A DNA stretch of 64,000 bases from Gammaproteobacteria bacterium (GTDB lineage: Bacteria; Pseudomonadota; Gammaproteobacteria; GCA-2400775), in contig JAADIY010000028.1 of the NCBI GenBank assembly GCA_013151045.1, positions 8,335 to 72,334 on the forward strand. Reading direction: 5' to 3'. Shown here piece by piece: positions 1 to 64,000 of the stretch. The notes beneath the pieces were generated by a model that did not search any database, was not told where the DNA came from, and saw only the letters and a list, made by a program, of their open reading frames with translations. Position numbers and translations under genes: made by a program. Every line of letters begins with the position of its first letter. Positions within the stretch are counted from its first letter, which is position 1.

Positions 1-105
1 AGGAGAGCCGCCGGTATTACCATCGAACTGGGCCGTCAACCGCGCTAAAATAGCCGGTCAAGTTAGTTATCAACTGGCACAGCGCCACGATTAATAAGAA
101 ACACT

Positions 106-585
106 ATGAATAAAATAGCAATTTACCCGGGCACATTTGACCCAATCACCCATGGCCACCGCGACATCGTGATGCGCGCCAGCCAACTGTTTGATCGCGT
201 CATTATCGCTGTATCAGAAAATACGCATAAAAATCCTGCATTTGAATTTGACGAACGAATTGCGCTAGCGAAAGAAGTATTAGCCGAATACAAGCACGCT
301 GAAGTAATAGGCTTTAATAACTTACTCGTCGATTTCGCGCGCGAACAAAATGCCAATACTATTATTCGTGGCTTGCGCGCCGTATCGGATTTGGAATATG
401 AATTTCAACTCGCTAGTATGAACCGCAAATTATCGCCAAACATCGAAACCATTTTTTTGATGCCCGATGAACAATACACTTATTTGTCATCAAGCATCGT
501 ACGCCAAGTTGCCGAGCTCAAAGGCGATATTAGTAATTTTGTCCATCCTAGCGTTGCCAAAGCGTTAACCGGCAAACACAGTTAG
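106..585 (+). CDS. coaD: phosphopantetheine adenylyltransferase
   Basis: 159 aa; N-terminal nucleotidyltransferase motif ([19 protein letters not shown]) typical of CoaD/PPAT. Confidence 0.9.
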
Positions 586-2551
<1,966 letters not shown>

Positions 2552-2698
2552 CAAACCTATTTGATTAAATTAACGAGCAAACCTGTCCTAGCTCTCAAGT
2601 TATAAATCGCAATTGGTCTGTTAACCTTAGGTGATGAATCTCGCCTATCGTTTCGCTGATGATACTATATCAATATCTACGGAAGCCTTAAAACCATC

Positions 2699-3340
2699 AT
2701 GTATTTGATACCTAGCCGGTCTACACAACTCGCTCGCTTGTTTTCACTCTTGTCTCAAGGGGAGCGCATCGCTCATATCAGTGCAGCCCAACAAAGCCAA
2801 TTGATGACTCAACATGGCAATACCGCACATGCAAAATTTTTCAAACAACAATCGCGGCAAGAGCGTTTTCACGCTCGTGTTTTTAGTAGCGCAGCATTAT
2901 GGATAGGCAGCGGAAAAACTAACACTTGCTGCAAGCATCTTAAACTGTTTGAGAAAAGTATAGAAAATGCTTTGCATAGAAGAGACATGACAGAGTCGAT
3001 ATTAGCTGTACAAGTCATATTAGAAAGCATAGGTAAAATCATACTAGAAGGTATTGACGCGCGGATGGAACGACAGCGTTATGGTTTTAAAAAAATTAGA
3101 GCCATTATCCTTGCGCAAGAAGCTGAACACCATGAATTTGGTCAAAACCAATTGCTACACTTAACGCAAAACACTAATGCCAAACTATCCGACATGCAAC
3201 AGCAGTCTCAGCACTATCAAGAGTTAGCTAATAATATATTTGACGAACTCGCGCCACTTTTTGATCACCTTGGTGCCGATATCAATCGTTATAAATCTGA
3301 ATTAAATAACGAAATTCCCGATCACTTAAAAACACATTGA
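2699..3340 (+). CDS. hypothetical protein, possibly ferritin-like
   Basis: 213 aa ORF with good coding look; 9 bp upstream of a GT2 gene, so probably co-transcribed; no firm family assignment. Confidence 0.4.
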   Translation: MYLIPSRSTQLARLFSLLSQGERIAHISAAQQSQLMTQHGNTAHAKFFKQQSRQERFHARVFSSAALWIGSGKTNTCCKHLKLFEKSIENALHRRDMTESILAVQVILESIGKIILEGIDARMERQRYGFKKIRAIILAQEAEHHEFGQNQLLHLTQNTNAKLSDMQQQSQHYQELANNIFDELAPLFDHLGADINRYKSELNNEIPDHLKTH

Positions 3341-3349
3341 TTAACCAAT

Positions 3350-4045
3350 ATGATTAGCATAATCATCCCTGTACTTAACGAACAAAAAGCACTGCCACAA
3401 ACATTAACCTCTATACTTAAACAAAAACATCTGACCCAACGGCTAAACGAAATCATTATCGTCGACGGTGGCAGCGATGATGATAGCGTGCTTATCGCGC
3501 AAGAATTTTCTAACACTCTTCCTATAAAAATCATCTCCGCCAAACAAGGGCGCGCCTCACAAATGAACGCCGGCGCGAAAATATCGCCTGCACCATGGCT
3601 ACTATTTTTACACGCCGACACACAGTTACCACTTGATGGTCTTGAAAGACTTTATCAGAGCACAAAAAAAACTGGCGTATTGGCCGTTTGTTTTAAACAA
3701 ACGTTTTCAGGAAATCATTTAGGGCTAAAATTTATTTCTTGGTTGCATAACTTACGCTTTCATCAGACTAAAATTATCTACGGTGATCAAGCAATGATGG
3801 TTAAGCGTGATACTTTCTTTAAAGTGGCTGGGTTTCCAGAACAAAAGACTGAAGACGTTTTATTTAGCAGGAAACTATTCGCTCTCTGCACACCTATCAT
3901 GCTCAATGCTCATGTCGTTACCGATTCGCGAAAATTTGAGCAAATAGGTATGTGGCGTGCGCTAATGCATGTTATTGGTATCCAGTTTCAACTTCGGCAC
4001 GGCCACACAGTGACACATCAAAAATTTTTTCAAAACTACCGCTGA
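3350..4045 (+). CDS. family 2 glycosyltransferase
   Basis: 231 aa; N-terminal GT2 signature IIIPVLNE ... IIVDGGSDDDS ... DxD-like region. Confidence 0.7.
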   Translation: MISIIIPVLNEQKALPQTLTSILKQKHLTQRLNEIIIVDGGSDDDSVLIAQEFSNTLPIKIISAKQGRASQMNAGAKISPAPWLLFLHADTQLPLDGLERLYQSTKKTGVLAVCFKQTFSGNHLGLKFISWLHNLRFHQTKIIYGDQAMMVKRDTFFKVAGFPEQKTEDVLFSRKLFALCTPIMLNAHVVTDSRKFEQIGMWRALMHVIGIQFQLRHGHTVTHQKFFQNYR

Positions 4046-4216
4046 TTTCAATTTGCCTGCTTACAACTAACGTCGCTACGCCTTATCACCTGGTTTTCGT
4101 ATAAAATAATCTCAAAAAAATATTAAAAAGTCGCATCACTAAAACTGTGCGCTACGCTTACTGGGTGAATCAAAGGATATTTTGTTGCGCTCTTCCGCGG
4201 AAAAATAATTGTAAAA

Positions 4217-5425
4217 ATGAGATTTTGCACTATAAGCGTATTCGTACTATTGACGAATATCACCTTTGCGCAAAGTTATAACTACCCACCCAAAAATTCC
4301 TATTTTGCTACGGCTATTAGCACACCCAGTGAGCTAAAATATCCGGCCAAATGAAATTAGCTATCCCAATATCAAAAAACTCCAGCTCTATCCTGACAGA
4401 AAAGTCTCACCTATATTTTGGCATGGCAATAAACATCGTGTAGGCATGAACACCCAAGGTTGGAAAAAACCTGTGCCATTAATTTTTTTGCTATCTGGTA
4501 CCGGTTCAAACTTTGAATCAGACAAAACTCATTTTCTACGCAATCTCTTTTATCAATCAGGCTTTCATGTCATCAGCCTATCCTCGCCAACAAGCGATGA
4601 ATTTGTTACCTCTGCTTCTCGCTCATCGAGGCCTGGTTTTGTCAGCGATGATGCAGAAGCATCTATATCACTTTATGCAGCAGGCCTATGCCAGCGTTGA
4701 AAACAAAATTAGCGTCAGTGAGTTCTATATTGCCGGTTTCAGCATAGGTGCTATGCCTGCCGCCTTTCTCGACGAACTCGATTCTCGCCGACAGCAATTT
4801 TGCTTTAACAAAATAATGATGATTAATCCGCCTGTACGACTTTATGATTCTGCGCAGCGGATTAACCAGTTTTTGGAACGCAATCTTTCCAATGGAATCG
4901 AAAATGTAGGCGTTTTTGCTGAAAGCATTTTTAATCGCTACCCCCCTATTTTTAACCAAAGTTGGTGGCAACGAAATTGACAGTGAGTTTCTGTTTACGC
5001 TGGAGAAACGTTTATTACTGACCGCTGAAGAACTAGAAATTATCATTGGCTTAGCCTTTCGTCTGACGGCTAGCAGTATGACCTTCGCTTTGGATACAAT
5101 GAATCGCTCTGGTTATGTCGTTCACCCAGGTGAGTGATTAACAACTGGCAATACATTAACCGGCCACTTCAAACAATCTCTACATTGGGGCTTTACTGAT
5201 CACTTCGATCGCATATTGTCCCCCTATGTTCAGCAATCAGATCCCAGTATAACTATTGACTCACTTAAGCAACCACTCAGCTTGGAGTCGATTAAAAACT
5301 ATTTAGCCTCGACTAAAACCATTGCTGCCATGACAAACTCTGATGACTTCATTATCAATCAAGCAGATTTGAAGTTTCTTACCAATACGCTTAACGGTTT
5401 ACCCATATGGCGGGCATGGCGGTAA
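4217..5425 (+). pseudogene. alpha/beta-hydrolase-like lipoprotein/secreted protein, disrupted
   Basis: Signal-peptide ORF (MRFCTISVFVLLTNITFAQS) stops at 4352. The reading continues in other frames (4353-4700, 4513-4980, 4916-5137, 5138-5425) and includes a GFSIG nucleophile-elbow motif. There are at least 3 frame changes near short homopolymers (4349, about 4635, the CCCCCCC run at 4945) plus an in-frame TGA at 5135-5137. Confidence 0.5.
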
Positions 5426-5484
5426 TTTTACTTACCGAGATACGTTAAATATTTTTTCAAATTTTTTGGCGCTGAGCCTGCGCC

Positions 5485-6142
5485 ATGAGCGCTAACATCA
5501 CTGCTAAAGCTCGATCACTATTGACGCTGCCTACACTAGTCTCTTTTTTACTGCTACTGACGGCGTGTGCATCAACACCAAAAGCTGCTGAACTCGAAGG
5601 CCCCCGAATTAAGAAGCGAACAGTTTAGCGAAGAATTTAATTTCCTCAATAGCTATGATCCGCTGGAATCATTTAATCGCCACATCTATAAATTCAATGC
5701 TAAATTTGATGAATATATTTTTCTTCCTATTCTTCGTACCTACCACTCGTTAACACCGCGCTTTGTCCGCAGCGGTGCTAGAAACTTTTTTGCTAACCTC
5801 GGTGAAATACCGGTGCTACTCAACTCAGCCTTACAAATAAAACCACAAAGCACACTCGTTACCGCTAGCAGGTTCATTATTAATGTCACAATTGGTGTCG
5901 GCGGGTTGTGGGATCCGGCAAGCAAGCTCGGGCTTAAAAAGCGCAATGAAGACCTCGGCCAAATCTTAGGGCATTACGGCATCGGCCCCTACCGCGTCCT
6001 GCCAATACTCGGCCCATCAAGTCTACGAGATAGTACAGCCGATATTACCGACCGCTTAGTCCAATCAGACATCAATTTTATTGGATTAGAGGAAGCTCTC
6101 AACGACGAACCCCTGCTATTTGGCCTAGAAGCCGTTAATTAA
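5485..6142 (+). CDS. mlaA: MlaA/VacJ lipoprotein, apparent frameshift between signal peptide and mature domain
   Basis: Lipoprotein signal (MSANITAKARSLLTLPTLVSFLLLLTAC) in frame 1 ends at TAG 5626. The MlaA body (DPLESFNR ... GPYRVLPILGPSSLRD) runs in frame 2 from 5567. The frames can be joined at the CCCCC run at 5601-5605. Confidence 0.7.
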
Positions 6143-6175
6143 CGCTATCTCAATCCTTTTCGCTATGGCGAATTT

Positions 6176-6215
6176 AACTCGCCATTTGGATGGCGAGTTA
6201 GTTCGTTATTTTTAT
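6176..6215 (+). terminator. rho-independent terminator after mlaA
   Basis: Perfect 10-bp stem aactcgccat / atggcgagtt with loop ttgg, followed by a T-rich tract (ttatttttat). Confidence 0.55.
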
Positions 6216-6310
6216 CTAAAACAAAGAAAAATTCTTATAGATCAATAACTTAATAAGAATTATACAGCCGAAAAGTAATCTCTAAAAATATAAAATACAC
6301 CTCGATTGAC

Positions 6311-6339
6311 TTGTCTGAAGACCAAGAACAATCTATAAT
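6311..6339 (+). promoter_or_regulatory. sigma70-like promoter
   Basis: TTGTCT (6311-6316), 17-bp spacer, TATAAT (6334-6339); about 40 bp upstream of a small ORF with a GAGG RBS. Confidence 0.4.
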
Positions 6340-6381
6340 CAGCAGCTAGATTTTATTGGTACTAGTTCTGAGGAATTCACC

Positions 6382-6504
6382 ATGTACAATATATTTCCAT
6401 TAATTTTGATCCCGGTCTTCATCTTCTTTGGTTTGGCTGTGTTTTTAGCTGGCTCTATGTCTGAAGCCGCAATTAGTTCATCACTCGCTAATAAAGACAA
6501 ATAA
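6382..6504 (+). CDS. small single-TM membrane peptide (40 aa), below ORF-track cutoff
   Basis: GAGG RBS 8 nt upstream of the ATG; MYNIFPLILIPVFIFFGLAVFLAGSMSEAAISSSLANKDK; shares a PLIL(L)IP...F core with the 38-aa peptide at 16131-16247. Confidence 0.5.
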   Translation: MYNIFPLILIPVFIFFGLAVFLAGSMSEAAISSSLANKDK

Positions 6505-6554
6505 GTAATCCGCGCGGCAATTGACCTTAATTGCCCGTCTGAACTTTTTCTAGT

Positions 6555-6582
6555 GCTGATAACCTAAGTTTAGGTTATCAGC
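6555..6582. promoter_or_regulatory. perfect 13-bp palindrome (candidate operator)
   Basis: gctgataacctaa-gt-ttaggttatcagc, 18 bp upstream of the 6600 start codon; no T-run follows, so it is unlikely to be a terminator. Confidence 0.3.
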
Positions 6583-6599
6583 CTTAAGTATCCCACCTA

Positions 6600-7115
6600 A
6601 TGTCTTCTACTGATCATGATCGGCGCCTTATTGCTTTTCTATTAGGCTCAGCATTCTTTTTGTTTATTGGCACAACCCATGGTGTCGTCCAAGTATTGCC
6701 TGGCATACGTGACTGGTTAGTATCAGTTGGAACGCCGGTCAGCGGGCCCGGCCATATGATTGATCCACTTGCGCATGCGCATATCAACTTAGTCGGTGGC
6801 ATGGTGCTGATAAGCATGGCAATGACCTATTATCTATTCCCGCGTATTGCTGGCTGCCAAATTTGGTCTGGTAAATTAATTAGTCATTCTTTTTGGTGGA
6901 CTGCAGCTGGAGTTGTCGGCTTTTACACAACACTCATGGTATTTGGCATCACTGAAGGCCGCTTGATGCGTGCTGGTGAGCTAGAACAACAAGCCGCCGT
7001 GCATACCTACTACGGCATGACCATTAGCGTGCCAGCAACCATTATGGCCATTGGTTTTTGGATGTTTTTTATTAACATCTTCGCAACCGCACGTATTTAT
7101 TTTAAGAACCGCTAA
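6600..7115 (+). CDS. membrane protein resembling the C-terminal helices of heme-copper oxidase subunit I (CcoN-like fragment paralog)
   Basis: 171 aa, 4-5 TM; HAHINLVGG ... YYLFPR motif parallels the HAHLALLGF ... YYGL heme-ligand region of the full CcoN-like gene at 17939-19345; paralog at 21321-21860. Confidence 0.5.
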   Translation: MSSTDHDRRLIAFLLGSAFFLFIGTTHGVVQVLPGIRDWLVSVGTPVSGPGHMIDPLAHAHINLVGGMVLISMAMTYYLFPRIAGCQIWSGKLISHSFWWTAAGVVGFYTTLMVFGITEGRLMRAGELEQQAAVHTYYGMTISVPATIMAIGFWMFFINIFATARIYFKNR

Positions 7116-7128
7116 TCACTTCAATATC

Positions 7129-7647
7129 ATGACCTTAGAGTGTGGTTGTCCAGAACATTACCCAAATGAATGGGATGGGCAAGACATCGATCTTAGTGGG
7201 CACTGTGTTCACTCTCACTCTATACCCACGTTCTTACATATGCCGATTAACTATGCCGGTCATATGATGCGTCAGGCAGCTTCAGTTAATGCCTTAGAAC
7301 TAAAAGAACGCTGGCCAGGTTTTACCCTAACGAGGACGGGCATGCTTGGTGGAGAAATTTTACGTCTTATCGAAGACACAGATTCGCCTTCAAGACTAGT
7401 CAAATATCTACCTATCAACTTCGACGTTCGCTGTGTCATTCATCAAGGCACCATGAAGACATTACGTGACAGTGCACGTGTGGTACAACAAGCTTTATTT
7501 GATGAAGGCAAATTACCCAAAGAAATGTACCTGTGCCATCTTACTTGCCCACGCTGTGCAGAGGAAAGAGGGGGTGACAAAATCTTATTATTACGTCGTT
7601 GGCAAGCCAGTACAACTTTGCAGACGCGTCTAAATAATCGAAAATAA
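7129..7647 (+). CDS. Cys/His-rich hypothetical protein, possible metal binding
   Basis: About 172 aa from an internal ATG (the longer ORF overlaps the previous gene); CGCPEH, HCVHSH and CHLTCPRC motifs. Confidence 0.4.
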   Translation: MTLECGCPEHYPNEWDGQDIDLSGHCVHSHSIPTFLHMPINYAGHMMRQAASVNALELKERWPGFTLTRTGMLGGEILRLIEDTDSPSRLVKYLPINFDVRCVIHQGTMKTLRDSARVVQQALFDEGKLPKEMYLCHLTCPRCAEERGGDKILLLRRWQASTTLQTRLNNRK

Positions 7648-7648
7648 T

Positions 7649-8029
7649 TTATTGCTCTTGAGGCCAAGGCAATTCAAAGTGCAATACTGTCTCTTCTGCA
7701 CCCCGTTTAAGTTTGACATAAAGATACTCGTCGCCTTCTTCAATTTTTACTGCGCGACGAAACACACCGATATGACCATCTTGAACCGATTGCACCCATT
7801 TAGCCGACTCATTTGAACGCAGCCAAACAATTAGGCTCGAAGCAGGAGCACCTTTTTTCTTAGTCGATTTCAGCCAAATTTCATTAAAACCAACCTTAAC
7901 TGGATAAGGGTGCGTCTCTATCTTAAATATGATGTCATTCCATAACTGCGCGGGAACACGTGCCTGGTCCCCTTTACTGCATGCAACCATAGATAATGAT
8001 AATAAAAGAATAGCGATAAGCTGACGCAT
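7649..8029 (-). CDS. lipoprotein, hypothetical
   Basis: 126 aa; lipobox LSMVAC; last gene of the tightly packed minus-strand operon. Confidence 0.45.
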   Translation of the reverse strand: MRQLIAILLLSLSMVACSKGDQARVPAQLWNDIIFKIETHPYPVKVGFNEIWLKSTKKKGAPASSLIVWLRSNESAKWVQSVQDGHIGVFRRAVKIEEGDEYLYVKLKRGAEETVLHFELPWPQEQ

Positions 8030-8034
8030 ATTAC

Positions 8035-8346
8035 TTATTGTTCCTTTGAGTGTTTCATTAAATATTCGATCACTTCATTAATTTCTAGTTCGGTAAGAAC
8101 TGGCATCGCTTGTTGCGAGCGGTGCACTTGCATACGCAATACTACTGCACGCCAATCTTTAGCAGCTTTGGTTTCCGGCTTGGGTGCAACATGACAACTA
8201 CCACAATATTCCACTAATGCAATTTGATTTTCAGAACCTGATGAAAGAGCCCTGTTTTCAATAGTATCCTCTTCAACACTACAACTCGCGCTAAGCATCA
8301 ATACTATAAAGAAAACTAATCTATTTACCTTTGCTCTGGTCACCAT
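8035..8346 (-). CDS. mono-heme c-type cytochrome (lipoprotein)
   Basis: 103 aa; signal/lipobox LSASCS; single CGSCH heme-binding motif. Confidence 0.6.
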   Translation of the reverse strand: MVTRAKVNRLVFFIVLMLSASCSVEEDTIENRALSSGSENQIALVEYCGSCHVAPKPETKAAKDWRAVVLRMQVHRSQQAMPVLTELEINEVIEYLMKHSKEQ

Positions 8347-8791
8347 CGCTATCTTTGCTTACTTTTGAGCTCTCATCAGCATCAGTCTTACTAGAGTTCA
8401 TACCAAACATACTGATCATGGCATAGATAAAACCACCTGAGATAGCGATATATACCAAAGCTAATCCAAAACCCCAATTAAACCATTCTCTTTCGAAACC
8501 TTCACGATCACCCCAGAATGGAAAGCTTAAGAATATCGCGAACAACAATACAGCAATAATCACCGCTACAAACCATTTTGGTATAGCAACTTGAGACTCG
8601 GAAACCTTATCAACCATTTCCCAGTCTTCTAAACCACGCTTAGCCAAACGCTCCTCTTCTGAAGCGTAGCCATAAAAATCATCTGATTTCTTACCCCACT
8701 CTTGCTCAATCGACTCTAAAGGCACCTGTTTGCCCGCTGATTCATCTGGTTCAGCAGACTCGACATTGCTCTCTTGCTTATTAGTAACCAT
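8321..8791 (-). CDS. membrane protein, FixH-like by position (downstream of FixG-like gene)
   Basis: 156 aa with 2 TM and acidic termini; start overlaps the FixG-like stop. Confidence 0.4.
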   Translation of the reverse strand: MVTNKQESNVESAEPDESAGKQVPLESIEQEWGKKSDDFYGYASEEERLAKRGLEDWEMVDKVSESQVAIPKWFVAVIIAVLLFAIFLSFPFWGDREGFEREWFNWGFGLALVYIAISGGFIYAMISMFGMNSSKTDADESSKVSKDSDGDQSKGK

Positions 8792-10101
8792 TATTTTTCC
8801 ACCGCTACGTGATGAACCCGAAAACTACGTCGCCAGCCATCTGTTGATTCTACTTTAACTAAAAATGGATATAAACCAGGTTCTAAATCATGACTGATAT
8901 TGAATTTGACATATTTTCTCTCAGCCGTATCAAATGACGCTATCGTTGACTGAAAACGGTATGCATCTTCATCCAAGCCCTCTATAGAGACTGAAACCTC
9001 AGCGGGCTGATAAAGCTTATGTGAAAGCGAAACACGAAATTCATTTTCATTTCGCCCTTGCGCTGTCTGTGTATCATAAACCGAGAACCGGTAAGGCTCA
9101 TAGTTGACCATGCCCCAACTAAACATACCAACACCTAGTGTTACCAATGGAAGGATCCAAAAGAAACGTGACCGTAGCGCCATCATCGCATTGCGTGGTT
9201 GTTCTTTTTTAACCTGACGTTCTCCCATCGCAAAACTCAACAAACTAGCCCCCATTTTACGTGACCCGCGAATGCTCTCACATGCTGTAATGCATTCGCC
9301 ACAATTAATACATGCATCATAAGTCTGCGTCTTTCGTGGGTCTATCTCAACAAAGCAAGACGTCTGACAAAAATTACAGCGCGCGCACTCATCAGCAGCC
9401 GATGTATCGTGAACAATATGTAATGTCTCTTTGGTCTTAAATGAATGCTGCCATACTTTATATACGCACATAAAACGACAAAAAAAATGTCGTAGGTAGG
9501 CAACATCAACAAATATAATTAATACACAAATACCATAAATATAATATTCCGAACCGTTCATTCCATCAGCTGATTGAAATGTAACAAAATCAAAAAGAGT
9601 ATCTAGTGGATAAAAATAAAGCATCGGGATAAAACCAGCCACCATAGAGAAACCTAGCAATATCGCACCCAAACCCAACCAGTTTACGATTTTATTTTTA
9701 CCTGACGATACTTTCATTGGCGCACCATCAAGCATCACCTCTGAATTCTTACCAAGCAGACGCCGATGCCAATAGTTAGCCCATTCAGACATAGTATTTT
9801 GTGGGCAAGACCATCCGCAAAATGCCGTCCCTAAAGCTGAATACGTAATAATTAAAGCGCTCGACACCATCAACCAAAAACCCATGATAATGAAAAAGTC
9901 ACCAAAATCAATTTGCCGATCTAGCACCACAAAGGCACCCGCTAAGATATCGATACGGAAAAAGCCTAAAACAGGAATCAATATTGCCACCAACACAGTA
10001 ATTGCTTGCAACAGTCTCCTGCGTCGGTGTATTTTTTGTCCTGGGCTATTACTATTGACAGCAATAATTGGGATATCAGAAAGAGAAGATGACTGACTCA
10101 T
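8791..10101 (-). CDS. ccoG: FixG/CcoG-like membrane-bound 4Fe-4S ferredoxin (cbb3 oxidase assembly / cupric reductase family)
   Basis: 436 aa; N-terminal TM helices; two CxxCxxCxxxC motifs (CARCNFCQTSC, CINCGECITAC); C-terminal Ig-like periplasmic domain. Confidence 0.75.
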   Translation of the reverse strand: MSQSSSLSDIPIIAVNSNSPGQKIHRRRRLLQAITVLVAILIPVLGFFRIDILAGAFVVLDRQIDFGDFFIIMGFWLMVSSALIITYSALGTAFCGWSCPQNTMSEWANYWHRRLLGKNSEVMLDGAPMKVSSGKNKIVNWLGLGAILLGFSMVAGFIPMLYFYPLDTLFDFVTFQSADGMNGSEYYIYGICVLIIFVDVAYLRHFFCRFMCVYKVWQHSFKTKETLHIVHDTSAADECARCNFCQTSCFVEIDPRKTQTYDACINCGECITACESIRGSRKMGASLLSFAMGERQVKKEQPRNAMMALRSRFFWILPLVTLGVGMFSWGMVNYEPYRFSVYDTQTAQGRNENEFRVSLSHKLYQPAEVSVSIEGLDEDAYRFQSTIASFDTAERKYVKFNISHDLEPGLYPFLVKVESTDGWRRSFRVHHVAVEK

Positions 10102-12737
10102 AACTGTTGCACTCGCTCATTAAGCAATAAATTGGTAATAGGTCGCGCCTGATAAAGTGGACTAACACTTTTTAACTTGGCAATATATTTTTTAATAGCC
10201 TCATCATCATTATTTTTCTGAGCGATACCTAACAGAGCTTCTAAGGTTAATAGGTGATCAGGCTTAATCAATAAAATTTTCTCTAAGCTAGCTTGTTTAA
10301 CTTTTGGCGTAATACCCACACGAGACAAAGATGCCAACATCTTGTCTGCAAGAGTTCCGCTAATCCATTGATCCTTCGGGTTGCCTCTGTAAGCAAATTG
10401 TAGGAAACGCTGCGCTCGGGCCTCATCACCACTTAGTTGAGCCAACCAACTACGCATCGATGCATCGGCAGCAATATAGGCTCGCTCAAAAAGCTCTGCT
10501 TCATTCTTATTCACCTGCAAATGTTGAGCTGCGAGTTCTGCGCTAGGCCTTTGTTTGATTAACCACTCTAGCACTTCTTGAAAATTTATTTCCCCAGCGT
10601 AGCGTACGCGAGGGAGGTGATATTCTATCTGTGGCCGCCATTCATCTTCAATTAATTTGGCGGGGCTTTTAATACGACCAATATAACGACCTAACCAAGT
10701 CCATACACCCTCACCTCCTGTTTGTTTCGCATTAGATTCTAGCACTTTGATATTTTTCAATAGTCGACCAGCATCAACGGTAACACCAGGGCTACCCACC
10801 ATCGCCAACCTAAAACCATCAACAAATAATGCGGCACCAGGGAAGCTATGCTCAAACGTGTTCAATACAATTTGCAAAGCAGTTAAATCAAATTGATTAA
10901 GAGCCAACCATTGCACATAAAGACCATCTTGATTTAAGCGTGATTTAACACGATCAAATTGTTGTTGCGATAACAAACGACTACGACCAACTAAATCGGG
11001 ATGGAATAGATCCCCGACAATGACATCGTAATATTCATTAGAACGCATTAAATAACGGCGCGCGTCATCATTAATAATAGTAATCTTATTACTAATATCT
11101 CTATTGCTTTGAGCAAACCATTTATCAGCAGACTCTATTGCGCCTTTTGATATTTCAACAGCAGTAATATCCACATCAAAGTCTAAGGCTGCTGATGCTG
11201 AAATTCCAGTGCCCAAACCAAGAAACAATACTTTTTCTGCATCGGGGTTTAATAACAAGGGTAAGCGTGCTTGGTTCTTCTGAGCGACAACTGCCGTGGG
11301 CTCAGTTGAAGCGTCCATACGTTGCAGGTCTGATAACAGTAAACGCTGCCCCCGCTGCGTTTCGACAACATGGGTAGTCGCTATTGCATCTTCGTGTAGC
11401 GACAATACAGATTGGCTATTGGCATGAGCGACAGGAAGCAGCTCTGTAACCGTTGGCAGGTCCGGCAAGAAAAAAAGAGTGCTTGCGAGTATGGGTGATA
11501 CTAGCCAAAATAACCTCGCTTTACACCAGCGCATACCGGCAACAAATAAGATGATTGCTGCTATTAATATAGTTAGCGGGGTACCGACTGTAGGCATTAA
11601 TACAAATCCTGCCAACAAAGCACCAAAGCCAGCACCAATGGCATTAACACCGTAGAACCAAGCGCCTGCACTACTGGGGTCTTCATAACCTCGAACGAGT
11701 AAAGGCAACCATGCGCCTAAGCAAAAGGTCACGACAACCGTCACCATAGCTAAAGCAACACCCTGCTTTATTAGCGCGTTGATTAAAGAGCTGTACTCAA
11801 TTGTTTCGGCCCATGCCGATACGGATGCCAAGCTAATCAAAGAAATTATCGCTGCTAACGCTGCCGTGACAGGCAACAGATTCAACCAGAGTCGTCTCGC
11901 CCCCCATTGTGATAAAACACTGCCACATGCTGTGCCGGCCAGGAATATCGCTATTATTATAGCTAGTACATATTCGGTACGAAGTAAGGCCATACCGTAG
12001 AGTCTAGCCCATGCGACTTGTAGCATCAGTGCGGCTGCACCGATCAAGGCATAGCTTAGTAAATCTAAGACAGCCGGTTTTACTGAAAAGTTCCTACTAA
12101 CACTCTGCTTTAGGGGTGATTTTATGGCGATCAAAAAAAATAAAAGGCCTGTTATCGCACCTAATAGTGCAATGGTATATAAACTATTCGCCCAACCTAA
12201 TACTGGCAACAACAATACCGGCACTAACGCACCAAATGCTGCGCCCAAGGTATTGGCCGCATAGAGATGGGAAACCGTAAGCTGTGTGTCTTTTATCGCG
12301 GCAAGAACAAGTGGAAAGCCTAAGCCCATCGCCGTCGCTGGCAATAACATAAAAAATAGTGCCGCAACGAGCTCAATGCTATGCCATGCTGACAACTGGA
12401 TATCACTAGTCGCCGTGATTAAAAATTCTGACCAATATTGATTTATCGAAGGTAGCCCTACAGCATAAAGCGCTACCAATATTTCAATTAAGGCTAGGAC
12501 CATCAAAGGTCTCGCTAGGTGTAATAAATACCGTTTACCAAGAATACTACCTAGGCCTAGACCAAACATGAAAGCGCTAACTGTAATGACGACGCCAAAG
12601 TTACTGACGCCAAACTGTAGACTTAACATGCGCATCCATAGCACTTCGTAGGCTAGTGCTACGAGGCCAGAAATACCGTAGAGGATGAGCAATAGAAAGA
12701 TGAGAGGTGTTTTATCTGACCTTATCATGGTCATCAA
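10098..12737 (-). CDS. fused MFS-type membrane domain / spermidine-synthase-like (SAM-dependent aminopropyltransferase fold) / TPR protein
   Basis: 879 aa; about 12 TM N-terminal; central domain with GLGTGISA and VIVGDLFHPD spermidine-synthase motifs; C-terminal TPR-like repeats. Confidence 0.7.
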   Translation of the reverse strand: MMTMIRSDKTPLIFLLLILYGISGLVALAYEVLWMRMLSLQFGVSNFGVVITVSAFMFGLGLGSILGKRYLLHLARPLMVLALIEILVALYAVGLPSINQYWSEFLITATSDIQLSAWHSIELVAALFFMLLPATAMGLGFPLVLAAIKDTQLTVSHLYAANTLGAAFGALVPVLLLPVLGWANSLYTIALLGAITGLLFFLIAIKSPLKQSVSRNFSVKPAVLDLLSYALIGAAALMLQVAWARLYGMALLRTEYVLAIIIAIFLAGTACGSVLSQWGARRLWLNLLPVTAALAAIISLISLASVSAWAETIEYSSLINALIKQGVALAMVTVVVTFCLGAWLPLLVRGYEDPSSAGAWFYGVNAIGAGFGALLAGFVLMPTVGTPLTILIAAIILFVAGMRWCKARLFWLVSPILASTLFFLPDLPTVTELLPVAHANSQSVLSLHEDAIATTHVVETQRGQRLLLSDLQRMDASTEPTAVVAQKNQARLPLLLNPDAEKVLFLGLGTGISASAALDFDVDITAVEISKGAIESADKWFAQSNRDISNKITIINDDARRYLMRSNEYYDVIVGDLFHPDLVGRSRLLSQQQFDRVKSRLNQDGLYVQWLALNQFDLTALQIVLNTFEHSFPGAALFVDGFRLAMVGSPGVTVDAGRLLKNIKVLESNAKQTGGEGVWTWLGRYIGRIKSPAKLIEDEWRPQIEYHLPRVRYAGEINFQEVLEWLIKQRPSAELAAQHLQVNKNEAELFERAYIAADASMRSWLAQLSGDEARAQRFLQFAYRGNPKDQWISGTLADKMLASLSRVGITPKVKQASLEKILLIKPDHLLTLEALLGIAQKNNDDEAIKKYIAKLKSVSPLYQARPITNLLLNERVQQL

Positions 12738-12743
12738 CCATGC

Positions 12744-13106
12744 CTAAAACGGAAAAAACCAGACTACCGCAGCTACGCCATGAGCTAGCGCTAAAGTAAC
12801 TGTTAAACCCGCACTAATCATATGCCACATAAAAACTTGCTTACCATAAATCGCCATACTGATACCTAATATGGCAGTGGTCAGCACTAACACTAATAAC
12901 GTACTTCCCATAATAAAGAGAATGGTATGCTTTTCTTCTGTACTAATCGCGCGCGGTCCAAGATCAATTTCTTTATCCGTAAATTCAGTGATCACATCCA
13001 TAGCATTATCAGCTGACGCCGCGGTATCCGCTGATGCAAAAACAATATTACTCAACAGCAATGTGACAAGAACAATCGCAACAAGATAATAAGAGCGCAA
13101 TAACAT
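12744..13106 (-). CDS. small membrane protein
   Basis: 120 aa, 3 TM; operon-packed. Confidence 0.4.
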   Translation of the reverse strand: MLLRSYYLVAIVLVTLLLSNIVFASADTAASADNAMDVITEFTDKEIDLGPRAISTEEKHTILFIMGSTLLVLVLTTAILGISMAIYGKQVFMWHMISAGLTVTLALAHGVAAVVWFFPF

Positions 13107-13111
13107 AATAT

Positions 13112-13351
13112 TTATTCTGATTCTGATTCAGCTACTGTTTTATTTTTTTGCTTATAACGCTGCAGCGCAAAATACCAATACAGTATAGCCATGACAACAA
13201 ACGGCGCCAGCACCAAAAAACAAAGGAAAATAAAAATTGCCCACGGCGTTTCTATAGTGACATGAAAAAAACTGTAGCTATCAAGACCCGCTTGTGCGGA
13301 TAACGGCAACAGCAATAAAAGATATACATAAATAGTTCTAAAATAAAACAT
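13112..13351 (-). CDS. small membrane protein
   Basis: 79 aa, 2 TM; start 3 bp from the upstream stop. Confidence 0.4.
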   Translation of the reverse strand: MFYFRTIYVYLLLLLPLSAQAGLDSYSFFHVTIETPWAIFIFLCFLVLAPFVVMAILYWYFALQRYKQKNKTVAESESE

Positions 13352-13353
13352 AA

Positions 13354-14424
13354 CTAACCTTTTTCATCGGCAATATTTTTACTACAACGAAACCCGTAAA
13401 AATCAGACGCATAATGTGGAAAGGAATAATTTCGGTGATAAGCGGACGTTGCAAACGGATCGCTTTTAAATGATCCACCGCGCATCACAACATAAGTTGC
13501 TTCAACTTCAACTAAGTCGACCACTTTCAAAGATTTATCTAATGTTGTTGTCGCTCTACCTACTTTCGGTATAAACAACTCAGCCTGCGCATCAGCACCT
13601 TGATATGCTACAAACTCATCTGCTGTCCATTCACTAACATTACCTGCCATATCATGAACACCATATGGGCTTTTACCCGTCGGATAACGAGTGACATCGG
13701 TTGCCGAACCAACACTATAGTAGGTATTAAGATTGTCAGCGTCCATCAAATTACCCCATGGCCAACGACGACCATCTTCACCCCGTGCAGCTTTTTCCCA
13801 TTCCGCCTCTCGCGGTAAGCGTGCATCGACCCACTGACAATATCCTGCTGCGTCATACCAGGAAACCATGGTAACCGGTGCCAATAAATCCCCCGGCCTC
13901 ATTCGCCCACCACTCCAGTGTAATGGCGGTCTATGTTTAGTATCCGCAACGAAACGCGCATATTCTGCATTAGTTACCGGATACTTTCTAATCTCATAGG
14001 CGTCAGTGCTAGCTCTATGTGCTGGCTTGTCTTGATCATTCGCTAGATGGCGATCAGTGCCCATTATAAACTCGCCTGCTGGAATTTCTATCCAAGCACC
14101 GAGCTCTGACCACATATCGGGGGTTAATAACTCTTCCGCCTGCTCAATACTATAAGTAGTTTGAACAGTTTTTAATGCCTCGTTATGTTGATGCCGAATA
14201 ATATCCTCACCCGCAGCTCGAATTCGAGACTCCATTTCAGAGATATCGTAAGTTGCACTCGCACGCATTTGATCGATACGACTGCCACCTAGCTGGACAA
14301 GATGATAAAACGCGAAAACAATTGCAGCGGCAGCACACGTCACCAGTGTTGCTGCTAAAAAAACCTTTCGCTTCGCGCGCTCCATGCCATCAATTTGAGG
14401 AGTTTGTGTAAACTTTTTGGCCAT
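13354..14424 (-). CDS. FGE-sulfatase family protein (formylglycine-generating-enzyme / SUMF1 / NirV-like), membrane anchored
   Basis: 356 aa; N-terminal TM; FGE motifs (YEIRKYPVTNAEYARF, GYCQWVDARLPREAEWEKAARG, RGGSF, HRNYSFP). Confidence 0.7.
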   Translation of the reverse strand: MAKKFTQTPQIDGMERAKRKVFLAATLVTCAAAAIVFAFYHLVQLGGSRIDQMRASATYDISEMESRIRAAGEDIIRHQHNEALKTVQTTYSIEQAEELLTPDMWSELGAWIEIPAGEFIMGTDRHLANDQDKPAHRASTDAYEIRKYPVTNAEYARFVADTKHRPPLHWSGGRMRPGDLLAPVTMVSWYDAAGYCQWVDARLPREAEWEKAARGEDGRRWPWGNLMDADNLNTYYSVGSATDVTRYPTGKSPYGVHDMAGNVSEWTADEFVAYQGADAQAELFIPKVGRATTTLDKSLKVVDLVEVEATYVVMRGGSFKSDPFATSAYHRNYSFPHYASDFYGFRCSKNIADEKG

Positions 14425-14429
14425 ACAAT

Positions 14430-14903
14430 CTAGCGGCCCAATTTAGACGGTGCTTTTTCGTCCTTGTGACCAGTGTGACGTGGCATACGACCGTAAGTTT
14501 TTTTCACCCACAATTCACCTAGTATTCCACCGACAGCTGATGCTTCAATTGCGACAATAATGATGAAACCCATATAACCTATCGGCAGCAAACGCATATC
14601 TTCTGGCATCACACTTACCCCAGTAGAGGTGCTAAAATATTGAAACAGATAAACCATTAGCGCAGGAAAATAACAAAGAACCTTGCCACCGAGACCATAA
14701 ATTAACGATACGGTAACACCGCCAATAAATGGCGTTAACACCAAACCGATAAATAAACTTGGGTGAAAATAAGAAGTTAAATCTTGAAACAACTCAAGAC
14801 GCACGCCAAACAGCAGATTGAGTGTATACATTACAACTGCACCAGATAAGATCGCAAATAAGGCCCACTTTAGCGCCTCTAGCTTATTGCTGATCTTTAT
14901 CAT
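14430..14903 (-). CDS. polytopic membrane protein, hypothetical
   Basis: 157 aa, 4 TM. Confidence 0.45.
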   Translation of the reverse strand: MIKISNKLEALKWALFAILSGAVVMYTLNLLFGVRLELFQDLTSYFHPSLFIGLVLTPFIGGVTVSLIYGLGGKVLCYFPALMVYLFQYFSTSTGVSVMPEDMRLLPIGYMGFIIIVAIEASAVGGILGELWVKKTYGRMPRHTGHKDEKAPSKLGR

Positions 14904-15393
14904 CTGATTCAGGCCACTTATTACCGGTTAATTTTTTATATTCCAGTTTCTTAAGGTCTTCTAAATACCAATCTTCCACTTTTAGGCTAGCCATATACGC
15001 AGCTAGGGTCCTTCTATCTTCTTCAGGGAGATGCGCGTAAGACGGCATACTCCATTCCGCTTTCAAACGCCCTTTCAATATCTGCTGAGGGTCTTCAGAA
15101 GAAAAATAATCAAATAACCAATCTTCTGACCGTAATGATCCAATTCCATCTAATATTGGAGCCGGAACCGTAGCCATAATATTTTTAATTGTCCAAAGCG
15201 AATGACACTTCTTACAATTTTGTTCTTTGTAAATGACATCACTCGCTATAGTCAGCTCTTTTGTAGCAGTACTATAAAATGGAATCGACTTCTCTTGATC
15301 TGGTGTCTGAGAAAAACCTATATAATTACGCACCATTAGGCCAACTATGAGAAGCCCCATACCACCTAATATCAACTTTTCCCCGGTACGCAT
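14884..15393 (-). CDS. mono-heme c-type cytochrome, membrane anchored
   Basis: 169 aa; N-terminal TM; CKKCH motif. Confidence 0.6.
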   Translation of the reverse strand: MRTGEKLILGGMGLLIVGLMVRNYIGFSQTPDQEKSIPFYSTATKELTIASDVIYKEQNCKKCHSLWTIKNIMATVPAPILDGIGSLRSEDWLFDYFSSEDPQQILKGRLKAEWSMPSYAHLPEEDRRTLAAYMASLKVEDWYLEDLKKLEYKKLTGNKWPESDDKDQQ

Positions 15394-15405
15394 GCAGCTC
15401 TACCC

Positions 15406-15690
15406 TTATGCGCTTTCTTGAGCTTGGCGCGCTTTAGCTTTTTCAGCTAACAACTCTGCACGGCGCGATTCTTGCGCAGCATTAACTTCTTGAAACTTGG
15501 CAAACTCTTCTGGGCTCATTTTATCTTTGTCATTTTCGTCAAAGACCAAGTATTTTATATCTTCATCAAACTGCTCATTCTTATACGCCCAGCGTATACC
15601 GATTATCGCTGCGATAATAATTCCGCCTGCTGCGACCATCCACAAATATATTGTCCAACCATCAGGTAGGGATTGCATAAATTCAGTCAT
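15406..15690 (-). CDS. small single-TM protein with charged C-terminal tail (CcoQ/FixQ-like by architecture only)
   Basis: 94 aa. Confidence 0.35.
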   Translation of the reverse strand: MTEFMQSLPDGWTIYLWMVAAGGIIIAAIIGIRWAYKNEQFDEDIKYLVFDENDKDKMSPEEFAKFQEVNAAQESRRAELLAEKAKARQAQESA

Positions 15691-15699
15691 CGTACTCTC

Positions 15700-16002
15700 C
15701 TAAATAAGCTGTCCAAACAGTAATTGTGCTGCACCATAAATTACCGCACAAATCAGCCCAAAAATCAGCCAAGCAAATAATACCACTTCGCCCTTACGCA
15801 TGCCTTTTTCGCCCTTACGCTTGCCATCTTTATAAGCGTCGCGTGCAAATTTATAAACCACCACTGTAAATAAAATAATAATACCGGCCATCATAAAGAA
15901 AAAGATGCCGATGCTATATTCCTGTGATTTAAGTCCCTCGATGGTGAACTGATCCAGCTCTTCATCTGAGAGAATTATGGCGTTGTTATCGGTATTATTC
16001 AT
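15700..16002 (-). CDS. small 2-TM membrane protein
   Basis: 100 aa. Confidence 0.4.
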   Translation of the reverse strand: MNNTDNNAIILSDEELDQFTIEGLKSQEYSIGIFFFMMAGIIILFTVVVYKFARDAYKDGKRKGEKGMRKGEVVLFAWLIFGLICAVIYGAAQLLFGQLI

Positions 16003-16060
16003 TCTGGTCTACGAACACTAACACAGATATAGACCATGCTAGGTAGGGAAAGGTTTAACA

Positions 16061-16104
16061 TTTTTGAGAAAAAATGCCGCTCAAGAGAGCGGCATTTTAT
16101 TTCC
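16061..16104. terminator. bidirectional rho-independent terminator splitting the cluster into two operons
   Basis: 12-bp perfect stem aaaatgccgctc / gagcggcatttt with loop aaga; A-run on one side and T-run on the other. Confidence 0.55.
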
Positions 16105-16130
16105 ATAAATACGCCGTATGGCGATTTACT

Positions 16131-16247
16131 TCATTGCTTATCTGACTTATCGAAATTATCAATCATAAAGCTGTAAATGTAAGGTGCTACAAATACAACC
16201 AAAATAGGTATAAGCAGTATTAATGGTGGATTATCTAATTCAATCAT
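16131..16247 (-). CDS. small single-TM membrane peptide (38 aa), below ORF-track cutoff
   Basis: MIELDNPPLILLIPILVVFVAPYIYSFMIDNFDKSDKQ; AGGTGA-like RBS; similar to the 6382-6504 peptide; followed by the terminator. Confidence 0.45.
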   Translation of the reverse strand: MIELDNPPLILLIPILVVFVAPYIYSFMIDNFDKSDKQ

Positions 16248-16272
16248 TTTATTTCACCTATATTGGATCAGC

Positions 16273-16917
16273 TTAGTGGCCAATTGAATGGTCTGGTTCC
16301 CAATCTGAAGGGGGCAAACGCTTCACTGTAATCATAACAGCAATACAAAAGTAAATAACGTAGAAAATATCGATGGTATAGCCAATATCCCACGAAGGTT
16401 GAACCCGAATTTTCACACCATCATCACGGTATTCGCCTTCAAAGTTAGCTAACGCTACATCTTTACCAACAATCGTGTAGTAGTCCATATCAGCATTTTC
16501 GCGCTGTAATTCAACAATTTGATCTTTGACAAGACGCAAATCATTCATTGTTAAAGGATGACGATCCTGATGGCCTGCCCAATCAGAGCCTTGAGACTTA
16601 ACTGTGTCAACAATATAAGCCATCTTATCTTCATCGTTATCAAGTGCTGCAACTTCTGGAGTATCCATCAGAGCAATATACTCTTCATAGATAATAGCCA
16701 TAGGGCGTTGACCCCACAAAGGTGCTGTTACCAAAAACGCTGTAATAATTGTCAGCATCAACAACCACACCACTGCCTGTGGCAAGCGATTATTGTCTTC
16801 CATAATGCCACCCAGACTCTCGTGCTCCCAAACATGTCTTGCATGCTCGTTCTGATCGCTGGTTGCTAACGTATATAGTGGTTTATCGTATTTCCAAGCC
16901 ATTTGGCTATCCTCCAA
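16273..16917 (-). CDS. 2-TM membrane protein with acidic periplasmic/cytoplasmic domain, hypothetical (occupies the CcoP position but has no heme motif)
   Basis: 214 aa. Confidence 0.45.
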   Translation of the reverse strand: MEDSQMAWKYDKPLYTLATSDQNEHARHVWEHESLGGIMEDNNRLPQAVVWLLMLTIITAFLVTAPLWGQRPMAIIYEEYIALMDTPEVAALDNDEDKMAYIVDTVKSQGSDWAGHQDRHPLTMNDLRLVKDQIVELQRENADMDYYTIVGKDVALANFEGEYRDDGVKIRVQPSWDIGYTIDIFYVIYFCIAVMITVKRLPPSDWEPDHSIGH

Positions 16918-16928
16918 GGAAAACTAAA

Positions 16929-17877
16929 TTACTTCAAACTCAAGACATAATCCATCAAGTAACGGATTTCGCTGTTAGGCGCATAATCAGGTACCAATGG
17001 TGGATAAAGACTCTTGCCTGCAGCGTACTCTTTATAATCAGCACGCCATTGATCAAAGTCAATCTCGTTACCGTTAGCATCAACTTCGCCCCATAAATAA
17101 TCGAAGCGAGGCATAATTGAATGCGGCTGAACTAATCTTGGATTGAAAAAATGCATCATCATCCATTCTTTCGATGAGTTACGCGAACCAACATGCAATA
17201 AATCAGGAGCCTTACGATCAGAACCAAACGCGGTTGGAGCCTCACCATTAAAATCACCTAGACGCGGCGGCAAACCAAAATATTGCCAATCCTGAGTTTG
17301 CTCAGGAAGCAGCGTATGACACCTCGCAGCCTTCACGTACGAACATCGTTTTACCGCTACCAACGTGACGCTTATCAGTATCCGCGGCTGAGGCTAATAC
17401 TGCCGCAGCAGTCCAATCACGAGTCGCGCTAGCATTTTCAATATAGGGGAAGGTTTCACCTTCGTAATCACCACGCGACACCAAGAATACTGCGCCTTCA
17501 TCTGAAGTCGCAACACCAACTTGACCATCATCAGCACTTAATGCTGCGACCTCAGTACCAAGGATACCCGGATTACGAACCGCACTAGGAAACGGGGTTC
17601 CCGGCACATAGACATAAGCGTCAACCGGATCAATATCAGCACCTGTGACAGGATCTTTCTTGATAGTAACAGTTAAAGGCTTACCTTTCCCTTGTAGGAA
17701 CGGATCCTCGTAGGAAAAACCTGAGTTATGGCCATAAGACAAACCTTTAACCAAACCTGTTTCAGTCACGCCAACACTATAAATAGTTAAGCTAGGCATA
17801 TATAAGGTGATCATCATTGAACCACCTAATGCGATACCAAACATGCGGGTACCAATTTTATACTCTCTAAAAGCCAT
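16929..17877 (-). CDS. CcoO/FixO-like (NorC-like) mono-heme subunit with long N-terminal insertion; frame break inside the heme-binding motif
   Basis: Upstream frame ends ...TMFVREGC EVSYAAS*; the downstream frame continues ARCHTLLPEQ ... APDLLHVGSRNSSKEWMMMHFFNPRLVQPHSIMPRFDYLW, colinear with the CcoO stretches REGCYNCHSQMIRPF and [38 protein letters not shown]. Only 4 nt lie between the two Cys codons. Confidence 0.55.
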
Positions 17878-17938
17878 TCTTCTTTACTCCGCTAAAGGTT
17901 AACGCTATTCGTTTTTTGTTATGAACTACGAATAACGA

Positions 17939-19345
17939 TTAACGTTCGTATGCGATCTCATGTGGCAAACGACCTACTGGCACTGGCGTACCTGCACGTG
18001 CTGTCATCCACATGTTATAGAGCCAAACAACGTTACCAGTAAATACCATCGTACCGCCGACCCAACGAGCAATCATATAAGGATGCTCTGCAATAACCAC
18101 GTCGATATAAGGCACTTCGTAGATCTTCGCCGCACCCTGAATCAAACCAGCAATAGTGATTGAGATCCAGTAGGTTGCAAAACCAATCAATAAGAACCAG
18201 AAGTGGAAATTAGCTAGCGCCAATGAGTACAGCTTACGACGCAAGATCGTTTGTAGGCCGTAGTACACAGCAGCAGCTTCTAGGAAAGTAGAGAAACCTA
18301 GCAAGGCCAAATGAGCATGAGCCACAATCCAACCAGTACCATGTACATACCAGTTAATGGCACGCGTTTGCTGGAAACCACCCTGCATATTTAGCGGGAT
18401 AGCTAACATAACACCCGTAATGGTAAAACGAATTTCGATGTTATCAACAAAGTAATGCCATTTACCGGTCATGGTAAGGAGCAGGTTAGATACAAACGCA
18501 ATCGCTGGCACCAAAATCAACACACCCTCAACAGAGGCGAAAGATTTTAGCCACTCAGGCAATGGTGATGACATCAAATGATGCGCTGCTGGTGTTGAGT
18601 AAAATACAACCACTGACCAGAAATGCAAGTGACCAATACGATGAGAGTACAGTGGATTACCGGTAATCTTCGGCACCGTATAATAGGCAATCGCCGCTGC
18701 CACCGGGGTAATCCACAAGCCAAGAATGTTATGGGCGTGCCACCAGGTCAAATAGGCTTCTGTCAAACCGGTCAGAGAAAAGTACTCCGGCAGGTTACCG
18801 ACCAGCACCACAATCATCAACATGAATATGGCCGAACCAAAAAACCAGTTGGTGGTGTAAATACCCTGCGTCTTACGATGAACGATGGTCATCCAGACAT
18901 TGATCCCCAATGGCAACAGCACTGCGAACAGGATAATCAGATCAATAGGCCATGGAAAGTCAGTGTACTCACGTCCGGAAGTAATACCGGCCCACATCAG
19001 GCACAAGGCAACAGAGAGACCAGCGTTCCAGTTAAAACAGGTCCAGATACCAAGCTTTTCAGACCAAAGTTTGGTATTACCCAAAGCAGGCGTGATGTAC
19101 ATAAAGGCCATGGCAAAGGCCATTGAGATCCAGCCGAAGATAACGGCCATGACGTGAACTTGGCGCATATGACCAAAGGCAAACATATAGCTACCGGTTA
19201 CAAAATCCGGGAAAGCGAGTTTTGCAGCATTAAAAGAACCCAAGGCAGTCCCAATAATAAACCAGATGATGGACGAAAACCCAAAAAAGACAGCCGCTGA
19301 ACCTGCGGGTATATCTTCGTTCTTCGCAAAAAGATACTTGAACAT
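17939..19345 (-). CDS. cbb3-type (C-family) heme-copper oxidase subunit I, CcoN-like, divergent
   Basis: 468 aa, 12 TM; conserved His ligand pattern (FGHMRQVH; WWHAHNILG; PAAHHLM; VAHAHLALLG) matches CcoN, not the NorB HLWVEG pattern. Confidence 0.8.
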   Translation of the reverse strand: MFKYLFAKNEDIPAGSAAVFFGFSSIIWFIIGTALGSFNAAKLAFPDFVTGSYMFAFGHMRQVHVMAVIFGWISMAFAMAFMYITPALGNTKLWSEKLGIWTCFNWNAGLSVALCLMWAGITSGREYTDFPWPIDLIILFAVLLPLGINVWMTIVHRKTQGIYTTNWFFGSAIFMLMIVVLVGNLPEYFSLTGLTEAYLTWWHAHNILGLWITPVAAAIAYYTVPKITGNPLYSHRIGHLHFWSVVVFYSTPAAHHLMSSPLPEWLKSFASVEGVLILVPAIAFVSNLLLTMTGKWHYFVDNIEIRFTITGVMLAIPLNMQGGFQQTRAINWYVHGTGWIVAHAHLALLGFSTFLEAAAVYYGLQTILRRKLYSLALANFHFWFLLIGFATYWISITIAGLIQGAAKIYEVPYIDVVIAEHPYMIARWVGGTMVFTGNVVWLYNMWMTARAGTPVPVGRLPHEIAYER

Positions 19346-19444
19346 GGGAACTGTGCTCCGTTTAAGACGTAAAACTTAATATTAAAATTATAAAATGCTT
19401 TTTTTGAATACGACCACATTACGCAGTCATAACTCGAACCTTTT

Positions 19445-19537
19445 TTAGTGCTTACCCGGCATCATCAGATACCAAGCGAACCACATACTTGAGAAGGCCA
19501 AAACAATACAAAATACAGTTGCGACAATAGTTATCAT
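19445..19537 (-). CDS. tiny membrane peptide (30 aa), possible
   Basis: MITIVATVFCIVLAFSSMWFAWYLMMPGKH with a GAGGGGAG RBS, immediately upstream of the CcoN-like gene. Confidence 0.3.
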   Translation of the reverse strand: MITIVATVFCIVLAFSSMWFAWYLMMPGKH

Positions 19538-19557
19538 CGTTATCTCCCCTCTTTCAT

Positions 19558-19845
19558 TTAGGCTGCTGCGCGAGCTTGAGCTTCTAACGCACCGTGGCGT
19601 GAAGCAGAAACCATCATGATAGCCATGAATGCAACACCAAACACGAGCATACACCACGTCATGAAACCCATAAAGGTAGTGGGGTCATAGACTTGACCAC
19701 CCCAACCGCCCCAATCGTCAAAACGACCGCGGCCCAGCGCACACATCAATGCAGCGCCAAATACGCTACCGTTGCCCATTCCTGTAGTAACACCAGCAAC
19801 CAAGCTCACCCAAAAAGTCTTTGAATATGGCAACAAATTGTCCAT
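19558..19845 (-). CDS. small 2-TM membrane protein
   Basis: 95 aa. Confidence 0.4.
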   Translation of the reverse strand: MDNLLPYSKTFWVSLVAGVTTGMGNGSVFGAALMCALGRGRFDDWGGWGGQVYDPTTFMGFMTWCMLVFGVAFMAIMMVSASRHGALEAQARAAA

Positions 19846-20077
19846 ACAAGCTCCTCATTATGCGCACCTTAAGCAGCAGGGCCGCGTAGCGCGATCTAAT
19901 ATTAAATTACAAGCAGCGGACACTGAAACAGCCCGCCTCGCAAAAAAGTCGGGGAATATTCACATAATGGCCGTTTTGAGTCAAGCCCTGAAAACACTTG
20001 AACAGCAAATGAATAAAGTGTTTTGTTACAAAAAAATCGTTTAAAATACAGCTAATTCAATTAATTAGTGACCGACA

Positions 20078-20299
20078 ATGTCTTATCAAACCTGGATATC
20101 ACGAAAAGAAATTTTTATCTACCTTATCGCTATTTTCACCGGCTTATTCATCTGCGGATATTCGATTCACATGCTGATAGGTGGGCTAGTAAGCGGAACG
20201 ACAGAGCGCATCATCATCGGCGCTGTATGCAGCCTAATGTTTATCGTTATTGGACTTATGGCCTATGACGTTAAGAAACAGCGCCAAGAACAGGCCTGA
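20078..20299 (+). CDS. small 2-TM membrane protein, possible
   Basis: 73 aa; the only plus-strand ORF inside the minus-strand cluster. Confidence 0.3.
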   Translation: MSYQTWISRKEIFIYLIAIFTGLFICGYSIHMLIGGLVSGTTERIIIGAVCSLMFIVIGLMAYDVKKQRQEQA

Positions 20300-20315
20300 G
20301 ATACCCTAGAAACGA

Positions 20316-20768
20316 TTATTTATAAATACGCAGGCTCGCCATTGCATCGTCATAAACCGTGGCAGACTCAAACTGACCGCGGTGAAACACATACTGACGT
20401 TTTTTACCTGACATATCCAAACCAGTAAGCCCAAACGACTTTCCGGCGTAGTCAGAAAAAAAGCGCACCTCTTTAACCAGAGACACGTGATCGTTGCTAC
20501 GCAGCCTGAGCGTGACATGCTGCTTACTCACACTTAGCGCAACGGGCGCACTAGGCAGCAGCATCAAGCGTCCAGACAATATTCGATTAGCACCGATAAA
20601 ACCCATAAAACAGGCAAGAAACATTAGCAAATAAGCTAAGGGTTGATTGCCTTGGTACCATAACACTAAGGCATAGGCACCAAGCAGTATCACTACTGGC
20701 AGATAAAGCAGTGCATCCCAAGCCGCGCCACGACGATCGGGCGCCAAACTATAATCTTGTTTCGCCAC
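20316..20768 (-). CDS. membrane protein, hypothetical
   Basis: 150 aa, 2 N-terminal TM plus soluble domain. Confidence 0.45.
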   Translation of the reverse strand: MAKQDYSLAPDRRGAAWDALLYLPVVILLGAYALVLWYQGNQPLAYLLMFLACFMGFIGANRILSGRLMLLPSAPVALSVSKQHVTLRLRSNDHVSLVKEVRFFSDYAGKSFGLTGLDMSGKKRQYVFHRGQFESATVYDDAMASLRIYK

Positions 20769-20771
20769 TAC

Positions 20772-21290
20772 TTAACCTGCTTCAGGGTTTAGCTTCGCAG
20801 CCAGTGTCTCAGATATGATGGCATCCATTTCACCGTACAACATACGGCCTGGTCGCTTAAACTTCACCTGCTTATCCGCGCCAATAACGAATGTCCAAGG
20901 ATCACCTTGAACGCCAAAGGCGGTGAACGCTTCTGGGTTTTGATACTGATCCATATGCAAAAACAACACATCGTCTTCATATTTATTCAATATCGCTTTA
21001 AGCATCTGTAATTGTTTATCACATACTGTGCAATGCCCTGGGGTAGCAAACTCTAGCAATATTGTTTTATTCTGCGCCAAGGCCTCATCAATCGACAATT
21101 GATACATACGCGCATCTGGCTGGCGGTACGTCGTGATACGACTAAAATCACCACTAACATCTGCTAATGTCTTGGTCTTCAATGACGGCGCATACTCACC
21201 TACACGTAACTGGCCTTCAGGCGTAATGTCACACGCACTCAGCATCATTGTTAACGCTGCAGCCGTCAGCAAACTCGCATATGATTTCAT
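20772..21290 (-). CDS. thioredoxin-fold lipoprotein (TlpA/ResA/Sco-like thiol-disulfide oxidoreductase)
   Basis: 172 aa; lipobox MLSAC; FATPGHCTVCD CxxC motif. Confidence 0.55.
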   Translation of the reverse strand: MKSYASLLTAAALTMMLSACDITPEGQLRVGEYAPSLKTKTLADVSGDFSRITTYRQPDARMYQLSIDEALAQNKTILLEFATPGHCTVCDKQLQMLKAILNKYEDDVLFLHMDQYQNPEAFTAFGVQGDPWTFVIGADKQVKFKRPGRMLYGEMDAIISETLAAKLNPEAG

Positions 21291-21320
21291 TTCACTAACC
21301 TCAAGTTAAGCATTCAGCAA

Positions 21321-21860
21321 TTAAGCGCTGCTAGGAACATCTTTTTCCCAACCAACACAGCTGCGAAAAACGTTATAACCCCAGATACAATTTGCCAATA
21401 GCACCATAGAACCAAAAATTCCCATAGCCGCGAGCCAGGGCTTAATAACCGCTTCCACCTCACTAGGAGGCAAACTCACGCTAGCAGTTCCACCCAATAT
21501 GCCGGCAATGGTAAATAAACTCACCATACCGATCAAACCAATATTGTGTATCCAGAAATGCACTTTAACCAGCTTCAAACTATAAATCGGTCGTTTCACC
21601 AAACGCGGCACAAAATAATAGACCGCAGCAAAAATCGCCATTTCCACCCAACCCAATAAATTAACATGGGTATGAGCACGCACTATCAACTGACCATGAG
21701 CACGGTGATCGACAAAGTGGCGTAGCTCGGCGATGCCGCCCATCAAAGCACCCCAAGAAAAGCCAATGATGCTATAAATGATACAAGCGTAGAGAAACAA
21801 TAAGGTATAGCGTGTGTACTCTACGTCGTCCTCCCAAGGAGCATTGTTCGAAACACTCAT
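21321..21860 (-). CDS. membrane protein resembling the C-terminal helices of heme-copper oxidase subunit I (paralog of 6600-7115)
   Basis: 179 aa; RAHTHVNLLGWVEMAIFAAVYYFVPR motif; start ATG overlaps the stop of the upstream cytochrome c (ATGA). Confidence 0.5.
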   Translation of the reverse strand: MSVSNNAPWEDDVEYTRYTLLFLYACIIYSIIGFSWGALMGGIAELRHFVDHRAHGQLIVRAHTHVNLLGWVEMAIFAAVYYFVPRLVKRPIYSLKLVKVHFWIHNIGLIGMVSLFTIAGILGGTASVSLPPSEVEAVIKPWLAAMGIFGSMVLLANCIWGYNVFRSCVGWEKDVPSSA

Positions 21861-22497
21861 TGCTCAGCATCCGGACCTTGGCCAACACCACCTGTAGGCG
21901 CAGAGGTATCACCACTAAAATCTTTGGTACGGATATCTTGATACTTATCCTTCCAGCTTTCGGGCGCCCAAATGCTCAACATACTGTCGATGAAAACCGA
22001 TTCCCCTTTAGGCGGAATAGGTGAAGTCGAAGCACCCTGCTGAGAACGCAGCTCTGATAAGAACGTTGCAACGGCATAGAGCTTATCTTCGCCAAGCTCA
22101 GCAACATAAGCCGCTTCTTTACCTAAACCATGATCAATCGTCGCCGCATGATAAGTTTCTTTATAAATTGGCTCGGGATCGCTTAAAAAGCTCCCCAGCC
22201 ATTCATGACTACGGCGCGAACCAATCCAATACCATCAAGCGTTGTTTGACCGCCCATACTCGTGCCCGACAAAAAAGCACGATGACAAGAACTACATCCA
22301 TTACCCTTAAAAATTCGATGGCCTAAGTTACCATTTTCAGATAGGTCAAAACTCGTTAGATTCGAAAAAATCTGTTTCTTAGTAGTCAATCGATAACCTT
22401 CAAGCGCCACATAGCCTACTAATGCAACCACTATAAAAATCCCGGCGATGCCAAATAATACTTTTTCGCCACGCTTTAGACTAGATTTTGCCGCCAT
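21857..22497 (-). CDS. membrane-anchored mono-heme c-type cytochrome, two apparent homopolymer frameshifts
   Basis: N-terminal TM plus CSSCH in the 22183-22497 ORF; the sequence continues in two other frames (DPEPIYKETYHAATIDHGLGKEAAYVAELG ... then ESVFIDSMLSIWAPESWKDKYQDIRTKDF ... DAEQ*); shifts sit at the A5/C4 runs at 22185-22197 and the C5 run at 22003-22007. Confidence 0.5.
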
Positions 22498-22601
22498 GAC
22501 AACCTCAACAAATAAAACAGATAAAAGAAAAGGGTGGACAAGCCACCCTTTACCAAGTTCAAGCTTGCACCAAACTAATGGCGCAACATCAACATGCCAG
22601 C

Positions 22602-23366
22602 TTAGTGCTTATAGGGCACATGACGCGCAGGTAAGCGCGAGTTACCCAAGCTATATGGAGAAGCTTCTTTGGTTGATAAATAAGCAGCAACATTATTAAT
22701 GTCTTCATCAGACATATTTTTAGCCACATTACGCATGACTGCTTGTGGATCGTTCGCACGCGAACCATCACGCCATTTCTTCATCTGCGCAACAAGGTAA
22801 GTATATTTTTGCTGGCCAATCATTGGGAACATTGGCTCCACACCACGACCGTTATAGTCATGGCAAGAACGGCATGCTGCAACGCTTTTTTCGCCGATAC
22901 CGTGATTAACAATCGACTTACCAAGATATGTTTCACCCACCTCAACACCATTCGCTCTCAAAGTGTTCAAATCAGAAACAGACTTATCAACAGTTTCACG
23001 ATCATGCTGCCATTCAGCAATATAAGCAGAGACATCCAAACGCTCTTGAGCTGTTAAGCCCTTAGCATTTGAGTTCATGATGTACATAGTCGTGTCTTCA
23101 CGCTTGTCATCTGCATAGTCTTGCAGCTGCTTAGCGATAAACTGGAAAATTTGGCCCGCTAAACGAGGAGTACCTAAATCGTCGCTACCCATACCATCAG
23201 GCATATGGCAACCGGAACATGCTGGAACGCCAGTGTCTTCCTTGCCGTTGTTATAAATATTTTCACCATTTGCCAAATCAACGGTAAGACCGCCAGCGGA
23301 CGCAGAACTTACTGCAAACGCAAAAGCAAAAAGCGAACCCACTGCAAACTTAGTTGAGTAACGCAT
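22602..23366 (-). CDS. di-heme cytochrome c4-like protein
   Basis: Signal peptide MRYSTKFAVGSLFAFAFAVSSASA with a GGAGGG RBS; two CxxCH motifs (CSGCH, CRSCH). Confidence 0.7.
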   Translation of the reverse strand: MRYSTKFAVGSLFAFAFAVSSASAGGLTVDLANGENIYNNGKEDTGVPACSGCHMPDGMGSDDLGTPRLAGQIFQFIAKQLQDYADDKREDTTMYIMNSNAKGLTAQERLDVSAYIAEWQHDRETVDKSVSDLNTLRANGVEVGETYLGKSIVNHGIGEKSVAACRSCHDYNGRGVEPMFPMIGQQKYTYLVAQMKKWRDGSRANDPQAVMRNVAKNMSDEDINNVAAYLSTKEASPYSLGNSRLPARHVPYKH

Positions 23367-23888
23367 TACAACACCCTCCAAAAAAACTGTGTCGAGGCCG
23401 TGACCGACCTTTTATTAACTTCATGACTACCGCATTCAACGAACATTTCGCTGCAGCAATCTATAATTCAAATTTGGGAAGCTTCAAGCCTACCAAATAA
23501 CGGTTCGCTTAAGAGCTTTTCTTCAGCAAAAACCAAGCAAATCCCCAAGCTAGTGGGAACCAAATCGCGTAAAGTATGACTACGTCTGCAGTCTCTAGCA
23601 TGGCTAACCTCTGATTATCTTAATGATTCATAAAATGAATAAAACGGGCGACTGTATACCATGAAAACAGCACTCAGCGCAAGCTCAGTTATGCCATTAT
23701 AGCGTCAATATTGGCACTGTTTTTAACCCAAACCACCCTTCTAATAGATTGATTTTTAACGAAAATTAAGCTGTCAATGAAAAACAAAAACAGCACAGCA
23801 AAAAATTTTAGCCCAACTGCATTAGATGACCACAGACAGAGTTTCCGGTATGCTCCGCAGCCATCTCCAACGGCGGCAATTCTAAGCC

Positions 23889-25280
23889 ATGATTAATGAC
23901 AAAATCAAACAGCGCGGACTCATTCTAATCACCCTACTGGTTTGGGGTGGGCTCATTCTGTGGTTCAAATTGGTGCAATTTAGCCCTTACGGTATTGAAG
24001 AAGGGGCCTCGCGTGCGCTGTTACTCATGTGGTCATTGGCTGAACGCGTTAACACAACTGCGGTTTTATTAACGCATGACTTTCGCACACTAATTTTTGT
24101 TCCGCTAGCACTGTATTGGAGTGGCAGCCTAGTCGCAGCCAAAGTGTTCACTCTACTCGCATTTTTTGCCGGCACGCTGTTTTTTTACCGCTGGGCAGTG
24201 AAACACCTTGACGGCGAAGTCGCTTTAATTGCAAGTGGACTACTGCTGATAGCGCCATTAAGTTTGCAACAAATTGATGCCATGGGCGCAGGCGTCTACT
24301 TGCTGCTTACATTCGGCCTAGGCAGCTGGCTCGACCAACGTATTCGCGACCAAGAAAAGTTGCTATCAGCTTGGTACTTCATCCATATGGTCGTTATTGC
24401 AGCGATCATCAGCATGCACCCTATCGGCTTAGGCTATGCTTTAGGCATATTGTGGAGCTGGCAACGCAAGCCTATCAACAACAAATTACAGAAGCAGATA
24501 TTGATCGGTGTTGGCGTTAGCGCAATCATCATCGGCTTACTGCAAGCGGGCTGGATACACATCGAATGGTTTAATAACCCCATCACAACACTAGGTAGCG
24601 CAATATTCAAAATTGACGATGCCAATAGTGGTGCAGCTTGGTTTGCTGGCGCGCTGGTACTTACTCTGTTCGCCATTGCCGCCATTCGCTCACGTCAATT
24701 TATAGTCGGTAACAGCCTAGCAAGCAGCCTCCTACTCGCCAGCCTGATTGGTCTGCTGTGTGCTGACAAAGTCTGGGCGCTACTACTGCTCACATTGCTG
24801 CTATACCTTGGCACACAGCAGCTTATCCACGCGCAAAAATTTGGCATGCGCGGATTCATGGCGCAACGAGGCCTAGCATTAATGCTGCTCTTTATTATTG
24901 CTTTTGTCTTCATGCAAGGTGATAAAGCGCACTACAACACCTTGGCGCGCGGTGATTTTGGTGAAAATGATCGTCTTATTGCAACGCTGGTCGCCTCGAT
25001 CAAAGACGATAAACAAAAACTCCAAATTAGCAGTCAATGGCCTGGGCGCACTATGCTAGCGATCAAACAAGCTACTTTACCGCTACCACCGGTTAGTGAC
25101 GACGATGCGTATTTTATCGAGATTACCAAAGGCTTTACCCACATTATTTTTGATCATACCGACCCTAAAAACACCGCCTTAGCACGACAAATTGCTCGCT
25201 TAAGCGGCAACATGTCGACCTTAACGCGGGAACCTGGTGGGGTGATTATCGAAGTCCAAGCAAAGGATAAGACGCCCTAG
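23889..25280 (+). CDS. polytopic inner-membrane protein, hypothetical (GT-C/ArnT-like topology, unconfirmed)
   Basis: 463 aa, about 11 TM. Confidence 0.45.
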   Translation: MINDKIKQRGLILITLLVWGGLILWFKLVQFSPYGIEEGASRALLLMWSLAERVNTTAVLLTHDFRTLIFVPLALYWSGSLVAAKVFTLLAFFAGTLFFYRWAVKHLDGEVALIASGLLLIAPLSLQQIDAMGAGVYLLLTFGLGSWLDQRIRDQEKLLSAWYFIHMVVIAAIISMHPIGLGYALGILWSWQRKPINNKLQKQILIGVGVSAIIIGLLQAGWIHIEWFNNPITTLGSAIFKIDDANSGAAWFAGALVLTLFAIAAIRSRQFIVGNSLASSLLLASLIGLLCADKVWALLLLTLLLYLGTQQLIHAQKFGMRGFMAQRGLALMLLFIIAFVFMQGDKAHYNTLARGDFGENDRLIATLVASIKDDKQKLQISSQWPGRTMLAIKQATLPLPPVSDDDAYFIEITKGFTHIIFDHTDPKNTALARQIARLSGNMSTLTREPGGVIIEVQAKDKTP

Positions 25281-25320
25281 CGTTTATCTGCCTCTTAGCT
25301 GCTATGGCGTTAAAGCGCGG

Positions 25321-26141
25321 CTAGCGCTGACACTGACCACAATAAACCGTCGCACGCTGACCTAAACGTACCAACTTGAGTGTTGCACCGCAAGACTGAC
25401 AAGGCTGTCCGTCACGACCGTAGACTTTGTGCTCAAAAGCAAAATAACCTGGCTTACCATCGCTGTTAACAAAATCACGTAATGTCGAGCCACCACTCTC
25501 GATTGCCGCCTGTAACACACGTTTTATTTCAACCGCCAAAACGTCATAACGCTTTAATGAAATGCGCCCTGCTGCACGCAGAGGATGAATGCCTGCCATA
25601 AATAACGCTTCATTGGCATAAATATTACCAACCCCTGCCACAACACCCCTATCCATAATTACATTCTTCACCTCACAGCCGTATTGCGACCGCGCGAACG
25701 ATGGTGCAAATGATACCCATCAAACTCGTCTGATAAAGGTTCTGGACCGATTTTTTTAAGCAAAGCATGCTCAGGTTCATCACTGCGTAACCACAACACA
25801 CTGCCAAAACGCCGCGGATCGTGCAGCCTTAAACAACCACCGTTTTTTAATAACACATCAACATGATCATGTTTATTCGGCGATTTCGTTTCATTCAGAT
25901 AACGTAAACTCCCTGACATGCCAAGATGAATCATCATCGACCCGACGGTACTTTGCAGGAGCAAATATTTTCCTCGACGCACAACCTCGTCAATAGTTTG
26001 CCCAGCAAACTCAAGCTCCAAACTTTTAGGCACACCATAGCGAAGCTTATAATTACGCACAACAACCTCAGCCACACGCTGACCTTGAATATGTGGCGCA
26101 ATACCACGTCGTGTCGTCTCAACTTCAGGCAACTCTGGCAT
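25321..26141 (-). CDS. mutM: formamidopyrimidine-DNA glycosylase, apparent single-base frameshift
   Basis: N-terminal [12 protein letters not shown] in ORF 25668-26141; C-terminal zinc finger (CQSCG ... CGQCQ) and H2TH domain in ORF 25321-25671; the junction near 25668-25676 is repaired by one extra G. Confidence 0.75.
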
Positions 26142-26186
26142 ACATCGGCTCTTTTAATAAAAACAGTAATCAATCAGCAACTGTAG

Positions 26187-27566
26187 CTACACTGATATAC
26201 GGCGGCGGCGCCACCAAATAATGATCCCACTCAGCATTAATAAAGCGGGTATGACTATCAAAAAACCAATAGCAATTAACTGAGATTGAAACAGTGTCAG
26301 CGTTAACTCTCTATCACCGCGTTCAATGACAGGAATAGCAATCAGATTATCATCTGCACTTAACCAATTTATCAAACGCAAACCGAGACTAAGATTGCCT
26401 GCATTACCAACATATTGATTGGAAATAAAATCGCCATCACCCAGCACAATAATACGTTGCGCCTTATCTTGATAACTATCAGCGCTAACTTGACGCCGAA
26501 TAGACAAAGCAACAGAGACAGGACCCGGCACATCATCGTCACCTAATCTAACATTGCCGGAGAGATCGCCACGCTCAAGCCAACTTTGCTCACCGCTTTG
26601 CAATACCGTCTCATGCTGCCAATCTTTACTCTCGTCATTAGCCATCACCGCAGTGATTTGCGGAAACAGGGTCGTCGCTTCAAATTTTTGCCACAAGGGG
26701 TGGTTCGGATAATTGGCAATAATAGAAAAAGTTGGATTATCAATACCTACCAAACGTGCTAAAGGATCAACCACCGTTGCCTTATCAACTGTGATGGCCA
26801 GGTGATCTGCCAAAGGCGTTAAACCGACCTCCTCATCAGGATCTGTTAGCCACAATAAATTACCGCCGCCATCGATATACCTCAGCAAGTGATCTATCTC
26901 ACCGGGCAACCAATTAAGTTGTGAACTGGCTATGATCAAGGTCGCCACATTATTCGGCACCCCGCCGCTCTCAGAGAGGTTAACGTTAGCAATGTTAAAT
27001 CCCTGCGTCTTGAGCTCATCAACCCAGGTTGATAAGTCATGGTTTGCTTTGCCCTCAGATTTGCGCTCACCATGCCCCACAACGAAAGCCAGCCATCGCT
27101 CGCCTTGGCGTAACAAACGTTGCAGACCGCTACTAAATGCTTGCTCACGTAAGCTTTTAATATGCTCGGTTGCGCCACTATCAGAACCGGTCATGGTCAA
27201 AACCATTTCACCATCAACTTCAATATTAAGATCACGTATCAGTTGTGGCTCTGCACCAGGGTCGACAAATGACAAGTCAATATCTGCTTTGTAACGACGG
27301 TAGCGGTCAACCAATTGCATAATTGCTTTACGCACTAGCGGACTGCTTTCACGTGCGTAGGCGGTGACCGTTAACGATGGTTTCACTTCGGCGAGCACGG
27401 CAATACTCTTCTCTGATAAAGTATTGCGCTCTGTTTGCGTCCAATCAAATTGCTTATTTGCTTGCAATAGCAACCAATACGCGGCGAATGCCAGCAGCAT
27501 GACAATTAGAAAAAATAGAATAGAATTAATACGCCGGATGACTTGATTGTTAGTGCTAGCCATCAA
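26187..27566 (-). CDS. GldG-like ABC-transporter-associated periplasmic protein
   Basis: 459 aa; N- and C-terminal TM; co-oriented with an ABC-2 permease and ATPase. Confidence 0.5.
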   Translation of the reverse strand: MMASTNNQVIRRINSILFFLIVMLLAFAAYWLLLQANKQFDWTQTERNTLSEKSIAVLAEVKPSLTVTAYARESSPLVRKAIMQLVDRYRRYKADIDLSFVDPGAEPQLIRDLNIEVDGEMVLTMTGSDSGATEHIKSLREQAFSSGLQRLLRQGERWLAFVVGHGERKSEGKANHDLSTWVDELKTQGFNIANVNLSESGGVPNNVATLIIASSQLNWLPGEIDHLLRYIDGGGNLLWLTDPDEEVGLTPLADHLAITVDKATVVDPLARLVGIDNPTFSIIANYPNHPLWQKFEATTLFPQITAVMANDESKDWQHETVLQSGEQSWLERGDLSGNVRLGDDDVPGPVSVALSIRRQVSADSYQDKAQRIIVLGDGDFISNQYVGNAGNLSLGLRLINWLSADDNLIAIPVIERGDRELTLTLFQSQLIAIGFLIVIPALLMLSGIIIWWRRRRISV

Positions 27567-28305
27567 CCCTCTCCCTATGTAAATGACGTATCGTCAAGAT
27601 AAGAAAAGCGCTAGCGATCAATAAAAAATAACTCACGCTAGCAATGTCGACCAAACCACTGAGCAAAGACTGATAGTGAAAACTCATTGAAAAATGATTA
27701 AGCGAACTCTCTTCACCACTCAGGCTAGCGCCACTATCAACAATCCATAACAACAATACCAAAGCAAACGTCGCTATTGCCGCAATCGCCGAATGCACGG
27801 TTAGTGACGACATATATAGGCCTATTGCAGCAATAGCTGCAATTAATAAAAAGATCGCCATTAATGCCGCGACAATGTGTCCTAAATCAAGCTGCGTGCC
27901 CAAACCAAGCGATACCGCCATCAAACACACCAGCAGCCAAGTGACAGCAAAAAAAACGAGCACTGAAAAATATTTTCCTAACACAATCGCGCGAATTGAA
28001 ATCGGCGAACTCGATAATAATACCCATGTATGTAAACGCTTTTCATCGCTTAACAAACGCATGGTAATTAATGGAATAACGGCCATTAACATCGTTGGCA
28101 CGTTGCCCAAGGTTTTTAATACAACCAGTACCGTTGCACCGGGTGATTCCGTAGCTAAGGCCAACTCATCTTGTTGCGCGATGAATGCATCAATATTTAA
28201 CAAAAAGATATACGCTAGTAACAGTTGCACTAGCGCCAACACCACCCACGCCAAGGGTGATAAAAATAAGTTACGTAACTCATGGCGCAGTACATGCAAT
28301 ATCAC
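27556..28305 (-). CDS. ABC-2 family permease (GldF-like)
   Basis: 249 aa, 6 TM. Confidence 0.6.
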   Translation of the reverse strand: MILHVLRHELRNLFLSPLAWVVLALVQLLLAYIFLLNIDAFIAQQDELALATESPGATVLVVLKTLGNVPTMLMAVIPLITMRLLSDEKRLHTWVLLSSSPISIRAIVLGKYFSVLVFFAVTWLLVCLMAVSLGLGTQLDLGHIVAALMAIFLLIAAIAAIGLYMSSLTVHSAIAAIATFALVLLLWIVDSGASLSGEESSLNHFSMSFHYQSLLSGLVDIASVSYFLLIASAFLILTIRHLHRERVDG

Positions 28306-29249
28306 CGTCTCACCTCATCCGTAGTGATATCTACAAATACCTGTTCAAGATCCATTTGCTGCGGACTCAACTCATATAGACCCAAGCCCTGCGATACCGC
28401 ATATTCGGCCACTCGCTCAGCTGGATGATTGCTCTCATCAATATCGATAAGAAAACGCAAATCGCCAATTTCTTTAATCGCCAACACCCCGGGTATCGCT
28501 AGCAATGCTGCATGATCTGGCGGTTGGCGAAGCGATAGCAGTAAATTCTTAGCCGCCATCTTTGCCGACAGCGCGGCAATGTCATCGGCGAATACGATGC
28601 GGCCGTGATTGAGAATTTGCACGCGATCACACACAGCCTCTACTTCAGGCAAGATATGTGTAGATAAAATGACGCCGTGGTCTTGCGCCAACTCGCGAAT
28701 TAATGTGCGAATTGCTCGAACCTGCACTGGATCAAGGCCAACAGTCGGTTCATCCAATACAATTAACGCTGGCAAATGCACTATCGCTTGCGCAATACCC
28801 ACACGCTGCTGATAACCCTTGGATAATTGGCCTATAATGCGGCGTCCGACCTCACTTAAACCACAACGCTGTTTTGTTTCGTTAATGCGCTGGCTTCGTT
28901 GCGCCTTGGCTATGCCACGTAAACCAGCACAATAATCCAGATACTCATCTACCGTTAAATCACGGTATAGCGGCGGCTGTTCTGGCAAATAACCGAGCTG
29001 ACGTTTCGCATTGATAGGGTCTTTGACAACATCATAGCCGGCAACAGTGATTGCTCCACGCGTCGGTGCTAATACACCACATAGCATATTCATCGTCGTC
29101 GATTTGCCCGCACCATTAGCACCCAAAAACCCGAGTACTTCACCTTTTTTTAGATAAAAACTGACCTCATGTACCGCTATTAACTCACCATAATGCTTGC
29201 CAACAGCATCAACACTAACCAATATTTGCTTATCCAATGTTGGCACCAA
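28302..29249 (-). CDS. ABC transporter ATP-binding protein
   Basis: Walker A GANGAGKST, signature LSKGYQQRV, Walker B LDEPTVGLD. Confidence 0.85.
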   Translation of the reverse strand: MVPTLDKQILVSVDAVGKHYGELIAVHEVSFYLKKGEVLGFLGANGAGKSTTMNMLCGVLAPTRGAITVAGYDVVKDPINAKRQLGYLPEQPPLYRDLTVDEYLDYCAGLRGIAKAQRSQRINETKQRCGLSEVGRRIIGQLSKGYQQRVGIAQAIVHLPALIVLDEPTVGLDPVQVRAIRTLIRELAQDHGVILSTHILPEVEAVCDRVQILNHGRIVFADDIAALSAKMAAKNLLLSLRQPPDHAALLAIPGVLAIKEIGDLRFLIDIDESNHPAERVAEYAVSQGLGLYELSPQQMDLEQVFVDITTDEVRR

Positions 29250-29319
29250 ACATGACAGCTATAACCTTTACCGTTATCATTATTGTTTTAAAAATGATCA
29301 TTAACTGTAGAAACTAACA

Positions 29320-31284
29320 TTGCCAGGGCAAAACATCCATATCATTGGCATCGACAGCGGCGGCACCTTTACCGATTTCATCTATTACAATGGTAAAACA
29401 TTATGCAGCTGCAAGGTACTCTCAACGCCACAGTCACCAGAACTGGCCATTATCAAAGGTTTAGAACAGCTTAATGCGCCATTAGATCAATGCACAATCG
29501 TTCACGGCTCAACGGTAGCAACCAATGCCGTACTCGAAGGCAAAGGCGCGCGCACTGCCTTCATTACTAATCGTGGCTTTGCTGACATGCTCACTATTGG
29601 CCGCCAGACACGCAGTGAACTCTATGCACTAGAGCCAAAATCACCACCTATACCCGTCGCACCAGAGCTGTGTTTTGAAATTGATGTGCGTATTGATAGT
29701 CATGGCTCTATCATCACTAATTTGGATCAAGCAAAGCTGTCAACACTTAAGCAACAAGTTAACGATGCGCAAGTTGAATCCGTAGCAATAAATCTATTAT
29801 TTTCATTTGTCGACAGTCGCCACGAACAGCTCATCGCCAACGCGCTACCCGATAATATTTTTGTCTCATGTTCGTCTACTGTATTAGCTGAATACAAAGA
29901 ATATGAGCGCGGTATCAGTACCTGGCTCAACGCTTTTGTTGGACCTGTGATAAAACGCTATTTAACACGGCTTGGTGAACACCTACCAACGAGCAAAATT
30001 AGCATTATGCAAAGCACTGGCGGCACTGCTGCCATTGATCATTGTGCTGATCACGGCGCTAAACTATTACTGTCTGGCCCTGCCGGTGGCCTTGCCGCAG
30101 CACGACATATTGCCAAGCAGTGTGGCATCACGCAGTTATTAAGCTTAGATATGGGCGGCACATCAACCGATGTGGCGTTAATTGACCATGACTTACAACT
30201 AACAACCGAAGGGCGTATTGGCGACTATCCTGTCGCCATTGCCATGGTCGATATTCACACCATCGGTGCTGGCGGCGGCTCTATCGCCTGGATAGACGAT
30301 GGCGGCCTGCTACAAGTCGGCCCACAGTCCGCTGGCGCGACACCAGGGCCTGCGTGCTACGGCAATAATAGTCAGTTAGCAACGATTACCGATGCCAACC
30401 TCATTCTGGGTAAATTACCGCGCTCAACCAAACTCGCTGGCGAATTAAGCTTAGATTATTCTGCTGCACAAAGCGCAATCAGTACGCTTGCTGAAAAATT
30501 GAGATTGAGTATCGCAGAGACCGCATCAGGGATTATCGCTATCGCTGAAGAAAATATGGCTAATGCACTGCGACGAATATCGATCCAACGCGGCCACGAT
30601 ACACGCCTCTTTGCACTTAGCTCCTTTGGCGGGTCCGGTGGGCTACACGTTTGCGCCATCGCCGATATGCTTGGCATTCAACACGCCATCATCCCGCGAT
30701 ATGCTGGTGTTCTCTCTGCCTTCGGCATGCTGATAGCACCACGTAAACAACTCTTATCTAGAACCATCATAGGCACTGGCATTGCGACTGACGGCGACAT
30801 CAATAGTGCATTTCAAGACCTGAGCGATCAAGCCACCCTTGATTTAGTCGCGCAAGAGCTAGACGTTCACGACATAAGTCATCAGCTATCCGTCGATATG
30901 CGCTATCAAGGACAGTCATTTACGCTCAATGTCCCTTGGCATAGCTTGCTACAATCCGCTCTACTTTTTGCAGAAAAACATTTACAACGTTATGGCCACA
31001 CACTTGATCATCCAGTGGAATTAGTCACCATACGTCTTAGCGCAAGCGGCCCCGAACCACTCATCAATGCCATGCCCTCAGGCATCAACGCTTCTGCCGC
31101 AACACCCACCACAAGCGAAGACAACACTCCCATCTACCAACGACACGATATTGCACCTGACGCTATAGTCACCGGGCCAGCTATTATTTGTGAGGAAATC
31201 ACGACAAGCTATATCGCAGAAAACTGGCAAGCTCAAATTGATCAATACCATAATTTGCGCCTTGAACGACTTGCTCTAAATTAA
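29320..31284 (+). CDS. hydantoinase/oxoprolinase A-family protein
   Basis: 654 aa; N-terminal IGIDSGGTFTD; probable TTG start. Confidence 0.7.
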   Translation: MPGQNIHIIGIDSGGTFTDFIYYNGKTLCSCKVLSTPQSPELAIIKGLEQLNAPLDQCTIVHGSTVATNAVLEGKGARTAFITNRGFADMLTIGRQTRSELYALEPKSPPIPVAPELCFEIDVRIDSHGSIITNLDQAKLSTLKQQVNDAQVESVAINLLFSFVDSRHEQLIANALPDNIFVSCSSTVLAEYKEYERGISTWLNAFVGPVIKRYLTRLGEHLPTSKISIMQSTGGTAAIDHCADHGAKLLLSGPAGGLAAARHIAKQCGITQLLSLDMGGTSTDVALIDHDLQLTTEGRIGDYPVAIAMVDIHTIGAGGGSIAWIDDGGLLQVGPQSAGATPGPACYGNNSQLATITDANLILGKLPRSTKLAGELSLDYSAAQSAISTLAEKLRLSIAETASGIIAIAEENMANALRRISIQRGHDTRLFALSSFGGSGGLHVCAIADMLGIQHAIIPRYAGVLSAFGMLIAPRKQLLSRTIIGTGIATDGDINSAFQDLSDQATLDLVAQELDVHDISHQLSVDMRYQGQSFTLNVPWHSLLQSALLFAEKHLQRYGHTLDHPVELVTIRLSASGPEPLINAMPSGINASAATPTTSEDNTPIYQRHDIAPDAIVTGPAIICEEITTSYIAENWQAQIDQYHNLRLERLALN

Positions 31285-31296
31285 GGATGGCGGCGT

Positions 31297-33924
31297 TTAG
31301 TTTGCCGCTCTAGCATCTGGCAATTTAAGTGGTACTAGACTACTCGAACCTATAGCACTGCCCAAACTTGTTGCTGATGCTGTCGCAGCAAAGTTAAAAC
31401 TTGCGATAAAACCGTCTAACTCTATTTGGTCACCCTCATTGACCACCAAGGCCAATAGCTCATCTACGCTGCCAAACGCGCCACAGGCTTCACCGGCATC
31501 ACAAACCCTACCGTCATTGTCATGATCACTAGTCGTAATGATAAAGTATCGACCTGGCTCTACACTATCAAATCTAAACTGGTAGCCACCCGCATCAACA
31601 TCTAAGCTAACAACTTGCTCTATGACTAATGTGCTATCTGCGTTGATAGAGACCAACAAAACATGTTGCCGGCCTACGTCTGCCGTTGCCGATTGACCAG
31701 TTTGTAGCACTTGCAAACTAACAGGGAGATCAACATTGCCTGCGTTAGAAGTTAAAGAAATTATTGCTGAATAACTACCCGGCTCAGCAATTAGAGCATG
31801 ATTACGATCAACTGTTACGGTATAAACACCTTCACCGCTACCGCCCGGGGCACTGATACTTAACCATCCTCCCGAATTTTCGCTAGGTGTATCAACACTT
31901 AAATTGCCACCGCCGACATTAATCACATCAAATCGCAATTGATCAGCATTTAAGCCAAAGCTCAGTCCACTAGGCGCTGCTGATAATAACGGCGTGGTCA
32001 GCGACATACCCTGCGCCGCCAATACAGCACGGTTAGCATTGATCAACCCATTACCAAAACGGTCATCGCGGCCCACTGCACCTAGATCATCACTTAACTG
32101 CCCAGCGCTTAATAAGGCATCAAACTGATTTGGCGTTAAGCTTGGCGCAACAGATTTCATCAAAGCCGCCACAGCAGAAACATGAGGCGTTGCCATTGAC
32201 GTTCCGATTAAATAACCAAAGGTATTCGTTATCGTTCCTGATTCGTTATTACCGACTGTGCTAAATACACCATCTATAATACCGTCACCATCATCGTCAC
32301 TCGCCTCACCACCCGGCGCCGCAACATCGATCGTATTACCAAAATTGGAATAACTAGCCAGGTCTCTAGTCAGGCCTACCGCGCTGACAGAGACAACGCC
32401 ATTATTTGCCGCGGGAAATGTCGGCGCTGCGCTTGCGCCATTACCCGCAGCAGCAACCACTATTGCGCCTTGCGCTCTTGCATCATCAGTACAGTCTTGT
32501 AAAAACTGTGAAAATGTTGAGCCACCCAAACTCATATTAATGACATCGGCACTATTCGCTGGCAAAGTATTAGACACATTAGGTAAGCGAACTGCGAAAC
32601 GTAAACCTTCACATATATCAACGAGCGACCCTCCGCCAACACCTAACACTCTAACGGGCATTGCTTGTATATTTGAGAAAAATGCGGCGCCAGCAACCCC
32701 CTCATTATTATTACTCACCGCTGCTACAGTGCCGAGCACATGGCTACCATGAAAAGTGCTTGGTCTGTTAGGGTTGTCGCCAGGATCACTGGGATCAGCA
32801 TCAATACCATCATCATCTCGGGCACTGTCTTGATTCGATATAAAATCAAAACCAGGCAATAAATTAGCGCTAAGATCAGGATGATCAAGGAGAACACCTG
32901 TATCTAACACGGCGACAATAGCGCCACTACCACCCACCGCCTGATCAAGCGCTGATGGCAGACTTATTAATGAATAGTGCCATTGACGATTAAAGAAGGG
33001 GTCATTCGGTATCGCAAAATGCGTATAATTGTAGTTAGGCTCTGCCAAAACAACAGCATCATGATTTTGCATCGCCGCTATCATTGCTAATGTCATGGCG
33101 CTGTCATACATCGATTCATCGATATGCGTAGCATCCATAGCAGAAATCGACATCGCCTCAGCGGCTTTAGCCATATCATCGATCACTACGCGTGCGTAGT
33201 TATCATGCGCCATTGTCGCCATAGTCATGCCCATACTGCCCATTTCACTCGACATCGCTGAATACGACTTCTTGCTTGTATCAAGCTGAATAAGCATCTC
33301 AGATGCTGCAAAATCACTTTTCAAACGCAAACTGCTTGATGACAATATTACTGAGCAAGGCAATGATGTCACTGACAAAGTATAGTTGGCTGCGCCTTGC
33401 AGAATATTGGCACGAACAAAATGTTTGCCCGCACTATTATTTTCAACGCACTCGACTCCTCCTACAGACAGTGACTGATCGACTATCATTTGATTTTCAT
33501 CAAATAAAGTGAGGTCGATATTTGTCATAACGGCAAGAGATGCTTGAACGAGATTAATGCTTTGACCTGGCTGCAAATCGATCTCATAAAAGTCCTGATC
33601 ATCACCTGCACTAAACGAGCGGCCAAATCGACCTTGCCCCGCTTGGTTTAAATAACCACCCAGCGTCGTCAAATTACTCATTAACTGCGCATTTACGAAA
33701 TCATCATTACTAGAAAAAAATGCGGAAGGGTCATTAACATCGCTATCGCTGGCAGAATTAATCGCTGCTAAAATGACTCCACTAACACTACTATTTTGAA
33801 TAACTACTGGCGCTGAGATGCTTTGACTACTACTGCCACCACCGCCGCCACAAGCAAATAGCGATGCACTTATTGCCGCAAGCAATAAAAACTTTAGTTT
33901 CGTTTGTATAAAAAGGCGCACCAA
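31297..33924 (-). CDS. secreted subtilisin-like serine protease (peptidase S8) lipoprotein with C-terminal pre-peptidase domains
   Basis: 875 aa; lipobox LFACGG; S8 triad regions (VLDTGV; HGSHVLGTVAA; GTSMATPHVSAVAAL). Confidence 0.8.
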   Translation of the reverse strand: MVRLFIQTKLKFLLLAAISASLFACGGGGGSSSQSISAPVVIQNSSVSGVILAAINSASDSDVNDPSAFFSSNDDFVNAQLMSNLTTLGGYLNQAGQGRFGRSFSAGDDQDFYEIDLQPGQSINLVQASLAVMTNIDLTLFDENQMIVDQSLSVGGVECVENNSAGKHFVRANILQGAANYTLSVTSLPCSVILSSSSLRLKSDFAASEMLIQLDTSKKSYSAMSSEMGSMGMTMATMAHDNYARVVIDDMAKAAEAMSISAMDATHIDESMYDSAMTLAMIAAMQNHDAVVLAEPNYNYTHFAIPNDPFFNRQWHYSLISLPSALDQAVGGSGAIVAVLDTGVLLDHPDLSANLLPGFDFISNQDSARDDDGIDADPSDPGDNPNRPSTFHGSHVLGTVAAVSNNNEGVAGAAFFSNIQAMPVRVLGVGGGSLVDICEGLRFAVRLPNVSNTLPANSADVINMSLGGSTFSQFLQDCTDDARAQGAIVVAAAGNGASAAPTFPAANNGVVSVSAVGLTRDLASYSNFGNTIDVAAPGGEASDDDGDGIIDGVFSTVGNNESGTITNTFGYLIGTSMATPHVSAVAALMKSVAPSLTPNQFDALLSAGQLSDDLGAVGRDDRFGNGLINANRAVLAAQGMSLTTPLLSAAPSGLSFGLNADQLRFDVINVGGGNLSVDTPSENSGGWLSISAPGGSGEGVYTVTVDRNHALIAEPGSYSAIISLTSNAGNVDLPVSLQVLQTGQSATADVGRQHVLLVSINADSTLVIEQVVSLDVDAGGYQFRFDSVEPGRYFIITTSDHDNDGRVCDAGEACGAFGSVDELLALVVNEGDQIELDGFIASFNFAATASATSLGSAIGSSSLVPLKLPDARAAN

Positions 33925-34688
33925 TCTTCCTTAAGTCATTATTTGCGATGATTACAAGTTCATCGCCATCAAAAATATAACGCCACTAGCCATCGAAACA
34001 GTGGAGCTGTGCTCTTCTTTATAACACTTAATACTTAAAAAGTTATAACAACCATTATTTACTTTTAAATTATTAAAAATCGCTTAGCGAAAAAATCGTT
34101 GTCTATGGTGTGCACCGCAGAGGACGCTTAAGCTGACAAACACTTGACGGCGGCATCATCGACATTACTCAACAATACAGAAGGCCGAAACCTGCCATCT
34201 ACGATTAGTCTTGACGTAGTTGAAGATGCTCACCGCCAATTCACAACTGAGACACGTGAATTCCAATCTAATGGCGCACCACCTGCTTTCCCTACCCTAC
34301 AATCAGGTTCTGTAAAGAATTTTGGCTAGCTAACTCTCTCGAAGCCACGTATCGACTTGCTCGTTTAACGAAGACGAAATAGCCCTATTAGAACTCGTTG
34401 CCGCACAAGGCACCGGCGCAACTAGTGCCTATCCCACCACTACATGGTGAAACCGATGGCTTCATCGACTTGTCGCGCAGTGACAATGGCGAATACCTCT
34501 ATCCACTACTAGGATTAAGCGGCAGTCTTAACGTTTACAAAACCAGCGATAATGATGCCCTTGAACTAATTCAAGAAGTACGCGGCAATCTGCCCGAACA
34601 AGATACGCAAGGCATTGCCGCTTTTTAAGTTCTATTTATACTGGAGACAGTACGGATCACCACAAGCGTCCCGTACCTAATTTAATCG

Positions 34689-36041
34689 CTACAGCAAAAA
34701 GGCGGTAGCCAACCCAAGAAAAACTAGAAAACCGATAATATCGGTGACCGTAGTCAGCAATACGCTACCACCCAAAGCGGGGTCACTACCGACTCGACGC
34801 ATGAGCAAAGGTATAGCAACTCCGGCAAAGGCTGCGACAATGAGATTGATAACCAAAGCAATAGCGATGATTATGCCGATTTGATAATCATCAAACCAAA
34901 ACAGCACAATTACAGTAACAACCGCTGCCCAGAGCAAACCATTAAGCACACCAACTGCCATTTCCTTGCGCAATAATCGCCAGGAGTTAGTCGAACCCAC
35001 TTGGTCTAGTGCTAGCCCCCTAATGACTAAGGTCAAAGTCTGGCTACCAGCAATACCACCCATACTGGCAACAATTGGCATTAATACCGCCAGCGCGACT
35101 ATTTTTTCGATGGTGCCATCGAACACGGCAATCACCGCTGATGCAGCAAAAGCTGTAACAAGATTGGCGCCAAGCCACACTGCGCGGCGACCAGCACTTG
35201 TCCATATTGGCGAAAACAAATCTTCTTCTTCGTGCAGACCGGCCATACTCGTTAACGATTGACCACCTTGCTCACGAATGACATCAACGATATCATCAAT
35301 AGTGATGCGACCTAATAGTCGATTGTGATCATCAACAACTGGCGCCGACAAAATATCATGGCGCGCAAAAAGGTTGGCAATATCGCTTTCTGGCATGGCA
35401 ACATTAATAGCATCAAAATCACTAATCATCGCCTCAGCAACCGTGGTGTCAGCACGCAGTGTGACAATATCGGCAATGCGCAATACACCTAAATAAGTGT
35501 CATCGCGATCGACAACAAAAAGCTTATCAGTAGACTCTGGTAATTCGCCACGTAAACGCAAATAACGTAACACGACATCAAGACTGACATCTGGACGCAC
35601 GGTAATGGCGTCCGTATTCATCAAACCGCCAGCAGTGTCTTCTGGGTAAGACATTACCTGTTCAACACGCTCGCGGTCTTGTCGATCCATGGTCTCAAGA
35701 ATCTCGCGACTATCTTGATCAGACAAACTTTGTAAGATGTCTGCAATATCGTCAGTGTCGAGACCTTCTGTCGCCGATATTAGCTGAGGCAAACCCATTC
35801 GACGTATCAGACTGGTGCGCACATCATCATGCAAATGTGACAACACCGCACCACGTATATCAGCCGCTGGCCACTGCCAAACAATTTCTCTATCGCCACT
35901 CGGCAAACTTTCTATGACATGGGCAATTTCAGCAGGATGCAAATCAGCCAGCACTGCGCGCGCTTGATCATGAGCATCATTTTGCAGATAGCCCATAAAC
36001 TCTTGTAGTTGTTCTTTAAATTCCTGTTTTTCGCCTGACAT
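34689..36041 (-). CDS. mgtE: magnesium transporter
   Basis: 450 aa; MgtE N-domain, tandem CBS, 5 C-terminal TM. Confidence 0.85.
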   Translation of the reverse strand: MSGEKQEFKEQLQEFMGYLQNDAHDQARAVLADLHPAEIAHVIESLPSGDREIVWQWPAADIRGAVLSHLHDDVRTSLIRRMGLPQLISATEGLDTDDIADILQSLSDQDSREILETMDRQDRERVEQVMSYPEDTAGGLMNTDAITVRPDVSLDVVLRYLRLRGELPESTDKLFVVDRDDTYLGVLRIADIVTLRADTTVAEAMISDFDAINVAMPESDIANLFARHDILSAPVVDDHNRLLGRITIDDIVDVIREQGGQSLTSMAGLHEEEDLFSPIWTSAGRRAVWLGANLVTAFAASAVIAVFDGTIEKIVALAVLMPIVASMGGIAGSQTLTLVIRGLALDQVGSTNSWRLLRKEMAVGVLNGLLWAAVVTVIVLFWFDDYQIGIIIAIALVINLIVAAFAGVAIPLLMRRVGSDPALGGSVLLTTVTDIIGFLVFLGLATAFLL

Positions 36042-36203
36042 CAGTCATCGTGCCACAAATCGGATAAATCTTTCTGAGTGTAGGCAATATTTGTGAAGAA
36101 AAAAACCCTAATCCGAAAATGATTCCTAGCAACGATGCTCGGAAACGATTAAAGGTAACGTCACATTAAATGACACAAACAAGCCGATTAACAATCATGC
36201 TAG

Positions 36204-37946
36204 CTAGATATCTTGATTGATACGGTCTAATAATTCTTCTATTTCATTACTGGTGCCCGCACGATGCACACTATGCATGAGTGCTGAAAGCTCAGAGACC
36301 GAGCTATTGACGATAACACGACGCACATCCAAGCAAGCACGTGGATTCATGCTAAATATACGCAAACCCATACCTAACAATAAGCGCACATAACGCACAT
36401 CACCGGCCATTTCGCCACACATGGTTACCGGTATTCCTGCGCTAAAGCCAGCCTTAATAGTCATGCCAATAAGCTTGAGTACAGCAGGATGTGCGGGTTT
36501 ATAGAGGTGGTTAACGTCTTCGTCGAGGCGATCAGCGGCTAGGGTATATTGAATCAGGTCATTGGTACCAATCGACAAAAAATCAAGGTGGCGGGCAAAG
36601 GCATCGGCATCTAAGGCTGCTGCGGGCACCTCTATCATTCCACCTATAGGAATATCGTCGTCGAAAGGAACATTTGCTTGCCTTAATTCTCGTTTAACAT
36701 CTTCGATAAATTGCATCGCCTGATGAAATTCTTCAACGTTGGTCAACATCGGCAACATGATACGAAGCTTACCGTATACCGACGCGCGCATAATCGCTCG
36801 TAACTGTGGGTAGAATAAAGACGGATCTTGCAAACACAAACGTATTGCCCGCAAACCTAAGGCTGGATTCGTTGCAATAGCACCGCCACGGCCGACACCA
36901 TCTACTTGCTTATCGGCACCAAGATCAAGTGTTCTTATTGTTACTGGCGTTCCTTTCGCGCATTCAACAATACGCCGATAGGCCTGATACTGCGCTTCTT
37001 CAGTAGGTACGCCATTATTCATCATGAACAACATTTCGGTACGATAAAGGCCAATACCATCACTGCCCGCCGCATGCATTAAGTCTATATCTTCACTAGT
37101 CTCGACATTAGCTAATAACTCAATATTGACACCATCTAATGTCACGGCTGAACGATCTTTTAAAGCATCCAGACGAGCTCGCTGCCTTAAAGAAATTTGT
37201 TGACGTCTTTCAATGTGTTGTAACAAAGCCTCGTCACAGTCCGCCAAAACCATGCCGCGCTCACTATCTAAGGCCACCGTTTCGTTATGGTAGATATAAC
37301 GACGCAAACGATGCACACCCACTACCGCAGGGATACCTAAACTTCGCGCCAAAATTGCAGTATGTGAGTTAACACCGCCGTGCTCACTAACGAACCCAGC
37401 CACACCCTGAGATTTAAATAATATAATTTCAGCGGGTGTCACATCTTCGGCAATGACGACTCGACCAGCTAATGATACTTCTTCACTCTCCAAGCACTTC
37501 GCTTGCGGATCACTTAATAATCTTTGTACGCGATTCACAACATGATCAACATCATCGCGGCGAGTGCGTAGATAAGGATCATCCATCTCTTCAAATACTG
37601 TCACCAATGCATCGCGTTGATACTTTAGAGACCATTCGGCATTCCATTGGTGTTCGCGAATATAATCTATCGGCACCTTAGATAAGGCGCTGTCTTCTAA
37701 CATGAGCAAATGCGTTTCTATAAAAGCTGAAATTTCTGAAGGCGCTGATGCAGGAATATGCTCTCTTACCGTATCAAGCTGTTTCTTCGCACTGGCAAGC
37801 GCAAGCTCATAACGCGCCACTTCATCTTCGATATATTGCTGAGGAATATTGTACTCCACCACTTCTGGCTGAATACTATGAAATATATGCGCACGGCCAA
37901 TGACCAAACCACGGGTAACACCTATTCCTGTTAAAGCCGTTGTCAT
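36204..37946 (-). CDS. ptsI: phosphoenolpyruvate-protein phosphotransferase (PTS enzyme I; no GAF domain)
   Basis: 580 aa; EI N-terminal, PEP-utilizing and TIM-barrel motifs. Confidence 0.8.
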   Translation of the reverse strand: MTTALTGIGVTRGLVIGRAHIFHSIQPEVVEYNIPQQYIEDEVARYELALASAKKQLDTVREHIPASAPSEISAFIETHLLMLEDSALSKVPIDYIREHQWNAEWSLKYQRDALVTVFEEMDDPYLRTRRDDVDHVVNRVQRLLSDPQAKCLESEEVSLAGRVVIAEDVTPAEIILFKSQGVAGFVSEHGGVNSHTAILARSLGIPAVVGVHRLRRYIYHNETVALDSERGMVLADCDEALLQHIERRQQISLRQRARLDALKDRSAVTLDGVNIELLANVETSEDIDLMHAAGSDGIGLYRTEMLFMMNNGVPTEEAQYQAYRRIVECAKGTPVTIRTLDLGADKQVDGVGRGGAIATNPALGLRAIRLCLQDPSLFYPQLRAIMRASVYGKLRIMLPMLTNVEEFHQAMQFIEDVKRELRQANVPFDDDIPIGGMIEVPAAALDADAFARHLDFLSIGTNDLIQYTLAADRLDEDVNHLYKPAHPAVLKLIGMTIKAGFSAGIPVTMCGEMAGDVRYVRLLLGMGLRIFSMNPRACLDVRRVIVNSSVSELSALMHSVHRAGTSNEIEELLDRINQDI

Positions 37947-37983
37947 TGTAGGCTCAAACTAAAATAGTTTGCCCACGACAACA

Positions 37984-38262
37984 TCATAATAAGCCTTCTT
38001 CAAAACCTGACCCAAAAAACTCAACCAAGCTCTCCAATGCTTGCTCTTCATCTTCACCATCTGCCACTAATTCAAGTATGGTTCCCTTACTCGCAGCAAG
38101 CATCATGACGCCCATAATACTCTTACCATTAACACAATGAGAATCGCGCACAAGTTGAATTGTACATTGAAAACTCGAAGCTAACTTCACTAGCTTAGCC
38201 GCAGCACGCGCATGCAACCCTAATTTGTTGACCACCAATACTTCCTTATTTTGCATGACCAT
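37984..38262 (-). CDS. HPr/NPr phosphocarrier protein
   Basis: About 92 aa from MVMQNKEV; His15 context GLHARAAA, Ser46 context GKSIMGVM. Confidence 0.7.
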   Translation of the reverse strand: MVMQNKEVLVVNKLGLHARAAAKLVKLASSFQCTIQLVRDSHCVNGKSIMGVMMLAASKGTILELVADGEDEEQALESLVEFFGSGFEEGLL

Positions 38263-38662
38263 CTTCCTTAATATTCGGCGGATAAGAGAACACACCATCA
38301 CGCCCACCCGCTATCGCTTTAGCAGCGACTTTTTGCAAATCATCTTTAGGATAATTGAATACCCTTATCAACATAGGCAAATTAACGCCAAACACCACTG
38401 AAACTTTGTTTGGCTCGTAAAGCTGGGTAGCAATATTACTCGGCGTGCTGCCATAAAGATCACTTAACACCAAGACACCCGAGCCTTGATCTAATTCGCC
38501 AATTTTTATTTTTATCTCATCAATTAATTGCAAAGGCACTGTATCGTGTTTAACAGAGACTTCTTCTATGCTGCCCGCGTAGTCACCACAAATAGACCTT
38601 GCCGCGGCGAGCAAACCACTACCGACATACTCATGGTTAATTAACAATACGCCGACGCTCAC
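38246..38662 (-). CDS. PTS EIIA, mannose/fructose family
   Basis: 138 aa; EIIA-Man fold motifs. Confidence 0.6.
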   Translation of the reverse strand: MSVGVLLINHEYVGSGLLAAARSICGDYAGSIEEVSVKHDTVPLQLIDEIKIKIGELDQGSGVLVLSDLYGSTPSNIATQLYEPNKVSVVFGVNLPMLIRVFNYPKDDLQKVAAKAIAGGRDGVFSYPPNIKEDGHAK

Positions 38663-39519
38663 ATTAACTCCCTATGCCTAAGCAATAAACTAGGGTAATC
38701 TTGTTTTAGGCTTTGTGCTATTTGCTCTACCAAGTAAACAGATCGATGCTGACCACCAGTACAACCAATCGCAACAGTTAAATAGCTGCGATTTTCCATC
38801 TCATAACGTGGCAACCATGTTGTCAAATATTGCTTAATATCATTAAGCATAGCGACGACGTCATCTTGTCTTGATAAAAATAGCTGCACATCTTCATCTT
38901 GACCAGTTTGGCTACGCAATTGCGGATCCCAATGTGGGTTAGGCAAGCATCGTACGTCAAAGACAAAATTGGCATCAACTGGCACACCATTTTTAAAACC
39001 AAAGGATGTCAATAAAATGGACAAACCATCGCTGCTTTTTTTGCCCATTCTCTGCGCCAGCAATTCACGTAACTGATGAACGTTTGAATGCGTGGTATCG
39101 ATACGCAGGCCGGCAAATTCCGAGATCAACGCGAGCAGTGATGCCTCTTCATCAATCGCCTCGGCCAGCGAAGTGTTTTCATTAGTTAAGGGGTGTTTGC
39201 GACGCGTCTCACTAAAGCGTTTAATCAGCGTTTCTTTTTTTGCATCAAGAAACAAAATTTCAACAGGCACCCCAAGCTCACGGATTCTTTCTAATACATT
39301 TGAAAAATCACGAATATCTTGCACCATATTACGCGCATCAATAGCCACTGCACTTAATCGATTATTTGCACCCTTACTCGCACGCAACATCTGTTTTGCA
39401 AAATCGGGCAGCAATCCAGCTGGCAAATTATCAATACAATAATACCCAAGATCCTCGAAAGTACCCAGCGCTACACTTTTTCCTGAACCGGAAAGACCAC
39501 TGACAATAATAAGTTTCAT
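38659..39519 (-). CDS. rapZ: RNase adapter protein RapZ
   Basis: 286 aa; Walker A GLSGSGKS; YhbJ family. Confidence 0.85.
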   Translation of the reverse strand: MKLIIVSGLSGSGKSVALGTFEDLGYYCIDNLPAGLLPDFAKQMLRASKGANNRLSAVAIDARNMVQDIRDFSNVLERIRELGVPVEILFLDAKKETLIKRFSETRRKHPLTNENTSLAEAIDEEASLLALISEFAGLRIDTTHSNVHQLRELLAQRMGKKSSDGLSILLTSFGFKNGVPVDANFVFDVRCLPNPHWDPQLRSQTGQDEDVQLFLSRQDDVVAMLNDIKQYLTTWLPRYEMENRSYLTVAIGCTGGQHRSVYLVEQIAQSLKQDYPSLLLRHRELM

Positions 39520-40472
39520 TCTTTATCTTGTATGTTAAGTTCTGCACCATACTTACCAACAAAGTCATCTGCAGCGTTATAACCTCTGTAAACTAAAACA
39601 TGATTTCTAACCGCCGCTTCCACTAAAACAGCAAGGTTACGACCCGCGGCAACAGGCAATATTATTTGCTCCATTTCAATGTTCAAAATATCGATGGTCT
39701 GATGACTACCATGCAAACGATCCACATTAGCTAACCGCTCATCATCAAAATTTTCAATATGAATCACTAAACGTAGCTGCTTAGTTTTTTTAACAGCACT
39801 ATCACCAAACATAGCGCGAATATTAAGCACACCCAAACCACGCACTTCAATAAAATCTCGCAACGGTGGCGGACAACTACCCTTGATCATATTGAGGCCT
39901 GACCTCATGAATAATGGCGCATCATCTGCAACTAGGCGATGCCCTCTGCTAACCAACTCAAGCGCCAGTTCACTTTTCCCTATACCGCTGGGCCCGGTCA
40001 ACAATACACCGATGCCTAAAACTTCCATGAATACGCCGTGCATGACCACATGCTCAGAAACCAACTGGGTTAAATAATAACGCAGGTGATCAACAACTCT
40101 ATGACTACCTGCGCTAGACCTAAATAATGGTGTTTGAGTATTCCGTGCTCGCATCTCCAATACATCGGGGCAATCGATACCTTCTGCTAAAATAATCGCT
40201 GCCGGCTGAATCGAAAAGAGTCTCGCCATGGTGTCAGAATAAGAATTTTTGCCTAAACTCTCGAGAAACTCTACCTCACTTGCACCAATCACTTGCACGC
40301 GGTTAGGTTTGATAACATTTAAAAAGCCAACCAATGGCAGCACATTGTCATCATCCATAACGGCATCTTGAAGAATGGCATGGTCAGCACCCTCCTCACC
40401 AGTCACCCAAGACAACATTAACGTTTTTTTATGCTGCCTAAAAAGTGTACCGACTGTGATCGGGCTGGTCAT
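39516..40472 (-). CDS. hprK: HPr kinase/phosphorylase
   Basis: 318 aa; GPSGIGKSELALELVSRGHRLVADD. Confidence 0.8.
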   Translation of the reverse strand: MTSPITVGTLFRQHKKTLMLSWVTGEEGADHAILQDAVMDDDNVLPLVGFLNVIKPNRVQVIGASEVEFLESLGKNSYSDTMARLFSIQPAAIILAEGIDCPDVLEMRARNTQTPLFRSSAGSHRVVDHLRYYLTQLVSEHVVMHGVFMEVLGIGVLLTGPSGIGKSELALELVSRGHRLVADDAPLFMRSGLNMIKGSCPPPLRDFIEVRGLGVLNIRAMFGDSAVKKTKQLRLVIHIENFDDERLANVDRLHGSHQTIDILNIEMEQIILPVAAGRNLAVLVEAAVRNHVLVYRGYNAADDFVGKYGAELNIQDKE

Positions 40473-40474
40473 AT

Positions 40475-40954
40475 TTATTCTATGACTGCAGAATCATCTT
40501 TCTTGGTTTGAGACAAAAGCTCATAAAGCTCTTCACTGCTAGAGGCGAGCCGTAAACGTTCACGCATTGCCGGGTTACTAAACATTTTAGCTAATTGCGC
40601 TAAGAGTTGAAGATGATCGTCATTCGAATCTTTCGGTACGAGCAAGGCAAACATATAAGCAACCGGCTCGTTATCAATAGCATCAAAATCAACGCCTTTT
40701 TCAAGGCGCATAAATGCTGACACAGCATGATCTAATTTACCCAAACGGCCATGGGGTATTGCTACGCCATGGCCTATACCGGTACTACCCAGCCGCTCAC
40801 GCGCAACAAGGCTATCAAACACCTCAGTGGCTACCAGCTTATCTTCATTGCTAGCAACAAGACTACTGAGCCGTTCTAACGCGCACTTTTTACTGGTCGC
40901 CTGCGCATTAGAAACGATGCGCTCTGGCGAAATGGTATCAGCAATATGGATCAC
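40475..40954 (-). CDS. ptsN: PTS EIIA-Ntr
   Basis: 159 aa; GIGHGVAIPHGR. Confidence 0.8.
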   Translation of the reverse strand: MIHIADTISPERIVSNAQATSKKCALERLSSLVASNEDKLVATEVFDSLVARERLGSTGIGHGVAIPHGRLGKLDHAVSAFMRLEKGVDFDAIDNEPVAYMFALLVPKDSNDDHLQLLAQLAKMFSNPAMRERLRLASSSEELYELLSQTKKDDSAVIE

Positions 40955-40983
40955 TGTTTGGACTCCAACCTACTCTATTTTAG

Positions 40984-41280
40984 TTAATGTGGATGATGGT
41001 TCGACTGCTTTTCTTTGAATTTTATCACCTGACGATCTAATTTATCGATCAAACCATCAATTGCAGCATACATATCTTCTTCAGTAGAATCTGCATGAAG
41101 ATTGCCGCCACTGACATGAACGGTTGCCTCAGCTTTTTGTCCCGGCTTCTCCACCGTAAGTGTGACATGAACACTCCCTACTTGATCAAAGTGCCTCTCA
41201 AGACGCTCAAATTTGGTGTTCACGTAGTCTTTCAAAGCCGGGGTAATATCGACATGATGTCCGCTTAGGGTTAATTTCAT
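40984..41280 (-). CDS. hpf: ribosome hibernation promoting factor
   Basis: 98 aa; MKLTLSGHHVDITPALKDYV. Confidence 0.85.
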   Translation of the reverse strand: MKLTLSGHHVDITPALKDYVNTKFERLERHFDQVGSVHVTLTVEKPGQKAEATVHVSGGNLHADSTEEDMYAAIDGLIDKLDRQVIKFKEKQSNHHPH

Positions 41281-41318
41281 AGTATCTCCTTCACTGGCTT
41301 TTCGTTTTTATACCCACC

Positions 41319-42803
41319 TTAGGCCAAGCGCTTACGCTCGTTCGAAGGCGGGATCATCATCGCTTCACGGTACTTAGCGATAGTGCGACGCGCCACATTA
41401 ATACCTTGATCTTCCAATAAGTTGGCTATCTTGCTGTCGCTCAACGGTTTGGTTACGTTTTCAGCTGCAACAAGTTTTTTGATTAAGGCACGTATTGCCG
41501 TCGCGGAACATTCACCACCACTAGTGGTGCTGACATGACTAGAAAAAAAATATTTAAGCTCAAACACACCGCGCGGTGTGCGCATGTATTTTCGTGTGGT
41601 CACACGCGAAATCGTCGATTCATGCATTTCAACCGCTTCGGCAATATCATGCAACACCAACGGCTTCATCGCTTCTTCACCATACTCGAGAAAACCGCGT
41701 TGATGCTCAACAATACAACTCGCCACTTTTAACAAAGTCTCATGGCGACTTTGCAAACTTTTAATAAACCAGCGCGCTTCCTTCATTTGATTTTTCAGGT
41801 AAGTCGTATCATCATTACGGCCACCATCTTTAGCCATACGCGCATAGTGCTGATTAATAGAAACCTTAGGTAGAGAATCGGTGTTTAATTCAACCTTCCA
41901 CTTGCCCTTATCTTTTTTCACCATAACATCAGGCACGATATATTCGGACTGACTTTCATTGATGGTGGCGCCAGGGCGCGGATTTAATTGCTGAATTAGC
42001 TCTACAACCAGCTGTAGGTCTTCACGCGATAATTTCATTTTTCGCGTTAGCTGCGCAAAATCACGGCTACCCAATAGATGTATATACTCTTCTAATAGCA
42101 GCTTAGCCTCGGCATACCATTCAACCGTTTTATCGTATTGGTTAAACTGAACCAACAAGGTCTCTTGTAAATTTCTACCGGCAACGCCAAGCGGATCAAA
42201 ATGCTGAACACGGCGTAATACGGCCTCAACCTCATCCAACTCAACGTCTGCAAAGCCCTCGATAACGCTTTTTTGCAAATCTTCTAAGCTCGTTTGCAAA
42301 TAACCATCTTCACCGAGGCTATCAATAATTGCTTCAGCAATGGCTACATCAGAGTCACTGAACGGCGTCATCATCATTTGCCACTTCAGATGCTCCTGCA
42401 ATGAAGGTTCAGCACTATCAGCCTGCTCAAAATCACGTTCTGGCGTAGCAGGCGCAGACATCGCTGTTGGCGCATAGTCATAGACGTCATCCCAAGCACT
42501 ATCAACGGGAAGATCATCAGGAATACTGTCGTTGTTTTGTAGATTAATATCGGCATCAGTAGCGTCTTGAGTTGCCGGAGTATTCTCTACAACATTTTCC
42601 TGCGTACTGGTACCTGAATCAGCGTCCGCACGCTCGTTCTGCGCAGCCTCTTCGGCCATTTCGAGCAATGGGTTTGTATCAAGTGCTTCTTGAACTTCTG
42701 CTTGTAATTCAAGTGCTGACAACTGTAACAAGCGTATCGCCTGTTGCAGCTGCGGCGTCATCGTAAGATGTTGCCCCAGGCGGAGCTGAAGACTTTGTTT
42801 CAT
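41319..42803 (-). CDS. rpoN: RNA polymerase sigma-54 factor
   Basis: 494 aa; RpoN box ARRTIAKYRE; region III HTH. Confidence 0.9.
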   Translation of the reverse strand: MKQSLQLRLGQHLTMTPQLQQAIRLLQLSALELQAEVQEALDTNPLLEMAEEAAQNERADADSGTSTQENVVENTPATQDATDADINLQNNDSIPDDLPVDSAWDDVYDYAPTAMSAPATPERDFEQADSAEPSLQEHLKWQMMMTPFSDSDVAIAEAIIDSLGEDGYLQTSLEDLQKSVIEGFADVELDEVEAVLRRVQHFDPLGVAGRNLQETLLVQFNQYDKTVEWYAEAKLLLEEYIHLLGSRDFAQLTRKMKLSREDLQLVVELIQQLNPRPGATINESQSEYIVPDVMVKKDKGKWKVELNTDSLPKVSINQHYARMAKDGGRNDDTTYLKNQMKEARWFIKSLQSRHETLLKVASCIVEHQRGFLEYGEEAMKPLVLHDIAEAVEMHESTISRVTTRKYMRTPRGVFELKYFFSSHVSTTSGGECSATAIRALIKKLVAAENVTKPLSDSKIANLLEDQGINVARRTIAKYREAMMIPPSNERKRLA

Positions 42804-42888
42804 TAACGTTTACTACACACGGAGGTAATGCACCTTTCGCTCTGTTTTGACTCTATTCTAGCGCAAATAACATGCCAGCACAGTGTTT

Positions 42889-43614
42889 TCATATTTTAAA
42901 TTCTTTCCCTAAATACACTTGTCTAACTTGCTCATTTGCCAGCACATCATCGGGTGCACCCGCAGCGATAACCGAGCCACTATTAACAATATAGGCACGC
43001 TGGCAAATTGATAAAGTTTCTCTCACATTGTGATCAGTAATCAGCACGCCAATATTACGTTCGCTTAAGTTCCTTATTATTCTTTGTATATCGACCACTG
43101 AAATCGGATCAACACCCGCAAATGGCTCATCGAGCAAAATAAACCCTGGATCACTGGCCAAGGCGCGAGCAATTTCGAGTCTCCGCCGCTCACCGCCAGA
43201 CAGCGACATACCCAAAGACTGAGCCAAATGTGCCAGACTAAATTCATCCAACAATTGTTGCAAACGCTGATCACGTGCGTCATCAGATAATTGATTTTGG
43301 GTTTCAAGCACGGCGTAAATATTGTCAGCAACACTCAACTTACGAAACACAGATGCTTCCTGCGCCAGATAACCCAAGCCTAGTTTTGCCCGTGCATGAA
43401 TAGGCAGACGCGTCACATCAGTGTCATCGATCAAAATTCTCCCCGCGTCTGCTGCAACAAGACCAACAATCATATAAAAACATGTTGTCTTGCCCGCCCC
43501 ATTGGGACCCAGTAAGCCGACCACTTCACCGCGTGCCAGCTCAATGGAAACGTCATGAACAACCTGTCGTGAACGATAACTTTTAGCAAGCCCTAATGCG
43601 CGTAGTGTACCCAT
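42889..43614 (-). CDS. lptB: LPS export ABC transporter ATP-binding protein
   Basis: [29 protein letters not shown]; start taken at [13 protein letters not shown]. Confidence 0.9.
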
Positions 43615-43654
43615 CAAATATTCACTCACTCATCATCCGCATATCGCTCAATGA

Positions 43655-44197
43655 TTACTGAGCAGGCTCACTTTTATTAAGCGTCTCAGGCCGAATAATA
43701 ATCTTGATACGCTCGCTACCATCTTCAGCACGCCTAGCCTTAACTTTCTCATTAACGGTGTCATAACGTAGATAATTACCGGTGAAAATATCACCATCAC
43801 GCGTCAATTTAGCTTCTTTGCGCAAGGTTAATATGCCATCAACTACGCTATAGTGAATATGCTTAGCATCACCAAAGACTGGGCTCTGGTTTAATTCAAG
43901 TTGCTGTTGAAACTTAGCCGGCATACCAACAGAAGTGAGTGAACTAAATTTACGATCTTTTGTTTTGATCGTGACTTCATCACCACGAATTTCCATAGTC
44001 CCTTGCTTGATCAACACATCACCGCGATAGATACCAATTCCACTTACCTCATCAAGATCAGCCGTATCTGCTTCGACATACACTTCCTGCTGTCTATCAC
44101 TTTGCAAAGCATAGGCAGGCACTATCAATATCAAACATAGCGATGCCGCACTAAGTGCTCTATTAAGAACCAGGTACAGCATAATGTCCTCGCACAC
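43655..44197 (-). CDS. lptA: LPS transport periplasmic protein LptA
   Basis: OstA-like beta-jellyroll with signal peptide, between lptC and lptB. Confidence 0.75.
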   Translation of the reverse strand: MCEDIMLYLVLNRALSAASLCLILIVPAYALQSDRQQEVYVEADTADLDEVSGIGIYRGDVLIKQGTMEIRGDEVTIKTKDRKFSSLTSVGMPAKFQQQLELNQSPVFGDAKHIHYSVVDGILTLRKEAKLTRDGDIFTGNYLRYDTVNEKVKARRAEDGSERIKIIIRPETLNKSEPAQ

Positions 44198-44750
44198 GAT
44201 TTTTTAGAAATAAACGGTTCTTGGCAAAATGCGCACGCATGCCAACAGACTCAGTCACGCCACTGTCAGCAATAATCAAGGCATACTCATCTGTGACAGC
44301 GGTATCCGTCAATAGATCAACATCAACATTACTAGTATCAATGTTGATACCTTCATAGGCATCGTTGCGTTCTCGTACGGCAACCACCTTATCCAATAAC
44401 TGTAGCGTATTACCGTCGGCAGACAACCATCCGCGCTCTGCATCAACCTGCCATGGCGGTGTCTCTGCGTTATAAATCACCAAATGCGGCTTATCTACCG
44501 TTGCTGTTTGGTCATCAGCATAGTGCAATAATTTTGGCGCACGCATACTTTGCCGTAGCTGACCATTTACATCCATGGCAACGGCATCGAATTCTTCAAT
44601 GGTAAAATCAGGGATATGCGGAACAGCAACGGCTTTTACAATAATGGGGGCGGGATCACGTGCTTGACCACGCAGCCAAAGGCTAGCCAATGCCAGCAAT
44701 AGCACGACTATAAAAATTAACACATTGCCTCGATTAATAAAGCGCGTCAT
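44163..44750 (-). CDS. lptC: LPS export protein LptC
   Basis: 195 aa; N-terminal TM; position upstream of lptA. Confidence 0.7.
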   Translation of the reverse strand: MTRFINRGNVLIFIVVLLLALASLWLRGQARDPAPIIVKAVAVPHIPDFTIEEFDAVAMDVNGQLRQSMRAPKLLHYADDQTATVDKPHLVIYNAETPPWQVDAERGWLSADGNTLQLLDKVVAVRERNDAYEGINIDTSNVDVDLLTDTAVTDEYALIIADSGVTESVGMRAHFAKNRLFLKNRVRGHYAVPGS

Positions 44751-44777
44751 AGCTCTAGCTTAACCCTTATCAGCATC

Positions 44778-45374
44778 TCATACCAAATAAGACTGCAGCA
44801 TAGATTCAAGCTTACCTTGAGCATGCAGCAACATTTCACAAGCTTCCCGCGCTGCGCCCTCACCACCATTCTTTGCTGTTGCCCAATGCGCCCGCTCCAA
44901 CACCAGAGAATGCGCGTCAGCAGTAGCAATGGCTAAACCAACTTGGTTCATCACTGGCAAATCAACGACATCATCACCCATATAGGCAACTTGATCTGCT
45001 GATAAACTCAACTGTTCTAGCAATGACTTATAAGCGGGACGCTTATCACGCTGACCTTGATGAACCAAGGAGATCCCTAAATTCTCCATGCGGTATTTAA
45101 CGGTATTAGATTGACGACCGGTAATAATGGCCATCTCAACACCACCGTCACGCAACATCTTAATACCGTGACCATCACGCGAATGAAATGCCTTTGACTC
45201 AACTCCGTTATCATCAAAATATAAACGACCATCCGTCAGCACACCATCTACATCAAAAATGAGTAATCGAATTTTTTCCGCGCGTCGTGCAACTTCATCA
45301 GAAAGCATCAATGTAACCGTCTCCATTAAACAAAAAAGAGCAATGAAAGATTTTACTTTTGGAGCAAGGCGCAT
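44778..45374 (-). CDS. kdsC: KDO 8-phosphate phosphatase (start probably an internal Met near 45308-45326)
   Basis: HAD motif LLIFDVDGVLTDG ... GDDVVDLPV. Confidence 0.8.
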   Translation of the reverse strand: MRLAPKVKSFIALFCLMETVTLMLSDEVARRAEKIRLLIFDVDGVLTDGRLYFDDNGVESKAFHSRDGHGIKMLRDGGVEMAIITGRQSNTVKYRMENLGISLVHQGQRDKRPAYKSLLEQLSLSADQVAYMGDDVVDLPVMNQVGLAIATADAHSLVLERAHWATAKNGGEGAAREACEMLLHAQGKLESMLQSYLV

Positions 45375-45417
45375 CGAAGCAATGCTGCACCAGAAGCAAA
45401 AGATTCATTTTTACTCC

Positions 45418-46389
45418 TTAAACGACACCGGCTTTCAACAGATCATGCATATTAAAAGCACCCACAACATTATTGTCTACATCAACAACCGGGAAAGAAT
45501 TAACTTTATACTCTTCCATTATGCGTAAGGCTTCAGCCGCCAGAATCGTTGCTGGAACAGTTTTACACTTAGCCGTCATCACGTCTTTAACATTAGCATC
45601 GCGCATGTCGGTCTCGCCATCAAATAAGCGCCTAAGATCACCATCCGTAATCAAGCCAGCAACTTTATTGTTGTCATCAACAATAATCGTCATACCCAAG
45701 CCTTTTTTGGTCATCTCTAACAGGGCTTCATGAAAGCTGGCTTCTTCGCTAGTTGTGGGTATAGCACTACCGACACGCATGACATCAGCAACGTGTAAAA
45801 GTAAACGACGCCCCAAACGTCCACCAGGATGTGAGCGGGCAAAATCATCAGCGGTAAAACCACGCGCCTCGAGCAAGGCTACTGCCAGCGCATCACCCAT
45901 CACCAATGTTGCTGTCGTACTCGATGTTGGCGCCAAGCCAAGTGGGCAAGCTTCTTCTTCTATCCCTATATTAAGTTGTACGTCTGCCGATTCTGCAATG
46001 GTTGAGGTTTGCTTACCCGTCATCGCAATCAATGGCACATGCAAGCGCTTGATGATTGGCAGTATTGTAATAATCTCGTCGGTTTCACCGGAATTTGAAA
46101 TTGCCAACACGACATCGTTAGCGGTAATCATCCCTAGATCACCGTGACTTGCCTCACCGGGGTGGACAAAAAATGCCGGAGAACCGGTGCTCGCTAACGT
46201 TGCGGCGATCTTGTTACCAATATGACCCGACTTTCCCATACCCAAAACAATAATACGGCCCTTGCAATCTAGCATCAGCTCACATGCGCGAACAAAATCA
46301 TCATCTATACGCGCTTTCAATAAGGCGATTGAGCGTATTTCCGTTTCAATAACGGCACTCGCCAACTGCTTAAGCTTCGTTTTATCCAT
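45418..46389 (-). CDS. kdsD: arabinose 5-phosphate isomerase
   Basis: SIS domain plus tandem CBS; 323 aa. Confidence 0.85.
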   Translation of the reverse strand: MDKTKLKQLASAVIETEIRSIALLKARIDDDFVRACELMLDCKGRIIVLGMGKSGHIGNKIAATLASTGSPAFFVHPGEASHGDLGMITANDVVLAISNSGETDEIITILPIIKRLHVPLIAMTGKQTSTIAESADVQLNIGIEEEACPLGLAPTSSTTATLVMGDALAVALLEARGFTADDFARSHPGGRLGRRLLLHVADVMRVGSAIPTTSEEASFHEALLEMTKKGLGMTIIVDDNNKVAGLITDGDLRRLFDGETDMRDANVKDVMTAKCKTVPATILAAEALRIMEEYKVNSFPVVDVDNNVVGAFNMHDLLKAGVV

Positions 46390-46406
46390 TTATTTTCATT
46401 TATTTG

Positions 46407-47396
46407 TTAGGCCGACGGTACTGACAAAGATTGGTAGTAAATGAATACCATATAGGCAATGAAGCTGAGAAACAATATCGCTCCTTCCCAGCGCATAATA
46501 TAACCGGCTTTACGAAAGCCCATTGCCATAAGGAATAACGCCACTGTCAATGACAAAGCAATCACCGCATCACGGTAAAGCACTTCTGGCGCAAAGGGCC
46601 CTGGCGCAAATAAAGCAGGCATTGCCAAAACCAGTAAAAAATTAAAAATATTCGACCCGACAATATTACCAATCGCCAAATCATGTTCGCCTTTTAGCGC
46701 ACCCGTCACCGACGCTGCCAATTCAGGCAAGCTAGTTCCAATCGCCACAATAGACAAACCAATAATCAAATCACTAACGCCCATCGCATGGGCAATATTA
46801 ACCGCACCCCAAACTAATAATTTGGCACTCGCCACCAATATAACCAAACCAATTATCAGCCACATCAGCGCTTTGGCTATCGAGCCCTGTTCTTTTAGTT
46901 CCTCATCAAATTCACTTTTAATTGGATCGTCTACACCGACACCTCGTGACAAACGTATCAATATAGTCATAACAACAAACATTGCTATCAGCAGTAATAT
47001 CCCGTCTATTTGACTCAGCACGCCGTCAAACATTAACGCCATCACTGCAACATTAATAATCAACAATATAGGCAGTTCACGTCGCAAGGTTTCAGATCGA
47101 ATAGCCAGCGGGGTGACTAACGCCGTCACTCCAAGTACTAAAGCAATATTGGCAATATTTGACCCGTATACATTACCAATCGCCAAGCCAGGGTTGCCCT
47201 GCAGGGCTGCCGACAACGAGACCAAAGCTTCAGGAGCAGAGGTGCCTATGCTAACTATCGTTAGTCCGATCAATATCGGCGGCACTTTAAAATGTACCGC
47301 AGTTTGTGCAGCGCCAAAAATAAAGCGGTCAGCACTCCAAACCAAAAATACTAAGCCGGTAATTACGGCCAAAATAGACATCATCATTACACTCAT
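46407..47396 (-). CDS. yrbG: CaCA-family sodium/calcium antiporter (YrbG-like)
   Basis: 329 aa; duplicated alpha-repeat GTSxPE motifs. Confidence 0.75.
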   Translation of the reverse strand: MSVMMMSILAVITGLVFLVWSADRFIFGAAQTAVHFKVPPILIGLTIVSIGTSAPEALVSLSAALQGNPGLAIGNVYGSNIANIALVLGVTALVTPLAIRSETLRRELPILLIINVAVMALMFDGVLSQIDGILLLIAMFVVMTILIRLSRGVGVDDPIKSEFDEELKEQGSIAKALMWLIIGLVILVASAKLLVWGAVNIAHAMGVSDLIIGLSIVAIGTSLPELAASVTGALKGEHDLAIGNIVGSNIFNFLLVLAMPALFAPGPFAPEVLYRDAVIALSLTVALFLMAMGFRKAGYIMRWEGAILFLSFIAYMVFIYYQSLSVPSA

Positions 47397-48256
47397 GATT
47401 GTCTAAACCCAAAATCCAAAAAAATACCCACAAATATAACCAACCCAAACCAATTATTATTTAAAAATGCTTGAAAGCAACGCGCCTTCTCCCTAGTACG
47501 TACCAACCATTGCTGGTATATAGCCAACGCTGCGGCGACAAGTATACCGATATAATAAAGCATACCCGCATCTATTAACTGCCCAACCAAAAACAATAGC
47601 AATATCACCAAGCCATGCAATACAAATACAATAAACCGATCATAAGTACCAAACAGTATCGCCGTTGACTTAACGCCTATTCGCAAATCATCGTCACGAT
47701 CAACCATGGCATAAAACGTATCGTAAGCAACTGCCCAGGCCAAGGTCGCAACAAATAGCATCCAGGCTATCAAAGAAATTTCACCTGCTATGGCTGCAAA
47801 CGCCATTGGTATTGCCCAAGCAAATGCAGCGCCGAGCACGACTTGTGGAATTTGAATATATCGCTTGGTAAACGGATAAATAATCGCTAATAACAAAGCC
47901 ACTACAGACAATGCAATCGTAAAACCGTCCAAGGTCAACACTAACAAAAATGCGGCGACCACCAATACCGCAAATAGTATCAATGCCTCTTTACTGCTTA
48001 CTGTGCCACTGACCAAAGGTCTTGCTTGTGTCCGCGCCACACGACCATCAAAATCCCTATCTGCATAGTCATTAATAATGCAGCCAGCAGAACGCATCAA
48101 CAGCACACCCAAAACAAAAACAAATAATATATGCCACGAAGGTGCGCCTTCAGCAGCAATCCACAAGCCCCATAACGTCGGCCACAGCAGTAGCAAAATA
48201 CCAATCGGTTTATCGAGCCGCATTAACTGTGCGTAACTAACCCAACGATTAATCAT
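47393..48256 (-). CDS. ubiA: 4-hydroxybenzoate octaprenyltransferase
   Basis: 287 aa; NDYADRDFD motif. Confidence 0.85.
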   Translation of the reverse strand: MINRWVSYAQLMRLDKPIGILLLLWPTLWGLWIAAEGAPSWHILFVFVLGVLLMRSAGCIINDYADRDFDGRVARTQARPLVSGTVSSKEALILFAVLVVAAFLLVLTLDGFTIALSVVALLLAIIYPFTKRYIQIPQVVLGAAFAWAIPMAFAAIAGEISLIAWMLFVATLAWAVAYDTFYAMVDRDDDLRIGVKSTAILFGTYDRFIVFVLHGLVILLLFLVGQLIDAGMLYYIGILVAAALAIYQQWLVRTREKARCFQAFLNNNWFGLVIFVGIFLDFGFRQS

Positions 48257-48258
48257 TC

Positions 48259-48840
48259 TTATAAATTTCTTATCGCCGGCAAGAATATCTCGCTGACCAG
48301 TAAAGGTTCATCTGCATAAAAAAAGATACTACGACGCCCCCAAACATCCTGCTTATTAGTTTTTGCTTTAGTTTTAACTTTTACGCTATCAAATAAAGCA
48401 TTCTTAGCATCCATGCAAGTGACTTGCAGATCACTACGCAAAACAGAATGATCACGAAACAGCAAATCGCCTAATGGCTTGCGGCCTAAACGAGCCAAGC
48501 GCAAACCTGCACCACGTAGTGTCGTACCAGGAATAATAGTGCGCGCAAAAATCAACGGCGTCGCATCACAACACAACACAACTTCACGGCGCAGTGCCGT
48601 CTCGGTATCTGACATCATTAACAAACGACGTTCATTCAACTGTGGCCGCACCCGACCATGCTGGATTATTTCTAGGTGAAAACGGCCTTTACAGCGTGAT
48701 ATGACTTTTTGAGTAAGCGAGCCTTTGGTTAGCAACCATTCCTGCAGATCAGCGGGGATTACGTCGACACGACCTAAATCAAACCAGTGTGGCTCATGTT
48801 TATGACTACCCCAACGTACTCGCCTATTAAATATCTGCAC
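48259..48840 (-). CDS. ubiC: chorismate pyruvate-lyase
   Basis: 193 aa; immediately upstream of ubiA. Confidence 0.7.
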   Translation of the reverse strand: MQIFNRRVRWGSHKHEPHWFDLGRVDVIPADLQEWLLTKGSLTQKVISRCKGRFHLEIIQHGRVRPQLNERRLLMMSDTETALRREVVLCCDATPLIFARTIIPGTTLRGAGLRLARLGRKPLGDLLFRDHSVLRSDLQVTCMDAKNALFDSVKVKTKAKTNKQDVWGRRSIFFYADEPLLVSEIFLPAIRNL

Positions 48841-48865
48841 AGCTGACCTTCAAACCTTATTCAAT

Positions 48866-50953
48866 TTATACCGTGGCAAAATCTTGCGCTCTGCCCAGCC
48901 AACGCTGCAATAATTGCGCAACGATTTCTGGACTATTCGACAACAAATCATCTGCAACCACACGAATATCATCCAGCATCGCCTCGCCCTCATCAAGCCG
49001 TGCGATACGCAATCGCATATCACCTGTTTGACGAACACCCAATAGCTCACCCGGACCACGCAGTTCGAGATCCTTATGCGCTATAGCAAAACCATCATTA
49101 GTCTCGCGCATAATCGACAAACGCGAACGCGCATTTTGCGAAAGCCTGCCATGATACATCAACAAACAGTGGCTTTTCTTATCACCACGGCCCACTCTGC
49201 CACGTAACTGATGCAATTGAGACAGACCTAAACGCTCAGCATTTTCAATCACCATTAAGCTGGCATTAGGCACATCTACGCCAACCTCTATCACCGTCGT
49301 TGCCACCAAGACGTCAATCTGCCCTGATTTAAATGCAGCCATCTGCTCTGCTTTTTCATCACCCTTCATACGGCCGTGCACCAAACCCACCCGAGCACTC
49401 GATAATTGCTCAGTCAACTCTTCTGCAGTATCTGTAGCGGCCTGACTAACGATTACTTCCGATTCATCAATTAAGGTGCATACCCAATAAACCTGACGCC
49501 CTTCTAAACATGCATGACGTATGCGTTCAACCACCTCATTGCGGCGCTGACCTGAAATCACAGTTGTAGTAATCACCTGGCGGCCTGGCGGCAACTCATC
49601 AATAACTGATAAATCTAGATCGGCATAAAACGTCATCGCCAACGATCTCGGTATTGGCGTCGCTGTCATAATCAGTTGATGTGGTCGTGATTGATCACGC
49701 TCACCCTTGCGCTGTAGTGCTAAGCGTTGCGGCACTCCAAAACGATGCTGCTCATCAATTATGATTAGTCCTAATTTTTTATATTCGACCTCATCTTGAA
49801 ACACCGCATGCGTGCCAACCAAAATACTGATATCACCGTTAACCAGAGCTGCTAATAATTTATTACGCTGCGCACCTTTTACCCGCCCGTGAAGCCAAGC
49901 GACTGTAATACCCAGCGGTTCAAACCAGTTAATCAAACAACGGTAGTGCTGCTCAGACAAAATTTCTGTTGGCACCATCAATACACATTGTTCGTTTGCT
50001 GCTACAGCATTAGCAATCGCGGCGGCGGCAACAACTGTCTTACCCGAACCGACGTCACCTTGCAGCAGACGCTGCATCGGTAAAACCGATGAGCAATCAT
50101 TAGCAATTTCATTAATTACCCGTTGCTGCGCTGCGGTTAATGAAAAAGGCAATGCGGCAACCATATCTTGATAAAGTTTTGACTTCGGCTTTATCTGTGG
50201 TGCTTGATACCCTTCACGTACTTTTCGTCGTTGACGTAAACTCAAATGATGTGCAAGTAACTCTTCAAAAACGAGTCGTTGCAACATCGGGTGATCACCT
50301 TCAATCAACTTAGCCAAATTGGCATCGGCAGGCGGGCGATGAATATAGTTAATTGCCTCAATCATGGAGACAGAAGTAAATTGAAAATGCTGACTCACTG
50401 CTTCCGGCAACAGTTCGAGCAAACCACCATCATTATTTAGAGTGTTCAGCGCAGCCGTACTTATCTGGCGCAATAGATGTTGACCGACACCTTCAGTCGC
50501 GGGATAGACCGCGGTTAAACCGGCTTCGCTTTGCAAGGTCCCCGGCTCGGAAATCAATTGATATTCGGGATGCACCATTTCAATATGACCAGGCTTCCCT
50601 GCCCGCGCATTACCATAGCAACGCAACCAATGTGCACGCTGTAATAATTGCTGCTGCTTCTTACTGAAATGAAAAAACCGTAATACGGCAGTCGCGCTAT
50701 CGTCTTCAATCGTGCATAGCAAAGCACGACGTCGACCAAAGGCAATGCGAATATCAATAACCTGCCCTTCTATTTGGGCATCAACCCCGTGAATAAGCTG
50801 AGCAATGGGAGTAATACGAGTGCGGTCTTCATAACGCAAAGGCAGATGGAATAACACATCCGTCAGCGTCTTAATATCAAGTTTAGCTAAGGCTTCAGCT
50901 TTTTTCGGACCGACCCCCGATAGCGTGCTCACCGCAGCATTCAAGCCACTCAC
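48866..50953 (-). CDS. recG: ATP-dependent DNA helicase RecG
   Basis: 695 aa; wedge domain plus DEQH helicase motifs. Confidence 0.9.
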   Translation of the reverse strand: MSGLNAAVSTLSGVGPKKAEALAKLDIKTLTDVLFHLPLRYEDRTRITPIAQLIHGVDAQIEGQVIDIRIAFGRRRALLCTIEDDSATAVLRFFHFSKKQQQLLQRAHWLRCYGNARAGKPGHIEMVHPEYQLISEPGTLQSEAGLTAVYPATEGVGQHLLRQISTAALNTLNNDGGLLELLPEAVSQHFQFTSVSMIEAINYIHRPPADANLAKLIEGDHPMLQRLVFEELLAHHLSLRQRRKVREGYQAPQIKPKSKLYQDMVAALPFSLTAAQQRVINEIANDCSSVLPMQRLLQGDVGSGKTVVAAAAIANAVAANEQCVLMVPTEILSEQHYRCLINWFEPLGITVAWLHGRVKGAQRNKLLAALVNGDISILVGTHAVFQDEVEYKKLGLIIIDEQHRFGVPQRLALQRKGERDQSRPHQLIMTATPIPRSLAMTFYADLDLSVIDELPPGRQVITTTVISGQRRNEVVERIRHACLEGRQVYWVCTLIDESEVIVSQAATDTAEELTEQLSSARVGLVHGRMKGDEKAEQMAAFKSGQIDVLVATTVIEVGVDVPNASLMVIENAERLGLSQLHQLRGRVGRGDKKSHCLLMYHGRLSQNARSRLSIMRETNDGFAIAHKDLELRGPGELLGVRQTGDMRLRIARLDEGEAMLDDIRVVADDLLSNSPEIVAQLLQRWLGRAQDFATV

Positions 50954-50968
50954 TGCGGCATATTCCCT

Positions 50969-51361
50969 TTAGCTTTCGTTACGAATGTGCAATACCGCAT
51001 CCATTTCAACGCCAGCGTCTTTAGGCAATGCCGCAACACCAATCGCCGCGCGAGCAGGATAAGGCTGATGAAAATAACGCGCCATCACTTCATTGACGAC
51101 GGGAAAATTTGCCAAGTCAGTTAAAAACACATTGAGCTTAACAACGTCAACAAGGTCGCCGCCAGCAGCTTGAGCAACCGCTTTGAGGTTTTCAAACACT
51201 TGCGTAATCTGCGCCTCGATATCGCCATCCACCATTTCCATGGTTTCAGGTATCAACGGTATTTGCCCAGACATATAAACATCATCACCGACACGAACCG
51301 CTTGCGAGTAGGTACCAATAGCGGCTGGCGCCTTATCTGTAGCGATAATTTGGCGTTCCAT
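50969..51361 (-). CDS. ridA: RidA/YjgF-family reactive-intermediate deaminase
   Basis: 130 aa. Confidence 0.8.
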
Positions 51362-51447
51362 AATTCTCTCCTAAAAAGGCCTTACAATAGCTATTATTTT
51401 TATTTTCTTAAGCGGTGACTATCAGCAATAGTTTGCTTCACACCAAA

Positions 51448-53724
51448 CTAAGCGTGCTTATCACGCTGTATTTTTGCCACCGACTCAACTCTCTTAACTT
51501 TACGCATAATCTTAGCAAGATGACTGCGATCTTCTACATCGACTGTCACATGTAGCACACTATATTTTCCATCGCGGTCTTCAACAGCAATATTATCAAT
51601 ATTAGCGCCCATATCAGAAAATACCGCTGCCACCTTGGCTAACACACCGCGACGATTACGTGCATGGATCGCCACTTCTACTGGAAACACCGAACCGGCC
51701 TCATGCTGCCATTGCACGTCTAATAACTTTTCTGGTGACTTACTTGCGGCGACCGCATTTTTACAAGCCCCTTGATGAACGACGATACCGCGGCCTGAGG
51801 TTAATATTGCACATATCCTATCACCAGGTATGGGGCGACAACATTTACCGTAATTGACCACCATACCTTCGGTGCCTTTAATTGACAGCGGTGCACCCGC
51901 TGAACGTTCTCGTTTCAACCAGTTCGGCACATAGCGGCGCCATCGTTTTGTTTGCTTGCCACCGATTATTAACTGATCACGTATACGTTTTGCCACCAAA
52001 GCAGGCGGCCGGTTTCCTAAGCCAACTTCAGCATAGAGAGATTCCAACGATTCTAAATTAAAATCTGTTAGCAACGCCGCCATCTCGCCGTCTTCTATAT
52101 CTTCGACTTTGATAGAGAAGACATCCAACGTTTTGGTTAACAAACGACGGCCCAATGCCACCGATTCATCTCCACGTAAATTCTTCAAATAATGACGTAT
52201 CTTGCTACGTGCTTTCGCAGTTACAACAAAATTAAGCCAAGCTGCATTCGGGTGAGCGCTCGGCGCAGTAATGATTTCTACTGTCTGGCCATTAACGAGA
52301 GGCGTACTCAAAGGCATTAAGCGACGATCAAGTTTGGCGGCAACACACATTGCGCCGACATCACTGTGCACGGAATAAGCGAAATCCACCGCTGTAGAAC
52401 CACGCGGCAAACGCATGATTTTGCCTTTAGGACTAAAAACATAAACTTCATCGGGAAACAGATCAATCTTAACGTTTTCTAAAAACTCAACCGAATCGCC
52501 GGCTTGTTGCTGCATTTCTAGCAAGCCACTCATCCATTCATGAATATTGGCTGTTGTACCGCTCGATTTTAAATCAGACGTTTTATATATCCAATGCGCA
52601 GCAACACCTGCTTCAGCAACTTTATTCATGTCATGCGTGCGAATCTGCATTTCTACTGGCACCCCGTACGGACCAAACAATATCGTATGCAAGGACTGAT
52701 AACCGTTGGCTTTTGGAATCGCAATATAATCTTTAAATCGGCCATTCACTGGCTTATATAAATGATGCATAACACCCAAAGCGCGGTAACAACTATCAAC
52801 CGTGTCGACCATGACTCGAAAAGCATAGACATCAAACACTTCAGAAAACGATAAATGTTTCTCTTTCATTTTTTGATAAATGCTATAGAGATGTTTCTCG
52901 CGACCTTCGACTTTGGCTTGCAAACCTTCTTGCCATAAGCGTTGTTCTAGTGAGATATCTATTTTTTCAATGACTTCTTTTCGGTTGCCACGCGCGCGCT
53001 TAATCGCCGCATCCAGAATACGATAACGCTGAGGATATAAGGCTTGAAAACCGAGATCTTGCAGCTCGACACGAAATTCATTCATCCCTAAACGATTAGC
53101 CATCGGCGCATAAATTTCTAAGGTTTCTTTGGCAATACGCCGGCGCTTATGACTGGCCAAAGCACCGAGTGTGCGCATATTGTGCAAACGATCAGCTAAC
53201 TTAATAATGATGACACGAATATCGCGCACCATTGCTAGCATCATTTTACGAAAATTTTCTGCTTCAGCTTCGAGCTTATTTTCAAATTCAATCTGGGTAA
53301 GCTTAGTCACGCCATCAACTAGCTCGGCAATCTCATTACCAAACTCAGCTTCAATTTCTTCTTTTTCTACCGATGTGTCTTCAATGACATCGTGCAAAAT
53401 AGCAGCAGTAATAGTGCAGTGATCCAGACGCATTTTGGCAAGAATGCGGGCAACCGCTAATGGGTGGTGAATATAAGGCTCGCCCGATGCACGGTGTTGG
53501 TCACGATGAACGCGCGCGCCAAACTGGTAGGCGCGATAAACCACCGCAACCTGTTCTTCAGGAAGATACTCTTTTAGTAAGGCTTGTAAAGCATCGAGAA
53601 GGTGGCCACCGTCTGGCGTTTCCACCAAAACCGATGACGTCGGAATAGATGATGTTTTAGAGACTCTTGGAGAACTTGCCTCTATGGCCTTAGTCGCTCC
53701 GCTCTCCATCCTGATCGATCTCAA
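51448..53724 (-). CDS. spoT: bifunctional (p)ppGpp synthetase/hydrolase
   Basis: HD motif HHP ... HDVIEDT retained; synthetase, TGS and ACT regions; real start may be a downstream Met. Confidence 0.85.
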   Translation of the reverse strand: MRSIRMESGATKAIEASSPRVSKTSSIPTSSVLVETPDGGHLLDALQALLKEYLPEEQVAVVYRAYQFGARVHRDQHRASGEPYIHHPLAVARILAKMRLDHCTITAAILHDVIEDTSVEKEEIEAEFGNEIAELVDGVTKLTQIEFENKLEAEAENFRKMMLAMVRDIRVIIIKLADRLHNMRTLGALASHKRRRIAKETLEIYAPMANRLGMNEFRVELQDLGFQALYPQRYRILDAAIKRARGNRKEVIEKIDISLEQRLWQEGLQAKVEGREKHLYSIYQKMKEKHLSFSEVFDVYAFRVMVDTVDSCYRALGVMHHLYKPVNGRFKDYIAIPKANGYQSLHTILFGPYGVPVEMQIRTHDMNKVAEAGVAAHWIYKTSDLKSSGTTANIHEWMSGLLEMQQQAGDSVEFLENVKIDLFPDEVYVFSPKGKIMRLPRGSTAVDFAYSVHSDVGAMCVAAKLDRRLMPLSTPLVNGQTVEIITAPSAHPNAAWLNFVVTAKARSKIRHYLKNLRGDESVALGRRLLTKTLDVFSIKVEDIEDGEMAALLTDFNLESLESLYAEVGLGNRPPALVAKRIRDQLIIGGKQTKRWRRYVPNWLKRERSAGAPLSIKGTEGMVVNYGKCCRPIPGDRICAILTSGRGIVVHQGACKNAVAASKSPEKLLDVQWQHEAGSVFPVEVAIHARNRRGVLAKVAAVFSDMGANIDNIAVEDRDGKYSVLHVTVDVEDRSHLAKIMRKVKRVESVAKIQRDKHA

Positions 53725-53744
53725 TCACCGTATTTAAGGGGTGA

Positions 53745-54011
53745 TTATTGTAGCGCGCCGTCCAAATCTGCCTCGCTAATTTCAACTGCTAGCTCAGGCT
53801 CGACCGGCTTAGCGACCTCAGTCAAAATAGAAGCATTGGTCAAACCCTCTGCGATTTCACGTAAAGCAACCACGGTAGGTTTATCGTTTTCCCAAGCGAT
53901 CTTAGGGTCTTGGCCCATCTCAAACTGACGAGCGCGCTTAGTGGCAACCAACACAAGCTCAAAACGGTTGTCGACGTTCTCAAGGCAGTCTTCTACGGTA
54001 ACGCGGGCCAT
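53745..54011 (-). CDS. rpoZ: RNA polymerase omega subunit
   Basis: [29 protein letters not shown]. Confidence 0.9.
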
Positions 54012-54091
54012 AATATCTCCTAAACACCAAATTCTAATCGGCGAATTATACCATAGTTAAGTATTACGCCTAGTAAAACGCCTTAAAAGCG

Positions 54092-54721
54092 CTAATCCAA
54101 GCCAAACAGCCGGCCATATTGCTCAAGCTGCTTGTCGCGGTGTAAATCCGTGACATGAAAAATCGTCTTCATATCCGTAATTGCCGCATCAAAGTCATCG
54201 TTCATCACGATATAATCGAAGTTTTTACACTGCGCGATATCCGTCAAGGCATCGCGCAAACGTCGCTCAATACTCTCATCACTGTCCTGATTACGGCGAC
54301 GTAAACGCTGCTCTAATACCTCCAAAGACGGCGGCAATATAAAGATACTGACGGCGTTTGGCTTATTAAGCTTAACTTGAGCGGCACCCTGCCAGTCAAT
54401 CTCAAGCATGACATTACCGGCATTCCTCAGCCCATCTTCTACAAATTTCCGCGAAGTTCCGTAAAAATTGTCGAAAACACTGGCATTCTCCAAAAACCCA
54501 CCGCCAGCCTCAATTTCTTTAAATTCTTCTTTCGAGACAAAATGGTAATCGACACCATCAACCTCACCCGGACGCATTTTGCGTGTAGTGTGAGAAATCG
54601 AAACATTCAGGTTAGGACGGCTATCGATAAGCGCCTTCACCAAAGAAGTCTTACCCGCACCTGACGGAGCTGATACGACAAATAAAGTCCCCGTCGTTTC
54701 ACTGGGCGTTGCTGCGCTCAT
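54092..54721 (-). CDS. gmk: guanylate kinase
   Basis: GPSGAGKTS P-loop; 209 aa. Confidence 0.9.
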   Translation of the reverse strand: MSAATPSETTGTLFVVSAPSGAGKTSLVKALIDSRPNLNVSISHTTRKMRPGEVDGVDYHFVSKEEFKEIEAGGGFLENASVFDNFYGTSRKFVEDGLRNAGNVMLEIDWQGAAQVKLNKPNAVSIFILPPSLEVLEQRLRRRNQDSDESIERRLRDALTDIAQCKNFDYIVMNDDFDAAITDMKTIFHVTDLHRDKQLEQYGRLFGLD

Positions 54722-54742
54722 TCGAGCCCTCCAAAATAGGTA

Positions 54743-55609
54743 TTATTCAATATTCTGCACTTGTTCGCGCATTTGCTCTATTAGCACCTTCATATCAACG
54801 GTCAGCTGCGTTACCGCGCTATCGACCGATTTTGAAGATAAAGTATTGGTCTCACGATTCAACTCTTGCATGAGAAAATCGAGTCGACGACCAATACTCT
54901 TATCGCTATCGAGCGTATTACGCACTTCTTGAATATGCATGGTCAAACGATCTAATTCTTCTGCAACATCCATTTTTTGCGCAGCGAACAGCAATTCTTG
55001 CTCAACACGAGCAGGGTCTACCTCAACATCTAATTCTTCAATACGAGCAATCAATCGATTACGCCAATGTTCACGTACTTGCGGCAGCTTTTCAGCAACA
55101 TCAGCTGCTGCGGCTTCCAAAGCATCACAGCGTGACAAAATGACAACTTTTAAACTTGCACCTTCACGCAAACGTGAATCGACCAACTGACTCAGCGCCT
55201 CATCCAAAGCTTCCAGCGCAGCCACTTTCAAGGATTCAGGGTCATCGGTATCACTTGCCAGCACACCGCCCCAGTTCAACACATCCAAGGCATTGGCCTG
55301 TGACAAACCATGAATTTCTTGCTGCACCGCATCCATCGCCTCACCCAGCTGCGCCAATACTGCTGTATCAACACGCAATGATGCTGAACCATCGGTCGCT
55401 CGTTCAAACTTGAGATTGCAATCGACTTTACCCCTGCTCAGCTTAGCGCTAACACGCTCGCGCAATACTGGCTCAACCGCATTCCAATCACGCGGTAGGC
55501 GCGGGCTAATTTCAAGGTAACGGTGATTAACCGTCTTAATCTCCCAAGCCAGCTCAGTATCGCCAAAACGACGCCTAACACTAGCAAAACCGGTCATACT
55601 TCGTATCAT
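54743..55609 (-). CDS. yicC: YicC-family stress-induced protein
   Basis: Starts MIRSMTGFA; YicC N- and C-terminal domains. Confidence 0.8.
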   Translation of the reverse strand: MIRSMTGFASVRRRFGDTELAWEIKTVNHRYLEISPRLPRDWNAVEPVLRERVSAKLSRGKVDCNLKFERATDGSASLRVDTAVLAQLGEAMDAVQQEIHGLSQANALDVLNWGGVLASDTDDPESLKVAALEALDEALSQLVDSRLREGASLKVVILSRCDALEAAAADVAEKLPQVREHWRNRLIARIEELDVEVDPARVEQELLFAAQKMDVAEELDRLTMHIQEVRNTLDSDKSIGRRLDFLMQELNRETNTLSSKSVDSAVTQLTVDMKVLIEQMREQVQNIE

Positions 55610-55751
55610 CTTTATCCTCAATAGCTATGCTGACACTTGCACTGATATTTACATTGGCTACCATCCGCTAACATCAGCGTAATACCAATCGGACAGCGCC
55701 GTGCACGAACGTTATAATCCGTCGCTTTTAGCGAATCAATCAGGTTAAATT

Positions 55752-56468
55752 ATGAGCACCACTACCCGACCAAGCGGCCGAGCCCCCGATCAACTGCGCA
55801 CCGTCAAACTTACGCGCAACTATACCAAGCATGCAGAAGGTTCTGTACTAGTAGAGTTCGGCGACACTAAAGTTATTTGCACCGCTTCGGTTGAAACACG
55901 GGTTCCTGGCTTTTTAAAAGGAACTGGCCAAGGTTGGGTTACCGCTGAATACGGCATGCTGCCACGTTCAACCGGCTCACGTATGCGGCGCGAAGCCAAC
56001 GCTGGCAAACAAGGTGGCCGCACCTTAGAAATCCAACGTTTAATTGGTCGCTCCTTACGCGCGGCCATTGACCTCAATGCGCTGGGCGAAAACAGTATCA
56101 GCATCGATTGTGATGTGATCCAAGCCGATGGCGGCACACGTACCGCATCCATCACTGGCGCCTATGTCGCACTCATCGATGCTGTGACATCTATGAAACT
56201 AAAGAAAAACCCGATTCACGGTAGCGTTGCTTCCGTATCCGTCGGCATCTATCAAGGTACACCTGTGCTTGATCTCGATTACGCCGAAGACTCAAACGCC
56301 GAAACCGATATGAACGTCGTCATGAACGAAGCCGGCGCCTTTATCGAAGTACAAGGCACCGCCGAAGGTCATGCTTTTCGCAAAGACGAACTCGACGCCA
56401 TGCTCGCACTAGCAGAAAAAGGCATCGCCGAATTAGTCATACTGCAACAAGAGACCCTGGCCAACTAA
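55752..56468 (+). CDS. rph: ribonuclease PH
   Basis: 238 aa; [24 protein letters not shown]. Confidence 0.9.
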
Positions 56469-56484
56469 CTGGGCCCGACTAACC

Positions 56485-57096
56485 ATGGCAGAAAAACGAT
56501 TGGTGTTGGCCAGCAATAACAAAAAGAAGATTGCCGAAATACAAAGCATTCTCACCAGCACCGATGCCGATATTAAAATTGTCACACAAGCCAGCGTCGG
56601 CGTTGAAGAAGTACCAGAAGACGGGCTCAGTTTTGTCGAAAACGCATTAATCAAAGCACGTAATGCCAGTAAAGTCTCAGGCCTACCGGCCATCGCCGAT
56701 GATTCTGGCCTAGAAGTCGACGCTCTCAACAGCGCACCTGGTATTTATTCGGCACGCTATGCTGGCGAAAATGCCAGTGATAATGACAACAATCAAAAAC
56801 TATTAGCAGCACTTAGCAATAAAGCAAGTGAAGAACGCACCGCACGTTTTTATTGCGCCATCGTTTATCTACGTCACGAGCTAGACCCCACACCATTGAT
56901 TTGTAGCGCCGCATGGGAAGGTCATATTCTCAAAACAGCGCAGGGCGAAAACGGCTTTGGTTACGACACACTGTTTTATGTGCCGACACACGATTGCAGC
57001 TCAGCACAACTCGCACCCGAGACCAAATCACAAATCAGTCATCGTGGCCAAGCATTGCGCTTATTTGCCGAGCGCTATCAGGCGCTACAACCATAA
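56485..57096 (+). CDS. rdgB: dITP/XTP pyrophosphatase
   Basis: 203 aa; Ham1 family motifs. Confidence 0.85.
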   Translation: MAEKRLVLASNNKKKIAEIQSILTSTDADIKIVTQASVGVEEVPEDGLSFVENALIKARNASKVSGLPAIADDSGLEVDALNSAPGIYSARYAGENASDNDNNQKLLAALSNKASEERTARFYCAIVYLRHELDPTPLICSAAWEGHILKTAQGENGFGYDTLFYVPTHDCSSAQLAPETKSQISHRGQALRLFAERYQALQP

Positions 57097-57097
57097 G

Positions 57098-58285
57098 GTG
57101 TATCAATTCACCGCACCACCACCGCTAGCTTTATATATCCATCTACCATGGTGCGTAAAAAAGTGTCCCTATTGTGATTTCAATTCACACGGCCTCAAAG
57201 ACGACCTACCCGAACAACAATACATCGATGCCCTATTCGGCGATCTCGAAAACGAACTGCCTTTAGTCTGGGGCAGATCGATATCAAGCATCTTCCTCGG
57301 CGGCGGCACACCCAGTTTATTTAGCGCGAAATCTATAGATCAATTGCTCGCCGGCATACGCGCGCGCTTACCACTACGCGGCGATTGCGAAATCACCATG
57401 GAAGCCAATCCCGGCACAGTCGAACAAGAACGTTTTGCCACCTATCGACAATCAGGCATAAACCGATTATCCATAGGCATACAAAGTTTTAATGATGCAC
57501 ACCTACAAGCACTAGGGCGCATACACGATAGCGATCAGGCCAAGCGCGCCATCGACACTGCAAAACAAGCCGGCTTCGAACGCATCAATCTAGACTTAAT
57601 GTATGGCCTACCCAATCAAACGATTGAACAAGCACTCGATGATTTAAACACAGCCATCAGCTTCGAGTCCGAGCACCTTTCGCATTACCAACTAACCATT
57701 GAACCCGATACCGCATTTGCCAAACAACCGCCAAGCTTACCGACCGACGATGATCGCTGGACAATGCAAGACCAATGTCAGCAACAACTCGCCGACGCCG
57801 GCTATGAACAATATGAAGTGTCTGCCTATGCGCAAAATAACAACGGACATAAAAAACGCAGCCGCCACAATATGAATTATTGGACACACGGTGATTACCT
57901 TGGCATCGGTGCAGGCGCCCACGGCAAAATTACCATCGGCCCCGAACAACGTATCGAACGACGCTCAAAACTGCGTAACCCACTACGTTATATAGAAGCT
58001 GCGAAAACCAACACCTTTATTGAAGAAAGCCATGATGTTGACGCCGATAATACTATTTTCGAATTTATGCTCAATGGCCTACGCTTAGTCGACGGCATTA
58101 GTCTAGAAACCTTCAGCCTACATACCGGCCTCGACAACAGTCTAATTAAAGATAAAATGGAACTAGCACAGGAACGCGGCTTGTTAGAAAACAATGCAAC
58201 ACATTTACAACCTAGCGAACAAGGGCGACGTTTTTTAAACGACTTAACCGAATTGTTTTTACCTCAATCTTCATCTCAACAATAG
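57098..58285 (+). CDS. hemW: radical SAM heme chaperone HemW (YggW)
   Basis: CVKKCPYCDFNS radical-SAM motif; GTG start just after the rdgB stop (the longer ORF-track start overlaps rdgB). Confidence 0.8.
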   Translation: MYQFTAPPPLALYIHLPWCVKKCPYCDFNSHGLKDDLPEQQYIDALFGDLENELPLVWGRSISSIFLGGGTPSLFSAKSIDQLLAGIRARLPLRGDCEITMEANPGTVEQERFATYRQSGINRLSIGIQSFNDAHLQALGRIHDSDQAKRAIDTAKQAGFERINLDLMYGLPNQTIEQALDDLNTAISFESEHLSHYQLTIEPDTAFAKQPPSLPTDDDRWTMQDQCQQQLADAGYEQYEVSAYAQNNNGHKKRSRHNMNYWTHGDYLGIGAGAHGKITIGPEQRIERRSKLRNPLRYIEAAKTNTFIEESHDVDADNTIFEFMLNGLRLVDGISLETFSLHTGLDNSLIKDKMELAQERGLLENNATHLQPSEQGRRFLNDLTELFLPQSSSQQ

Positions 58286-58297
58286 GCACAAGAAAAA

Positions 58298-59152
58298 ATG
58301 AGTACACACCCCATTATCATCAGCGGCAATCTAAACGATTCCACTCTAGAAACAATCAAACAAAAAATTGGTGGTGTAATACAAGAACAGAAAGACTTGC
58401 TTATTATAAATGTCGATACTTCGATACCGAAGCAAAAGCTAATCGAACTACGCAACACGTTAAGCGAAGAATACCAAATTGATATCAACCAACTCCCTGA
58501 GACATTCGACCCAAGCAAAATAGGGCTGGTGCTCAGCGATATGGACTCCACTTTTATCGCCATAGAGTGCATCGATGAAATCGCTGACTTCGCCAACATC
58601 AAACCACAAATTTCCGAAATCACCGAATTAGCCATGCACGGCGAAATCGATTTCGAAACCTCACTTAAAAAACGCGTCGGCCTACTCGCCAACCTCGACA
58701 CCAGCGCACTCGAACGTGTTTACAAAGAACGCCTAAAACTCAACCCAGGTGCCGCAGACCTAGTCAAAGGCCTACACGAAAATTCGATCCCCTTCGCATT
58801 AGTCTCCGGTGGCTTCACCTACTTCACCGAGAAACTCAAAGCCGAATACCAACTCGACTTCATTAAAGCCAACACTTTAGAAGTCATCGACAACAAACTC
58901 AGTGGCAAAGTATTAGGCGAAATCGTCGACGCACAAACCAAAGCCCATTATTTAGAAGAACTCTGCCAAACTCTCGGCATACAAACTAACCAAGTTATTT
59001 GCATGGGTGATGGTGCGAACGACTTATTGATGATGGAGAAAGCAGGCTTAAGTGTTGGCTATTGCGCGAAGCCGATTGTTCAGGAAAAGGCCGATATTGT
59101 AATTAATCATTCCGGATTAAACGTATTATTGGATCTAGCAATAGCACCCTAA
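58298..59152 (+). CDS. serB: phosphoserine phosphatase
   Basis: HAD motif LSDMDSTFI plus GDGANDL. Confidence 0.85.
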   Translation: MSTHPIIISGNLNDSTLETIKQKIGGVIQEQKDLLIINVDTSIPKQKLIELRNTLSEEYQIDINQLPETFDPSKIGLVLSDMDSTFIAIECIDEIADFANIKPQISEITELAMHGEIDFETSLKKRVGLLANLDTSALERVYKERLKLNPGAADLVKGLHENSIPFALVSGGFTYFTEKLKAEYQLDFIKANTLEVIDNKLSGKVLGEIVDAQTKAHYLEELCQTLGIQTNQVICMGDGANDLLMMEKAGLSVGYCAKPIVQEKADIVINHSGLNVLLDLAIAP

Positions 59153-59676
59153 GCCTTATTGATTCCTTTTAAGTAGAAGTGTCTGCCCTAGCGCCCTAAA
59201 GACATCTCATTAAGTCCATATTATAAAAAACTCGTATATAGTCTTCTAAATTAGCCGACACTTTACTGTGTTAAGGTATTTATTTTTAATAGCCACACTG
59301 GCATATTTAGTATCTTGGTTTTCTGTATTAGCGATTGCTTATCAATTGCTATAAAACATTCTCTGAATATCTGATCCCTTAATTATGATTATCGTGAATT
59401 TAAAGGGATAAGTTCTTTTGAATACTTGAGTGTAGGACGCTATGCGAAGTCAACTTCTCAAGGAACTGGAGGATACTCTAACCAAGTATTTCGAGTTAGG
59501 TTTGGTATTGGACTGAATTTTATTTTTCTAGTTTTTCTTTATTATTGTTTTCCGCCTTCTTGGCGAGTTATTTTTTTTACGCAAAAAGTAACCAAAAGTC
59601 TTACTCCCACACAGAAGCCGCTGAAAAGGTCGCGAAAAACCAAAGAGTACTAAAGTTCTAATACCCTAAAAATCAA

Positions 59677-60255
59677 TCAATCCATCCAATTGAAGAACAC
59701 ATCGAATATGCGAAATGGGTTTTCCCCAAGATTTGTTTCAATTTGCGTTTCAAATGTTAACTTTCTTTTTGCTACAGCTTCGGGAAGAACATAAAAACCT
59801 GCATTTTTTAATGCATTCAAAATATGAGTTTCACCATTCTCCACCAAAATACGCGGCAACTTATATAGACTGGCCGGATGGAGAAAGCCACTCGAACCGG
59901 AACTACCTTTCTTCGTTTTTTTTGTGGCTCCATATATAGCCAGCGGCGCTGAATATGATAACCAAAGACTTACACCGCTAATTTCTTGCCCAACCTGCTT
60001 CTTTGTTACAATCGTTGATCCATTACTTGGGTAAATAAATAAATCAAGATATGACACCCAACCACTACCATATGAATCTATCAACTCTACTGTTAGTGAT
60101 TGTCTCTCCTTAAGATAATTGGCAACCTCATATAGTCTAGCTCTTCCTGTCGGAGCAAACTTTTCTCTCCATGGTGGCTTATCACCAATCGACTTACCAT
60201 CTATTACTCGACGTAAGTTTTGTTCTGTAATAAGTTGTTCAATCAAGTCCGTCAT
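59677..60255 (-). CDS. hypothetical protein in AT-rich islet
   Basis: 192 aa ORF with no recognised domain; flanked by AT-rich non-coding DNA and repeats. Confidence 0.4.
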   Translation of the reverse strand: MTDLIEQLITEQNLRRVIDGKSIGDKPPWREKFAPTGRARLYEVANYLKERQSLTVELIDSYGSGWVSYLDLFIYPSNGSTIVTKKQVGQEISGVSLWLSYSAPLAIYGATKKTKKGSSGSSGFLHPASLYKLPRILVENGETHILNALKNAGFYVLPEAVAKRKLTFETQIETNLGENPFRIFDVFFNWMD

Positions 60256-60350
60256 ACTTTCTACTTTTGTATATTAAAATTTCTACTGGCAAAGAATATT
60301 AACACCTCAAAGCATTCTCGAGTTTTTTGGTTTCGCGACCCTCTCAGCAG

Positions 60351-60446
60351 CCTCTATATCCTATTCAATATGCGATTAGAGTGAGGGCTGTCTGAACGAA
60401 TAAAATGAGTGAGTTCCGCAGCTCCGCATATTGAATAGGATATAGA
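60351..60446. repeat. 23-bp perfect inverted repeat with 50-nt spacer
   Basis: ctctatatcctattcaatatgcg (60351-60373) and its exact reverse complement (60424-60446); extra complementary outer bases (cagcagc / gctgctg). Confidence 0.6.
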
Positions 60447-60874
60447 GGTTACGCCTGGAAGGCGGCTGCTGTGTGTGGGAGCTGGGGTTTTGGTTACTTT
60501 TGACCCCAAAAGTAACTCGTCCAAAAAGGACGAAAAACAATGCAAAAAATATCACACTAAACCAGCAATTAACACTCGCTCCCCCTCAACCCACTTAACC
60601 CCAACCCTCTCACCCCCCTCAACCAAGCCAAGCACCGGCGCAGCCTCCTCCCCACATAAACCCCGCCAAAACCAACTCATTCCCCTCAGCACCATGACTC
60701 CACAATAAATCCAAACGCGCTATATCAACGACATACTCATCGTCATGAATATCAGACTGCGAAGTTAAGTAATCTGGAAAGGACCGAGAGATATCAATAA
60801 TATTGGGTGAGGTAAGAGCCTAACCTAACAATGATTCACAACCAAAAAATCGAAAAATCTTTTCACCTAGCTTG

Positions 60875-62572
60875 CTAAGTTGCTGCCCTGCTTGGATACA
60901 GCGGCGCCAAGCCAGCGTGTTTTTTATTATTTTTGGTTTTATTCATGCGCTCTACCACTTTTACTAACTCCTCACCCTGCCATGCAGAATTAGCACTATT
61001 ACCATAGAGACAATCATTGAGATGATTGATTTGCGTATGCAGGTCTTCATCATCTAATTGCAGCGCTTTATCACTGATTGTTCCCTTAGCTAACTCAGGA
61101 AAACGTATGGACAACCATTGCTCTAGCGCTTGCTTTGCCAATCGAGCGTCATTGGCTAAACACTGATTTTTAAGCTGGTGATAAGCATGTCGTAGTGTTG
61201 GATTGTCTACTGGCTTTTGTAGTGATTTCGATGGTTGCTGGCTCTGATTGCGTGTTGACCATAGATACACCAAGGTTAGCGCCCAGGCGAAGGTCGAAAA
61301 CAATGCTAAATATTGCCACCATGATTGCACACCATTAGTATCGCTTTGTATTGGTGCATTAGTATTATTTAAAGCGGCTTGCTCATTGCCAAAAGAGAAA
61401 CCATCTACTAAACTCGTAATATCCAGCGCCGGTAATATTATTAATGTCTTTTCTGGTAACACGGCTGTTTGAAAGCGTTTGTTTTGAGTATCCCACCACT
61501 TGATAGATAACTTGGGAACGATATAGCTCCCTTCTTGCGTGGGAATGAACGCTAAGGTCTCGGTACGCTGACCGATCACGCCCTGGTCTGTTGTTTCATT
61601 TTTGAGTTCTGGTTTTTCTGGATAAATATTAAGGCCATCAATATCGGCCATGCTAATTTCTGGCAACCGTGCTGACGATAGACCTTCTGCCGTGAGCTGT
61701 ATTTTTCTTAATAAAGGCTCACCCACTCGCACACTACTTGGATCCGCACCCCAGCTTTCGCTAAGGGTCAAACGTTTAGCTGGCAACCAATCTGCTATGA
61801 TTTGCCCTTGAGGGATAGGCTTGACGACAATCCTCTGCTCATCAGAAGCAATGCGTATTTGTTGACTACGTTGACCAAAGCGATCTATACCAAAACCAAA
61901 GCGACTGCCGCCACCGACGACCGCATGCAGTTCTTGTTGCGGTATGACTAACTCACCTTCTTTATTGGCAAAGATGGCATAGCGACGCTCCACTACATTG
62001 TAGCGACGGCCATCGATACTGCGTTGATATCGTTGCTCAGGTATTTCTTCAACCTCTACACCCGTCAGCTCTAAAGGCTGTAAGCTTGCGTTAGATAAGT
62101 CCGTTGCGTACAAAACACGTAACGTATAGAGCAATTGCTCACCAACAATAATTTCTTTTTTATCAACATCAACCTCTAAAAGCACATTACGGTCTTGGCT
62201 TATATTGTCTATTTGCTTTGGCTCTGTCACAAAAACTGTTTTAGCGAGAGAAACTTTCCCCTTCAGTTCAAATGCTGGAATCAGCAGACTGCCTACTCGC
62301 CGTGGTTTTAACTGTAGAGTAAGCGTGGTACTAGATTTCGATTCGCCATTCGTGATGTTAAAACTACTTTGCGTTGAGCGACTGGTGATTTCAAAATCTT
62401 TACGTAATTGCATCAAATCAATATCGGACAAGTCTTGTCGACTATCGCTTTGTATTTGCAACGTTAATGTTTCATTTTGTGCCAGCGAACTACGATCTAC
62501 TTTTGCTGTTAAAGCAAATGTCGCATTACTCAATATCATCAAAACTATAAAAGCTACACTTCGTATCACCAT
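60875..62572 (-). CDS. BatD-like (aerotolerance-operon-type) secreted/membrane protein
   Basis: 565 aa; signal peptide; C-terminal TM; follows a BatB-like gene. Confidence 0.55.
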   Translation of the reverse strand: MVIRSVAFIVLMILSNATFALTAKVDRSSLAQNETLTLQIQSDSRQDLSDIDLMQLRKDFEITSRSTQSSFNITNGESKSSTTLTLQLKPRRVGSLLIPAFELKGKVSLAKTVFVTEPKQIDNISQDRNVLLEVDVDKKEIIVGEQLLYTLRVLYATDLSNASLQPLELTGVEVEEIPEQRYQRSIDGRRYNVVERRYAIFANKEGELVIPQQELHAVVGGGSRFGFGIDRFGQRSQQIRIASDEQRIVVKPIPQGQIIADWLPAKRLTLSESWGADPSSVRVGEPLLRKIQLTAEGLSSARLPEISMADIDGLNIYPEKPELKNETTDQGVIGQRTETLAFIPTQEGSYIVPKLSIKWWDTQNKRFQTAVLPEKTLIILPALDITSLVDGFSFGNEQAALNNTNAPIQSDTNGVQSWWQYLALFSTFAWALTLVYLWSTRNQSQQPSKSLQKPVDNPTLRHAYHQLKNQCLANDARLAKQALEQWLSIRFPELAKGTISDKALQLDDEDLHTQINHLNDCLYGNSANSAWQGEELVKVVERMNKTKNNKKHAGLAPLYPSRAAT

Positions 62573-64000
62573 ATTTGGCCATCTTCCTCAGCTTCTACTA
62601 CAGTGCCTTCGCGCTGCTTAAGCTGTCTTTCGTATTGGAATTTTCTTCGTAACAAGCCTGCCGGATCATCAGGGATTTGTCGCAACCATTGTTGCAAAGC
62701 TTGGCTTTGCTCTGCACTTAATTGTTCTGCCTCACTTAGCTGCGATGGTGGCGGCTCTGCGCTTTGCTCGTTCTCTTCTGCTGATTCGCTTTCGTTTTCT
62801 GATTGCGCTAATGATTCTTGCTCTTCACTATTTTCTTCATCGCTTTGGCCGGCTTGGTTTTTCTCGCTTTCTTCAGACTTTTGCTCTGATGATTCACCTT
62901 GTTCTTCGCCTTCTTGGTTTTGATCTGAAGAACTATCAGAGTTGGAACCCTCTTGCTGTGAGCCTTGCGACTGCTCAGATTCAGAGCCCTCTTTTTGTTC
63001 GTCGCTATCTTCGCCTTCGCCCTCTTGGCTTTGCTGCTGTTTTAGCATTTGTTCAATGATCGACTTTGAGGTTTTAGCATCTTTCATATTTGGATTCAGT
63101 TCTATTGCACTATCATAAGCGGCAATTGCGTCTTCTAGCTGACCATCATGCGCTAGCGCGTGGCCTCGGTTGTAATGCGCATCAGCTTCGTTTATACCCT
63201 CGAAGTTTTTTACAGCCTCTTTGTATTGCTCTGCAGAAAAATTTGCCGCGCCTTGCCATTGTCGGTTTTGAAATTTCGCTGCGGCTTGATCAACATCGCC
63301 GTTTTCAAGCAATTGTTTAGCCTGCTGGTCTTTTGTTAACCATAAGTCTTGCCATGTCGCTGCCCATGCTGACGGCTCATCGGCAGCATAACTGTCGTGC
63401 GGCGCTATCAGTACTGCAACACAAGCAATGCTTAATACCCAGCCACGGCGGAATGAAAATAACACGATAGGAATTAACAACAACGCTAACCATGCACCTT
63501 GGTCTTGCCAACGCTCTACCGTACGCTGACTACTATTATCATTGCTTAACTCGTCTTTATTATTAAATAAAGAACCTGACAGCGCATATTCTATATCGCT
63601 GTTATCGGAACGTAGATCGGTATAACGGCCACCTTGCTCTGCGACAAATCGTTGCAATTCATTGCGATTTAATTTTGCGGTAATAAGATTACCTTTATTG
63701 TCTTTAATAAACTTGCCATCGGGCAATTTTATTAAGCCTCCTCGCTCACTGCCTATCCCTAGAACCACGAGATCTATTGCATAGCGATTCAATAATGATT
63801 CAATGTGCGAGCGGTCTTTATTAAGTAGCTCATCGGTGAGCCATACCACCGTTGCATTAGCACCACCTGATGGCATTAACAATTCTGACGCCATATCAAA
63901 TGCAGCGCCGGCATTGCTACCTATACTTGGCATCACCTCCGGCGCTAAAGCGGGCACGAGTGCAGCAATCGTTCTACTGTCATCGGTTAATGGTGAAACA
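62566..64000 (-). CDS. BatB-like vWA/TM/TPR protein with long acidic low-complexity tail (5' end beyond window)
   Basis: vWA C-terminal part, 2 TM, one TPR unit (HYNRGHALAHDGQLEDAIAAYDSAIELNP), then about 100 aa of E/S/Q-rich sequence; the frame stays open to the window edge. Confidence 0.55.
   Translation of the reverse strand, partial: VSPLTDDSRTIAALVPALAPEVMPSIGSNAGAAFDMASELLMPSGGANATVVWLTDELLNKDRSHIESLLNRYAIDLVVLGIGSERGGLIKLPDGKFIKDNKGNLITAKLNRNELQRFVAEQGGRYTDLRSDNSDIEYALSGSLFNNKDELSNDNSSQRTVERWQDQGAWLALLLIPIVLFSFRRGWVLSIACVAVLIAPHDSYAADEPSAWAATWQDLWLTKDQQAKQLLENGDVDQAAAKFQNRQWQGAANFSAEQYKEAVKNFEGINEADAHYNRGHALAHDGQLEDAIAAYDSAIELNPNMKDAKTSKSIIEQMLKQQQSQEGEGEDSDEQKEGSESEQSQGSQQEGSNSDSSSDQNQEGEEQGESSEQKSEESEKNQAGQSDEENSEEQESLAQSENESESAEENEQSAEPPPSQLSEAEQLSAEQSQALQQWLRQIPDDPAGLLRRKFQYERQLKQREGTVVEAEEDGQIW

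Follow-up and report, generated by a model that had tools for sequence, protein, structure and literature searches.

The window, a 64,000-nucleotide stretch of a gammaproteobacterial contig, carries a large gene cluster at 6600-23381, nearly all of it on the minus strand, where the genes are tightly packed or overlapping. The gene set that an earlier note had read from the bare sequence proved real. Its view that the locus encodes a divergent heme-copper oxidase of the C family (cbb3-like), with an accessory set unlike ccoNOQP/ccoGHIS, was supported as well. We number the genes g01 to g24 from the high-coordinate end; all lie on the minus strand unless stated otherwise.

Core subunits and cytochromes

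Subunit I, carrying heme b and heme b3-CuB, is encoded by g07 (17939..19345). This 468-aa protein was COX1/CcoN-like by Pfam (E 1.6e-73). Its alignment with P. stutzeri CcoN spanned the full length (E 1.8e-64) and showed every histidine ligand to be present, confirming the CcoN histidine pattern noticed earlier. It keeps the six metal-binding histidines, the cross-link tyrosine (Tyr249, equivalent to P. stutzeri Y251) and the Ca-site Glu126. Its best PDB sequence matches were all cbb3 CcoN chains, and no NorB came up at E <= 0.001.

Judged by sequence, this subunit I belongs to a tight clade that is well removed from canonical CcoN. The entire clade falls into one 50%-identity cluster, and its next full-length relative is only 40% identical; relatives of subunit I are encoded in 380 species genomes. 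The g07 product scored 225 bits against TIGR00780, compared with a cutoff of 583 bits and 616 bits for a canonical representative. P. stutzeri CcoN residues H60, E122, H207, Y251, H257/258 and H345/347 are all conserved. Across 84 sequences, 68% of the columns are at least 95% conserved, with no variation at Y249 or at the three CuB histidines; dN/dS for ccoN is 0.009-0.014. P. stutzeri E323 is replaced by an invariant Gln, and at two channel positions, S240 and Y317, G and A are found instead. The delivery of protons and the tuning of heme b3 may therefore not be the same as in the studied enzymes.

The CcoO-like mono-heme subunit, g08 (16929..17877), an essential part of the oxidase, has 316 aa in relatives, where a TM helix is followed by an inserted domain of ~110-140 aa and then the heme domain. 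The gene with its insertion, given as ~140 aa in the earlier note, is present but does not form a single ORF in the window, where it falls into two, 17302-17877 and 16929-17363. The break, at 17322-17325, lies within its only CxxCH heme motif (CWWCH), which it destroys, and consists of a net 2-nt deletion plus a substitution (relatives GGTTGCTGGTGGTGTCAC, window GGCTGCGAGGTGTCAT).

The four further c-type cytochromes were also recovered, one di-heme c4-type and three mono-heme, although one of the latter is split. The di-heme protein, g01 (22602..23366), is secreted and Cyc1-like, with CxxCH motifs at residues 55 and 170 (numbered from the TTG of the ORF at 23381) and Pfam Cytochrom_C matches in two stretches. 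It occupies the same position in 49-53 related loci, is followed by a terminator-like hairpin at 22529-22551, and is a probable periplasmic electron donor. The split gene, g02 (21857..22497), encodes a membrane-anchored protein of 211 aa in relatives, with an N-terminal TM helix and one CxxCH. Its frame is broken by a 5-bp tandem duplication (ATTGGATTGG, 22221-22230), and an intact ortholog, from locus L004, matched two frames of the window by tblastn. Its paralog g13 (14884..15393; Pfam Cytochrom_C E 5e-8) is ~28-29% identical and likewise membrane-anchored, with one TM helix and one CxxCH. The third, g21 (8035..8346), is a small cytochrome with a DHC-family match (PF09626 E 5.6e-7) and one CxxCH.

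Counterparts of cbb3 and maturation proteins

The reported absence of a di-heme CcoP and of the CcoI Cu-ATPase is supported. Domain matches indicate, however, that several "missing" cbb3 parts are present, in the form of a CcoP N-domain protein without heme, a protein resembling CcoS and a ferredoxin resembling CcoG. Just downstream of ccoO, g09 (16273..16902; 209 aa) combines a FixP_N domain (PF14715 E 1.4e-4; 10 of 15 orthologs match) with a periplasmic domain and a C-terminal TM helix, and contains no CxxCH; the CcoP N-terminal domain had been overlooked, while the hemes are indeed absent. The claim that CcoS is lacking did not hold, as g12 (15406..15690; 94 aa) is a CcoS/FixS-like maturation protein with a C-terminal extension (PF03597 E 0.0013), and 15 of 20 orthologs match the same family (best E 2.3e-5).

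The FixG/CcoG-type membrane ferredoxin was found as described: g19 (8791..10101) matches Pfam Fer4_5 and Fer4_18 and carries two CxxCxxCxxxC motifs for 2x[4Fe-4S], with a TIGR02745 score of 105 bits that is under the 317-bit cutoff. So was the thioredoxin-fold lipoprotein, g04 (20772..21290; Pfam Thioredoxin E 9e-7), which has a CTVC motif, the lipobox LSAC and, from sequence and alignment, a conserved ATPGHC.VCD. The 156-aa product of g20 (8321..8791), conserved in ~52 loci, contains a TM motif, P.WF...FPFWG.R, resembling the CcoP N-terminus; its FixP_N match is insignificant (E 8.1), so this likeness rests on motif inspection.

Other accessory genes

An FGE-sulfatase-fold protein with a TM anchor is encoded by g15 (13354..14424; Pfam E 3e-50), as had been claimed. 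Its NCBIfam and PDB matches are to the generic fold only, its best structural relatives being the non-FGE members OvsA/EgtB, ToxD and SUMF2. It has no conserved FGE catalytic Cys pair, and the argument for copper chemistry drawn from the FGE family therefore fails. The 879-aa protein g18 (10098..12737) is a membrane/spermidine-synthase-like fusion (NF037959, 85 bits versus a 40-bit cutoff; Pfam Spermine_synth E 2.3e-10), conserved among the loci. It has ~13 TM helices as well as a spermidine-synthase/methyltransferase-like domain, and its C-terminus is helical; the TPR part ascribed to it found no Pfam TPR match at E <= 0.01.

Both stand-alone subunit-I-like proteins exist (179 and 171 aa), and their similarity to subunit I is confined to its C-terminal third. 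The four-helix g03 product (21321..21860) covers Pfam COX1 profile positions 310-434. Its AF2 model (pLDDT 84.7) has CcoN chains as best Foldseek matches (TMq 0.73-0.74), and its H63, H65, H101 and H105 are invariant. The other, g24 (6600..7115, plus strand), covers COX1 profile positions 309-430 and in Gallionellaceae loci is linked to g22 in the opposite orientation. Lipoprotein g22 (7649..8029; 126 aa) has no Pfam match and is conserved where loci reach so far. Co-oriented with g24 is g23 (7129..7647, plus strand; likely starting at the ATG at 7129), a "Bact_hydrolase" family protein (PF20603 E 5.2e-12) that was not found in the 84 related loci, most of which end short of its position.

About 11 conserved small membrane ORFs lie within the cluster, in keeping with the more than ten reported. 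These include a 150-aa two-TM protein (g05, 20316..20768; orthologs in 61 loci), a 73-aa two-TM ORF (20078..20299, plus strand) for which tblastn gave matches in 53 loci, its position and opposite orientation being kept, and a 95-aa protein with an invariant Gly-rich motif (g06, 19558..19845; orthologs in 82-83 loci). Directly upstream of ccoN, a 30-aa single-TM mini-protein (19445..19537) is conserved in 82 of 84 loci, is 75-93% identical among the best-scoring loci listed, and is a candidate small subunit. Further downstream lie g10 (16131..16247; single TM, 38 aa, 54 loci), g11 (15700..16002; two TM, 100 aa, ~70 loci, weakly conserved in sequence), g14 (14430..14903; multi-TM, 157 aa, ~70 loci), g16 (13112..13351; 79 aa, ~68 loci) and g17 (12744..13106; 120 aa, ~67 loci). 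A conserved, divergently transcribed neighbour on the plus strand (23889..25280), encoding 463 aa with ~9 TM helices and no Pfam match, is syntenic in 34-35 gammaproteobacterial loci and may belong to the region.

Conservation of the cluster

We compared the window with 84 related loci from Gamma-, Beta- and Zetaproteobacteria, judging gene order as far as the contigs reach. The same order was found in all 84 wherever the contig reaches. The g01-g20 order recurs in Gammaproteobacteria, Betaproteobacteria (Gallionella, Sideroxydans, Nitrotoga) and Zetaproteobacteria, and g06-g20 is kept in essentially every locus long enough, across the three classes; some Gallionella loci have the g01-g05 module inverted or lack it directly upstream of g06-ccoN. 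Overall DNA identity is only ~70-79% even for the closest relatives.

The accessory genes (the FGE-like and 879-aa proteins, the truncated CcoNs and the small membrane proteins) might be unrelated neighbours of ccoNO, none of them having a demonstrated link to oxidases and the g01-g05 module being displaced from upstream of g06-ccoN in some Gallionella loci. We consider this very unlikely given their tight or overlapping arrangement on one strand and an order from g06 to g20 that survives across three classes despite such low DNA identity.

Proposed function

In the mechanism we propose, from homology and synteny, CcoN would be the O2-reducing subunit, a role consistent with its observed ligands, cross-link Tyr and Ca-site Glu. 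Electrons would enter from the periplasmic di-heme c4 cytochrome and then pass the CcoO heme, possibly assisted by the two membrane-anchored mono-heme cytochromes, which would replace the missing di-heme CcoP. A non-catalytic periphery of the complex is most likely made up of the heme-less CcoP N-domain protein and several conserved proteins with one or two helices, as domain matches and strict synteny suggest. By homology to their canonical counterparts, the thioredoxin-fold lipoprotein and the CcoG-like and CcoS-like proteins would act in the maturation of Cu and heme. Conservation indicates that the FGE-fold protein, the 879-aa protein and the two four-helix truncated CcoNs also belong to the system; we assign them no role.

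The earlier note had also considered an NO reductase. NO-reductase families arose repeatedly within the heme-copper oxidases, and NO is also a side substrate of canonical cbb3 oxidases; the distance of the clade from canonical CcoN and its lack of P. stutzeri E323, S240 and Y317 would fit such an enzyme, or some other descendant of the C family that does not reduce oxygen. Known NO reductases, to our knowledge, lack the cross-link tyrosine, whereas here it is invariant together with the CuB histidines. The best PDB matches, all to CcoN, and the lifestyles of the relatives point the same way. Subunit I is probably an O2 reductase, and a non-oxygen reductase is improbable.

As the contig is written, the oxidase could not be made, and the lesions in ccoO and g02 stem either from assembly errors or from inactivation in the very recent past. 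Nearby, fpg has a 5-nt insertion, mlaA carries a premature stop and a signal peptide that is out of frame, and a hydrolase-like gene runs over three frames. It is conceivable, though on balance doubtful, that the cluster is being lost here through real mutations, as part of local or genome-wide pseudogenisation, with another oxidase, encoded elsewhere in the genome, working instead. The lesions in ccoO and g02 are unlike homopolymer-type sequencing errors, and they are in the deposited MAG: JGI called truncated products of 191 and 104 aa on the same contig of 95,225 bp, and there is no accession left for ccoO in the NCBI protein numbering. Among the best 120 CcoO homologs listed, all are full length (305-318 aa) except the 191-aa product of the window itself. 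A locally poor or chimeric assembly would yield the same lesion pattern, however, and all the lesions lie between 4 and 26 kb while the other 38 kb looks intact. In both halves of ccoO dN/dS is 0.024-0.05, and CcoO and g02 show no faster divergence than their intact orthologs, so that any inactivation must be very recent. The decayed pseudogene array that the earlier note named as refuting its reading is seen in part, with two cluster genes and the three neighbours disrupted; the ~24 remaining cluster genes are intact and under strong purifying selection.

Comparison with known systems

The region is another copy of a conserved large cluster for a non-canonical cbb3-type respiratory oxidase known from iron-oxidising and electrode-feeding bacteria, and the cluster is not new. 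Its order in the window agrees, gene for gene, with a list of 26 genes given for "Ca. Tenderia electrophaga" (bioRxiv 10.1101/2022.05.06.490989). The list starts with a di-heme cytochrome (ALP51722, corresponding to g01), a mono-heme cytochrome, a truncated CcoN, a thioredoxin, four small genes, CcoN and CcoO; after CcoO come three small genes, a mono-heme cytochrome, one gene, a "Ser/Thr kinase" and STMD, and then two genes, CcoG, one gene, a mono-heme cytochrome, two genes and, as with g24, a truncated CcoN (bioRxiv 10.1101/2022.05.06.490989). From its position in the list, we infer that the "Ser/Thr kinase" is the FGE-fold gene. Two "Ca. Tenderia sp." MAG loci (L028, L072) have the same order, with CcoN 85% identical. 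The claim that several of these genes had never been reported with cbb3 oxidases therefore does not stand (bioRxiv 10.1101/2022.05.06.490989; PMC5371394).

In the Tenderia papers the region holds "cbb3-1/cbb3-2" (PMC5371394; bioRxiv 10.1101/2022.05.06.490989), its diheme c4 is named Cyc1 (PMC5371394), and it probably includes "complex IV-2", which ranks with the most strongly expressed gene sets, whereas canonical ccoNOPQ expression is low (PMC5371394). The reading of the locus as a second oxidase is supported by the literature, in which the cluster accompanies canonical ccoNOQP in relatives. We found no biochemical or structural study of the clade in the searchable literature. Iron-oxidiser genomics routinely scores a non-canonical ("distal") cbb3 form, and because these papers use that term and the clade occurs in the same genera, the clade would correspond to the "distal" subtree of Ducluzeau et al. 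2008. Overall, we consider it likely that the region is an ortholog of the ~26-gene cluster in the literature, with a "distal" cbb3 oxidase working as proposed. The relatives that carry it are microaerophilic iron, sulfur, nitrite or electrode oxidisers in which the oxidase is highly expressed; in S. lithotrophicus ES-1 the distal ccoNO is at the 99th expression percentile, according to the iron-oxidiser literature.

Gene content of the cluster

The oxidase cluster is a dense run of genes at 6600-23381, almost all on the minus strand. Its subunit I (468 residues; 17939-19345, minus strand) is COX1/CcoN-like, with a Pfam E-value of 1.6e-73. The adjoining FixO-like gene encodes a CcoO-like subunit and is split into two minus-strand ORFs (17302-17877 and 16929-17363), which the earlier note had read as one. 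A mono-heme cytochrome gene, g02 (21857-22497, minus strand), is also split. Family searches largely upheld the gene list of that note, except for these two broken genes, which it had taken as whole. The cytochromes of the cluster comprise one secreted di-heme c4-type protein, encoded by g01, and three mono-heme proteins. The cluster also encodes a thioredoxin-fold lipoprotein and two stand-alone proteins of 179 and 171 residues (the truncated CcoNs), whose Pfam matches cover solely profile positions ~310-434 of subunit I.

About 11 small membrane ORFs are conserved. They include a 30-residue, single-TM ORF just upstream of ccoN (19445-19537, minus strand), which 82 of the 84 related loci share, and a 73-residue, two-TM ORF on the opposite strand between cluster genes g05 and g06 (20078-20299, plus strand), found in 53 loci. 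Both of these mini-ORFs look unannotated and are strongly conserved. Divergent from the cluster lies a gene for a 463-residue protein with ~9 TM helices (23889-25280, plus strand). It gave no Pfam match. Its position is kept in 34-35 gammaproteobacterial loci, and it possibly corresponds to gene 1 of the published 'Ca. Tenderia' list discussed below.

Rfam and tRNA scans returned no matches, and promoter and terminator scans stayed at background level except for one hairpin after g01. A search for FNR/ANR boxes gave 16 near-matches in the window and none in the intergenic regions of the cluster. Counted across the full window, sequences close to the FNR-type palindrome TTGATNNNNATCAA occurred about four times as often as in shuffled sequence (16 versus 3.9).

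Subunit I is a divergent C-family oxidase

The alignment of subunit I with P. stutzeri CcoN (3mk7_A, E = 1.8e-64; ~30% identity) runs from end to end. H64, H205, H255, H256, H343 and H345 align with H60, H207, H257, H258, H345 and H347 of that chain, and these six ligands (two for heme b, one for heme b3, three for CuB) are invariant in 84 orthologs. So is Y249, which aligns with the cross-link tyrosine Y251 of helix VII and is predicted to form the same cross-link. E126 aligns with E122 of the Ca2+ site, and Y223, T215 and H243 (P. stutzeri numbering) are likewise conserved. Elsewhere E323 is replaced by Q321, invariant in the clade, S240 by G238, and Y317 by A315. We take it from the 3MK7 work that Glu323 of P. 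stutzeri hydrogen-bonds the proximal histidine of heme b3 and that S240 and Y317 are channel residues. Glutamine at the 323 site is common among the nearest non-canonical relatives, and the canonical representative has glutamate.

The ccoN equivalog model TIGR00780 gave subunit I 225 bits against a cutoff of 583, and a canonical homolog (P0328) 616 bits. The earlier reading was right in part: the oxidase is a divergent member of the C family, and its accessory genes depart from the canonical set. Clustering a library at 50% identity leaves a single representative for the clade as a whole (86% identity), and the next full-length relative stands at 40%. Within the clade, which spans three proteobacterial classes, conservation reaches at least 95% in 68% of columns, and dN/dS for ccoN is 0.009-0.014 at dS ~1. 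The protein is 97-99% identical to its counterparts in loci L004-L010, yet the cluster DNA there is only ~70-79% identical. Constraint on ccoN (17939-19345) is far tighter than on any neighbouring gene.

The earlier note had also entertained an NO reductase. Known NorB-type NO reductases lack the cross-link tyrosine and have an FeB site with glutamate ligands. Here the tyrosine is present and invariant, and a PDB sequence search with subunit I returned no NorB at E ≤ 0.001, which speaks against that option. Because the tyrosine and the CuB site are conserved, O2 reduction is favoured over NO reduction, and we infer from these residues that subunit I probably reduces O2 in preference to NO. Among the representative-library hits, drawn from public data, many full-length CcoN-like proteins (P0311, P0314, P0325, P0347, P0364 and others) are without most or all of the heme and copper histidines and the active-site tyrosine; such ligand-less proteins can be called 'pseudo-CcoN'.

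Canonical cbb3 parts, disguised or missing

Directly after ccoO lies a gene for a 209-residue protein that corresponds to the CcoP N-terminal domain without heme; 10 of 15 orthologs match PF14715. The di-heme c4-type protein of g01 scored 23.6 bits against the 180-bit ccoP cutoff; the heme-less FixP_N protein is the only CcoP relative found, in keeping with the earlier statement that a di-heme CcoP is absent. That statement had extended to CcoI and CcoS. It holds for CcoI, of which none was recognised, and probably fails for CcoS: a CcoS/FixS-like protein of 94 residues is encoded at 15406-15690 (minus strand). The window protein itself scored 18.8 bits, below the 23.1-bit cutoff, and PF03597 was found in 15 of 20 orthologs (best E = 2.3e-5). 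The CcoG-like ferredoxin has both CxxCxxCxxxC motifs and the Fer4_5 and Fer4_18 domains, and reached 105 bits with TIGR02745, below the cutoff of 317. No CcoI, CcoH or CcoQ was recognised among the cluster ORFs or the ten largest ORFs elsewhere in the window. As candidates for CcoH/FixH, the products of g20 and g22 were ruled out, with no FixH match even at E ≤ 10.

Unusual accessory proteins

An AF2 model of a truncated CcoN (pLDDT 84.7) is a four-helix bundle that fits the final third of solved CcoN chains (TMq 0.73-0.74, rmsd 2.6-3.2 Å). An invariant His-x-His aligns, by sequence pattern, with H345/H347 of CcoN, and two other histidines are invariant. As modelled, the truncated CcoNs reproduce the last third of subunit I exactly, as four helices.

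The FGE-fold protein matches its Pfam family at E = 3e-50 and has an N-terminal TM anchor. FGE/SUMF1 enzymes carry a catalytic, copper-binding cysteine pair near the C-terminus (C336/C341 in the human protein). The corresponding C-terminal stretch here, 'RGGSFKSDPF...YHRNYSF...FYGFRC', has no conserved cysteine pair. PDB alignments to FGE span only residues 183-278, and the best solved relatives are the C-domains of OvsA/EgtB, ToxD and SUMF2. The protein cannot be a true FGE. Because the catalytic pair is absent, the copper dependence of the FGE family, to which the earlier note had appealed for copper chemistry, does not transfer to it.

The inserted domain of CcoO (~110-140 residues) is confidently modelled by AF2 as alpha/beta over ~110 residues, and Foldseek found no PDB match for it at E ≤ 0.001. 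The 879-residue protein is a fusion of a membrane domain with a spermidine-synthase-like domain (NF037959, 85 bits against a cutoff of 40). We considered whether its membrane domain could be a CcoA-like MFS copper importer and rejected this: its conserved residues resemble those of a spermidine-synthase-like membrane domain, and no conserved Met/His TM motifs were seen.

Distribution and synteny

Relatives of subunit I number in the hundreds, at 77-100% identity, in metagenome-assembled genomes (MAGs) of Gamma-, Beta- and Zetaproteobacteria; 380 species-representative genomes encode one. We fetched 84 loci, from North Pond (NORP) and Thiotrichales-labelled MAGs, Chromatiales, 'Ca. Tenderia', Gallionella, Sideroxydans, Nitrotoga and Zetaproteobacteria. 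In these loci the order from g01 to g20/22 is found again wherever the contig extends. The sole variation is in some Gallionellaceae, in which g01-g05 are inverted or do not lie directly upstream of g06-ccoN, and g22-g24 have moved. Nearest to the window are the NORP and Thiotrichales-labelled MAGs, whose CcoN proteins share 97-99% identity with subunit I.

One CcoO homolog of the clade (P0493) is labelled 'Kaarinaea lacus', a Nostocales cyanobacterium. Because the species is a cyanobacterium, we judge the contig to be most likely a contaminant in the assembly of a non-axenic culture, and 'Kaarinaea lacus' was set aside as a cultured carrier.

Frame-breaking lesions in this copy

Intact relatives read GGTTGCTGGTGGTGTCAC (G-C-W-W-C-H) at the heme motif of CcoO, and the CWWCH is intact in all of them. 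The window reads GGCTGCGAGGTGTCAT, a net 2-nt deletion plus a substitution within the only heme-binding motif of the protein, which destroys the CxxCH and breaks the frame. Among the best 120 CcoO homologs listed, all have 305-318 residues except the window's own 191-residue product. In g02, the lesion is a 5-bp tandem duplication, ATTGGATTGG, at 22221-22230. Beyond the cluster, fpg/mutM (25321-26141, minus strand) is split into ORFs of 157 and 116 residues by a 5-nt insertion near 25671; its ortholog in L004, one of the fetched loci, is an intact 282-residue gene. On the other side, within 4100-6142, a plus-strand gene for a hydrolase-like lipoprotein is spread over three reading frames, and in the mlaA that follows it (plus strand) the signal peptide is out of frame and MlaA-like sequence continues beyond an in-frame stop at 6140-6142. 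These two genes look like pseudogenes or a poor stretch of assembly.

At least six frame-breaking lesions were found, all within the first 26 kb (4-26 kb). The remaining 38 kb (26187-63957) looks intact and holds housekeeping genes (an ABC transporter, hydantoinase, subtilase, MgtE, PTS-Ntr, RpoN, LptABC, RecG, SpoT and BatD) and no other oxidase genes. Frameshifts suspected there at 37984-38662, 43655-44750 and 56485-58285 proved to be separate intact genes (HPr/EIIA, LptA/LptC and Ham1, respectively).

Real and recent gene decay would explain this pattern, and so would a locally poor or chimeric assembly. The lesions are present in the deposit: JGI called truncated products of 191 and 104 residues on the contig of which the window is part, and the run of NCBI protein accessions has no place for ccoO. 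Both halves of ccoO have dN/dS of 0.024-0.05 against relatives, and the divergence of CcoO and of the broken g02 cytochrome is no faster than that of their intact orthologs, so the lesions are either very recent or artefacts. That they are not homopolymer errors favours decay; their clustering in 4-26 kb is what either decay or local misassembly would yield. Pending a check of the frameshifts against reads, annotating the locus as a working oxidase in this MAG is unsafe.

A possible alternative complex IV

A bolder reading, which we think improbable, is that the cluster encodes a structurally distinct complex, an 'alternative complex IV', in which the CcoN/CcoO core is joined by a CcoP remnant, cytochromes, micro-subunits and four-helix CcoN modules. 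In such a complex, the heme-less CcoP remnant and two trans-acting, membrane-anchored mono-heme cytochromes would sit permanently on CcoN/CcoO. The four-helix modules, which retain the His-x-His pair responsible in CcoN for binding the two b hemes, could bind heme or scaffold its insertion. The FGE-fold and spermidine-synthase-like proteins would perform an undescribed step of oxidase maturation or modification, and the entire complex would be adapted to take up high-potential electrons from Fe(II), electrodes, nitrite or sulfur compounds when O2 is very low.

Whatever its architecture, this type of oxidase seems to serve neutrophilic iron oxidisers, Nitrotoga-type nitrite oxidisers and electrode-oxidising Tenderiales as their main, highly expressed terminal oxidase. 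Our analysis sharpens the picture of it: an isolated and extremely conserved clade, a hidden CcoP N-domain homolog and probable divergent homologs of CcoS and CcoG, an FGE-like protein that is not an FGE, and four-helix copies of CcoN. Cultured carriers offer a direct way to test each of them.

Comparison with known systems

Like canonical CcoNOQP/CcoGHIS systems (P. stutzeri 3MK7/5DJQ, R. capsulatus 6XKW), the cluster has the full-length CcoN fold with its ligands, a CcoO-type mono-heme subunit adjoining CcoN, a homolog of the CcoP N-domain, and probable homologs of CcoS and CcoG. Unlike them, its CcoN is only ~30% identical, and di-heme CcoP, CcoQ, CcoH and CcoI have no recognisable counterpart in the window. 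It also adds many conserved genes and an insertion in CcoO, and has no FNR-type box in its intergenic regions. Shared with cNOR and qNOR are the fold of the heme-copper superfamily and a mono-heme partner of CcoO/NorC type, and NOR chains were among the weaker structural matches to the modelled truncated CcoN; in contrast to them, subunit I keeps the cross-link tyrosine.

The term 'distal' for a cbb3 type reportedly goes back to Ducluzeau et al. 2008. Papers on iron oxidisers routinely split cbb3 oxidases into 'proximal' and 'distal', and there the 'distal' form coexists with the canonical 'proximal' one (PMC8788666, PMC7029218, PMC10734462). Subunit I is 78-84% identical to proteins of Sideroxydans, Gallionella, Nitrotoga and Mariprofundaceae, which have the same neighbourhood, and is non-canonical by its NCBIfam score; the window clade probably is the 'distal' subtree. 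In S. lithotrophicus ES-1, distal ccoNO lies in the 99th expression percentile, with values given in the supplement without locus tags. For 'Ferrovum', the authors had proposed that cytochromes encoded at the locus take the place of the missing subunit III; in Emerson 2013 and Kato 2015, cbb3 comes up only in general terms. The papers that use the 'distal' category score ccoN and ccoO only and leave the accessory genes undiscussed (PMC8788666, PMC7029218, PMC10734462).

One of the closest matches is the 'cbb3-1/cbb3-2' region of 'Ca. Tenderia electrophaga' (ALP51721-ALP51744), whose ordered gene set has been published: di-heme cytochrome, mono-heme cytochrome, truncated CcoN, thioredoxin, small genes, CcoN, CcoO, small genes, mono-heme cytochrome, 'Ser/Thr kinase', STMD, CcoG, mono-heme cytochrome and truncated CcoN (bioRxiv 10.1101/2022.05.06.490989). 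Its authors report that 26 proteins retain this order, describe the region as 'a sort of alternative complex IV', and add that earlier work had noticed it in freshwater iron oxidisers (bioRxiv 10.1101/2022.05.06.490989). In the Tenderia metatranscriptome, canonical ccoNOPQ was weakly expressed and 'Complex IV-2' was among the most highly expressed gene sets; the gene for a di-heme c4 cytochrome, 'Cyc1', lies within a region syntenic with Mariprofundus contigs (PMC5371394). Compared by gene list and through Tenderia-genus MAGs, the window matches the order of ~26 genes, including two truncated CcoNs, CcoN-CcoO, CcoG and four cytochrome genes; from its position, the 'Ser/Thr kinase' entry would be the FGE-fold gene. 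The window differs from Tenderia in lineage and in that its ccoO and one cytochrome gene are frame-broken. Two Tenderia MAG loci (L028 and L072) have the same order as the window, with CcoN 85% identical. The novelty claimed for the cluster in the earlier note gives way to this published list: the window adds no new kind of system, and the cluster is one already known and widespread.

Follow-up and report, generated by a model that had tools for sequence, protein, structure and literature searches.

Three short open reading frames, here called sORF1, sORF2 and sORF3, lie in and beside the genes of an unusual respiratory oxidase in a 64,000-nucleotide stretch of gammaproteobacterial DNA (contig JAADIY010000028.1 of assembly GCA_013151045.1; hereafter the window). 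On comparative sequence evidence it is close to certain that all three are genuine protein-coding small genes. They belong, by sequence comparison, to three unrelated families of single-pass membrane peptides of 30-45 aa, and these families are probably dedicated components of a ~17-kb oxidase supercluster, likely as stabilising or assembly subunits. The role of a small stabilising or assembly subunit is proposed by analogy and is given roughly even to moderately favourable odds. Respiratory oxidases have repeatedly been found to depend, for stability or activity, on small single-helix subunits such as CydX, CcoQ and CcoM, which annotation routinely misses.

The positions and lengths given for the three ORFs in a preliminary description of the window were confirmed (Table 1), with sORF3 on the minus strand. 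That description had also placed sORF3 immediately upstream of the gene for a CcoN-like protein; the distance is 99 nt, and sORF3 starts 20 nt 3' of the gene for a 95-aa two-helix membrane protein. Each family has its own sequence signature. The sORF1 core reads W/F-P-x-I/L-L-V/I-P-I-x-I-F-F-G-L, the sORF2 pattern M-I-E/D-x-D-N-G/P-P ... P-F-I-Y-S-F-F-V/I-D-x-x-D-K, and the sORF3 core L-A-F-S-S-M-W/L-F/L-x-W-Y-L/I-L-x-P. The single transmembrane helix assigned earlier to sORF1 and sORF2 was borne out as a prediction and is predicted for sORF3 too, a single stretch of strong hydrophobicity, with a mean hydropathy above 2, being present in each family. The number of lysine and arginine residues is 0 in the N-terminal flank versus 1.8-3.1 in the C-terminal flank in all three families, a bias from which an N-out/C-in topology is predicted. 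The peptides had been described as unannotated, which holds for the exact 30-aa sORF3, as it was not found in the gene-call collection searched. It does not hold for the exact sORF1 and sORF2 peptides or for many sORF3 orthologues, which public collections of gene calls already list, either with no name or as 'hypothetical' proteins. The expectation that standard gene callers would miss such ORFs was likewise only partly right, since the misses are inconsistent: some orthologues are called and others are not, and the sORF3 orthologue was left uncalled in a 99%-identical relative.

Table 1 Features of the oxidase supercluster and its small ORFs, in window coordinates.
Feature	Position	Strand	Description
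Promoter of sORF1	6311-6339	+	sigma-70 type; -35 TTGTCT, 17-nt spacer, -10 TATAAT
sORF1	6382-6504	+	40 aa; predicted single-pass membrane peptide; MYNIFPLILIPVFIFFGLAVFLAGSMSEAAISSSLANKDK
Two stable hairpins between sORF1 and the 171-aa gene	6512-6538 and 6552-6584 (region 6512-6584)	+	MFE -30.8 kcal/mol, z -6.1
Stand-alone 'truncated CcoN'	6600-7115	+	171 aa; four helices, invariant GPGHMIDPLAHAH; Pfam COX1 positions 309-430
PF20603 ('Bact_hydrolase') protein	7129-7647	+	third gene of the sORF1 module; Pfam match; start inferred from orthologues
94-aa gene	15406-15690	-	separate gene with weak FixS signal (E 0.0013)
Intrinsic terminator	16069-16098	-	just 3' of sORF2; hairpin and U-run, -30.2 kcal/mol, z = -6.06
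sORF2	16131-16247	-	38 aa; predicted single-pass membrane peptide; MIELDNPPLILLIPILVVFVAPYIYSFMIDNFDKSDKQ
Membrane-anchored protein	16273-16902	-	209 aa; CcoP-type N-terminal anchor; weak FixP_N and ccoP N-terminal matches
CcoO-like mono-heme subunit	16929-17877	-	FixO match; ~180-aa N-terminal extension
CcoN-like catalytic subunit	17939-19345	-	468 aa; COX1 1.6e-73
sORF3	19445-19537	-	30 aa; predicted single-pass membrane peptide; MITIVATVFCIVLAFSSMWFAWYLMMPGKH
Two-helix membrane protein	19558-19845	-	95 aa; first gene of the structural operon; syntenic in 73/80 loci
Second truncated CcoN (179 aa), thioredoxin-like protein, c-type cytochromes	20772-23381		upstream of the minus-strand array

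Conservation was assessed in two samples of loci. For sORF1, the sample comprised 80 genome loci that carry a homologue of the 171-aa truncated CcoN; for sORF2 and sORF3, orthologues were collected with iterated family HMMs from 80 metagenome loci that surround a CcoN-like gene (82-88% identical, with neighbours at ~50-75%). The conservation in syntenic loci that had been proposed as a check was found for each family. sORF3 was present in all 74 loci covering its position and sORF2 in 50 of 50, and a sORF1-type ORF ahead of the 171-aa gene was found in 16 of the 80 genome loci, where it ends ~90-200 nt upstream of that gene, and additionally in loci L161-L164. Peptide identity among the sORF1-type orthologues in the 16 loci falls to 30-50%. 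Genes of this type ahead of the truncated-CcoN gene belong to Gammaproteobacteria; in roughly half of the loci with a 171-aa gene the place ahead of it is taken by another tiny helix ORF, or none was detected there, and a possibly related 'MVEE..ILVPI' ORF occurs elsewhere in the cluster, on the opposite strand, in some lineages. When the sORF1 profile was searched against 5.8 billion proteins, 133 clusters of 33-66 aa were recovered, none of them with a Pfam domain or a name beyond 'hypothetical protein'. Two distant members (36-37 aa) are followed by the 171-aa and PF20603 genes and then by the convergent array as far as the FGE-sulfatase gene. sORF2 and sORF3 are retained in Gamma-, Beta- and Zetaproteobacteria, and both are called as genes in one zetaproteobacterial and one betaproteobacterial contig, with family-HMM E-values of 1e-12 to 1e-21. 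On the betaproteobacterial contig the oxidase operon directly follows alternative complex III genes.

The pattern of substitution within the ORFs is codon-like. Pooled pN/pS in frame was 0.32 for sORF1, 0.36 for sORF2 and 0.34 for sORF3, against 1.0-2.3 in shifted frames; nucleotide diversity was highest at third, lower at first and lowest at second codon positions, and the other frames carry stops. The ribosome-binding sites noted earlier are present in the window and conserved in orthologues, a Shine-Dalgarno core lying 5-16 nt before the start in 82% (sORF1), 91% (sORF2) and 67% (sORF3) of them, compared with 6-7% at random positions. Two sORF1 orthologues start with GTG in place of ATG. 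Very short ORFs could be chance products of A+T-rich intergenic sequence and correspond to no gene; the window contains 655 ORFs of 25-100 aa, and promoter- and terminator-like matches in the region are no commoner than in shuffled sequence. This explanation is nevertheless refuted by the comparative data on conservation, selection and initiation signals, and it is exceedingly improbable.

The cluster consists of the unusual cbb3-like oxidase genes of iron- and sulfur-oxidising bacteria. In the window its main body is a minus-strand array running from ~20768 down to 7649 as one long gene series. The array starts with a 150-aa gene, the 95-aa gene, sORF3, the CcoN-like and CcoO-like genes, the 209-aa gene, sORF2 and a terminator. 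It continues with 100-aa and 94-aa genes, a cytochrome c, a 157-aa gene and an FGE-sulfatase-family protein, followed by 79-aa and 120-aa genes, a fused MFS/spermidine-synthase-like protein (879 aa) and a CcoG-like ferredoxin, and it ends with a 156-aa gene, a di-heme cytochrome and a lipoprotein. At least two further conserved small membrane ORFs, overlooked in the preliminary description, are present in the cluster. The 95-aa gene is called in relatives L165-L167, and the 209-aa gene is syntenic in 66 of 80 loci.

The host enzyme is, on sequence criteria, a divergent C-family (cbb3-type) heme-copper oxidase. The best solved relative of its CcoN-like subunit is Pseudomonas stutzeri CcoN (1.8e-64), to which it aligns without gaps through the CuB and heme ligands (WWxxHN, Y-x5-HH and HxH), with the six histidine ligands and the helix-VII cross-link tyrosine all aligned. 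It scores below the ccoN equivalog cut-off (TIGR00780, 225 bits versus 583). Between members of three proteobacterial classes the identity of this protein is 77% or more. Assignment of the enzyme to the HCO-type 'N2O reductase' or NOR families (PMC11214002) was considered and rejected, as its best solved relatives are cbb3 CcoN proteins and the cross-link tyrosine is present. The 209-aa protein contains no cytochrome c or heme c domain detectable with Pfam or NCBIfam and does not classify as a di-heme CcoP. The CcoO-like gene of the window carries, at position 17325/17326, a 2-nt deletion inside its CWWCH motif (TGC--GAGGTGTCAT versus TGCTGGTGGTGTCAC). A single intact frame of 300-318 aa with an intact CWWCH is found in L082, L165, L166 and L167, and a relative with a 99%-identical CcoN has an intact ccoO-like gene. 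Either the assembly is in error at this point or the loss is a recent one; the enzyme may consequently be non-functional in this metagenome-assembled genome, or the assembly may be wrong.

The strong terminator reported after sORF2 was substantiated by folding (Table 1) and by comparison, with a terminator-like element following sORF2 in 40 of 51 orthologous loci against 53 of 400 random segments (13%). With this terminator at its 3' side, sORF2 closes the structural operon. A consensus terminator scan missed the element that folding confirmed, apparently because the stem runs into the U-run.

sORF1 belongs to a separate module. Together with the truncated CcoN and the PF20603 protein it is encoded on the plus strand, ~10 kb from the oxidase genes and convergent to the minus-strand array, an arrangement that had been overlooked. 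The truncated CcoN has 586 homologues of ~170 aa, and the PF20603 gene adjoins its gene in 71 of 80 loci and also in L161-L164. The sigma70-like promoter of its own that had been claimed for sORF1 stood up to comparison. It is the top plus-strand consensus match in the region, and the -35 (CTTGTyT) and -10 (TATAAT) elements and the Shine-Dalgarno sequence of sORF1 are invariant in seven relatives, with the spacer and flanks varying. On the 3' side, a canonical intrinsic terminator (AAAGCCCGG...CCGGGCTTTTTT) separates sORF1 from the 171-aa gene in 13 of 13 distant class-A loci, and the window clade has two strong hairpins in its place. The second of these is kept with a different sequence in relative L006. 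These terminator-like structures had also been overlooked. With its own promoter and terminator-like structures, sORF1 is essentially a promoter-ORF-terminator unit of its own; the genes downstream of it probably depend on read-through, and sORF1 and the truncated CcoN need not be co-transcribed, as a terminator follows sORF1 in most lineages. The reading of sORF1 and the 171-aa gene as one split gene was rejected, as the two are in different frames, each with its own Shine-Dalgarno sequence, and are separated by a gap of 85-217 nt with a hairpin or terminator in every class-A locus examined.

The preliminary description had drawn attention to a core, xPLIL(L)IPxxxxF, shared by sORF1 and sORF2. 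If this were homology, the two would be paralogues with a common helix core and would form one family of oxidase peptides. The letters are indeed present: both peptides have PLIL and then IP, and no other ORF among the 655 small ones of the window fits the pattern P[LIV]{3,5}P. The claim of homology did not survive. The longest string common to the two is the four-residue PLIL, a match that arises in 6-12% of shuffles (chance probability 0.06-0.12), and 14 other small ORFs in the window have a 4-mer in common with the sORF1 helix. In the sORF1 family both prolines are invariant or nearly so, the second one invariant, whereas the second proline occurs in just 4 of 28 sORF2-family sequences, and the distance between the two prolines within the helix is not the same in the two peptides, being one residue longer in one than in the other. 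The motifs that are truly conserved in sORF2, MIExDN(G/P)P and PFIYSFFVD, are absent from sORF1. No alignment of sORF1 with sORF2 was produced by BLASTP, and hhalign of the two families gave a probability of 0.6% with the motif not aligned; the three family pairs scored 0.6%, 0.9% and 1.3%, and the iterated family HMMs gave no cross-matches between the three families. Judged on sequence, the PLIL motif is a coincidence of hydrophobic composition, and common descent of sORF1 and sORF2 is very improbable.

The main rival to a role for the peptides themselves is that sORF1 and sORF3 are regulatory leader ORFs, whose translation or membrane insertion would control termination of transcription, or translation, of the downstream gene (for the truncated CcoN or for CcoN) while the peptide itself has no function. 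Each of the two lies just upstream of a larger gene, and the terminator or paired hairpins after sORF1 resemble the layout of an attenuator. However, purifying selection acts on the amino acids, with invariant P, FFG and LAFSSM motifs inside the hydrophobic helix, and the C-terminal tails, where an arrest motif would be expected, are the least conserved parts of the peptides. The ORF showed no alternative pairing of an antiterminator kind, and in some lineages a possibly related sORF1-like gene stands elsewhere on the opposite strand. sORF2, as the last gene before a terminator, cannot be a leader. A leader function for sORF1 or sORF3 is on these grounds unlikely. Membership of the peptides in an established family of small oxidase subunits, as divergent forms of CcoQ/FixQ, CcoS/FixS, CydX or CcoM, was weighed in the same way. 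They are of the same size class, with a single helix and a predicted N-out/C-in orientation as in CcoQ and CcoS, both of which are single helices of this topology (PMC12648545). sORF2 adjoins the CcoP-anchor-like gene, and CcoQ stabilises the complex through the membrane anchor of CcoP (PMC12648545). Small oxidase subunits of different lineages, such as CydX, CioY and CydS, moreover often have no mutual sequence similarity (PMC12648545). Against this, the alignment to CcoQ-, CcoS- and CydX-type peptides that had been proposed as a check gave no sequence or profile similarity. No Pfam match to FixQ (PF05545), FixS (PF03597) or CydX (PF08173) was obtained at E <= 10 with the window peptides or with the 68 family members (15+28+25), and neither set matched an NCBIfam model. 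Scattered weak transmembrane matches in the Pfam and NCBIfam scans (OppC_N, PsbI and holins among them) were none of them oxidase-related. The three family profiles, run against all PDB chains, matched no oxidase chain, including CcoM of 5DJQ with its conserved M17, F20 and F24. The gene order differs from ccoNOQP, no bd oxidase genes or cydAB are present in the cluster, a separate 94-aa gene already holds a weak FixS signal, and CcoM is reported to be almost exclusive to Pseudomonas and encoded outside the operon, far away (PMC4742706). With no Pfam, NCBIfam or PDB profile match, membership in CcoQ, CcoS, CydX or CcoM is not supported, and it is quite improbable. The earlier analogy with small oxidase subunits thus stands as regards synteny with a heme-copper oxidase cluster and fails as regards sequence membership in CcoQ, CcoS or CydX; it is the best functional reading because of gene context rather than homology.

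In the preferred reading, in which the three families are dedicated small components of the supercluster, we infer a physical association of the peptides and a stabilising role. The supercluster, which occurs in chemolithotrophic members of the Gamma-, Beta- and Zetaproteobacteria, encodes a divergent cbb3-type oxidase together with its accessory proteins. Inside the structural operon, sORF3 and sORF2 would most likely act as small stabilising or assembly subunits and would then fill the niche of CcoQ and CcoM, the enzyme having neither CcoQ nor a heme-bearing CcoP. sORF1 would most likely pair, as a fifth helix, with the four-helix truncated CcoN or with the oxidase itself, and the downstream genes would be expressed at a lower level, by read-through of its terminator. 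A stronger version of this proposal is tentative and somewhat doubtful: sORF3, sORF2, the 95-aa protein and the 209-aa protein might be obligatory subunits of a distinct 'alternative complex IV' in which they replace CcoQ and CcoP, with sORF1 and the truncated CcoN forming a five-helix, HxH-containing heme module. If true, this would be a split, modular heme-copper oxidase of a kind not described biochemically, and the enzyme type used by iron-, sulfur- and electrode-oxidising bacteria.

The three families are invariant companions of a highly conserved and biochemically uncharacterised cbb3-like oxidase. For purification, modelling or heterologous expression of this oxidase the sORF peptides are needed in the construct, and the family alignments can now be used to annotate sORF1, sORF2 and sORF3. 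The result extends the known theme of small oxidase subunits and overturns nothing.

At the level of comparative genomics the cluster is already known from a preprint on the Tenderiales (bioRxiv 10.1101/2022.05.06.490989), in which a conserved region of 26-30 genes is described as containing 'cbb3-1 and cbb3-2' and is called 'a sort of alternative complex IV'. Compared via the listed orthogroups, the region of Ca. Tenderia electrophaga and iron oxidisers (Fig. 2B of the preprint) has the same gene order as positions 6600-23381 of the window. Its first part comprises di-heme and mono-heme cytochromes, a truncated CcoN, a thioredoxin, hypothetical proteins, a small gene called by RAST only, CcoN and CcoO; the rest comprises hypothetical proteins, a mono-heme cytochrome, an FGE-sulfatase-type gene (labelled kinase), an 'STMD' small protein, CcoG and the second truncated CcoN. 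The RAST-only gene lies directly before CcoN, at the position of sORF3, which therefore appears to have been noticed before. The preprint gives orthogroups only, with no gene ahead of the second truncated CcoN, where sORF1 is situated, and its small ORFs were not analysed for coding status, topology or family relationships. In a metatranscriptome study, 'complex IV-2' was among the most highly expressed gene sets of Ca. Tenderia electrophaga during growth on an electrode. This set, one of that organism's terminal-oxidase-like sets, is a putative homologue of the present cluster.

Among characterised small subunits, CcoQ is like the present peptides in having one helix, N-out/C-in as predicted for the sORFs, and in being encoded within the oxidase operon. 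sORF2 directly follows the CcoP-anchor-like gene, and it is via the CcoP anchor that CcoQ acts. The two differ in that no sequence or profile similarity was found, in length (34-47 aa for sORF2 versus ~58 for CcoQ) and in gene order, as ccoQ lies between ccoO and ccoP whereas sORF2 comes after the P-like gene (95-aa gene, sORF3, N, O, P-anchor-like gene, sORF2); the P-like partner here is also without heme domains. CcoM of the P. stutzeri Cbb3-1 oxidase (5DJQ) is a 36-aa helix beside CcoN helices VIII, IX and XI, and the enzyme without it is less thermostable but no less active (PMC4742706). It resembles the present peptides in size (~36 aa), in its single helix and in having been unannotated until the structure revealed it, and the CcoN helices in contact with it overlap with the segment of CcoN that is preserved in the 171-aa truncated form after sORF1. 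CcoM has no similarity to any of the three families, and it is reported almost only from Pseudomonas and encoded by a distant gene, whereas strict synteny with the cluster marks sORF1-3, whose range covers three proteobacterial classes. CydX, CydH and CioY belong to the bd oxidase superfamily rather than to the heme-copper oxidases, and neither a PF08173 match nor cydAB was found here. They are nevertheless comparable in kind: each is a single-helix peptide of 30-40 aa on which oxidase stability or activity depends, with its gene next to those of the oxidase (PMC12648545), and they too are unrelated sequences that in different lineages have the same structural role (PMC12648545).

The CcoN-like subunit is unusually well preserved. 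Its identity to homologues in Gamma-, Beta- and Zetaproteobacterial MAGs (metagenome-assembled genomes) is 77-88%, falling to 35-60% for its operon neighbours, and the DNA of a relative with a 99% identical CcoN carries many synonymous differences. The adjacent CcoO-like gene of the window is broken by a deletion that falls within its heme c motif, CWWCH. The same gene runs unbroken as one frame of 300-318 amino acids in four related loci (L082, L165, L166 and L167), of which L167, from a near relative, encodes a CcoN 99% identical to that of the window. The split is either an error in the MAG assembly or a recent pseudogene.

Features of the oxidase cluster and of related loci (window positions unless a locus is named)
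Feature	Position	Strand	Remark
Spacer, sORF1 to truncated CcoN gene	6505-6599	+	Hairpin/terminator structures
Stand-alone truncated CcoN, 171 aa	6600-7115	+	
79-aa ORF	13112-13351	-	Signal-peptide-like N-terminus and one helix; between FGE-sulfatase and 120-aa genes
CcoO-like gene	16929-17877	-	Two overlapping frames through 2-nt deletion between 17325 and 17326
CcoN-like gene	17939-19345	-	Unusually conserved among its homologues (P0306-P0424)
73-aa two-helix ORF	20078-20299	+	Opposite strand, between 150-aa and 95-aa genes
Stand-alone truncated CcoN, 179 aa	21321-21860	-	
~42-aa MVEE/MIEQ ORF	L007:3285-3422; L015:4078-4206; L033:7614-7742	-; +; +	Also L042, L044, L048, L056, L058 and others

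Two further small membrane ORFs of the cluster are conserved. The 79-aa ORF is 39% identical to an 82-aa gene at the equivalent place in the betaproteobacterial locus L166, and genes of 75-85 amino acids fill its slot in L161 and in L163-L165. This ORF probably corresponds to the gene labelled 'STMD' in the Tenderiales preprint (bioRxiv 10.1101/2022.05.06.490989). The 73-aa ORF likewise adds a small membrane protein to the oxidase cluster; over 37 amino acids it is 49% identical to a 63-aa gene called at the equivalent position in L165, and L167 has a 74-aa gene there. Many orthologues of the 30-aa peptide sORF3 end in short His-rich cytoplasmic tails (for example ...SGDHH, ...DNHH and ...QHNSH, in L106, L110, L114, L118, L128, L132, L141 and others). 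Orthologue tails average 1.2 His each, and the window peptide has only a final PGKH; a metal-binding role for the His-rich tails is conceivable.

The two stand-alone truncated CcoN paralogues are about 30% identical to each other. Each spans approximately the region of CcoN helices IX-XII and retains the HxH heme-ligand motif, and GPGHMIDPLAHAH is invariant across 28 homologues of the 171-aa protein. Heme binding in the absence of a CuB site is conceivable for these paralogues. In all 13 distant loci (L008, L009, L020, L031, L036, L041, L043, L047, L070, L075, L161, L163 and L164) the spacer that separates the 171-aa gene from the 40-aa sORF1 contains a canonical terminator, GC-rich and with both an A-tract and a U-tract. 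The window clade has two hairpins there; in L006 the second (12-14 bp) differs in sequence but is preserved as a structure. This structure 3' of sORF1 may be an attenuator or an RNA-stability element.

In nine loci (L007, L014, L030, L032, L052, L056, L058, L060 and L069) the place upstream of the truncated CcoN is taken by another helix ORF of 25-30 amino acids (e.g. MNNVGFLAVLFGIALLIFVVLPSMTI), about 150-270 nt before the 171-aa gene, that is conserved within this set and unlike sORF1. The iterated sORF1 HMM also pulled in an ORF of about 42 amino acids (MVEE/MIEQ-IG-x-N-ILVPI...DVLRRR). Its neighbours on either side, the 879-aa and CcoG-like genes, are encoded on the other strand, and the gap between them that contains it is absent from the window. 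This ORF is possibly related to sORF1, in a displaced position.

On the L166 contig the oxidase operon (9556-13196), with orthologues of both sORF3 and the 38-aa sORF2, directly follows the genes for alternative complex III (ACIII; Act genes, 1960-9347), an arrangement that suggests an ACIII-oxidase electron path.

Follow-up and report, generated by a model that had tools for sequence, protein, structure and literature searches.

The 171-aa protein encoded at positions 6600..7115 on the + strand of the window (the whole stretch of 64,000 nucleotides analysed here) is a four-transmembrane (4-TM), single-repeat homolog of heme-copper-oxidase (HCO) subunit I, and its closest likeness is to helices IX-XII of cbb3-type CcoN. 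Subunit I of oxidases and NO-reductases has twelve helices with pseudo-threefold symmetry, for which triplication of a four-helix unit has long been suggested, and we know of no free-standing four-helix unit that has been studied so far. The 171-residue module with its predicted heme-ligand histidines is such a free-standing unit, of detergent-soluble size, and since it is found in nature on its own as well as tandemly triplicated, its trimerisation and heme/copper binding are directly testable. The reading we put forward, with belief and doubt in about equal measure, is that it forms a free-standing trimer, a scaffold resembling subunit I, which binds heme and/or copper and helps a divergent CcoN/FixO oxidase as an accessory or biogenesis factor. 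That it is instead a stoichiometric subunit we take to be less likely.

The reading frame, which opens with ATG, exists exactly as the original prediction described it, and the view of it as a separately encoded homolog of helices IX-XII, the C-terminal part of subunit I, with an HxH pair is borne out by COX1 and CcoN alignments. Pfam COX1 (PF00115) aligns residues 12-141 with profile positions 309-430 of 436 (E 6.3e-10), and the score of 38.9 bits, above the gathering score of 34.8, comes from that segment only; 3mk7_A is matched as well, so profile searches place the protein among COX1-type helices and not in an unrelated membrane family. BLASTP against the full-length CcoN-like protein of the window sets the HAHINLVGG...YYLFPR block on residues 340-449 (E 4e-6), with weaker alignments to the other four-helix repeats at residues 202-300 and 70-124. 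By sequence, the protein resembles all three repeats of subunit I and not the last one alone. The repeat-1 alignment to CcoN is weak and its register differs between two runs, so the mapping onto helix II is uncertain. In a family profile alignment His52, Asp55, His59 and His61 correspond to H337, D340, H345 and H347 of Pseudomonas stutzeri CcoN (3mk7_A), with His59 at the heme b3 ligand position and His61 at the heme b ligand position; the helix-X pair is kept at what are predicted heme sites, as is the H-x-x-D loop ahead of it. Helices IX-XII of CcoN and of NorB/qNOR have the same H-x-x-D...H-x-H elements in register and the same topology, whereas the 171-aa protein has only 4 of the 12 helices, an operon of its own and family-specific invariants. 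The AF2 model is confident and compact, with four TM helices, one short helix and the three-dimensional fold of the subunit-I four-helix repeat; confidence is low at residues 49-53, in the loop that carries the invariant GPGHM motif.

With four TM helices the protein lacks the 12-TM-helix core of HCO subunit I. It has no counterpart of helices VI and VII, which supply the CuB ligands (a single His from the former, a pair from the latter), or of helix II with its His, so that the protein alone cannot be an oxidase. The CcoN equivalog model TIGR00780 gives it 35.9 bits over model positions 342-446 only, below the cutoff of 583. Automatic annotation nevertheless labels it 'cbb3-type cytochrome c oxidase subunit I', a name that is functionally wrong for the hundreds of entries bearing it and that inflates metagenomic oxidase counts. 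DUF2871 (PF11070, gathering score 27.4) does not match this copy; some distant 150-aa relatives score 20-24 bits, below that threshold. An exact look-up in public assemblies did not find the 171-aa protein, and close relatives were used instead.

The automatic name and the restriction of Pfam COX1 similarity to the C-terminal third are what lend some credit to a split-off or decaying ccoN fragment, either the complement of a truncated subunit I, as the original prediction had allowed, or a pseudogene remnant. We find this barely credible. The CcoN-like gene of the window (17939..19345, on the - strand and hence opposite to the 4-TM gene, as noted before) encodes a full-length, divergent C-type (cbb3-like) subunit I that covers COX1 positions 3-436 of 436 (E 1.6e-73; TIGR00780 225 bits, below the cutoff of 583) and has histidines of its own in helices II, VI, VII and X for the heme and CuB sites; being complete, it needs no complement. 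The ~170-aa proteins related to the window protein make up at least 586 sequence clusters, with 354 loci in species-representative genomes, hundreds of members having the same length, and a family of this size and spread means that the gene is no one-off oddity. Strong purifying selection (dN/dS 0.01-0.08, more exactly 0.014-0.075) and the compact model also argue against decay. Thirty-eight columns are invariant in the family, H52, H59 and H61 among them, and the invariant motif GPGH52MID55PLAH59AH61xNxxGG is joined by family-specific invariants that have no CcoN counterpart (GPGHMIDP, His96, Glu119 and His135). Together, the complete CcoN-like gene, the family size, the invariant motifs and the dN/dS values refute the split subunit and the pseudogene alike. 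The carriers are sulfur-, iron- and electrode-oxidising Gamma- and Zetaproteobacteria.

A search of a 1.8-billion-protein representative library gave as best matches proteins of 625-1122 aa with three full-length copies of the module; more than 20 of them show three domains over profile positions ~4-167, each repeat spanning the whole 171-aa profile. Their hosts are Chloroflexota and Actinomycetota (Gaiellales), examples being the MDQ2806379.1 cluster and HET7171001.1, and they are up to ~40% identical to the window protein. They are not ordinary oxidases: their repeats align one by one with the C-terminal part of the COX1 profile instead of following it colinearly, and a normal COX1 gene is present in the same operons. 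Among the 25 proteins examined, repeat 1 has the second histidine of the pair only (26/26), repeat 2 has both (25/25), and repeat 3 has the first only (24/24), the second being Gln in 22 of the 24; repeat 1 alone keeps His27 (21/26) and His52 (23/26). This pattern, xH, HH and Hx in succession, is as expected if His-b of one repeat and His-a of the next share a site, and the N-in/C-in topology of the four-TM unit allows tandem fusion without an extra helix. All four of the triple-repeat genes examined for context lie last or near-last in COX1-FixO/cytochrome c operons, whose COX1 proteins are 34-36% identical over their full length to the CcoN-like protein of the window. One triple-repeat protein is fused to SCO1/SenC, and genes for YtkA, FixS, Caa3_CtaG, CcmF-like and HemA proteins are neighbours. 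The triple-repeat proteins thus share with the window protein the tie to one oxidase subfamily, and differ from it in being a single polypeptide with differentiated repeats, an extra C-terminal TM module and sometimes SCO1/SenC.

Downstream of the 4-TM gene, at 7129..7647 (+), lies a gene for a 172-aa cytoplasmic protein that matches PF20603 ('Bact_hydrolase') above cutoff and has the GyrI-like/SOUL fold. The original prediction did not mention this partner gene, nor the spread of the family, the tandem-triplicated relatives or the likeness to all three repeats. Over the 80 genome loci used for neighbourhood counts, the partner adjoins the 4-TM gene in 70; at the others, about ten orphan paralogs of the 4-TM gene, it was not detected even by profile with filters off. 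No GyrI-like partner was found at the triple-repeat loci. The putative 'hydrolase' name of PF20603 appears to be taken from relatives such as Lin2189, and the fold is that of small-molecule and heme binders. What sets the partner apart from GyrI-like and SOUL-HEBP proteins is an obligate pairing with a membrane protein and an invariant CxCP...CPxC arrangement (Cys5, Cys7, Cys140 and Cys143) that forms a predicted four-cysteine metal site. GyrI-like domains are typically the effector-binding modules of transcription factors, and the cassette at times stands alone amid housekeeping genes, both of which would suit a heme protein of the membrane that detects O2, NO or redox state and relays the signal via its partner. 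We regard such a sensor as very unlikely: neither protein has a DNA-binding, kinase, GGDEF or other output domain, and both keep a constant small size over hundreds of homologs. The regulator entertained in the original prediction falls for the same lack of a DNA-binding or signalling domain in either protein.

In the trimeric scaffold that we favour, three 4-TM copies would, judging from sequence, build a 12-helix subunit-I-like core with cofactor pockets between protomers, where His61 would share a pocket with His59 of the neighbouring copy, a geometry that parallels helix X of CcoN, in which His347 and His345 point to separate hemes. A set of invariant periplasmic residues (His27/Gln, His52-Met53, Asp55, Glu119 and His135) would cap the pockets, which most likely hold heme b, although a copper site is possible. 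Less certainly, the complex may hold or hand over heme and/or copper for the nearby-encoded CcoN/FixO oxidase, and the cytoplasmic partner may supply or sense either the ligand or, via its Cys4 site, a metal; the partner is cytoplasmic but the conserved histidines are periplasmic, so a direct path for hand-over is not obvious. Styrene oxide isomerase binds heme b at subunit interfaces. It is a 4-TM homotrimer (8pnu) and an analogy only, as it has no detectable sequence relationship to the 171-aa protein, catalyses another reaction and has no link to an oxidase. A more specific reading, possible but tentatively held, is a self-assembling third of an HCO catalytic subunit, with a C3-symmetric 12-helix core of three identical copies and three inter-subunit heme or heme plus copper sites. 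The fused triple repeats may in that case show a symmetric assembly turning asymmetric: the xH, HH, Hx order of their four retained helix histidines may be a cyclic permutation of the oxidase pattern (a single H in each of helices II and VI, HxH in helix X), and the three-His set of repeat 1 may sit next to a one-His heme site. If the C3 arrangement is true, the family would be a living system, open to experiment, for how the binuclear centre arose when a four-helix heme protein was triplicated, and its members might form a class of heme(-copper) membrane enzymes of their own that is new.

The same residues can also be read as a metal site. His27, His52-Met53, His59, His61 and His135 would then form a CuB-like Cu(I) site of a copper insertase for CuB, with the Cys4 site of the partner (together with its His37-Met38) as the cytoplasmic Cu(I) donor. 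The invariant GHM and HMP motifs and the four cysteines point this way, as do the SCO1 fusion, the YtkA, CcoG-like and thioredoxin-like neighbours, and repeat 1 of the triple-repeat proteins, where His27, His52 and the second helix His make a three-His set beside the single His of repeat 2. We nonetheless hold copper in place of heme to be improbable, given that the histidines align precisely with the heme ligands of CcoN, that the fold of the partner is that of organic-ligand and heme binders and not of known copper chaperones, and that the 4-TM protein contains no MxxxM-type or CxxC membrane motifs. The His/Met-rich motifs suit copper as much as heme.

In about half of the 80 genomes the cassette adjoins a CcoG-like cluster, which in the window is encoded convergently on the - strand. 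Its first member is a 126-aa lipoprotein (7649..8029; 48/80 loci) without a match in Pfam, NCBIfam or the PDB, profile searches included, and hence not assignable to FixH, YtkA or PCuAC. There follow a 103-aa monoheme c-type cytochrome with a CxxCH motif (8035..8346; Pfam DHC and Cytochrome_CBB3; 28/80 loci), a 156-aa two-TM protein (8321..8791; 42/80 loci; no family match in Pfam or NCBIfam), a CcoG-like polyferredoxin membrane protein (8791..10101; Fer4_5 and Fer4_18; 41/80 loci within 6 kb) and an 879-aa fused MFS/spermidine-synthase-like membrane protein (10098..12737; NF037959 MFS_SpdSyn, 85 bits, above the cutoff of 40; 35/80 loci, a count limited by flank length). The polyferredoxin matches TIGR02745 ccoG with E 5e-30 and 104.7 bits, below the cutoff of 316.7, and is therefore called CcoG-like and no equivalog. 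Known HCO biogenesis factors include CtaM/DUF420 and Surf1, which mature the heme a3/CuB site, as well as CcoS, CcoH, CcoG, SenC/Sco and YtkA/CtaK; none of these is known as a subunit-I homolog. The 4-TM family resembles them in comprising small membrane proteins that are encoded beside an oxidase and have lower expression than its structural subunits, and it is fused to or adjoins several of them, while the 171-aa protein has no sequence match to these families in Pfam or NCBIfam. The 4-TM protein probably has the CcoN-like protein of the window as its client or associate.

A second copy, also foreseen in the original prediction, is present at 21321..21860 (-). This 179-aa 4-TM paralog (COX1 C-terminal-like, E 1.1e-18; DUF2871 at 23.3 bits, weak and below the gathering score of 27.4) is 35% identical to copy 1 over 63 aa and keeps the HxH pair, without the GPGHMIDP loop, His96, Glu119 and His135. 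Its operon-mates are di- and monoheme c-type cytochromes and a thioredoxin-like lipoprotein, an arrangement identical in one related locus (L004) and in Ca. Tenderia, in both of which the small genes lie within the same conserved block as the CcoN/FixO oxidase. The original prediction had proposed a look for the short ORF beside HCO genes in other genomes; it is so placed in these two, and in loci L005, L006 and L008 the cassette has no oxidase gene inside 8 kb.

In Ca. Tenderia electrophaga the gene has already been called 'truncated CcoN' (bioRxiv 10.1101/2022.05.06.490989). Two entries there, ALP51744.1/Tel_00520 and ALP51724.1/Tel_00415, lie in the 'cbb3-1/cbb3-2' region, which is conserved (Eddie et al., the same preprint, and mSystems 2017, PMC5371394). 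The block there runs from copy 2 with thioredoxin through CcoN/CcoO, the spermidine-synthase-like protein and the CcoG-like protein to the two-TM protein, monoheme cytochrome, lipoprotein, partner and truncated CcoN, and the window has the gene order of this Tenderiales block (Fig. 2B legend); the partner homolog P0180 is ALP51743.1/Tel_00515. The papers give an annotation only, together with the phrase 'a sort of alternative complex IV' (bioRxiv 10.1101/2022.05.06.490989; PMC5371394). Neither the repeat nature and conserved histidines of the protein nor its triplicated relatives and the fold of its partner are analysed there. Within the literature searched, the gene is mentioned in the Tenderia papers only and not in comparative genomics of iron oxidisers, and nothing relevant was found on PF20603, DUF2871, truncated or four-helix subunit-I homologs, or an origin by triplication. 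The family is a conserved, so far uncharacterised part of a divergent cbb3-like oxidase gene block. This block is common to marine iron and sulfur oxidisers, and in an electrode-oxidising autotroph it ranks with the loci of highest expression; what the family does matters for how the terminal oxidase of these organisms is built or run.

Conservation and expression of the whole block in an electroautotroph would also be expected of a stoichiometric redox subunit in a novel terminal-oxidase complex, as Eddie et al. read it ('partial cbb3 oxidase / alternative complex IV'), in which a small b-type cytochrome passes electrons between the nearby-encoded c-type cytochromes and the CcoN-like protein or reduces a substrate itself. 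The retained heme-ligand histidines, the operon that copy 2 shares with di- and monoheme cytochromes c and the placing of the triple-repeat genes in operons with structural genes fit that role, but we judge it fairly unlikely. Length-adjusted log2 mRNA levels in Ca. Tenderia are 9.30 for the ortholog, 9.14 for its partner and 13.25 for CcoN (PMC5371394 Tables S1, S3), a level about 15-fold below CcoN/CcoO, and the response of ortholog and partner to electrode potential tracks the CcoG-like genes and not CcoN/CcoO (PMC5371394). These ratios come from another organism and describe mRNA, not protein stoichiometry. The associated genes are of classic biogenesis types (the SCO1 fusion, YtkA, FixS and CcoG-like), the cassette lies apart from oxidase genes in some genomes, and the sites, if bis-His, would leave no open coordination site in a homotrimer. 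Of the roles named in the original prediction the assembly-related heme binder is the one that stays plausible, on indirect grounds: it is favoured by the links to CcoG-like, SCO1/SenC, YtkA and FixS genes and by the ~15-fold lower ortholog mRNA.

The conserved unit is an operon that comprises a 40-aa single-TM peptide, two hairpins, the 4-TM gene and the partner gene. The original prediction had given the 4-TM gene its own promoter, a small peptide and a palindrome, and each of these is found. A consensus scan (10/12) locates a putative sigma-70-like promoter, TTGTCT-17-TATAAT, at 6311..6339 (+); the -10 TATAAT and the CTTGT core of the -35 element are kept in six relatives, and the transcription units are kept apart by a hairpin at 6174-6201 that resembles a terminator and belongs to the MlaA gene upstream. 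The first gene is the 40-aa ORF MYNIFPLILIPVFIFFGLAVFLAGSMSEAAISSSLANKDK at 6382..6504 (+), whose GAGGAA ribosome-binding site and reading frame are kept in relatives and which is under purifying selection (dN/dS 0.03-0.14). It was recovered by tblastn at 9 of the 80 genome loci, some Chromatiales included, and has no match in Pfam or NCBIfam. The segment 6505-6602 folds as RNA with an MFE of -30.8 kcal/mol (z -5.8). Within it, hairpin 1 (6512..6538, +) is weakly terminator- or attenuator-like and is followed by a T-rich stretch, and relatives have a hairpin of different sequence at this position. Hairpin 2 (6552..6584, +) has perfect 13-nt arms (6555-6567 and 6570-6582) and ends 16 nt 5' of the start codon; no Rfam family matched it. 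The absence of a T-tract after it means that it is not an intrinsic terminator, and we infer a role in mRNA stability, processing or translation control. Its palindrome occurs once in the window, by which a REP-like repeat element was rejected. Four pairs of the 12-bp consensus stem are altered on both sides with pairing kept, the compensatory changes being found in relatives L014/L001. Elsewhere in the window, the FixO/CcoO-like subunit gene (16929..17877, -; Pfam FixO on the downstream half) is interrupted by an apparent frameshift near 17,318, inside its CxxCH motif, where frame analysis reads TGC GAG G|TGT CAT.

The 171-residue protein encoded at 6600..7115 (+), as the original prediction described it, is a single-repeat member of the heme-copper oxidase (HCO) subunit-I superfamily, and the homology claimed for it holds. 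Pfam COX1 aligns residues 12–141 with positions 309–430 of 436, the last third of the profile, at 38.9 bits, barely exceeding the gathering score of 34.8, and the NCBIfam ccoN, CtaD and CyoB models pick out this stretch too, with scores far under their cutoffs. A profile of 38 homologs places H52-x-x-D55 and H59-x-H61 on H337-x-x-D340 and H345-x-H347 of P. stutzeri CcoN; in the published cbb3 structure H345 ligates heme b3, and H347 is one of the ligands of heme b. BLASTP against the full-length CcoN-like protein of the window (17939..19345 (-)) returns three separate alignments, to residues 340–449 (E 4e-6), 202–300 (9e-5) and 70–124 (4e-4), so the short protein is similar to each of the three four-helix repeats in subunit I, most of all to the last; the family profile also recovers the likeness to all three. 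With four helices, no CuB ligands and a score far under the ccoN cutoff, it falls outside subunit I proper. The AF2 model (pLDDT 86.3, pTM 0.80) contains four long transmembrane (TM) helices, and its first periplasmic loop forms a further, short helix; the sole low-confidence stretch is the invariant GPGHM at 49–53. Loop K/R counts fit an N-in/C-in topology, which would place the histidines towards the periplasm, where those of oxidases lie.

The 4-TM protein represents a family and not a fragment. At least 586 clusters (90% identity) of relatives were found in a large protein collection at E <= 1e-3; the 120 best matches listed are nearly all 160–190 aa long and 52–95% identical, and the few members named by their source among the matches listed carry the label 'cbb3-type cytochrome c oxidase subunit I' or 'cytochrome oxidase'. 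Across 38 diverse members 38 columns are invariant, including G24, T25, Q31, R37, the block G49-P-G-H-M-I-D-P-L-A-H59, H61, N63, G66, G67, Y77, S90, Y109, G116, G120, Y138 and N159, while H96, E119 and H135 are almost invariant; dN/dS against close relatives is 0.014–0.075. One-genome-per-species references hold 354 loci encoding relatives, and the best 80 come nearly all from uncultured Gammaproteobacteria (Thiotrichales, Chromatiales, Ectothiorhodospiraceae, Thiohalomonadales, biocathode MAGs) and Zetaproteobacteria/Mariprofundaceae, apart from two MAGs, of which the first is assigned to Devosia sp. and the second just to Proteobacteria. North Pond-type 'NORP' and 'uncultured Thiotrichales' MAGs reach 91–92% protein identity to the window. 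In a representative library, distant stand-alone proteins of 135–167 aa (P0309, P0318, P0325, P0333, P0334, P0338, P0347, P0349, P0356) match the same COX1 positions (about 308–436), and two of them also touch DUF2871 below threshold. From such matches, single-repeat subunit-I homologs may form a larger superfamily, so far unrecognised, with a Pfam DUF among its members.

A family-profile search of 1.84 billion representative proteins gave only 345 matches, headed mostly by proteins of 625–1122 aa with three matched stretches. In 25 such triple-repeat proteins, from Chloroflexota and Gaiellales, each stretch covers virtually the whole 171-position profile, and every unit aligns with the C-terminal portion of Pfam COX1 instead of the three running colinearly along that profile; identity of the window protein to single repeats is at most 40%. 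All four triple-repeat loci examined carry, in this order, COX1 (474–507 aa), FixO fused to cytochrome c, 4–9 small genes and the triple-repeat gene, and their neighbours are either YtkA, FixS and Caa3_CtaG genes or a CcmF-like gene together with HemA; one triple-repeat protein ends in a SCO1/SenC domain (E 1.5e-36). The COX1 proteins of these four operons are 34–36% identical to the window CcoN-like protein over the full length (E 1e-84 to 1e-89), and the latter scores 225 bits against a ccoN cutoff of 583, marking a divergent C-type subfamily common to the Chloroflexota/Gaiellales operons. The shared operons and COX1 likeness together indicate that module and divergent C-type oxidase travel together in three phyla. 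All triple-repeat proteins (P0212-P0248; loci L089-L092) also share an extra conserved C-terminal module with further TM helices (motif ..P.RY.G..P.R.RR.P...E..G..GFPGxGW...G....G..L..GP...WA..P..), and some run on for 300–450 more residues; in L091 the CcmF-like and HemA genes come after the triple-repeat gene.

The histidines differ systematically between repeats. Position 59 is N, Y or rarely H in repeat 1, H in repeat 2 (25/25) and H in repeat 3 (24/24); position 61 is H (26/26), H (25/25) and Q (22/24), respectively. The helix-X histidines of oxidases lie two residues apart on opposite faces, each ligating a different heme completed by another repeat, and the pattern xH / HH / Hx is what would be expected if a site consisted of the second histidine of one repeat and the first of the next. 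Triple-repeat proteins would then hold two complete sites (1-2, 2-3) and have lost one (3-1), and the unfused protein, keeping both histidines, could form a homotrimer with three equivalent sites. We infer from these sequence patterns that cofactor sites may be shared between neighbouring repeats or protomers; that the protein is a symmetric homotrimeric heme(-copper) protein, a model of the pre-triplication ancestor, is a speculative and rather doubtful extension. In the window CcoN-like protein the helix-II histidine aligns with position 59 and the canonical helix-VI CuB histidine with position 61, so that the oxidase pattern H / H / HH would follow from the triple-repeat one by cyclic permutation; the repeat-1 alignment to P. 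stutzeri CcoN is weak and in a different register, and the relation may serve as a lead only. Repeat 1 carries H at positions 27 (21/26) and 52 (23/26), where repeats 2 and 3 have Q and a residue other than H; the pair suggests a possible additional metal site there.

The 4-TM protein has an obligate GyrI-fold Cys4 partner that went unmentioned in the original prediction, a 172-aa protein whose gene (7129-7647) starts 13 nt past the 4-TM stop codon. It matches Pfam PF20603 'Bact_hydrolase' (E 4e-12) and shows no signal peptide or TM segment; its homologs, of about 170 aa, have invariant C5, C7, C140 and C143 (CxCP...CPxC) and conserved W15, H37-M38-P39, W62-P63, R89 and Q120. The partner lies directly 3' of the 4-TM gene in 70/80 reference loci, mostly within 30 nt, and the pairing persists in metagenomic loci where the flanking genes are quite unlike, one cassette sitting between rpmE and a DEAD-box helicase. 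The Ca. Tenderia pair overlaps by 4 nt, and its members show equal mRNA levels (PMC5371394). About one locus in eight (~10/80: L020, L024, L025, L029, L031, L035, L042, L047, L059, L008) has an orphan 4-TM paralog without a GyrI-like partner, typically preceding a short HPF/YfiA-like gene and a BAX-inhibitor-like membrane protein gene, or NhaA; L046/L047 and L059/L062 are two cases in which one MAG has both a partnered and an orphan copy. No model accounts for a cytoplasmic partner set against periplasmic histidines.

Genes convergent with the cassette, counted over 6 kb in each of the 80 reference loci, encode a lipoprotein (48/80), a two-TM protein (42/80), a CcoG-like polyferredoxin (41/80), a fused MFS/spermidine-synthase-like protein (35/80), a monoheme cytochrome c (28/80) and a 120-aa protein (22/80). 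Farther along the window lie an FGE-sulfatase/EgtB-like protein, cytochromes c and the FixO-like and CcoN-like genes, and beyond these the paralog 'copy 2' with a thioredoxin-like lipoprotein and two cytochromes c. The genomic associates of the module are of cofactor-delivery types: CcoG acts as a cupric reductase, SenC/Sco and YtkA/CtaK serve as copper chaperones, and cofactor insertion requires CcoS/FixS. A published map of Ca. Tenderia electrophaga shows this block with its gene order unchanged, labelling both small genes 'truncated CcoN' and terming the whole 'a sort of alternative complex IV' (bioRxiv 10.1101/2022.05.06.490989); the partner homolog in that organism is ALP51743.1/Tel_00515 (P0180). 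The gene had therefore been noticed, as annotation only; a repeat-level interpretation was not found in the literature searched.

Length-adjusted log2 mRNA in Ca. Tenderia is 13.25 for CcoN and 12.91 for CcoO, 9.30 for the truncated CcoN ortholog, 9.14 for the partner, 9.64 for copy 2 and 10.35 for CcoG-like, and between electrode potentials the cassette shows a log fold change of -0.5 to -0.7, against -0.8 to -1.0 in the CcoG-like genes and +0.15 to +0.23 in CcoN and CcoO (PMC5371394, Tables S1 and S3). The lower mRNA and CcoG-like response, in another organism, favour a sub-stoichiometric accessory factor. The protein is probably dedicated to the divergent cbb3-like oxidase. Of the three roles originally offered, assembly is thus best supported, by the cofactor-delivery neighbours and low mRNA; neither a split subunit nor a regulator finds support.

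The promoter, small peptide and palindrome proposed upstream each have a counterpart. Downstream of a terminator-like hairpin (6174-6201) ending the MlaA gene, a promoter-like site (6311-6339) precedes a 40-aa single-TM ORF (6382-6504) whose GAGGAA ribosome-binding site is conserved and whose dN/dS is 0.03–0.14; a 95-nt spacer with two hairpins (6512-6538 and 6552-6584; folding z -5.8) comes next. The second, the palindrome, occurs once in the window and matched no Rfam family; in the L014/L001 lineage 4/12 pairs are altered on both sides with pairing kept, which favours a structured element over a sequence-specific operator. In a close relative (L010, 1743-2759) its loop holds a ~60-nt insertion, and the 4-TM gene and partner lie ~1 kb apart, suggesting a small inserted element.

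Several neighbours merit description. The 126-aa lipoprotein (7649-8029 (-)) has invariant W77, Q79, Q82-D83-G84, G87 and R90, and no family or solved relative was detected, profile search included. The 879-aa MFS/spermidine-synthase-like (10098-12737 (-)) and FGE-sulfatase/EgtB-like (13354-14424 (-)) proteins lie in the conserved block by the CcoG-like gene; MFS-type CcoA and copper-dependent FGE come to mind as possible parallels. Copy 2 (21321-21860 (-), 179 aa) is a second, divergent single-repeat COX1-like protein, keeping HxH without the GPGHMIDP loop, His96, Glu119 and His135, and falling slightly under threshold for DUF2871; its operon (20772-21290, 20316-20768, 22183-22497, 22602-23381) encodes a thioredoxin-like lipoprotein, a 150-aa protein and monoheme and diheme cytochromes c, an arrangement recurring in L004 and Ca. 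Tenderia. In helix VI the CcoN-like protein reads HAH (WWHAHNILG) against YGH in canonical cbb3, and a GHM motif ahead of its helix-II histidine echoes the GPGHM of the 4-TM protein. The FixO/CcoO-like gene is frameshifted inside its heme-binding motif (17300-17365, - strand; ORFs 17302..17877 and 16929..17363): ...VREGCE and CHTLLPEQ... lie in different frames, and at TGC GAG G/TGT CAT the CxxCH is short of two bases, which could reflect an assembly error, a real pseudogene or recoding.

Follow-up and report, generated by a model that had tools for sequence, protein, structure and literature searches.

A twelve-gene unit, possibly accessory to a CcoNO-only cbb3-type oxidase, in a respiratory island of a gammaproteobacterium

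The 64,000-nucleotide stretch of gammaproteobacterial DNA analysed here (the window) carries a respiratory island of ~17 kb, made up of a Cyc1-type dihaem cytochrome, two truncated CcoN proteins, a thioredoxin-like lipoprotein, CcoNO and a unit of twelve genes. Islands of this kind are characteristic of neutrophilic iron oxidisers and electrode oxidisers among the Proteobacteria. The twelve genes may best be explained as an expanded ccoGHIS-like accessory unit that also gives membrane cytochromes c and CcoP-like anchors to the CcoNO-only oxidase, a reading that we favour tentatively and to which we would give not quite an even chance. The unit consists of twelve minus-strand ORFs from 16002 to 7649, each at the coordinates proposed in an earlier sequence-only reading of this DNA. 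These are listed below as g1 to g12, with the fraction of testable loci that hold an orthologue in a co-occurrence sample of 80 metagenome loci anchored on the MFS/SpdS gene (g8).

15700..16002, minus strand: g1, 100 aa, two TM helices, without known family (42/49 loci; dN/dS 0.10)
15406..15690, minus strand: g2, CcoS/FixS-like single-TM peptide with an acidic tail (49/49 loci)
14884..15393, minus strand: g3, membrane-anchored monohaem cytochrome c, CKKCH (Pfam Cytochrom_C 5e-8; 49/49 loci)
14430..14903, minus strand: g4, 157 aa, 3-4 TM helices, without known family (53/53 loci)
13354..14424, minus strand: g5, N-terminal TM anchor and predicted periplasmic FGE-sulfatase-fold domain (Pfam FGE-sulfatase E 3e-50; 57/57 loci)
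13112..13351, minus strand: g6, 79-aa small membrane protein (69/71 loci)
12744..13106, minus strand: g7, 120-aa membrane protein with three conserved TM histidines (71/72 loci)
10098..12737, minus strand: g8, MFS-fold and aminopropyltransferase-fold fusion (NF037959 fused MFS/spermidine synthase, 85 bits vs cutoff 40)
8791..10101, minus strand: g9, CcoG/FixG-type membrane protein, five TM helices (Fer4_5, Fer4_18; 56/59 loci)
8321..8791, minus strand: g10, haem-less protein resembling the CcoP N-terminal anchor (FixP_N; 51/54 loci)
8035..8346, minus strand: g11, small secreted or lipid-anchored monohaem cytochrome c, CGSCH (Pfam DHC 5.6e-7)
7649..8029, minus strand: g12, 126-aa probable lipoprotein, without known family (48/52 loci)

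The sequence-only reading had described a tight operon with gaps of 0-10 bp. One packed unit is indeed found, but the measured spacings from g1 to g12 run from -26 to +12 nt (+9, +12, -20, +5, +2, +5, +6, -4, -1, -26 and +5). All twelve ORFs are under purifying selection, with dN/dS of 0.04-0.27 against a 95%-identical relative. Nearly all of the products have a membrane anchor, and for g3, g5, g8, g11 and g12 the large soluble domain is predicted to lie on the periplasmic side. The c-type cytochromes claimed for the operon are present as two monohaem proteins, g3 and g11, the latter being short and divergent in sequence and detected in 25 of 54 loci. The operon lies 3′ of ccoN-ccoO, a 214-aa gene and a 38-aa ORF, behind a strong terminator, and the remaining features of the region are as follows.

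22602-23381, minus strand: dihaem cytochrome c, Cyc1-like
22183-22497, minus strand: TM monohaem cytochrome c, truncated by a 5-nt duplication
21321..21860, minus strand: truncated CcoN A, 179 aa, H-x-H haem-ligand pair (COX1 1e-18)
20316..21290, minus strand: thioredoxin-like lipoprotein (HCTVC) and 150-aa two-TM protein, both conserved island members
17939..19345, minus strand: ccoN, catalytic subunit of a CcoNO-only 'distal' cbb3-type oxidase (COX1 1.6e-73; 3mk7 CcoN1 E 2e-64)
16929..17877, minus strand: ccoO with a periplasmic insertion, split here (a single ORF of 311-317 aa in relatives)
16273..16917, minus strand: 214-aa haem-less CcoP-N-terminal-like protein (FixP_N E 1.4e-4; 47/47 loci)
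16131..16247, minus strand: 38-aa single-TM ORF 3′ of the 214-aa gene, at the CcoQ position
16066..16098, minus strand: intrinsic terminator or attenuator (hairpin 16071-16098) between the oxidase genes and g1
7129-7647 (probable coordinates), plus strand: Cys-rich 'Bact_hydrolase' protein, convergent to g12, whose stop codon its own abuts (20/45 loci)
6600-7115, plus strand: truncated CcoN B, convergent to g12 (35/44 loci)

The ccoN product is 78-88% identical in relatives. The insertion makes CcoO ~110-140 aa longer than the 176-aa CcoO of Leptospirillum, and the split in the window is caused by a 2-nt deletion inside the CWWCH haem motif at ~17326. No dihaem CcoP is encoded in the island, which has FixP_N-like haem-less proteins and anchored monohaem cytochromes instead. 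The 214-aa protein contains no CXXCH motif, its Mariprofundus orthologue also matches FixP_N (E 0.0017), and g10, with the conserved motif DWE.V..P.WF...PFWGdR, is its paralogue (BLASTP, E 5e-5). Similarly, g3 has one TM helix and a paralogue in the upstream TM cytochrome c (E 6e-12). Genes of 34-44 aa occupy the same spot as the 38-aa ORF in loci L001, L004, L086 and L168, and Cyc1 has been located in this syntenic region (PMC5371394). The anchored cytochromes g3 and g11, together with g10 and the 214-aa protein, could stand in for the missing CcoP, with electrons passing from the periplasmic Cyc1-type cytochrome through g3/g11 and the FixP_N-like anchors to CcoO and CcoN.

A transcriptional break separates the oxidase genes from the operon, marked by the terminator here and by hairpin enrichment at the same junction elsewhere. 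The hairpin, proposed earlier as a strong bidirectional terminator at 16061-16104, is real. It has a perfect 11-bp stem, a UCUU loop and a U-run, and the 66 nt around it have a folding energy of -23.2 kcal/mol (z = -5.2), which none of 200 shuffles reached. It is symmetric, having an A-run on one side and a U-run on the other; both flanking genes are on the minus strand, however, and therefore a single direction is relevant. Analogous hairpins of unrelated sequence are found at the ccoNO/g1 junction in seven of nine loci, and terminator-like hairpins (dG <= -12) in 26 of 46 metagenome loci compared with 8 of 46 coding-region controls. Such a terminator would keep the operon's expression below that of ccoNO, which is very highly expressed; accessory and structural genes usually stand in this relation, as in ccoNOQP/ccoGHIS. 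That a terminator-like hairpin occurs in only about half of the related loci counts against the accessory-unit reading.

Within the metagenome sample, the MFS/SpdS gene is partnered by the FGE-like gene in 57 of 57 testable loci, the CcoG-like gene in 56 of 59, full-length CcoN in 35 of 35 and CcoO in 44 of 44. An identical gene order recurs in 10 loci from genomes or contigs, M. ferrooxydans and MAGs of Zetaproteobacteria among them, and the order is conserved in ~90 other loci overall. Linkage of the genes to each other and to the divergent CcoN is seen in Gammaproteobacteria and Zetaproteobacteria, with a reduced form in Leptospirillum. Accidental adjacency had been named as the outcome that would speak against a functional grouping of the FGE-like, MFS/SpdS and CcoG-like genes; since their linkage to each other and to CcoN is conserved across genomes, the adjacency is not accidental.

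Versions of this cluster have been published. A 20-gene suite common to Sideroxydans ES-1, Mariprofundus PV-1 and Leptospirillum was reported in 2013 (PMC3770913), and a 26-gene conserved 'cbb3-1/cbb3-2' region was described in Ca. Tenderia electrophaga (2017, 2022; 10.1101/2022.05.06.490989; PMC5371394). The Tenderia list starts with a dihaem cytochrome, a monohaem cytochrome, a truncated CcoN, a thioredoxin, unnamed genes, CcoN and CcoO, continues with unnamed genes, a monohaem cytochrome, a 'serine threonine protein kinase' and a single-TM protein, and ends with CcoG, a monohaem cytochrome and a second truncated CcoN (10.1101/2022.05.06.490989). This is the same order as in the window, and it was confirmed directly in M. 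ferrooxydans. The 'kinase' is probably the FGE-like gene because of its position and because a 78%-identical orthologue bears that name. The window differs from Ca. Tenderia in belonging to another, uncultured, Thiotrichales-like gammaproteobacterial MAG and in having frame-breaking indels in ccoO and one cytochrome c gene. The published descriptions give no function, leave the FGE fold unrecognised and the MFS/SpdS protein undiscussed; the cluster has been noted in the literature and never characterised.

The closest known arrangement is the ccoGHIS (fixGHIS) assembly operon 3′ of ccoNOQP. The twelve-gene operon would likewise be accessory, lies directly downstream of cbb3 structural genes and has a CcoG-type Fe-S membrane protein and a CcoS-like peptide, but it has no CcoH or CcoI, carries ten additional genes and adjoins an oxidase without CcoP. 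The g9 protein matches CcoG (TIGR02745) over nearly its full length (E 5e-30; 105 bits vs an equivalog cutoff of 317) and has a CGWSCPQ motif, two 4-Cys ([4Fe-4S]) motifs, a C-terminal periplasmic domain and CcoG-like topology, the motif cysteines being invariant in 10 orthologues. For g2, the match to Pfam FixS (E 0.0013) is under the gathering score; it has the conserved motif RWA..n.QFDEDIKY, and its Mariprofundus orthologue also matches FixS (E 0.027). Both g9 and g2 score under the curated family cutoffs. It has been demonstrated experimentally that CcoG, encoded just downstream of cbb3 genes, is a cupric reductase (PMC7558416). As its homologue does, g9 could reduce Cu(II) to Cu(I) at the cytoplasmic side, and g2 may, like CcoS, help haem b3-CuB insertion into CcoN. 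As the island holds no homologue of CcoH or the Cu-ATPase CcoI, the canonical Cu route is incomplete. The CcoG-type protein, the CcoS-like peptide and the upstream thioredoxin-like lipoprotein nevertheless make a role in oxidase maturation plausible; this part of the cofactor maturation route suggested earlier fits, whereas cofactor chemistry by the FGE-like and MFS/SpdS proteins is unsupported.

That suggestion was of a dedicated Cu or modified-residue pathway, with the FGE-like protein as a Cu-dependent oxidase (cf. FGE and, as proposed, NirV), the MFS/SpdS protein producing or transporting a cofactor, and Cu(I) coming from FixG. The clear FGE-sulfatase domain of g5 agrees with it, as do the CcoG-type, CcoS-like and thioredoxin-like proteins, the conserved linkage to CcoN and a NirK-like multicopper protein at the island edge in M. 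ferrooxydans, but we consider it improbable. In the alignment, the cysteines of the Cu(I)-binding two-cysteine segment of FGE are absent from all 29 g5 orthologues, in which this segment has the invariant motif RGGSWKSDPF..YHRN..P.YASDF.GFR, and FGE-type Cu-dependent oxidase activity is therefore ruled out for g5. The C/S-x-P-x-R (CxPxR) target motif occurs in no island protein, and g12 orthologues share no conserved Cys, His or Met and thus no conserved Cu ligand. By PDB profile search, g5 is nearest to ToxD, SUMF2 and OvsA. The FGE-sulfatase fold without the Cu-binding pair is also found in SUMF2/pFGE, PvdO and PorK, and SUMF2 is among the best PDB sequence matches of g5, with its C-terminal motif aligning. 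Unlike these proteins, g5 has an N-terminal TM anchor (six K/R ahead of the helix), is predicted to be periplasmic and is encoded inside a respiratory gene cluster.

The g8 protein, whose true start is probably the ATG at 12734, begins with an MFS-fold domain of 12 TM helices. A 13th TM helix then leads into a domain at ~residues 440-700 whose aminopropyltransferase fold is genuine, and a helical TPR-like tail follows. GLGTG replaces GGG(D/E)G, so that the dcAdoMet-selecting acid is lost, T510 is invariant, and His579 stands in place of Tm Asp173, one catalytic Asp. The extra TM helix places the SpdS-fold domain, by prediction, in the periplasm, where AdoMet and dcAdoMet are not expected. Like CcoA/CalT, the MFS-type importer of copper on which cbb3 biogenesis depends, g8 has an MFS fold and is genetically tied to a cbb3 oxidase, but its MFS part has none of the MxxxM/HxxxM copper motifs of CcoA-type proteins (PMC7558416), and no conserved Met/His cluster is found in its TM region. 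These features argue against g8 as a cofactor (Cu) route. From SpeE and NF037959 it differs in GLGTG, His579, the 13th TM helix and a ~170-aa helical tail.

Read at face value, public names ('spermine synthase' for g8, 'formylglycine-generating enzyme family protein' for g5) and the genuine fold of g8 would mean a polyamine (spermidine or spermine) synthase/exporter and a sulfatase-maturing enzyme lying beside the oxidase by chance. This is scarcely credible: linkage to oxidase genes in ~90 loci contradicts it, g8 scores 39.6 against a speE equivalog cutoff of 249.6, signature residues are missing from both proteins, and the island contains neither a sulfatase nor a CxPxR motif. In the accessory-unit reading, g5 would not be an FGE oxidase nor g8 a polyamine synthase; their FGE-fold and SpdS/TPR modules, with catalytic signatures lost, might serve as scaffolds or chaperones or perform an unknown reaction, and g1, g4, g6 and g7 may be small membrane subunits or assembly helpers.

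The main rival is an independent membrane complex, built from the operon products, both truncated CcoN proteins, the paralogous TM cytochromes c and the Bact_hydrolase protein, that would function next to CcoNO without maturing it, an 'alternative complex IV' as suggested by the Tenderiales authors (10.1101/2022.05.06.490989). On this view, haem b would be ligated by the H-x-H histidines of the truncated CcoN proteins and by those in the TM helices of g7, and transmembrane electron transfer would fall to the CcoG-type Fe-S protein. Across >120 clusters, truncated CcoN A shows 71-91% identity, with H55, H63, H65, H101 and H105 invariant and H63/H65 aligned with CcoN H345/H347 (haem b3/b ligands); the truncated CcoN proteins equal CcoN itself in strength of conservation. 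In addition to its conserved histidines, g7 has a Mariprofundus orthologue with a weak cytochrome b561 match (E 0.04). On a Leptospirillum contig, CcoO and two truncated CcoN genes are grouped with genes for FGE-like, CcoG-like and CcoS-like proteins and cytochrome c; an MFS/SpdS gene is absent, and no full-length CcoN lies within 10 kb. This reduced version agrees with the report of Emerson et al. Three gene pairs are paralogous between the operon and oxidase halves (TM cytochrome c, FixP_N-like anchor, truncated CcoN), and both these pairs and the strong conservation of truncated CcoN are more readily explained by a second structural module than by assembly alone. A separate complex is nevertheless the less likely of the two readings. 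Full-length CcoN and CcoO accompany the operon in every testable locus, and the sole genome in which operon and CcoNO are apart has both on the same contig within ~20 kb. Furthermore, the known role of CcoS-like and CcoG-like proteins is in assembly and not as subunits, truncated CcoN B is missing downstream in 9 of 44 loci and Bact_hydrolase in 25 of 45, and no CuB ligand set is demonstrable in the truncated CcoN proteins. For the accessory unit, the two membrane cytochromes c and the three paralogous pairs suggest structural or electron-transfer roles besides maturation.

The distal ccoNO of Sideroxydans ES-1 ranks at the 99th percentile for expression. In Ca. Tenderia, a polyferredoxin gene and three hypothetical genes, placed by the authors in the syntenic region, are expressed and responsive to electrode potential, and from locus-tag numbering we infer that these are the orthologues of g9-g12.

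The twelve minus-strand open reading frames g1 to g12 have exactly the coordinates that the sequence-only reading gave them, and the tight packing it described also stands. Its spacing of 0-10 bp was too narrow, as the measured intervals are +9, +12, -20, +5, +2, +5, +6, -4, -1, -26 and +5 nt. Each of g1-g12 has a dN/dS of 0.04-0.27 against a 95%-identical relative (locus L004, GCA_054018395.1), indels within them relative to that locus are only in frame or frame-restoring, and all twelve are real genes. They form one half of a ~17-kb respiratory island, the other being the oxidase half. The following descriptions were obtained from Pfam, NCBIfam and hydropathy analysis.

Features of the island
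g1, 15700-16002, minus: two transmembrane (TM) helices, no assigned family
g2, minus: CcoS/FixS-like peptide, a sub-threshold match seen again in the Mariprofundus orthologue
g3, minus: TM-anchored monohaem cytochrome c
g4, minus: three to four TM helices, no assigned family
g5, minus: TM anchor plus FGE-sulfatase domain (Pfam PF03781, E 3e-50, residues 110-347)
g6, minus: small membrane protein
g7, minus: membrane protein with three conserved TM histidines
g8, minus: fused MFS/SpdS protein (NF037959, 85 bits)
g9, minus: CcoG-type protein, full-length match (E 5e-30), under the equivalog cutoff
g10, minus: protein without haem, resembling the CcoP N-terminal anchor
g11, minus: small monohaem cytochrome c
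g12, 7649-8029, minus: probable lipoprotein, no assigned family
Farther upstream of ccoN, same strand: thioredoxin-like lipoprotein
21321-21860, minus, farther upstream: truncated CcoN A, 179 aa
Farther upstream, same strand: TM monohaem cytochrome c and dihaem cytochrome c
7129-7647, plus, downstream and convergent: Cys-rich 'Bact_hydrolase' protein (PF20603)
6600-7115, plus, downstream and convergent: truncated CcoN B, 171 aa

No Pfam family was found for g1, g4, g6, g10 or g12 in a scan that included their Mariprofundus orthologues. The g2 peptide scores 18.8 bits against Pfam FixS (gathering score 23.1) and its Mariprofundus orthologue 14.6 bits; g2 orthologues conserve the motif W-A-x4-Q-F-D-(D/E), which we take to agree with FixS.

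The operon is set apart from the oxidase genes by a hairpin, previously placed at 16061-16104 and described as a bidirectional terminator. The structure itself is confirmed as a perfect 11-bp stem (16071-16098) with a UCUU loop and a U-run, and its 66-nt context folds at -23.2 kcal/mol (z = -5.2 against shuffles). As the gene blocks on either side are co-directional, only one of its directions is relevant, and the hairpin would be a terminator or attenuator following ccoN, ccoO, a 38-aa ORF and a 214-aa gene. In 7 of 9 loci the equivalent junction has a terminator-like hairpin, of unrelated sequence. Among metagenome loci, junction hairpins at dG <= -12 were found in 26/46, against 8/46 coding-region controls, and at dG <= -15 in 18/46 against 3/46. 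The junction hairpin is frequent among related loci, yet not universal. Upstream of ccoN and g1 no FNR/Anr box was found, Rfam and tRNA scans of the window gave no matches, and a sigma-70 and terminator pattern scan did no better than on shuffles and overlooked the real hairpin. At the opposite end of the operon, the stops of g12 (minus, 7649) and of the convergent Bact_hydrolase gene (plus, 7647) are one base apart, leaving no intergenic space for a terminator.

The oxidase encoded upstream can be assigned from its sequence to the cbb3-type (C-family) haem-copper oxidases, with a CcoN that carries the haem and CuB histidines and a CcoO monohaem subunit. Almost the whole of CcoN aligns with P. 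stutzeri CcoN1 (3mk7; E 2e-64), and ccoO has a FixO domain, its product carrying a periplasmic insertion. The dihaem CcoP of the canonical, or 'proximal', type is absent, the 214-aa FixP_N-like protein having no CXXCH. Judged by subunit content, this CcoP-less oxidase fits the 'distal' cbb3 type, made up of CcoNO only, that has been described in work on Zetaproteobacteria and Sideroxydans (PMC7029218, PMC8788666). The distal ccoNO of Sideroxydans ES-1 lies at the 99th expression percentile. The dihaem cytochrome of the window is 41% identical over its full length to that of the same island in Mariprofundus ferrooxydans, which is consistent with its being Cyc1.

This gene cluster has been documented since 2013, when 20 genes in conserved order were found to be common to Sideroxydans ES-1 and Mariprofundus PV-1, 14 of them also occurring in Leptospirillum and most being hypotheticals without assigned function (Emerson et al., 2013; PMC3770913). 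Subsequently, Cyc1 of Ca. Tenderia electrophaga was placed in a region syntenic with M. ferrooxydans; one oxidase-like 'complex IV' gene set, IV-2, a possible counterpart of the island ccoNO, is among the most highly expressed genes, and a polyferredoxin and three hypothetical genes of the syntenic region respond to electrode potential (Eddie et al., 2017; PMC5371394). A conserved region of 26 genes was later listed for the Tenderiales (Fig. 2B of 10.1101/2022.05.06.490989), whose authors suggest that the products form 'a sort of alternative complex IV' in the membrane, some of them being assembly proteins. Compared as a list, the gene order of the window matches theirs gene for gene. The locus is a new, uncharacterised member of a known cluster, in an uncultured Thiotrichales-like gammaproteobacterial MAG, and the system is not a new discovery; it is abundant and highly expressed. 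A literature search joining cbb3, spermidine synthase and formylglycine found no paper. What is new here are quantitative linkage data for operon and oxidase, the recurrent transcriptional break between them, FGE-like and SpdS-like proteins without the family-defining residues, the predicted periplasmic position of the SpdS-like domain, and the paralogous module structure of the island.

Orthologues of g5 fall into more than 120 clusters at 55-60% identity. The neighbourhoods of three of these clusters and at least eight genome loci have the same gene order over ~17 kb, including MAGs of Zetaproteobacteria, Ectothiorhodospiraceae and Chromatiaceae. A profile scan of genome contigs with the g5 alignment gave, among the matches listed, at least eight orthologous loci and 72 general FGE-family matches without the cluster; exact-sequence look-ups of the window g5 and of P0121 matched no contig. 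Direct comparison found the complete gene set in the cultured iron oxidiser M. ferrooxydans (GCA_000379405.1). Linkage was then counted in metagenomes.

Presence of island genes at testable metagenome loci (80 loci anchored on g8, 41-51% identity; a gene was counted only where the flank suffices)
Full-length CcoN: 35/35
CcoO: 44/44
214-aa protein: 47/47
g2: 49/49
g3: 49/49
g4: 53/53
FGE-like (g5): 57/57
g7: 71/72
g6: 69/71
CcoG-like (g9): 56/59
g10: 51/54
g12: 48/52
g1: 42/49
g11: 25/54
Truncated CcoN B: 35/44
Bact_hydrolase: 20/45

The lower counts for g1 and g11 are probably a detection limit, as both proteins are short and divergent. Accidental adjacency, the outcome against which the sequence-only reading had staked its proposal, is decisively ruled out by the conserved order together with these counts, and on the 80-locus counts a chance meeting of operon and oxidase is rejected; we regard such a meeting, or a simple role of the genes in polyamine or sulfatase metabolism, as extremely improbable. 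In locus L003, an apparent exception at first, the two halves share a contig, but their order is swapped and ~7 kb of unrelated genes separates them, which shows that the operon is a separable unit that remains near the oxidase. A reduced and reshuffled version is found in a Leptospirillum sp. MAG (L017; DAHWBS010000001.1, 6700-13800) in the order CcoO, FixP_N-like, cytochrome c, CcoS-like, g4-like, truncated CcoN, FGE-like, truncated CcoN, g6-like, CcoG-like and a gene homologous to that for the 150-aa 2-TM protein of the island. An MFS/SpdS gene is lacking at this locus, as is any full-length CcoN within 10 kb; its FGE-like gene sits between the two truncated CcoN genes, and its CcoO lacks the insertion.

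Of all parts of the island, the truncated CcoN proteins are perhaps the most unusual. At ~170-180 aa they correspond to the last four-helix unit of CcoN, including the H-x-H haem-ligand pair. Because haem-copper oxidases contain an internal pseudo-repeat, the profile of truncated CcoN A also picks up the CcoN segments around helices II and VI. Across more than 120 protein clusters truncated CcoN A keeps an identity of 71-91%, and H55, H63, H65, H101 and H105 are among its invariant residues. In the alignment, H63 and H65 fall opposite H345 and H347, which in P. stutzeri CcoN are the ligands of haem b3 and haem b. The oxidase and operon halves share three paralogous pairs: TM monohaem cytochromes c at E 6e-12, truncated CcoN proteins at E 7e-10 and FixP_N-like anchors at E 5e-5. 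These pairs and the Leptospirillum arrangement favour the main rival to an accessory role for the operon, an autonomous complex built around the truncated CcoN proteins. Against such a complex, which seems rather unlikely, stand the assembly roles known for CcoG and CcoS, and the fact that the operon almost always occurs together with full-length CcoN and CcoO.

The sequence-only reading had put a Cu-dependent FGE oxidase at the centre of a cofactor maturation route. In FGE, two catalytic Cu(I)-binding cysteines are located between the GGS(W/Y) and GFRC motifs, at a position that we take from human C336/C341. The corresponding segment of g5 contains no Cys in any of the 29 orthologues aligned and is nearly invariant as KSDPF(S/A)TxxYHRNYS(W/F)PHYASDF(F/Y), with S321, D322, P323 and F324 invariant throughout; it aligns with that of the Cys-less SUMF2. 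A PDB profile search with g5 ranks ToxD, SUMF2, OvsA, CalU17 and EgtB above true FGEs. The C/S-x-P-x-R target motif is absent from all 26 island proteins, and none of ~45 window ORFs scanned has a Sulfatase domain. NirV-like members of the FGE family are encoded beside nirK. The window has no nirK; in M. ferrooxydans a NirK-like multicopper protein lies at the island edge. Since the key residue test fails, a Cu-dependent FGE oxidase at the centre is very unlikely, and g5 is an FGE-fold protein and not an FGE-type Cu oxidase. Six K/R residues ahead of its single TM helix indicate that the domain should be periplasmic. The AlphaFold model of g5 from the same alignment (pLDDT 55.7) was left out of the fold search, and a PDB search with the C-terminal 52 residues alone gave no useful match.

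Similarly, g8 retains a fold in which signature residues have changed. It scores over the curated NF037959 cutoff, and its AlphaFold model (31 orthologues; pLDDT 86.6, pTM 0.84) has 13 TM helices with an MFS-fold membrane domain, followed by an aminopropyltransferase fold with an N-terminal beta-hairpin domain and a Rossmann domain, and a helical tail. The acidic residue of the GGG(D/E)G motif selects dcAdoMet; where solved SpeE proteins have GGGDG or GGGEG, g8 has GLGTG, with T510 invariant in 31 orthologues. In the D-S-x-D-P motif g8 retains the first catalytic Asp, D576, and has His579 in place of the second; both residues are invariant. Scores are also below the curated equivalog values (39.6 against 249.55 for TIGR00417, 49.4 against 260 for PRK00811 and 77.5 against 472 for PRK03612). 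The MFS fold has both ends inside, so that a 13th helix should bring the SpdS/TPR part to the periplasmic side, where it would be separated from AdoMet and dcAdoMet. Across the 31 orthologues the summed per-loop means of K+R come to 14.1 in the loops predicted to lie inside and to 4.1 in the outer ones, and the SpdS-like domain is accordingly predicted to be periplasmic, not cytoplasmic. Separately, a role for g8 as a CcoA-like Cu importer was rejected, as it has neither of the MxxxM and HxxxM motifs found in TM7 and TM8 of CcoA/CalT (PMC7558416).

The CcoG-like g9 matches Pfam Fer4_5 and Fer4_18 and is predicted to have five TM helices, Fe-S motifs within a K/R-rich cytoplasmic loop (204-313) and a C-terminal periplasmic domain. 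Its CGW.CPQ and C..MC motifs and two tetra-Cys [4Fe-4S] motifs are invariant in 10 orthologues. In its predicted architecture g9 agrees with CcoG, a cupric reductase defined by experiment. The full-length alignment to TIGR02745 reaches 104.7 bits (cutoff 316.7), a score that sets g9 apart as a distinct paralogous branch relative to CcoG/FixG.

The best-supported reading, which we tentatively prefer, is that the operon quite possibly serves the CcoNO-only oxidase as its accessory unit. It would correspond to ccoGHIS in a much-expanded form and would, in addition, provide substitutes for CcoP and CcoQ. By homology, g9 would reduce Cu(II) and g2 would help cofactor insertion. The anchored cytochromes and FixP_N-like anchors could accept electrons from a Cyc1-type cytochrome, and the periplasmic FGE-fold and SpdS/TPR modules might serve as scaffolds or chaperones, or carry out as yet undefined chemistry. 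In a bolder version, which we consider unlikely, the operon and the two truncated-CcoN genes would specify a haem-copper-oxidase-derived membrane complex in which the MFS-anchored periplasmic aminopropyltransferase-fold domain and the Cys-less FGE-fold domain perform new periplasmic chemistry or are obligatory structural subunits. If true, such chemistry could be, for example, the tailoring of a cofactor or protein residue, and O2 respiration with Fe(II), cathodes or other high-potential donors would depend on the complex.

The Cyc2 to Cyc1 to oxidase pathway is presumed to end at the CcoNO-only oxidase, whose genes are among the most highly expressed in neutrophilic iron oxidisers and possibly also in electrode-grown Ca. 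Tenderia. This oxidase has no CcoP and is always accompanied by ~20 genes. The near-invariable linkage of operon and oxidase, two misleading 'enzyme' annotations and the probable periplasmic position of the large domains reduce the number of hypotheses and provide concrete targets for complexome profiling and for genetics in Sideroxydans and Mariprofundus. The public annotations 'spermine synthase', 'serine/threonine protein kinase' and 'formylglycine-generating enzyme' should not be propagated.

Several minor features concern the edges of the island. Two motifs of the Bact_hydrolase protein, CGCP and LTCPRC, are invariant and point to a metal or Fe-S site; its gene pairs with truncated CcoN B at many loci and is missing in 25/45 testable ones. 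The divergent 463-aa neighbour (23889-25280, plus) was rejected as Cyc2, being a polytopic membrane protein without CXXCH. It has no Pfam match, and Pfam-less proteins of similar size (463-488 aa) flank the island in loci L001, L004 and L168 and in M. ferrooxydans. A 191-aa ORF at 5567-6142 (plus), in which an MlaA lipoprotein domain covers part of the model only and 72 residues match in L004, may be a truncated or rearranged gene. The flanks of the M. ferrooxydans island (411-1472, 21142-22008) carry the NirK-like protein at one end and two bacterial globins at the opposite end, and an extra monohaem cytochrome c follows g12. At the window end (60875-63957, minus) are BatD-domain and TPR proteins; similar Bat/TPR genes adjoin the uet electron-uptake cluster of Tenderiales.

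Two genes of the oxidase half are disrupted in the window. The ccoO gene is broken into two ORFs (17302-17363, around 17326) by a 2-nt deletion and substitutions within the haem-binding motif, which changes from TGTTGGTGGTGTCAT (CWWCH) in L004 to TGCGAGGTGTCAT. As both halves are still 99% identical to L004 in protein, the split is either a very recent inactivation or an error of the assembly in a TGG repeat. Upstream of truncated CcoN A, a 5-nt tandem duplication (ATTGG ATTGG, around 22230) shortens the TM monohaem cytochrome c (22183-22497) to 104 aa, against 211 aa for the L004 orthologue. This duplication and the ccoO deletion are the only net frame-disrupting coding indels in the 17-kb alignment with L004, and both lie outside g1-g12.
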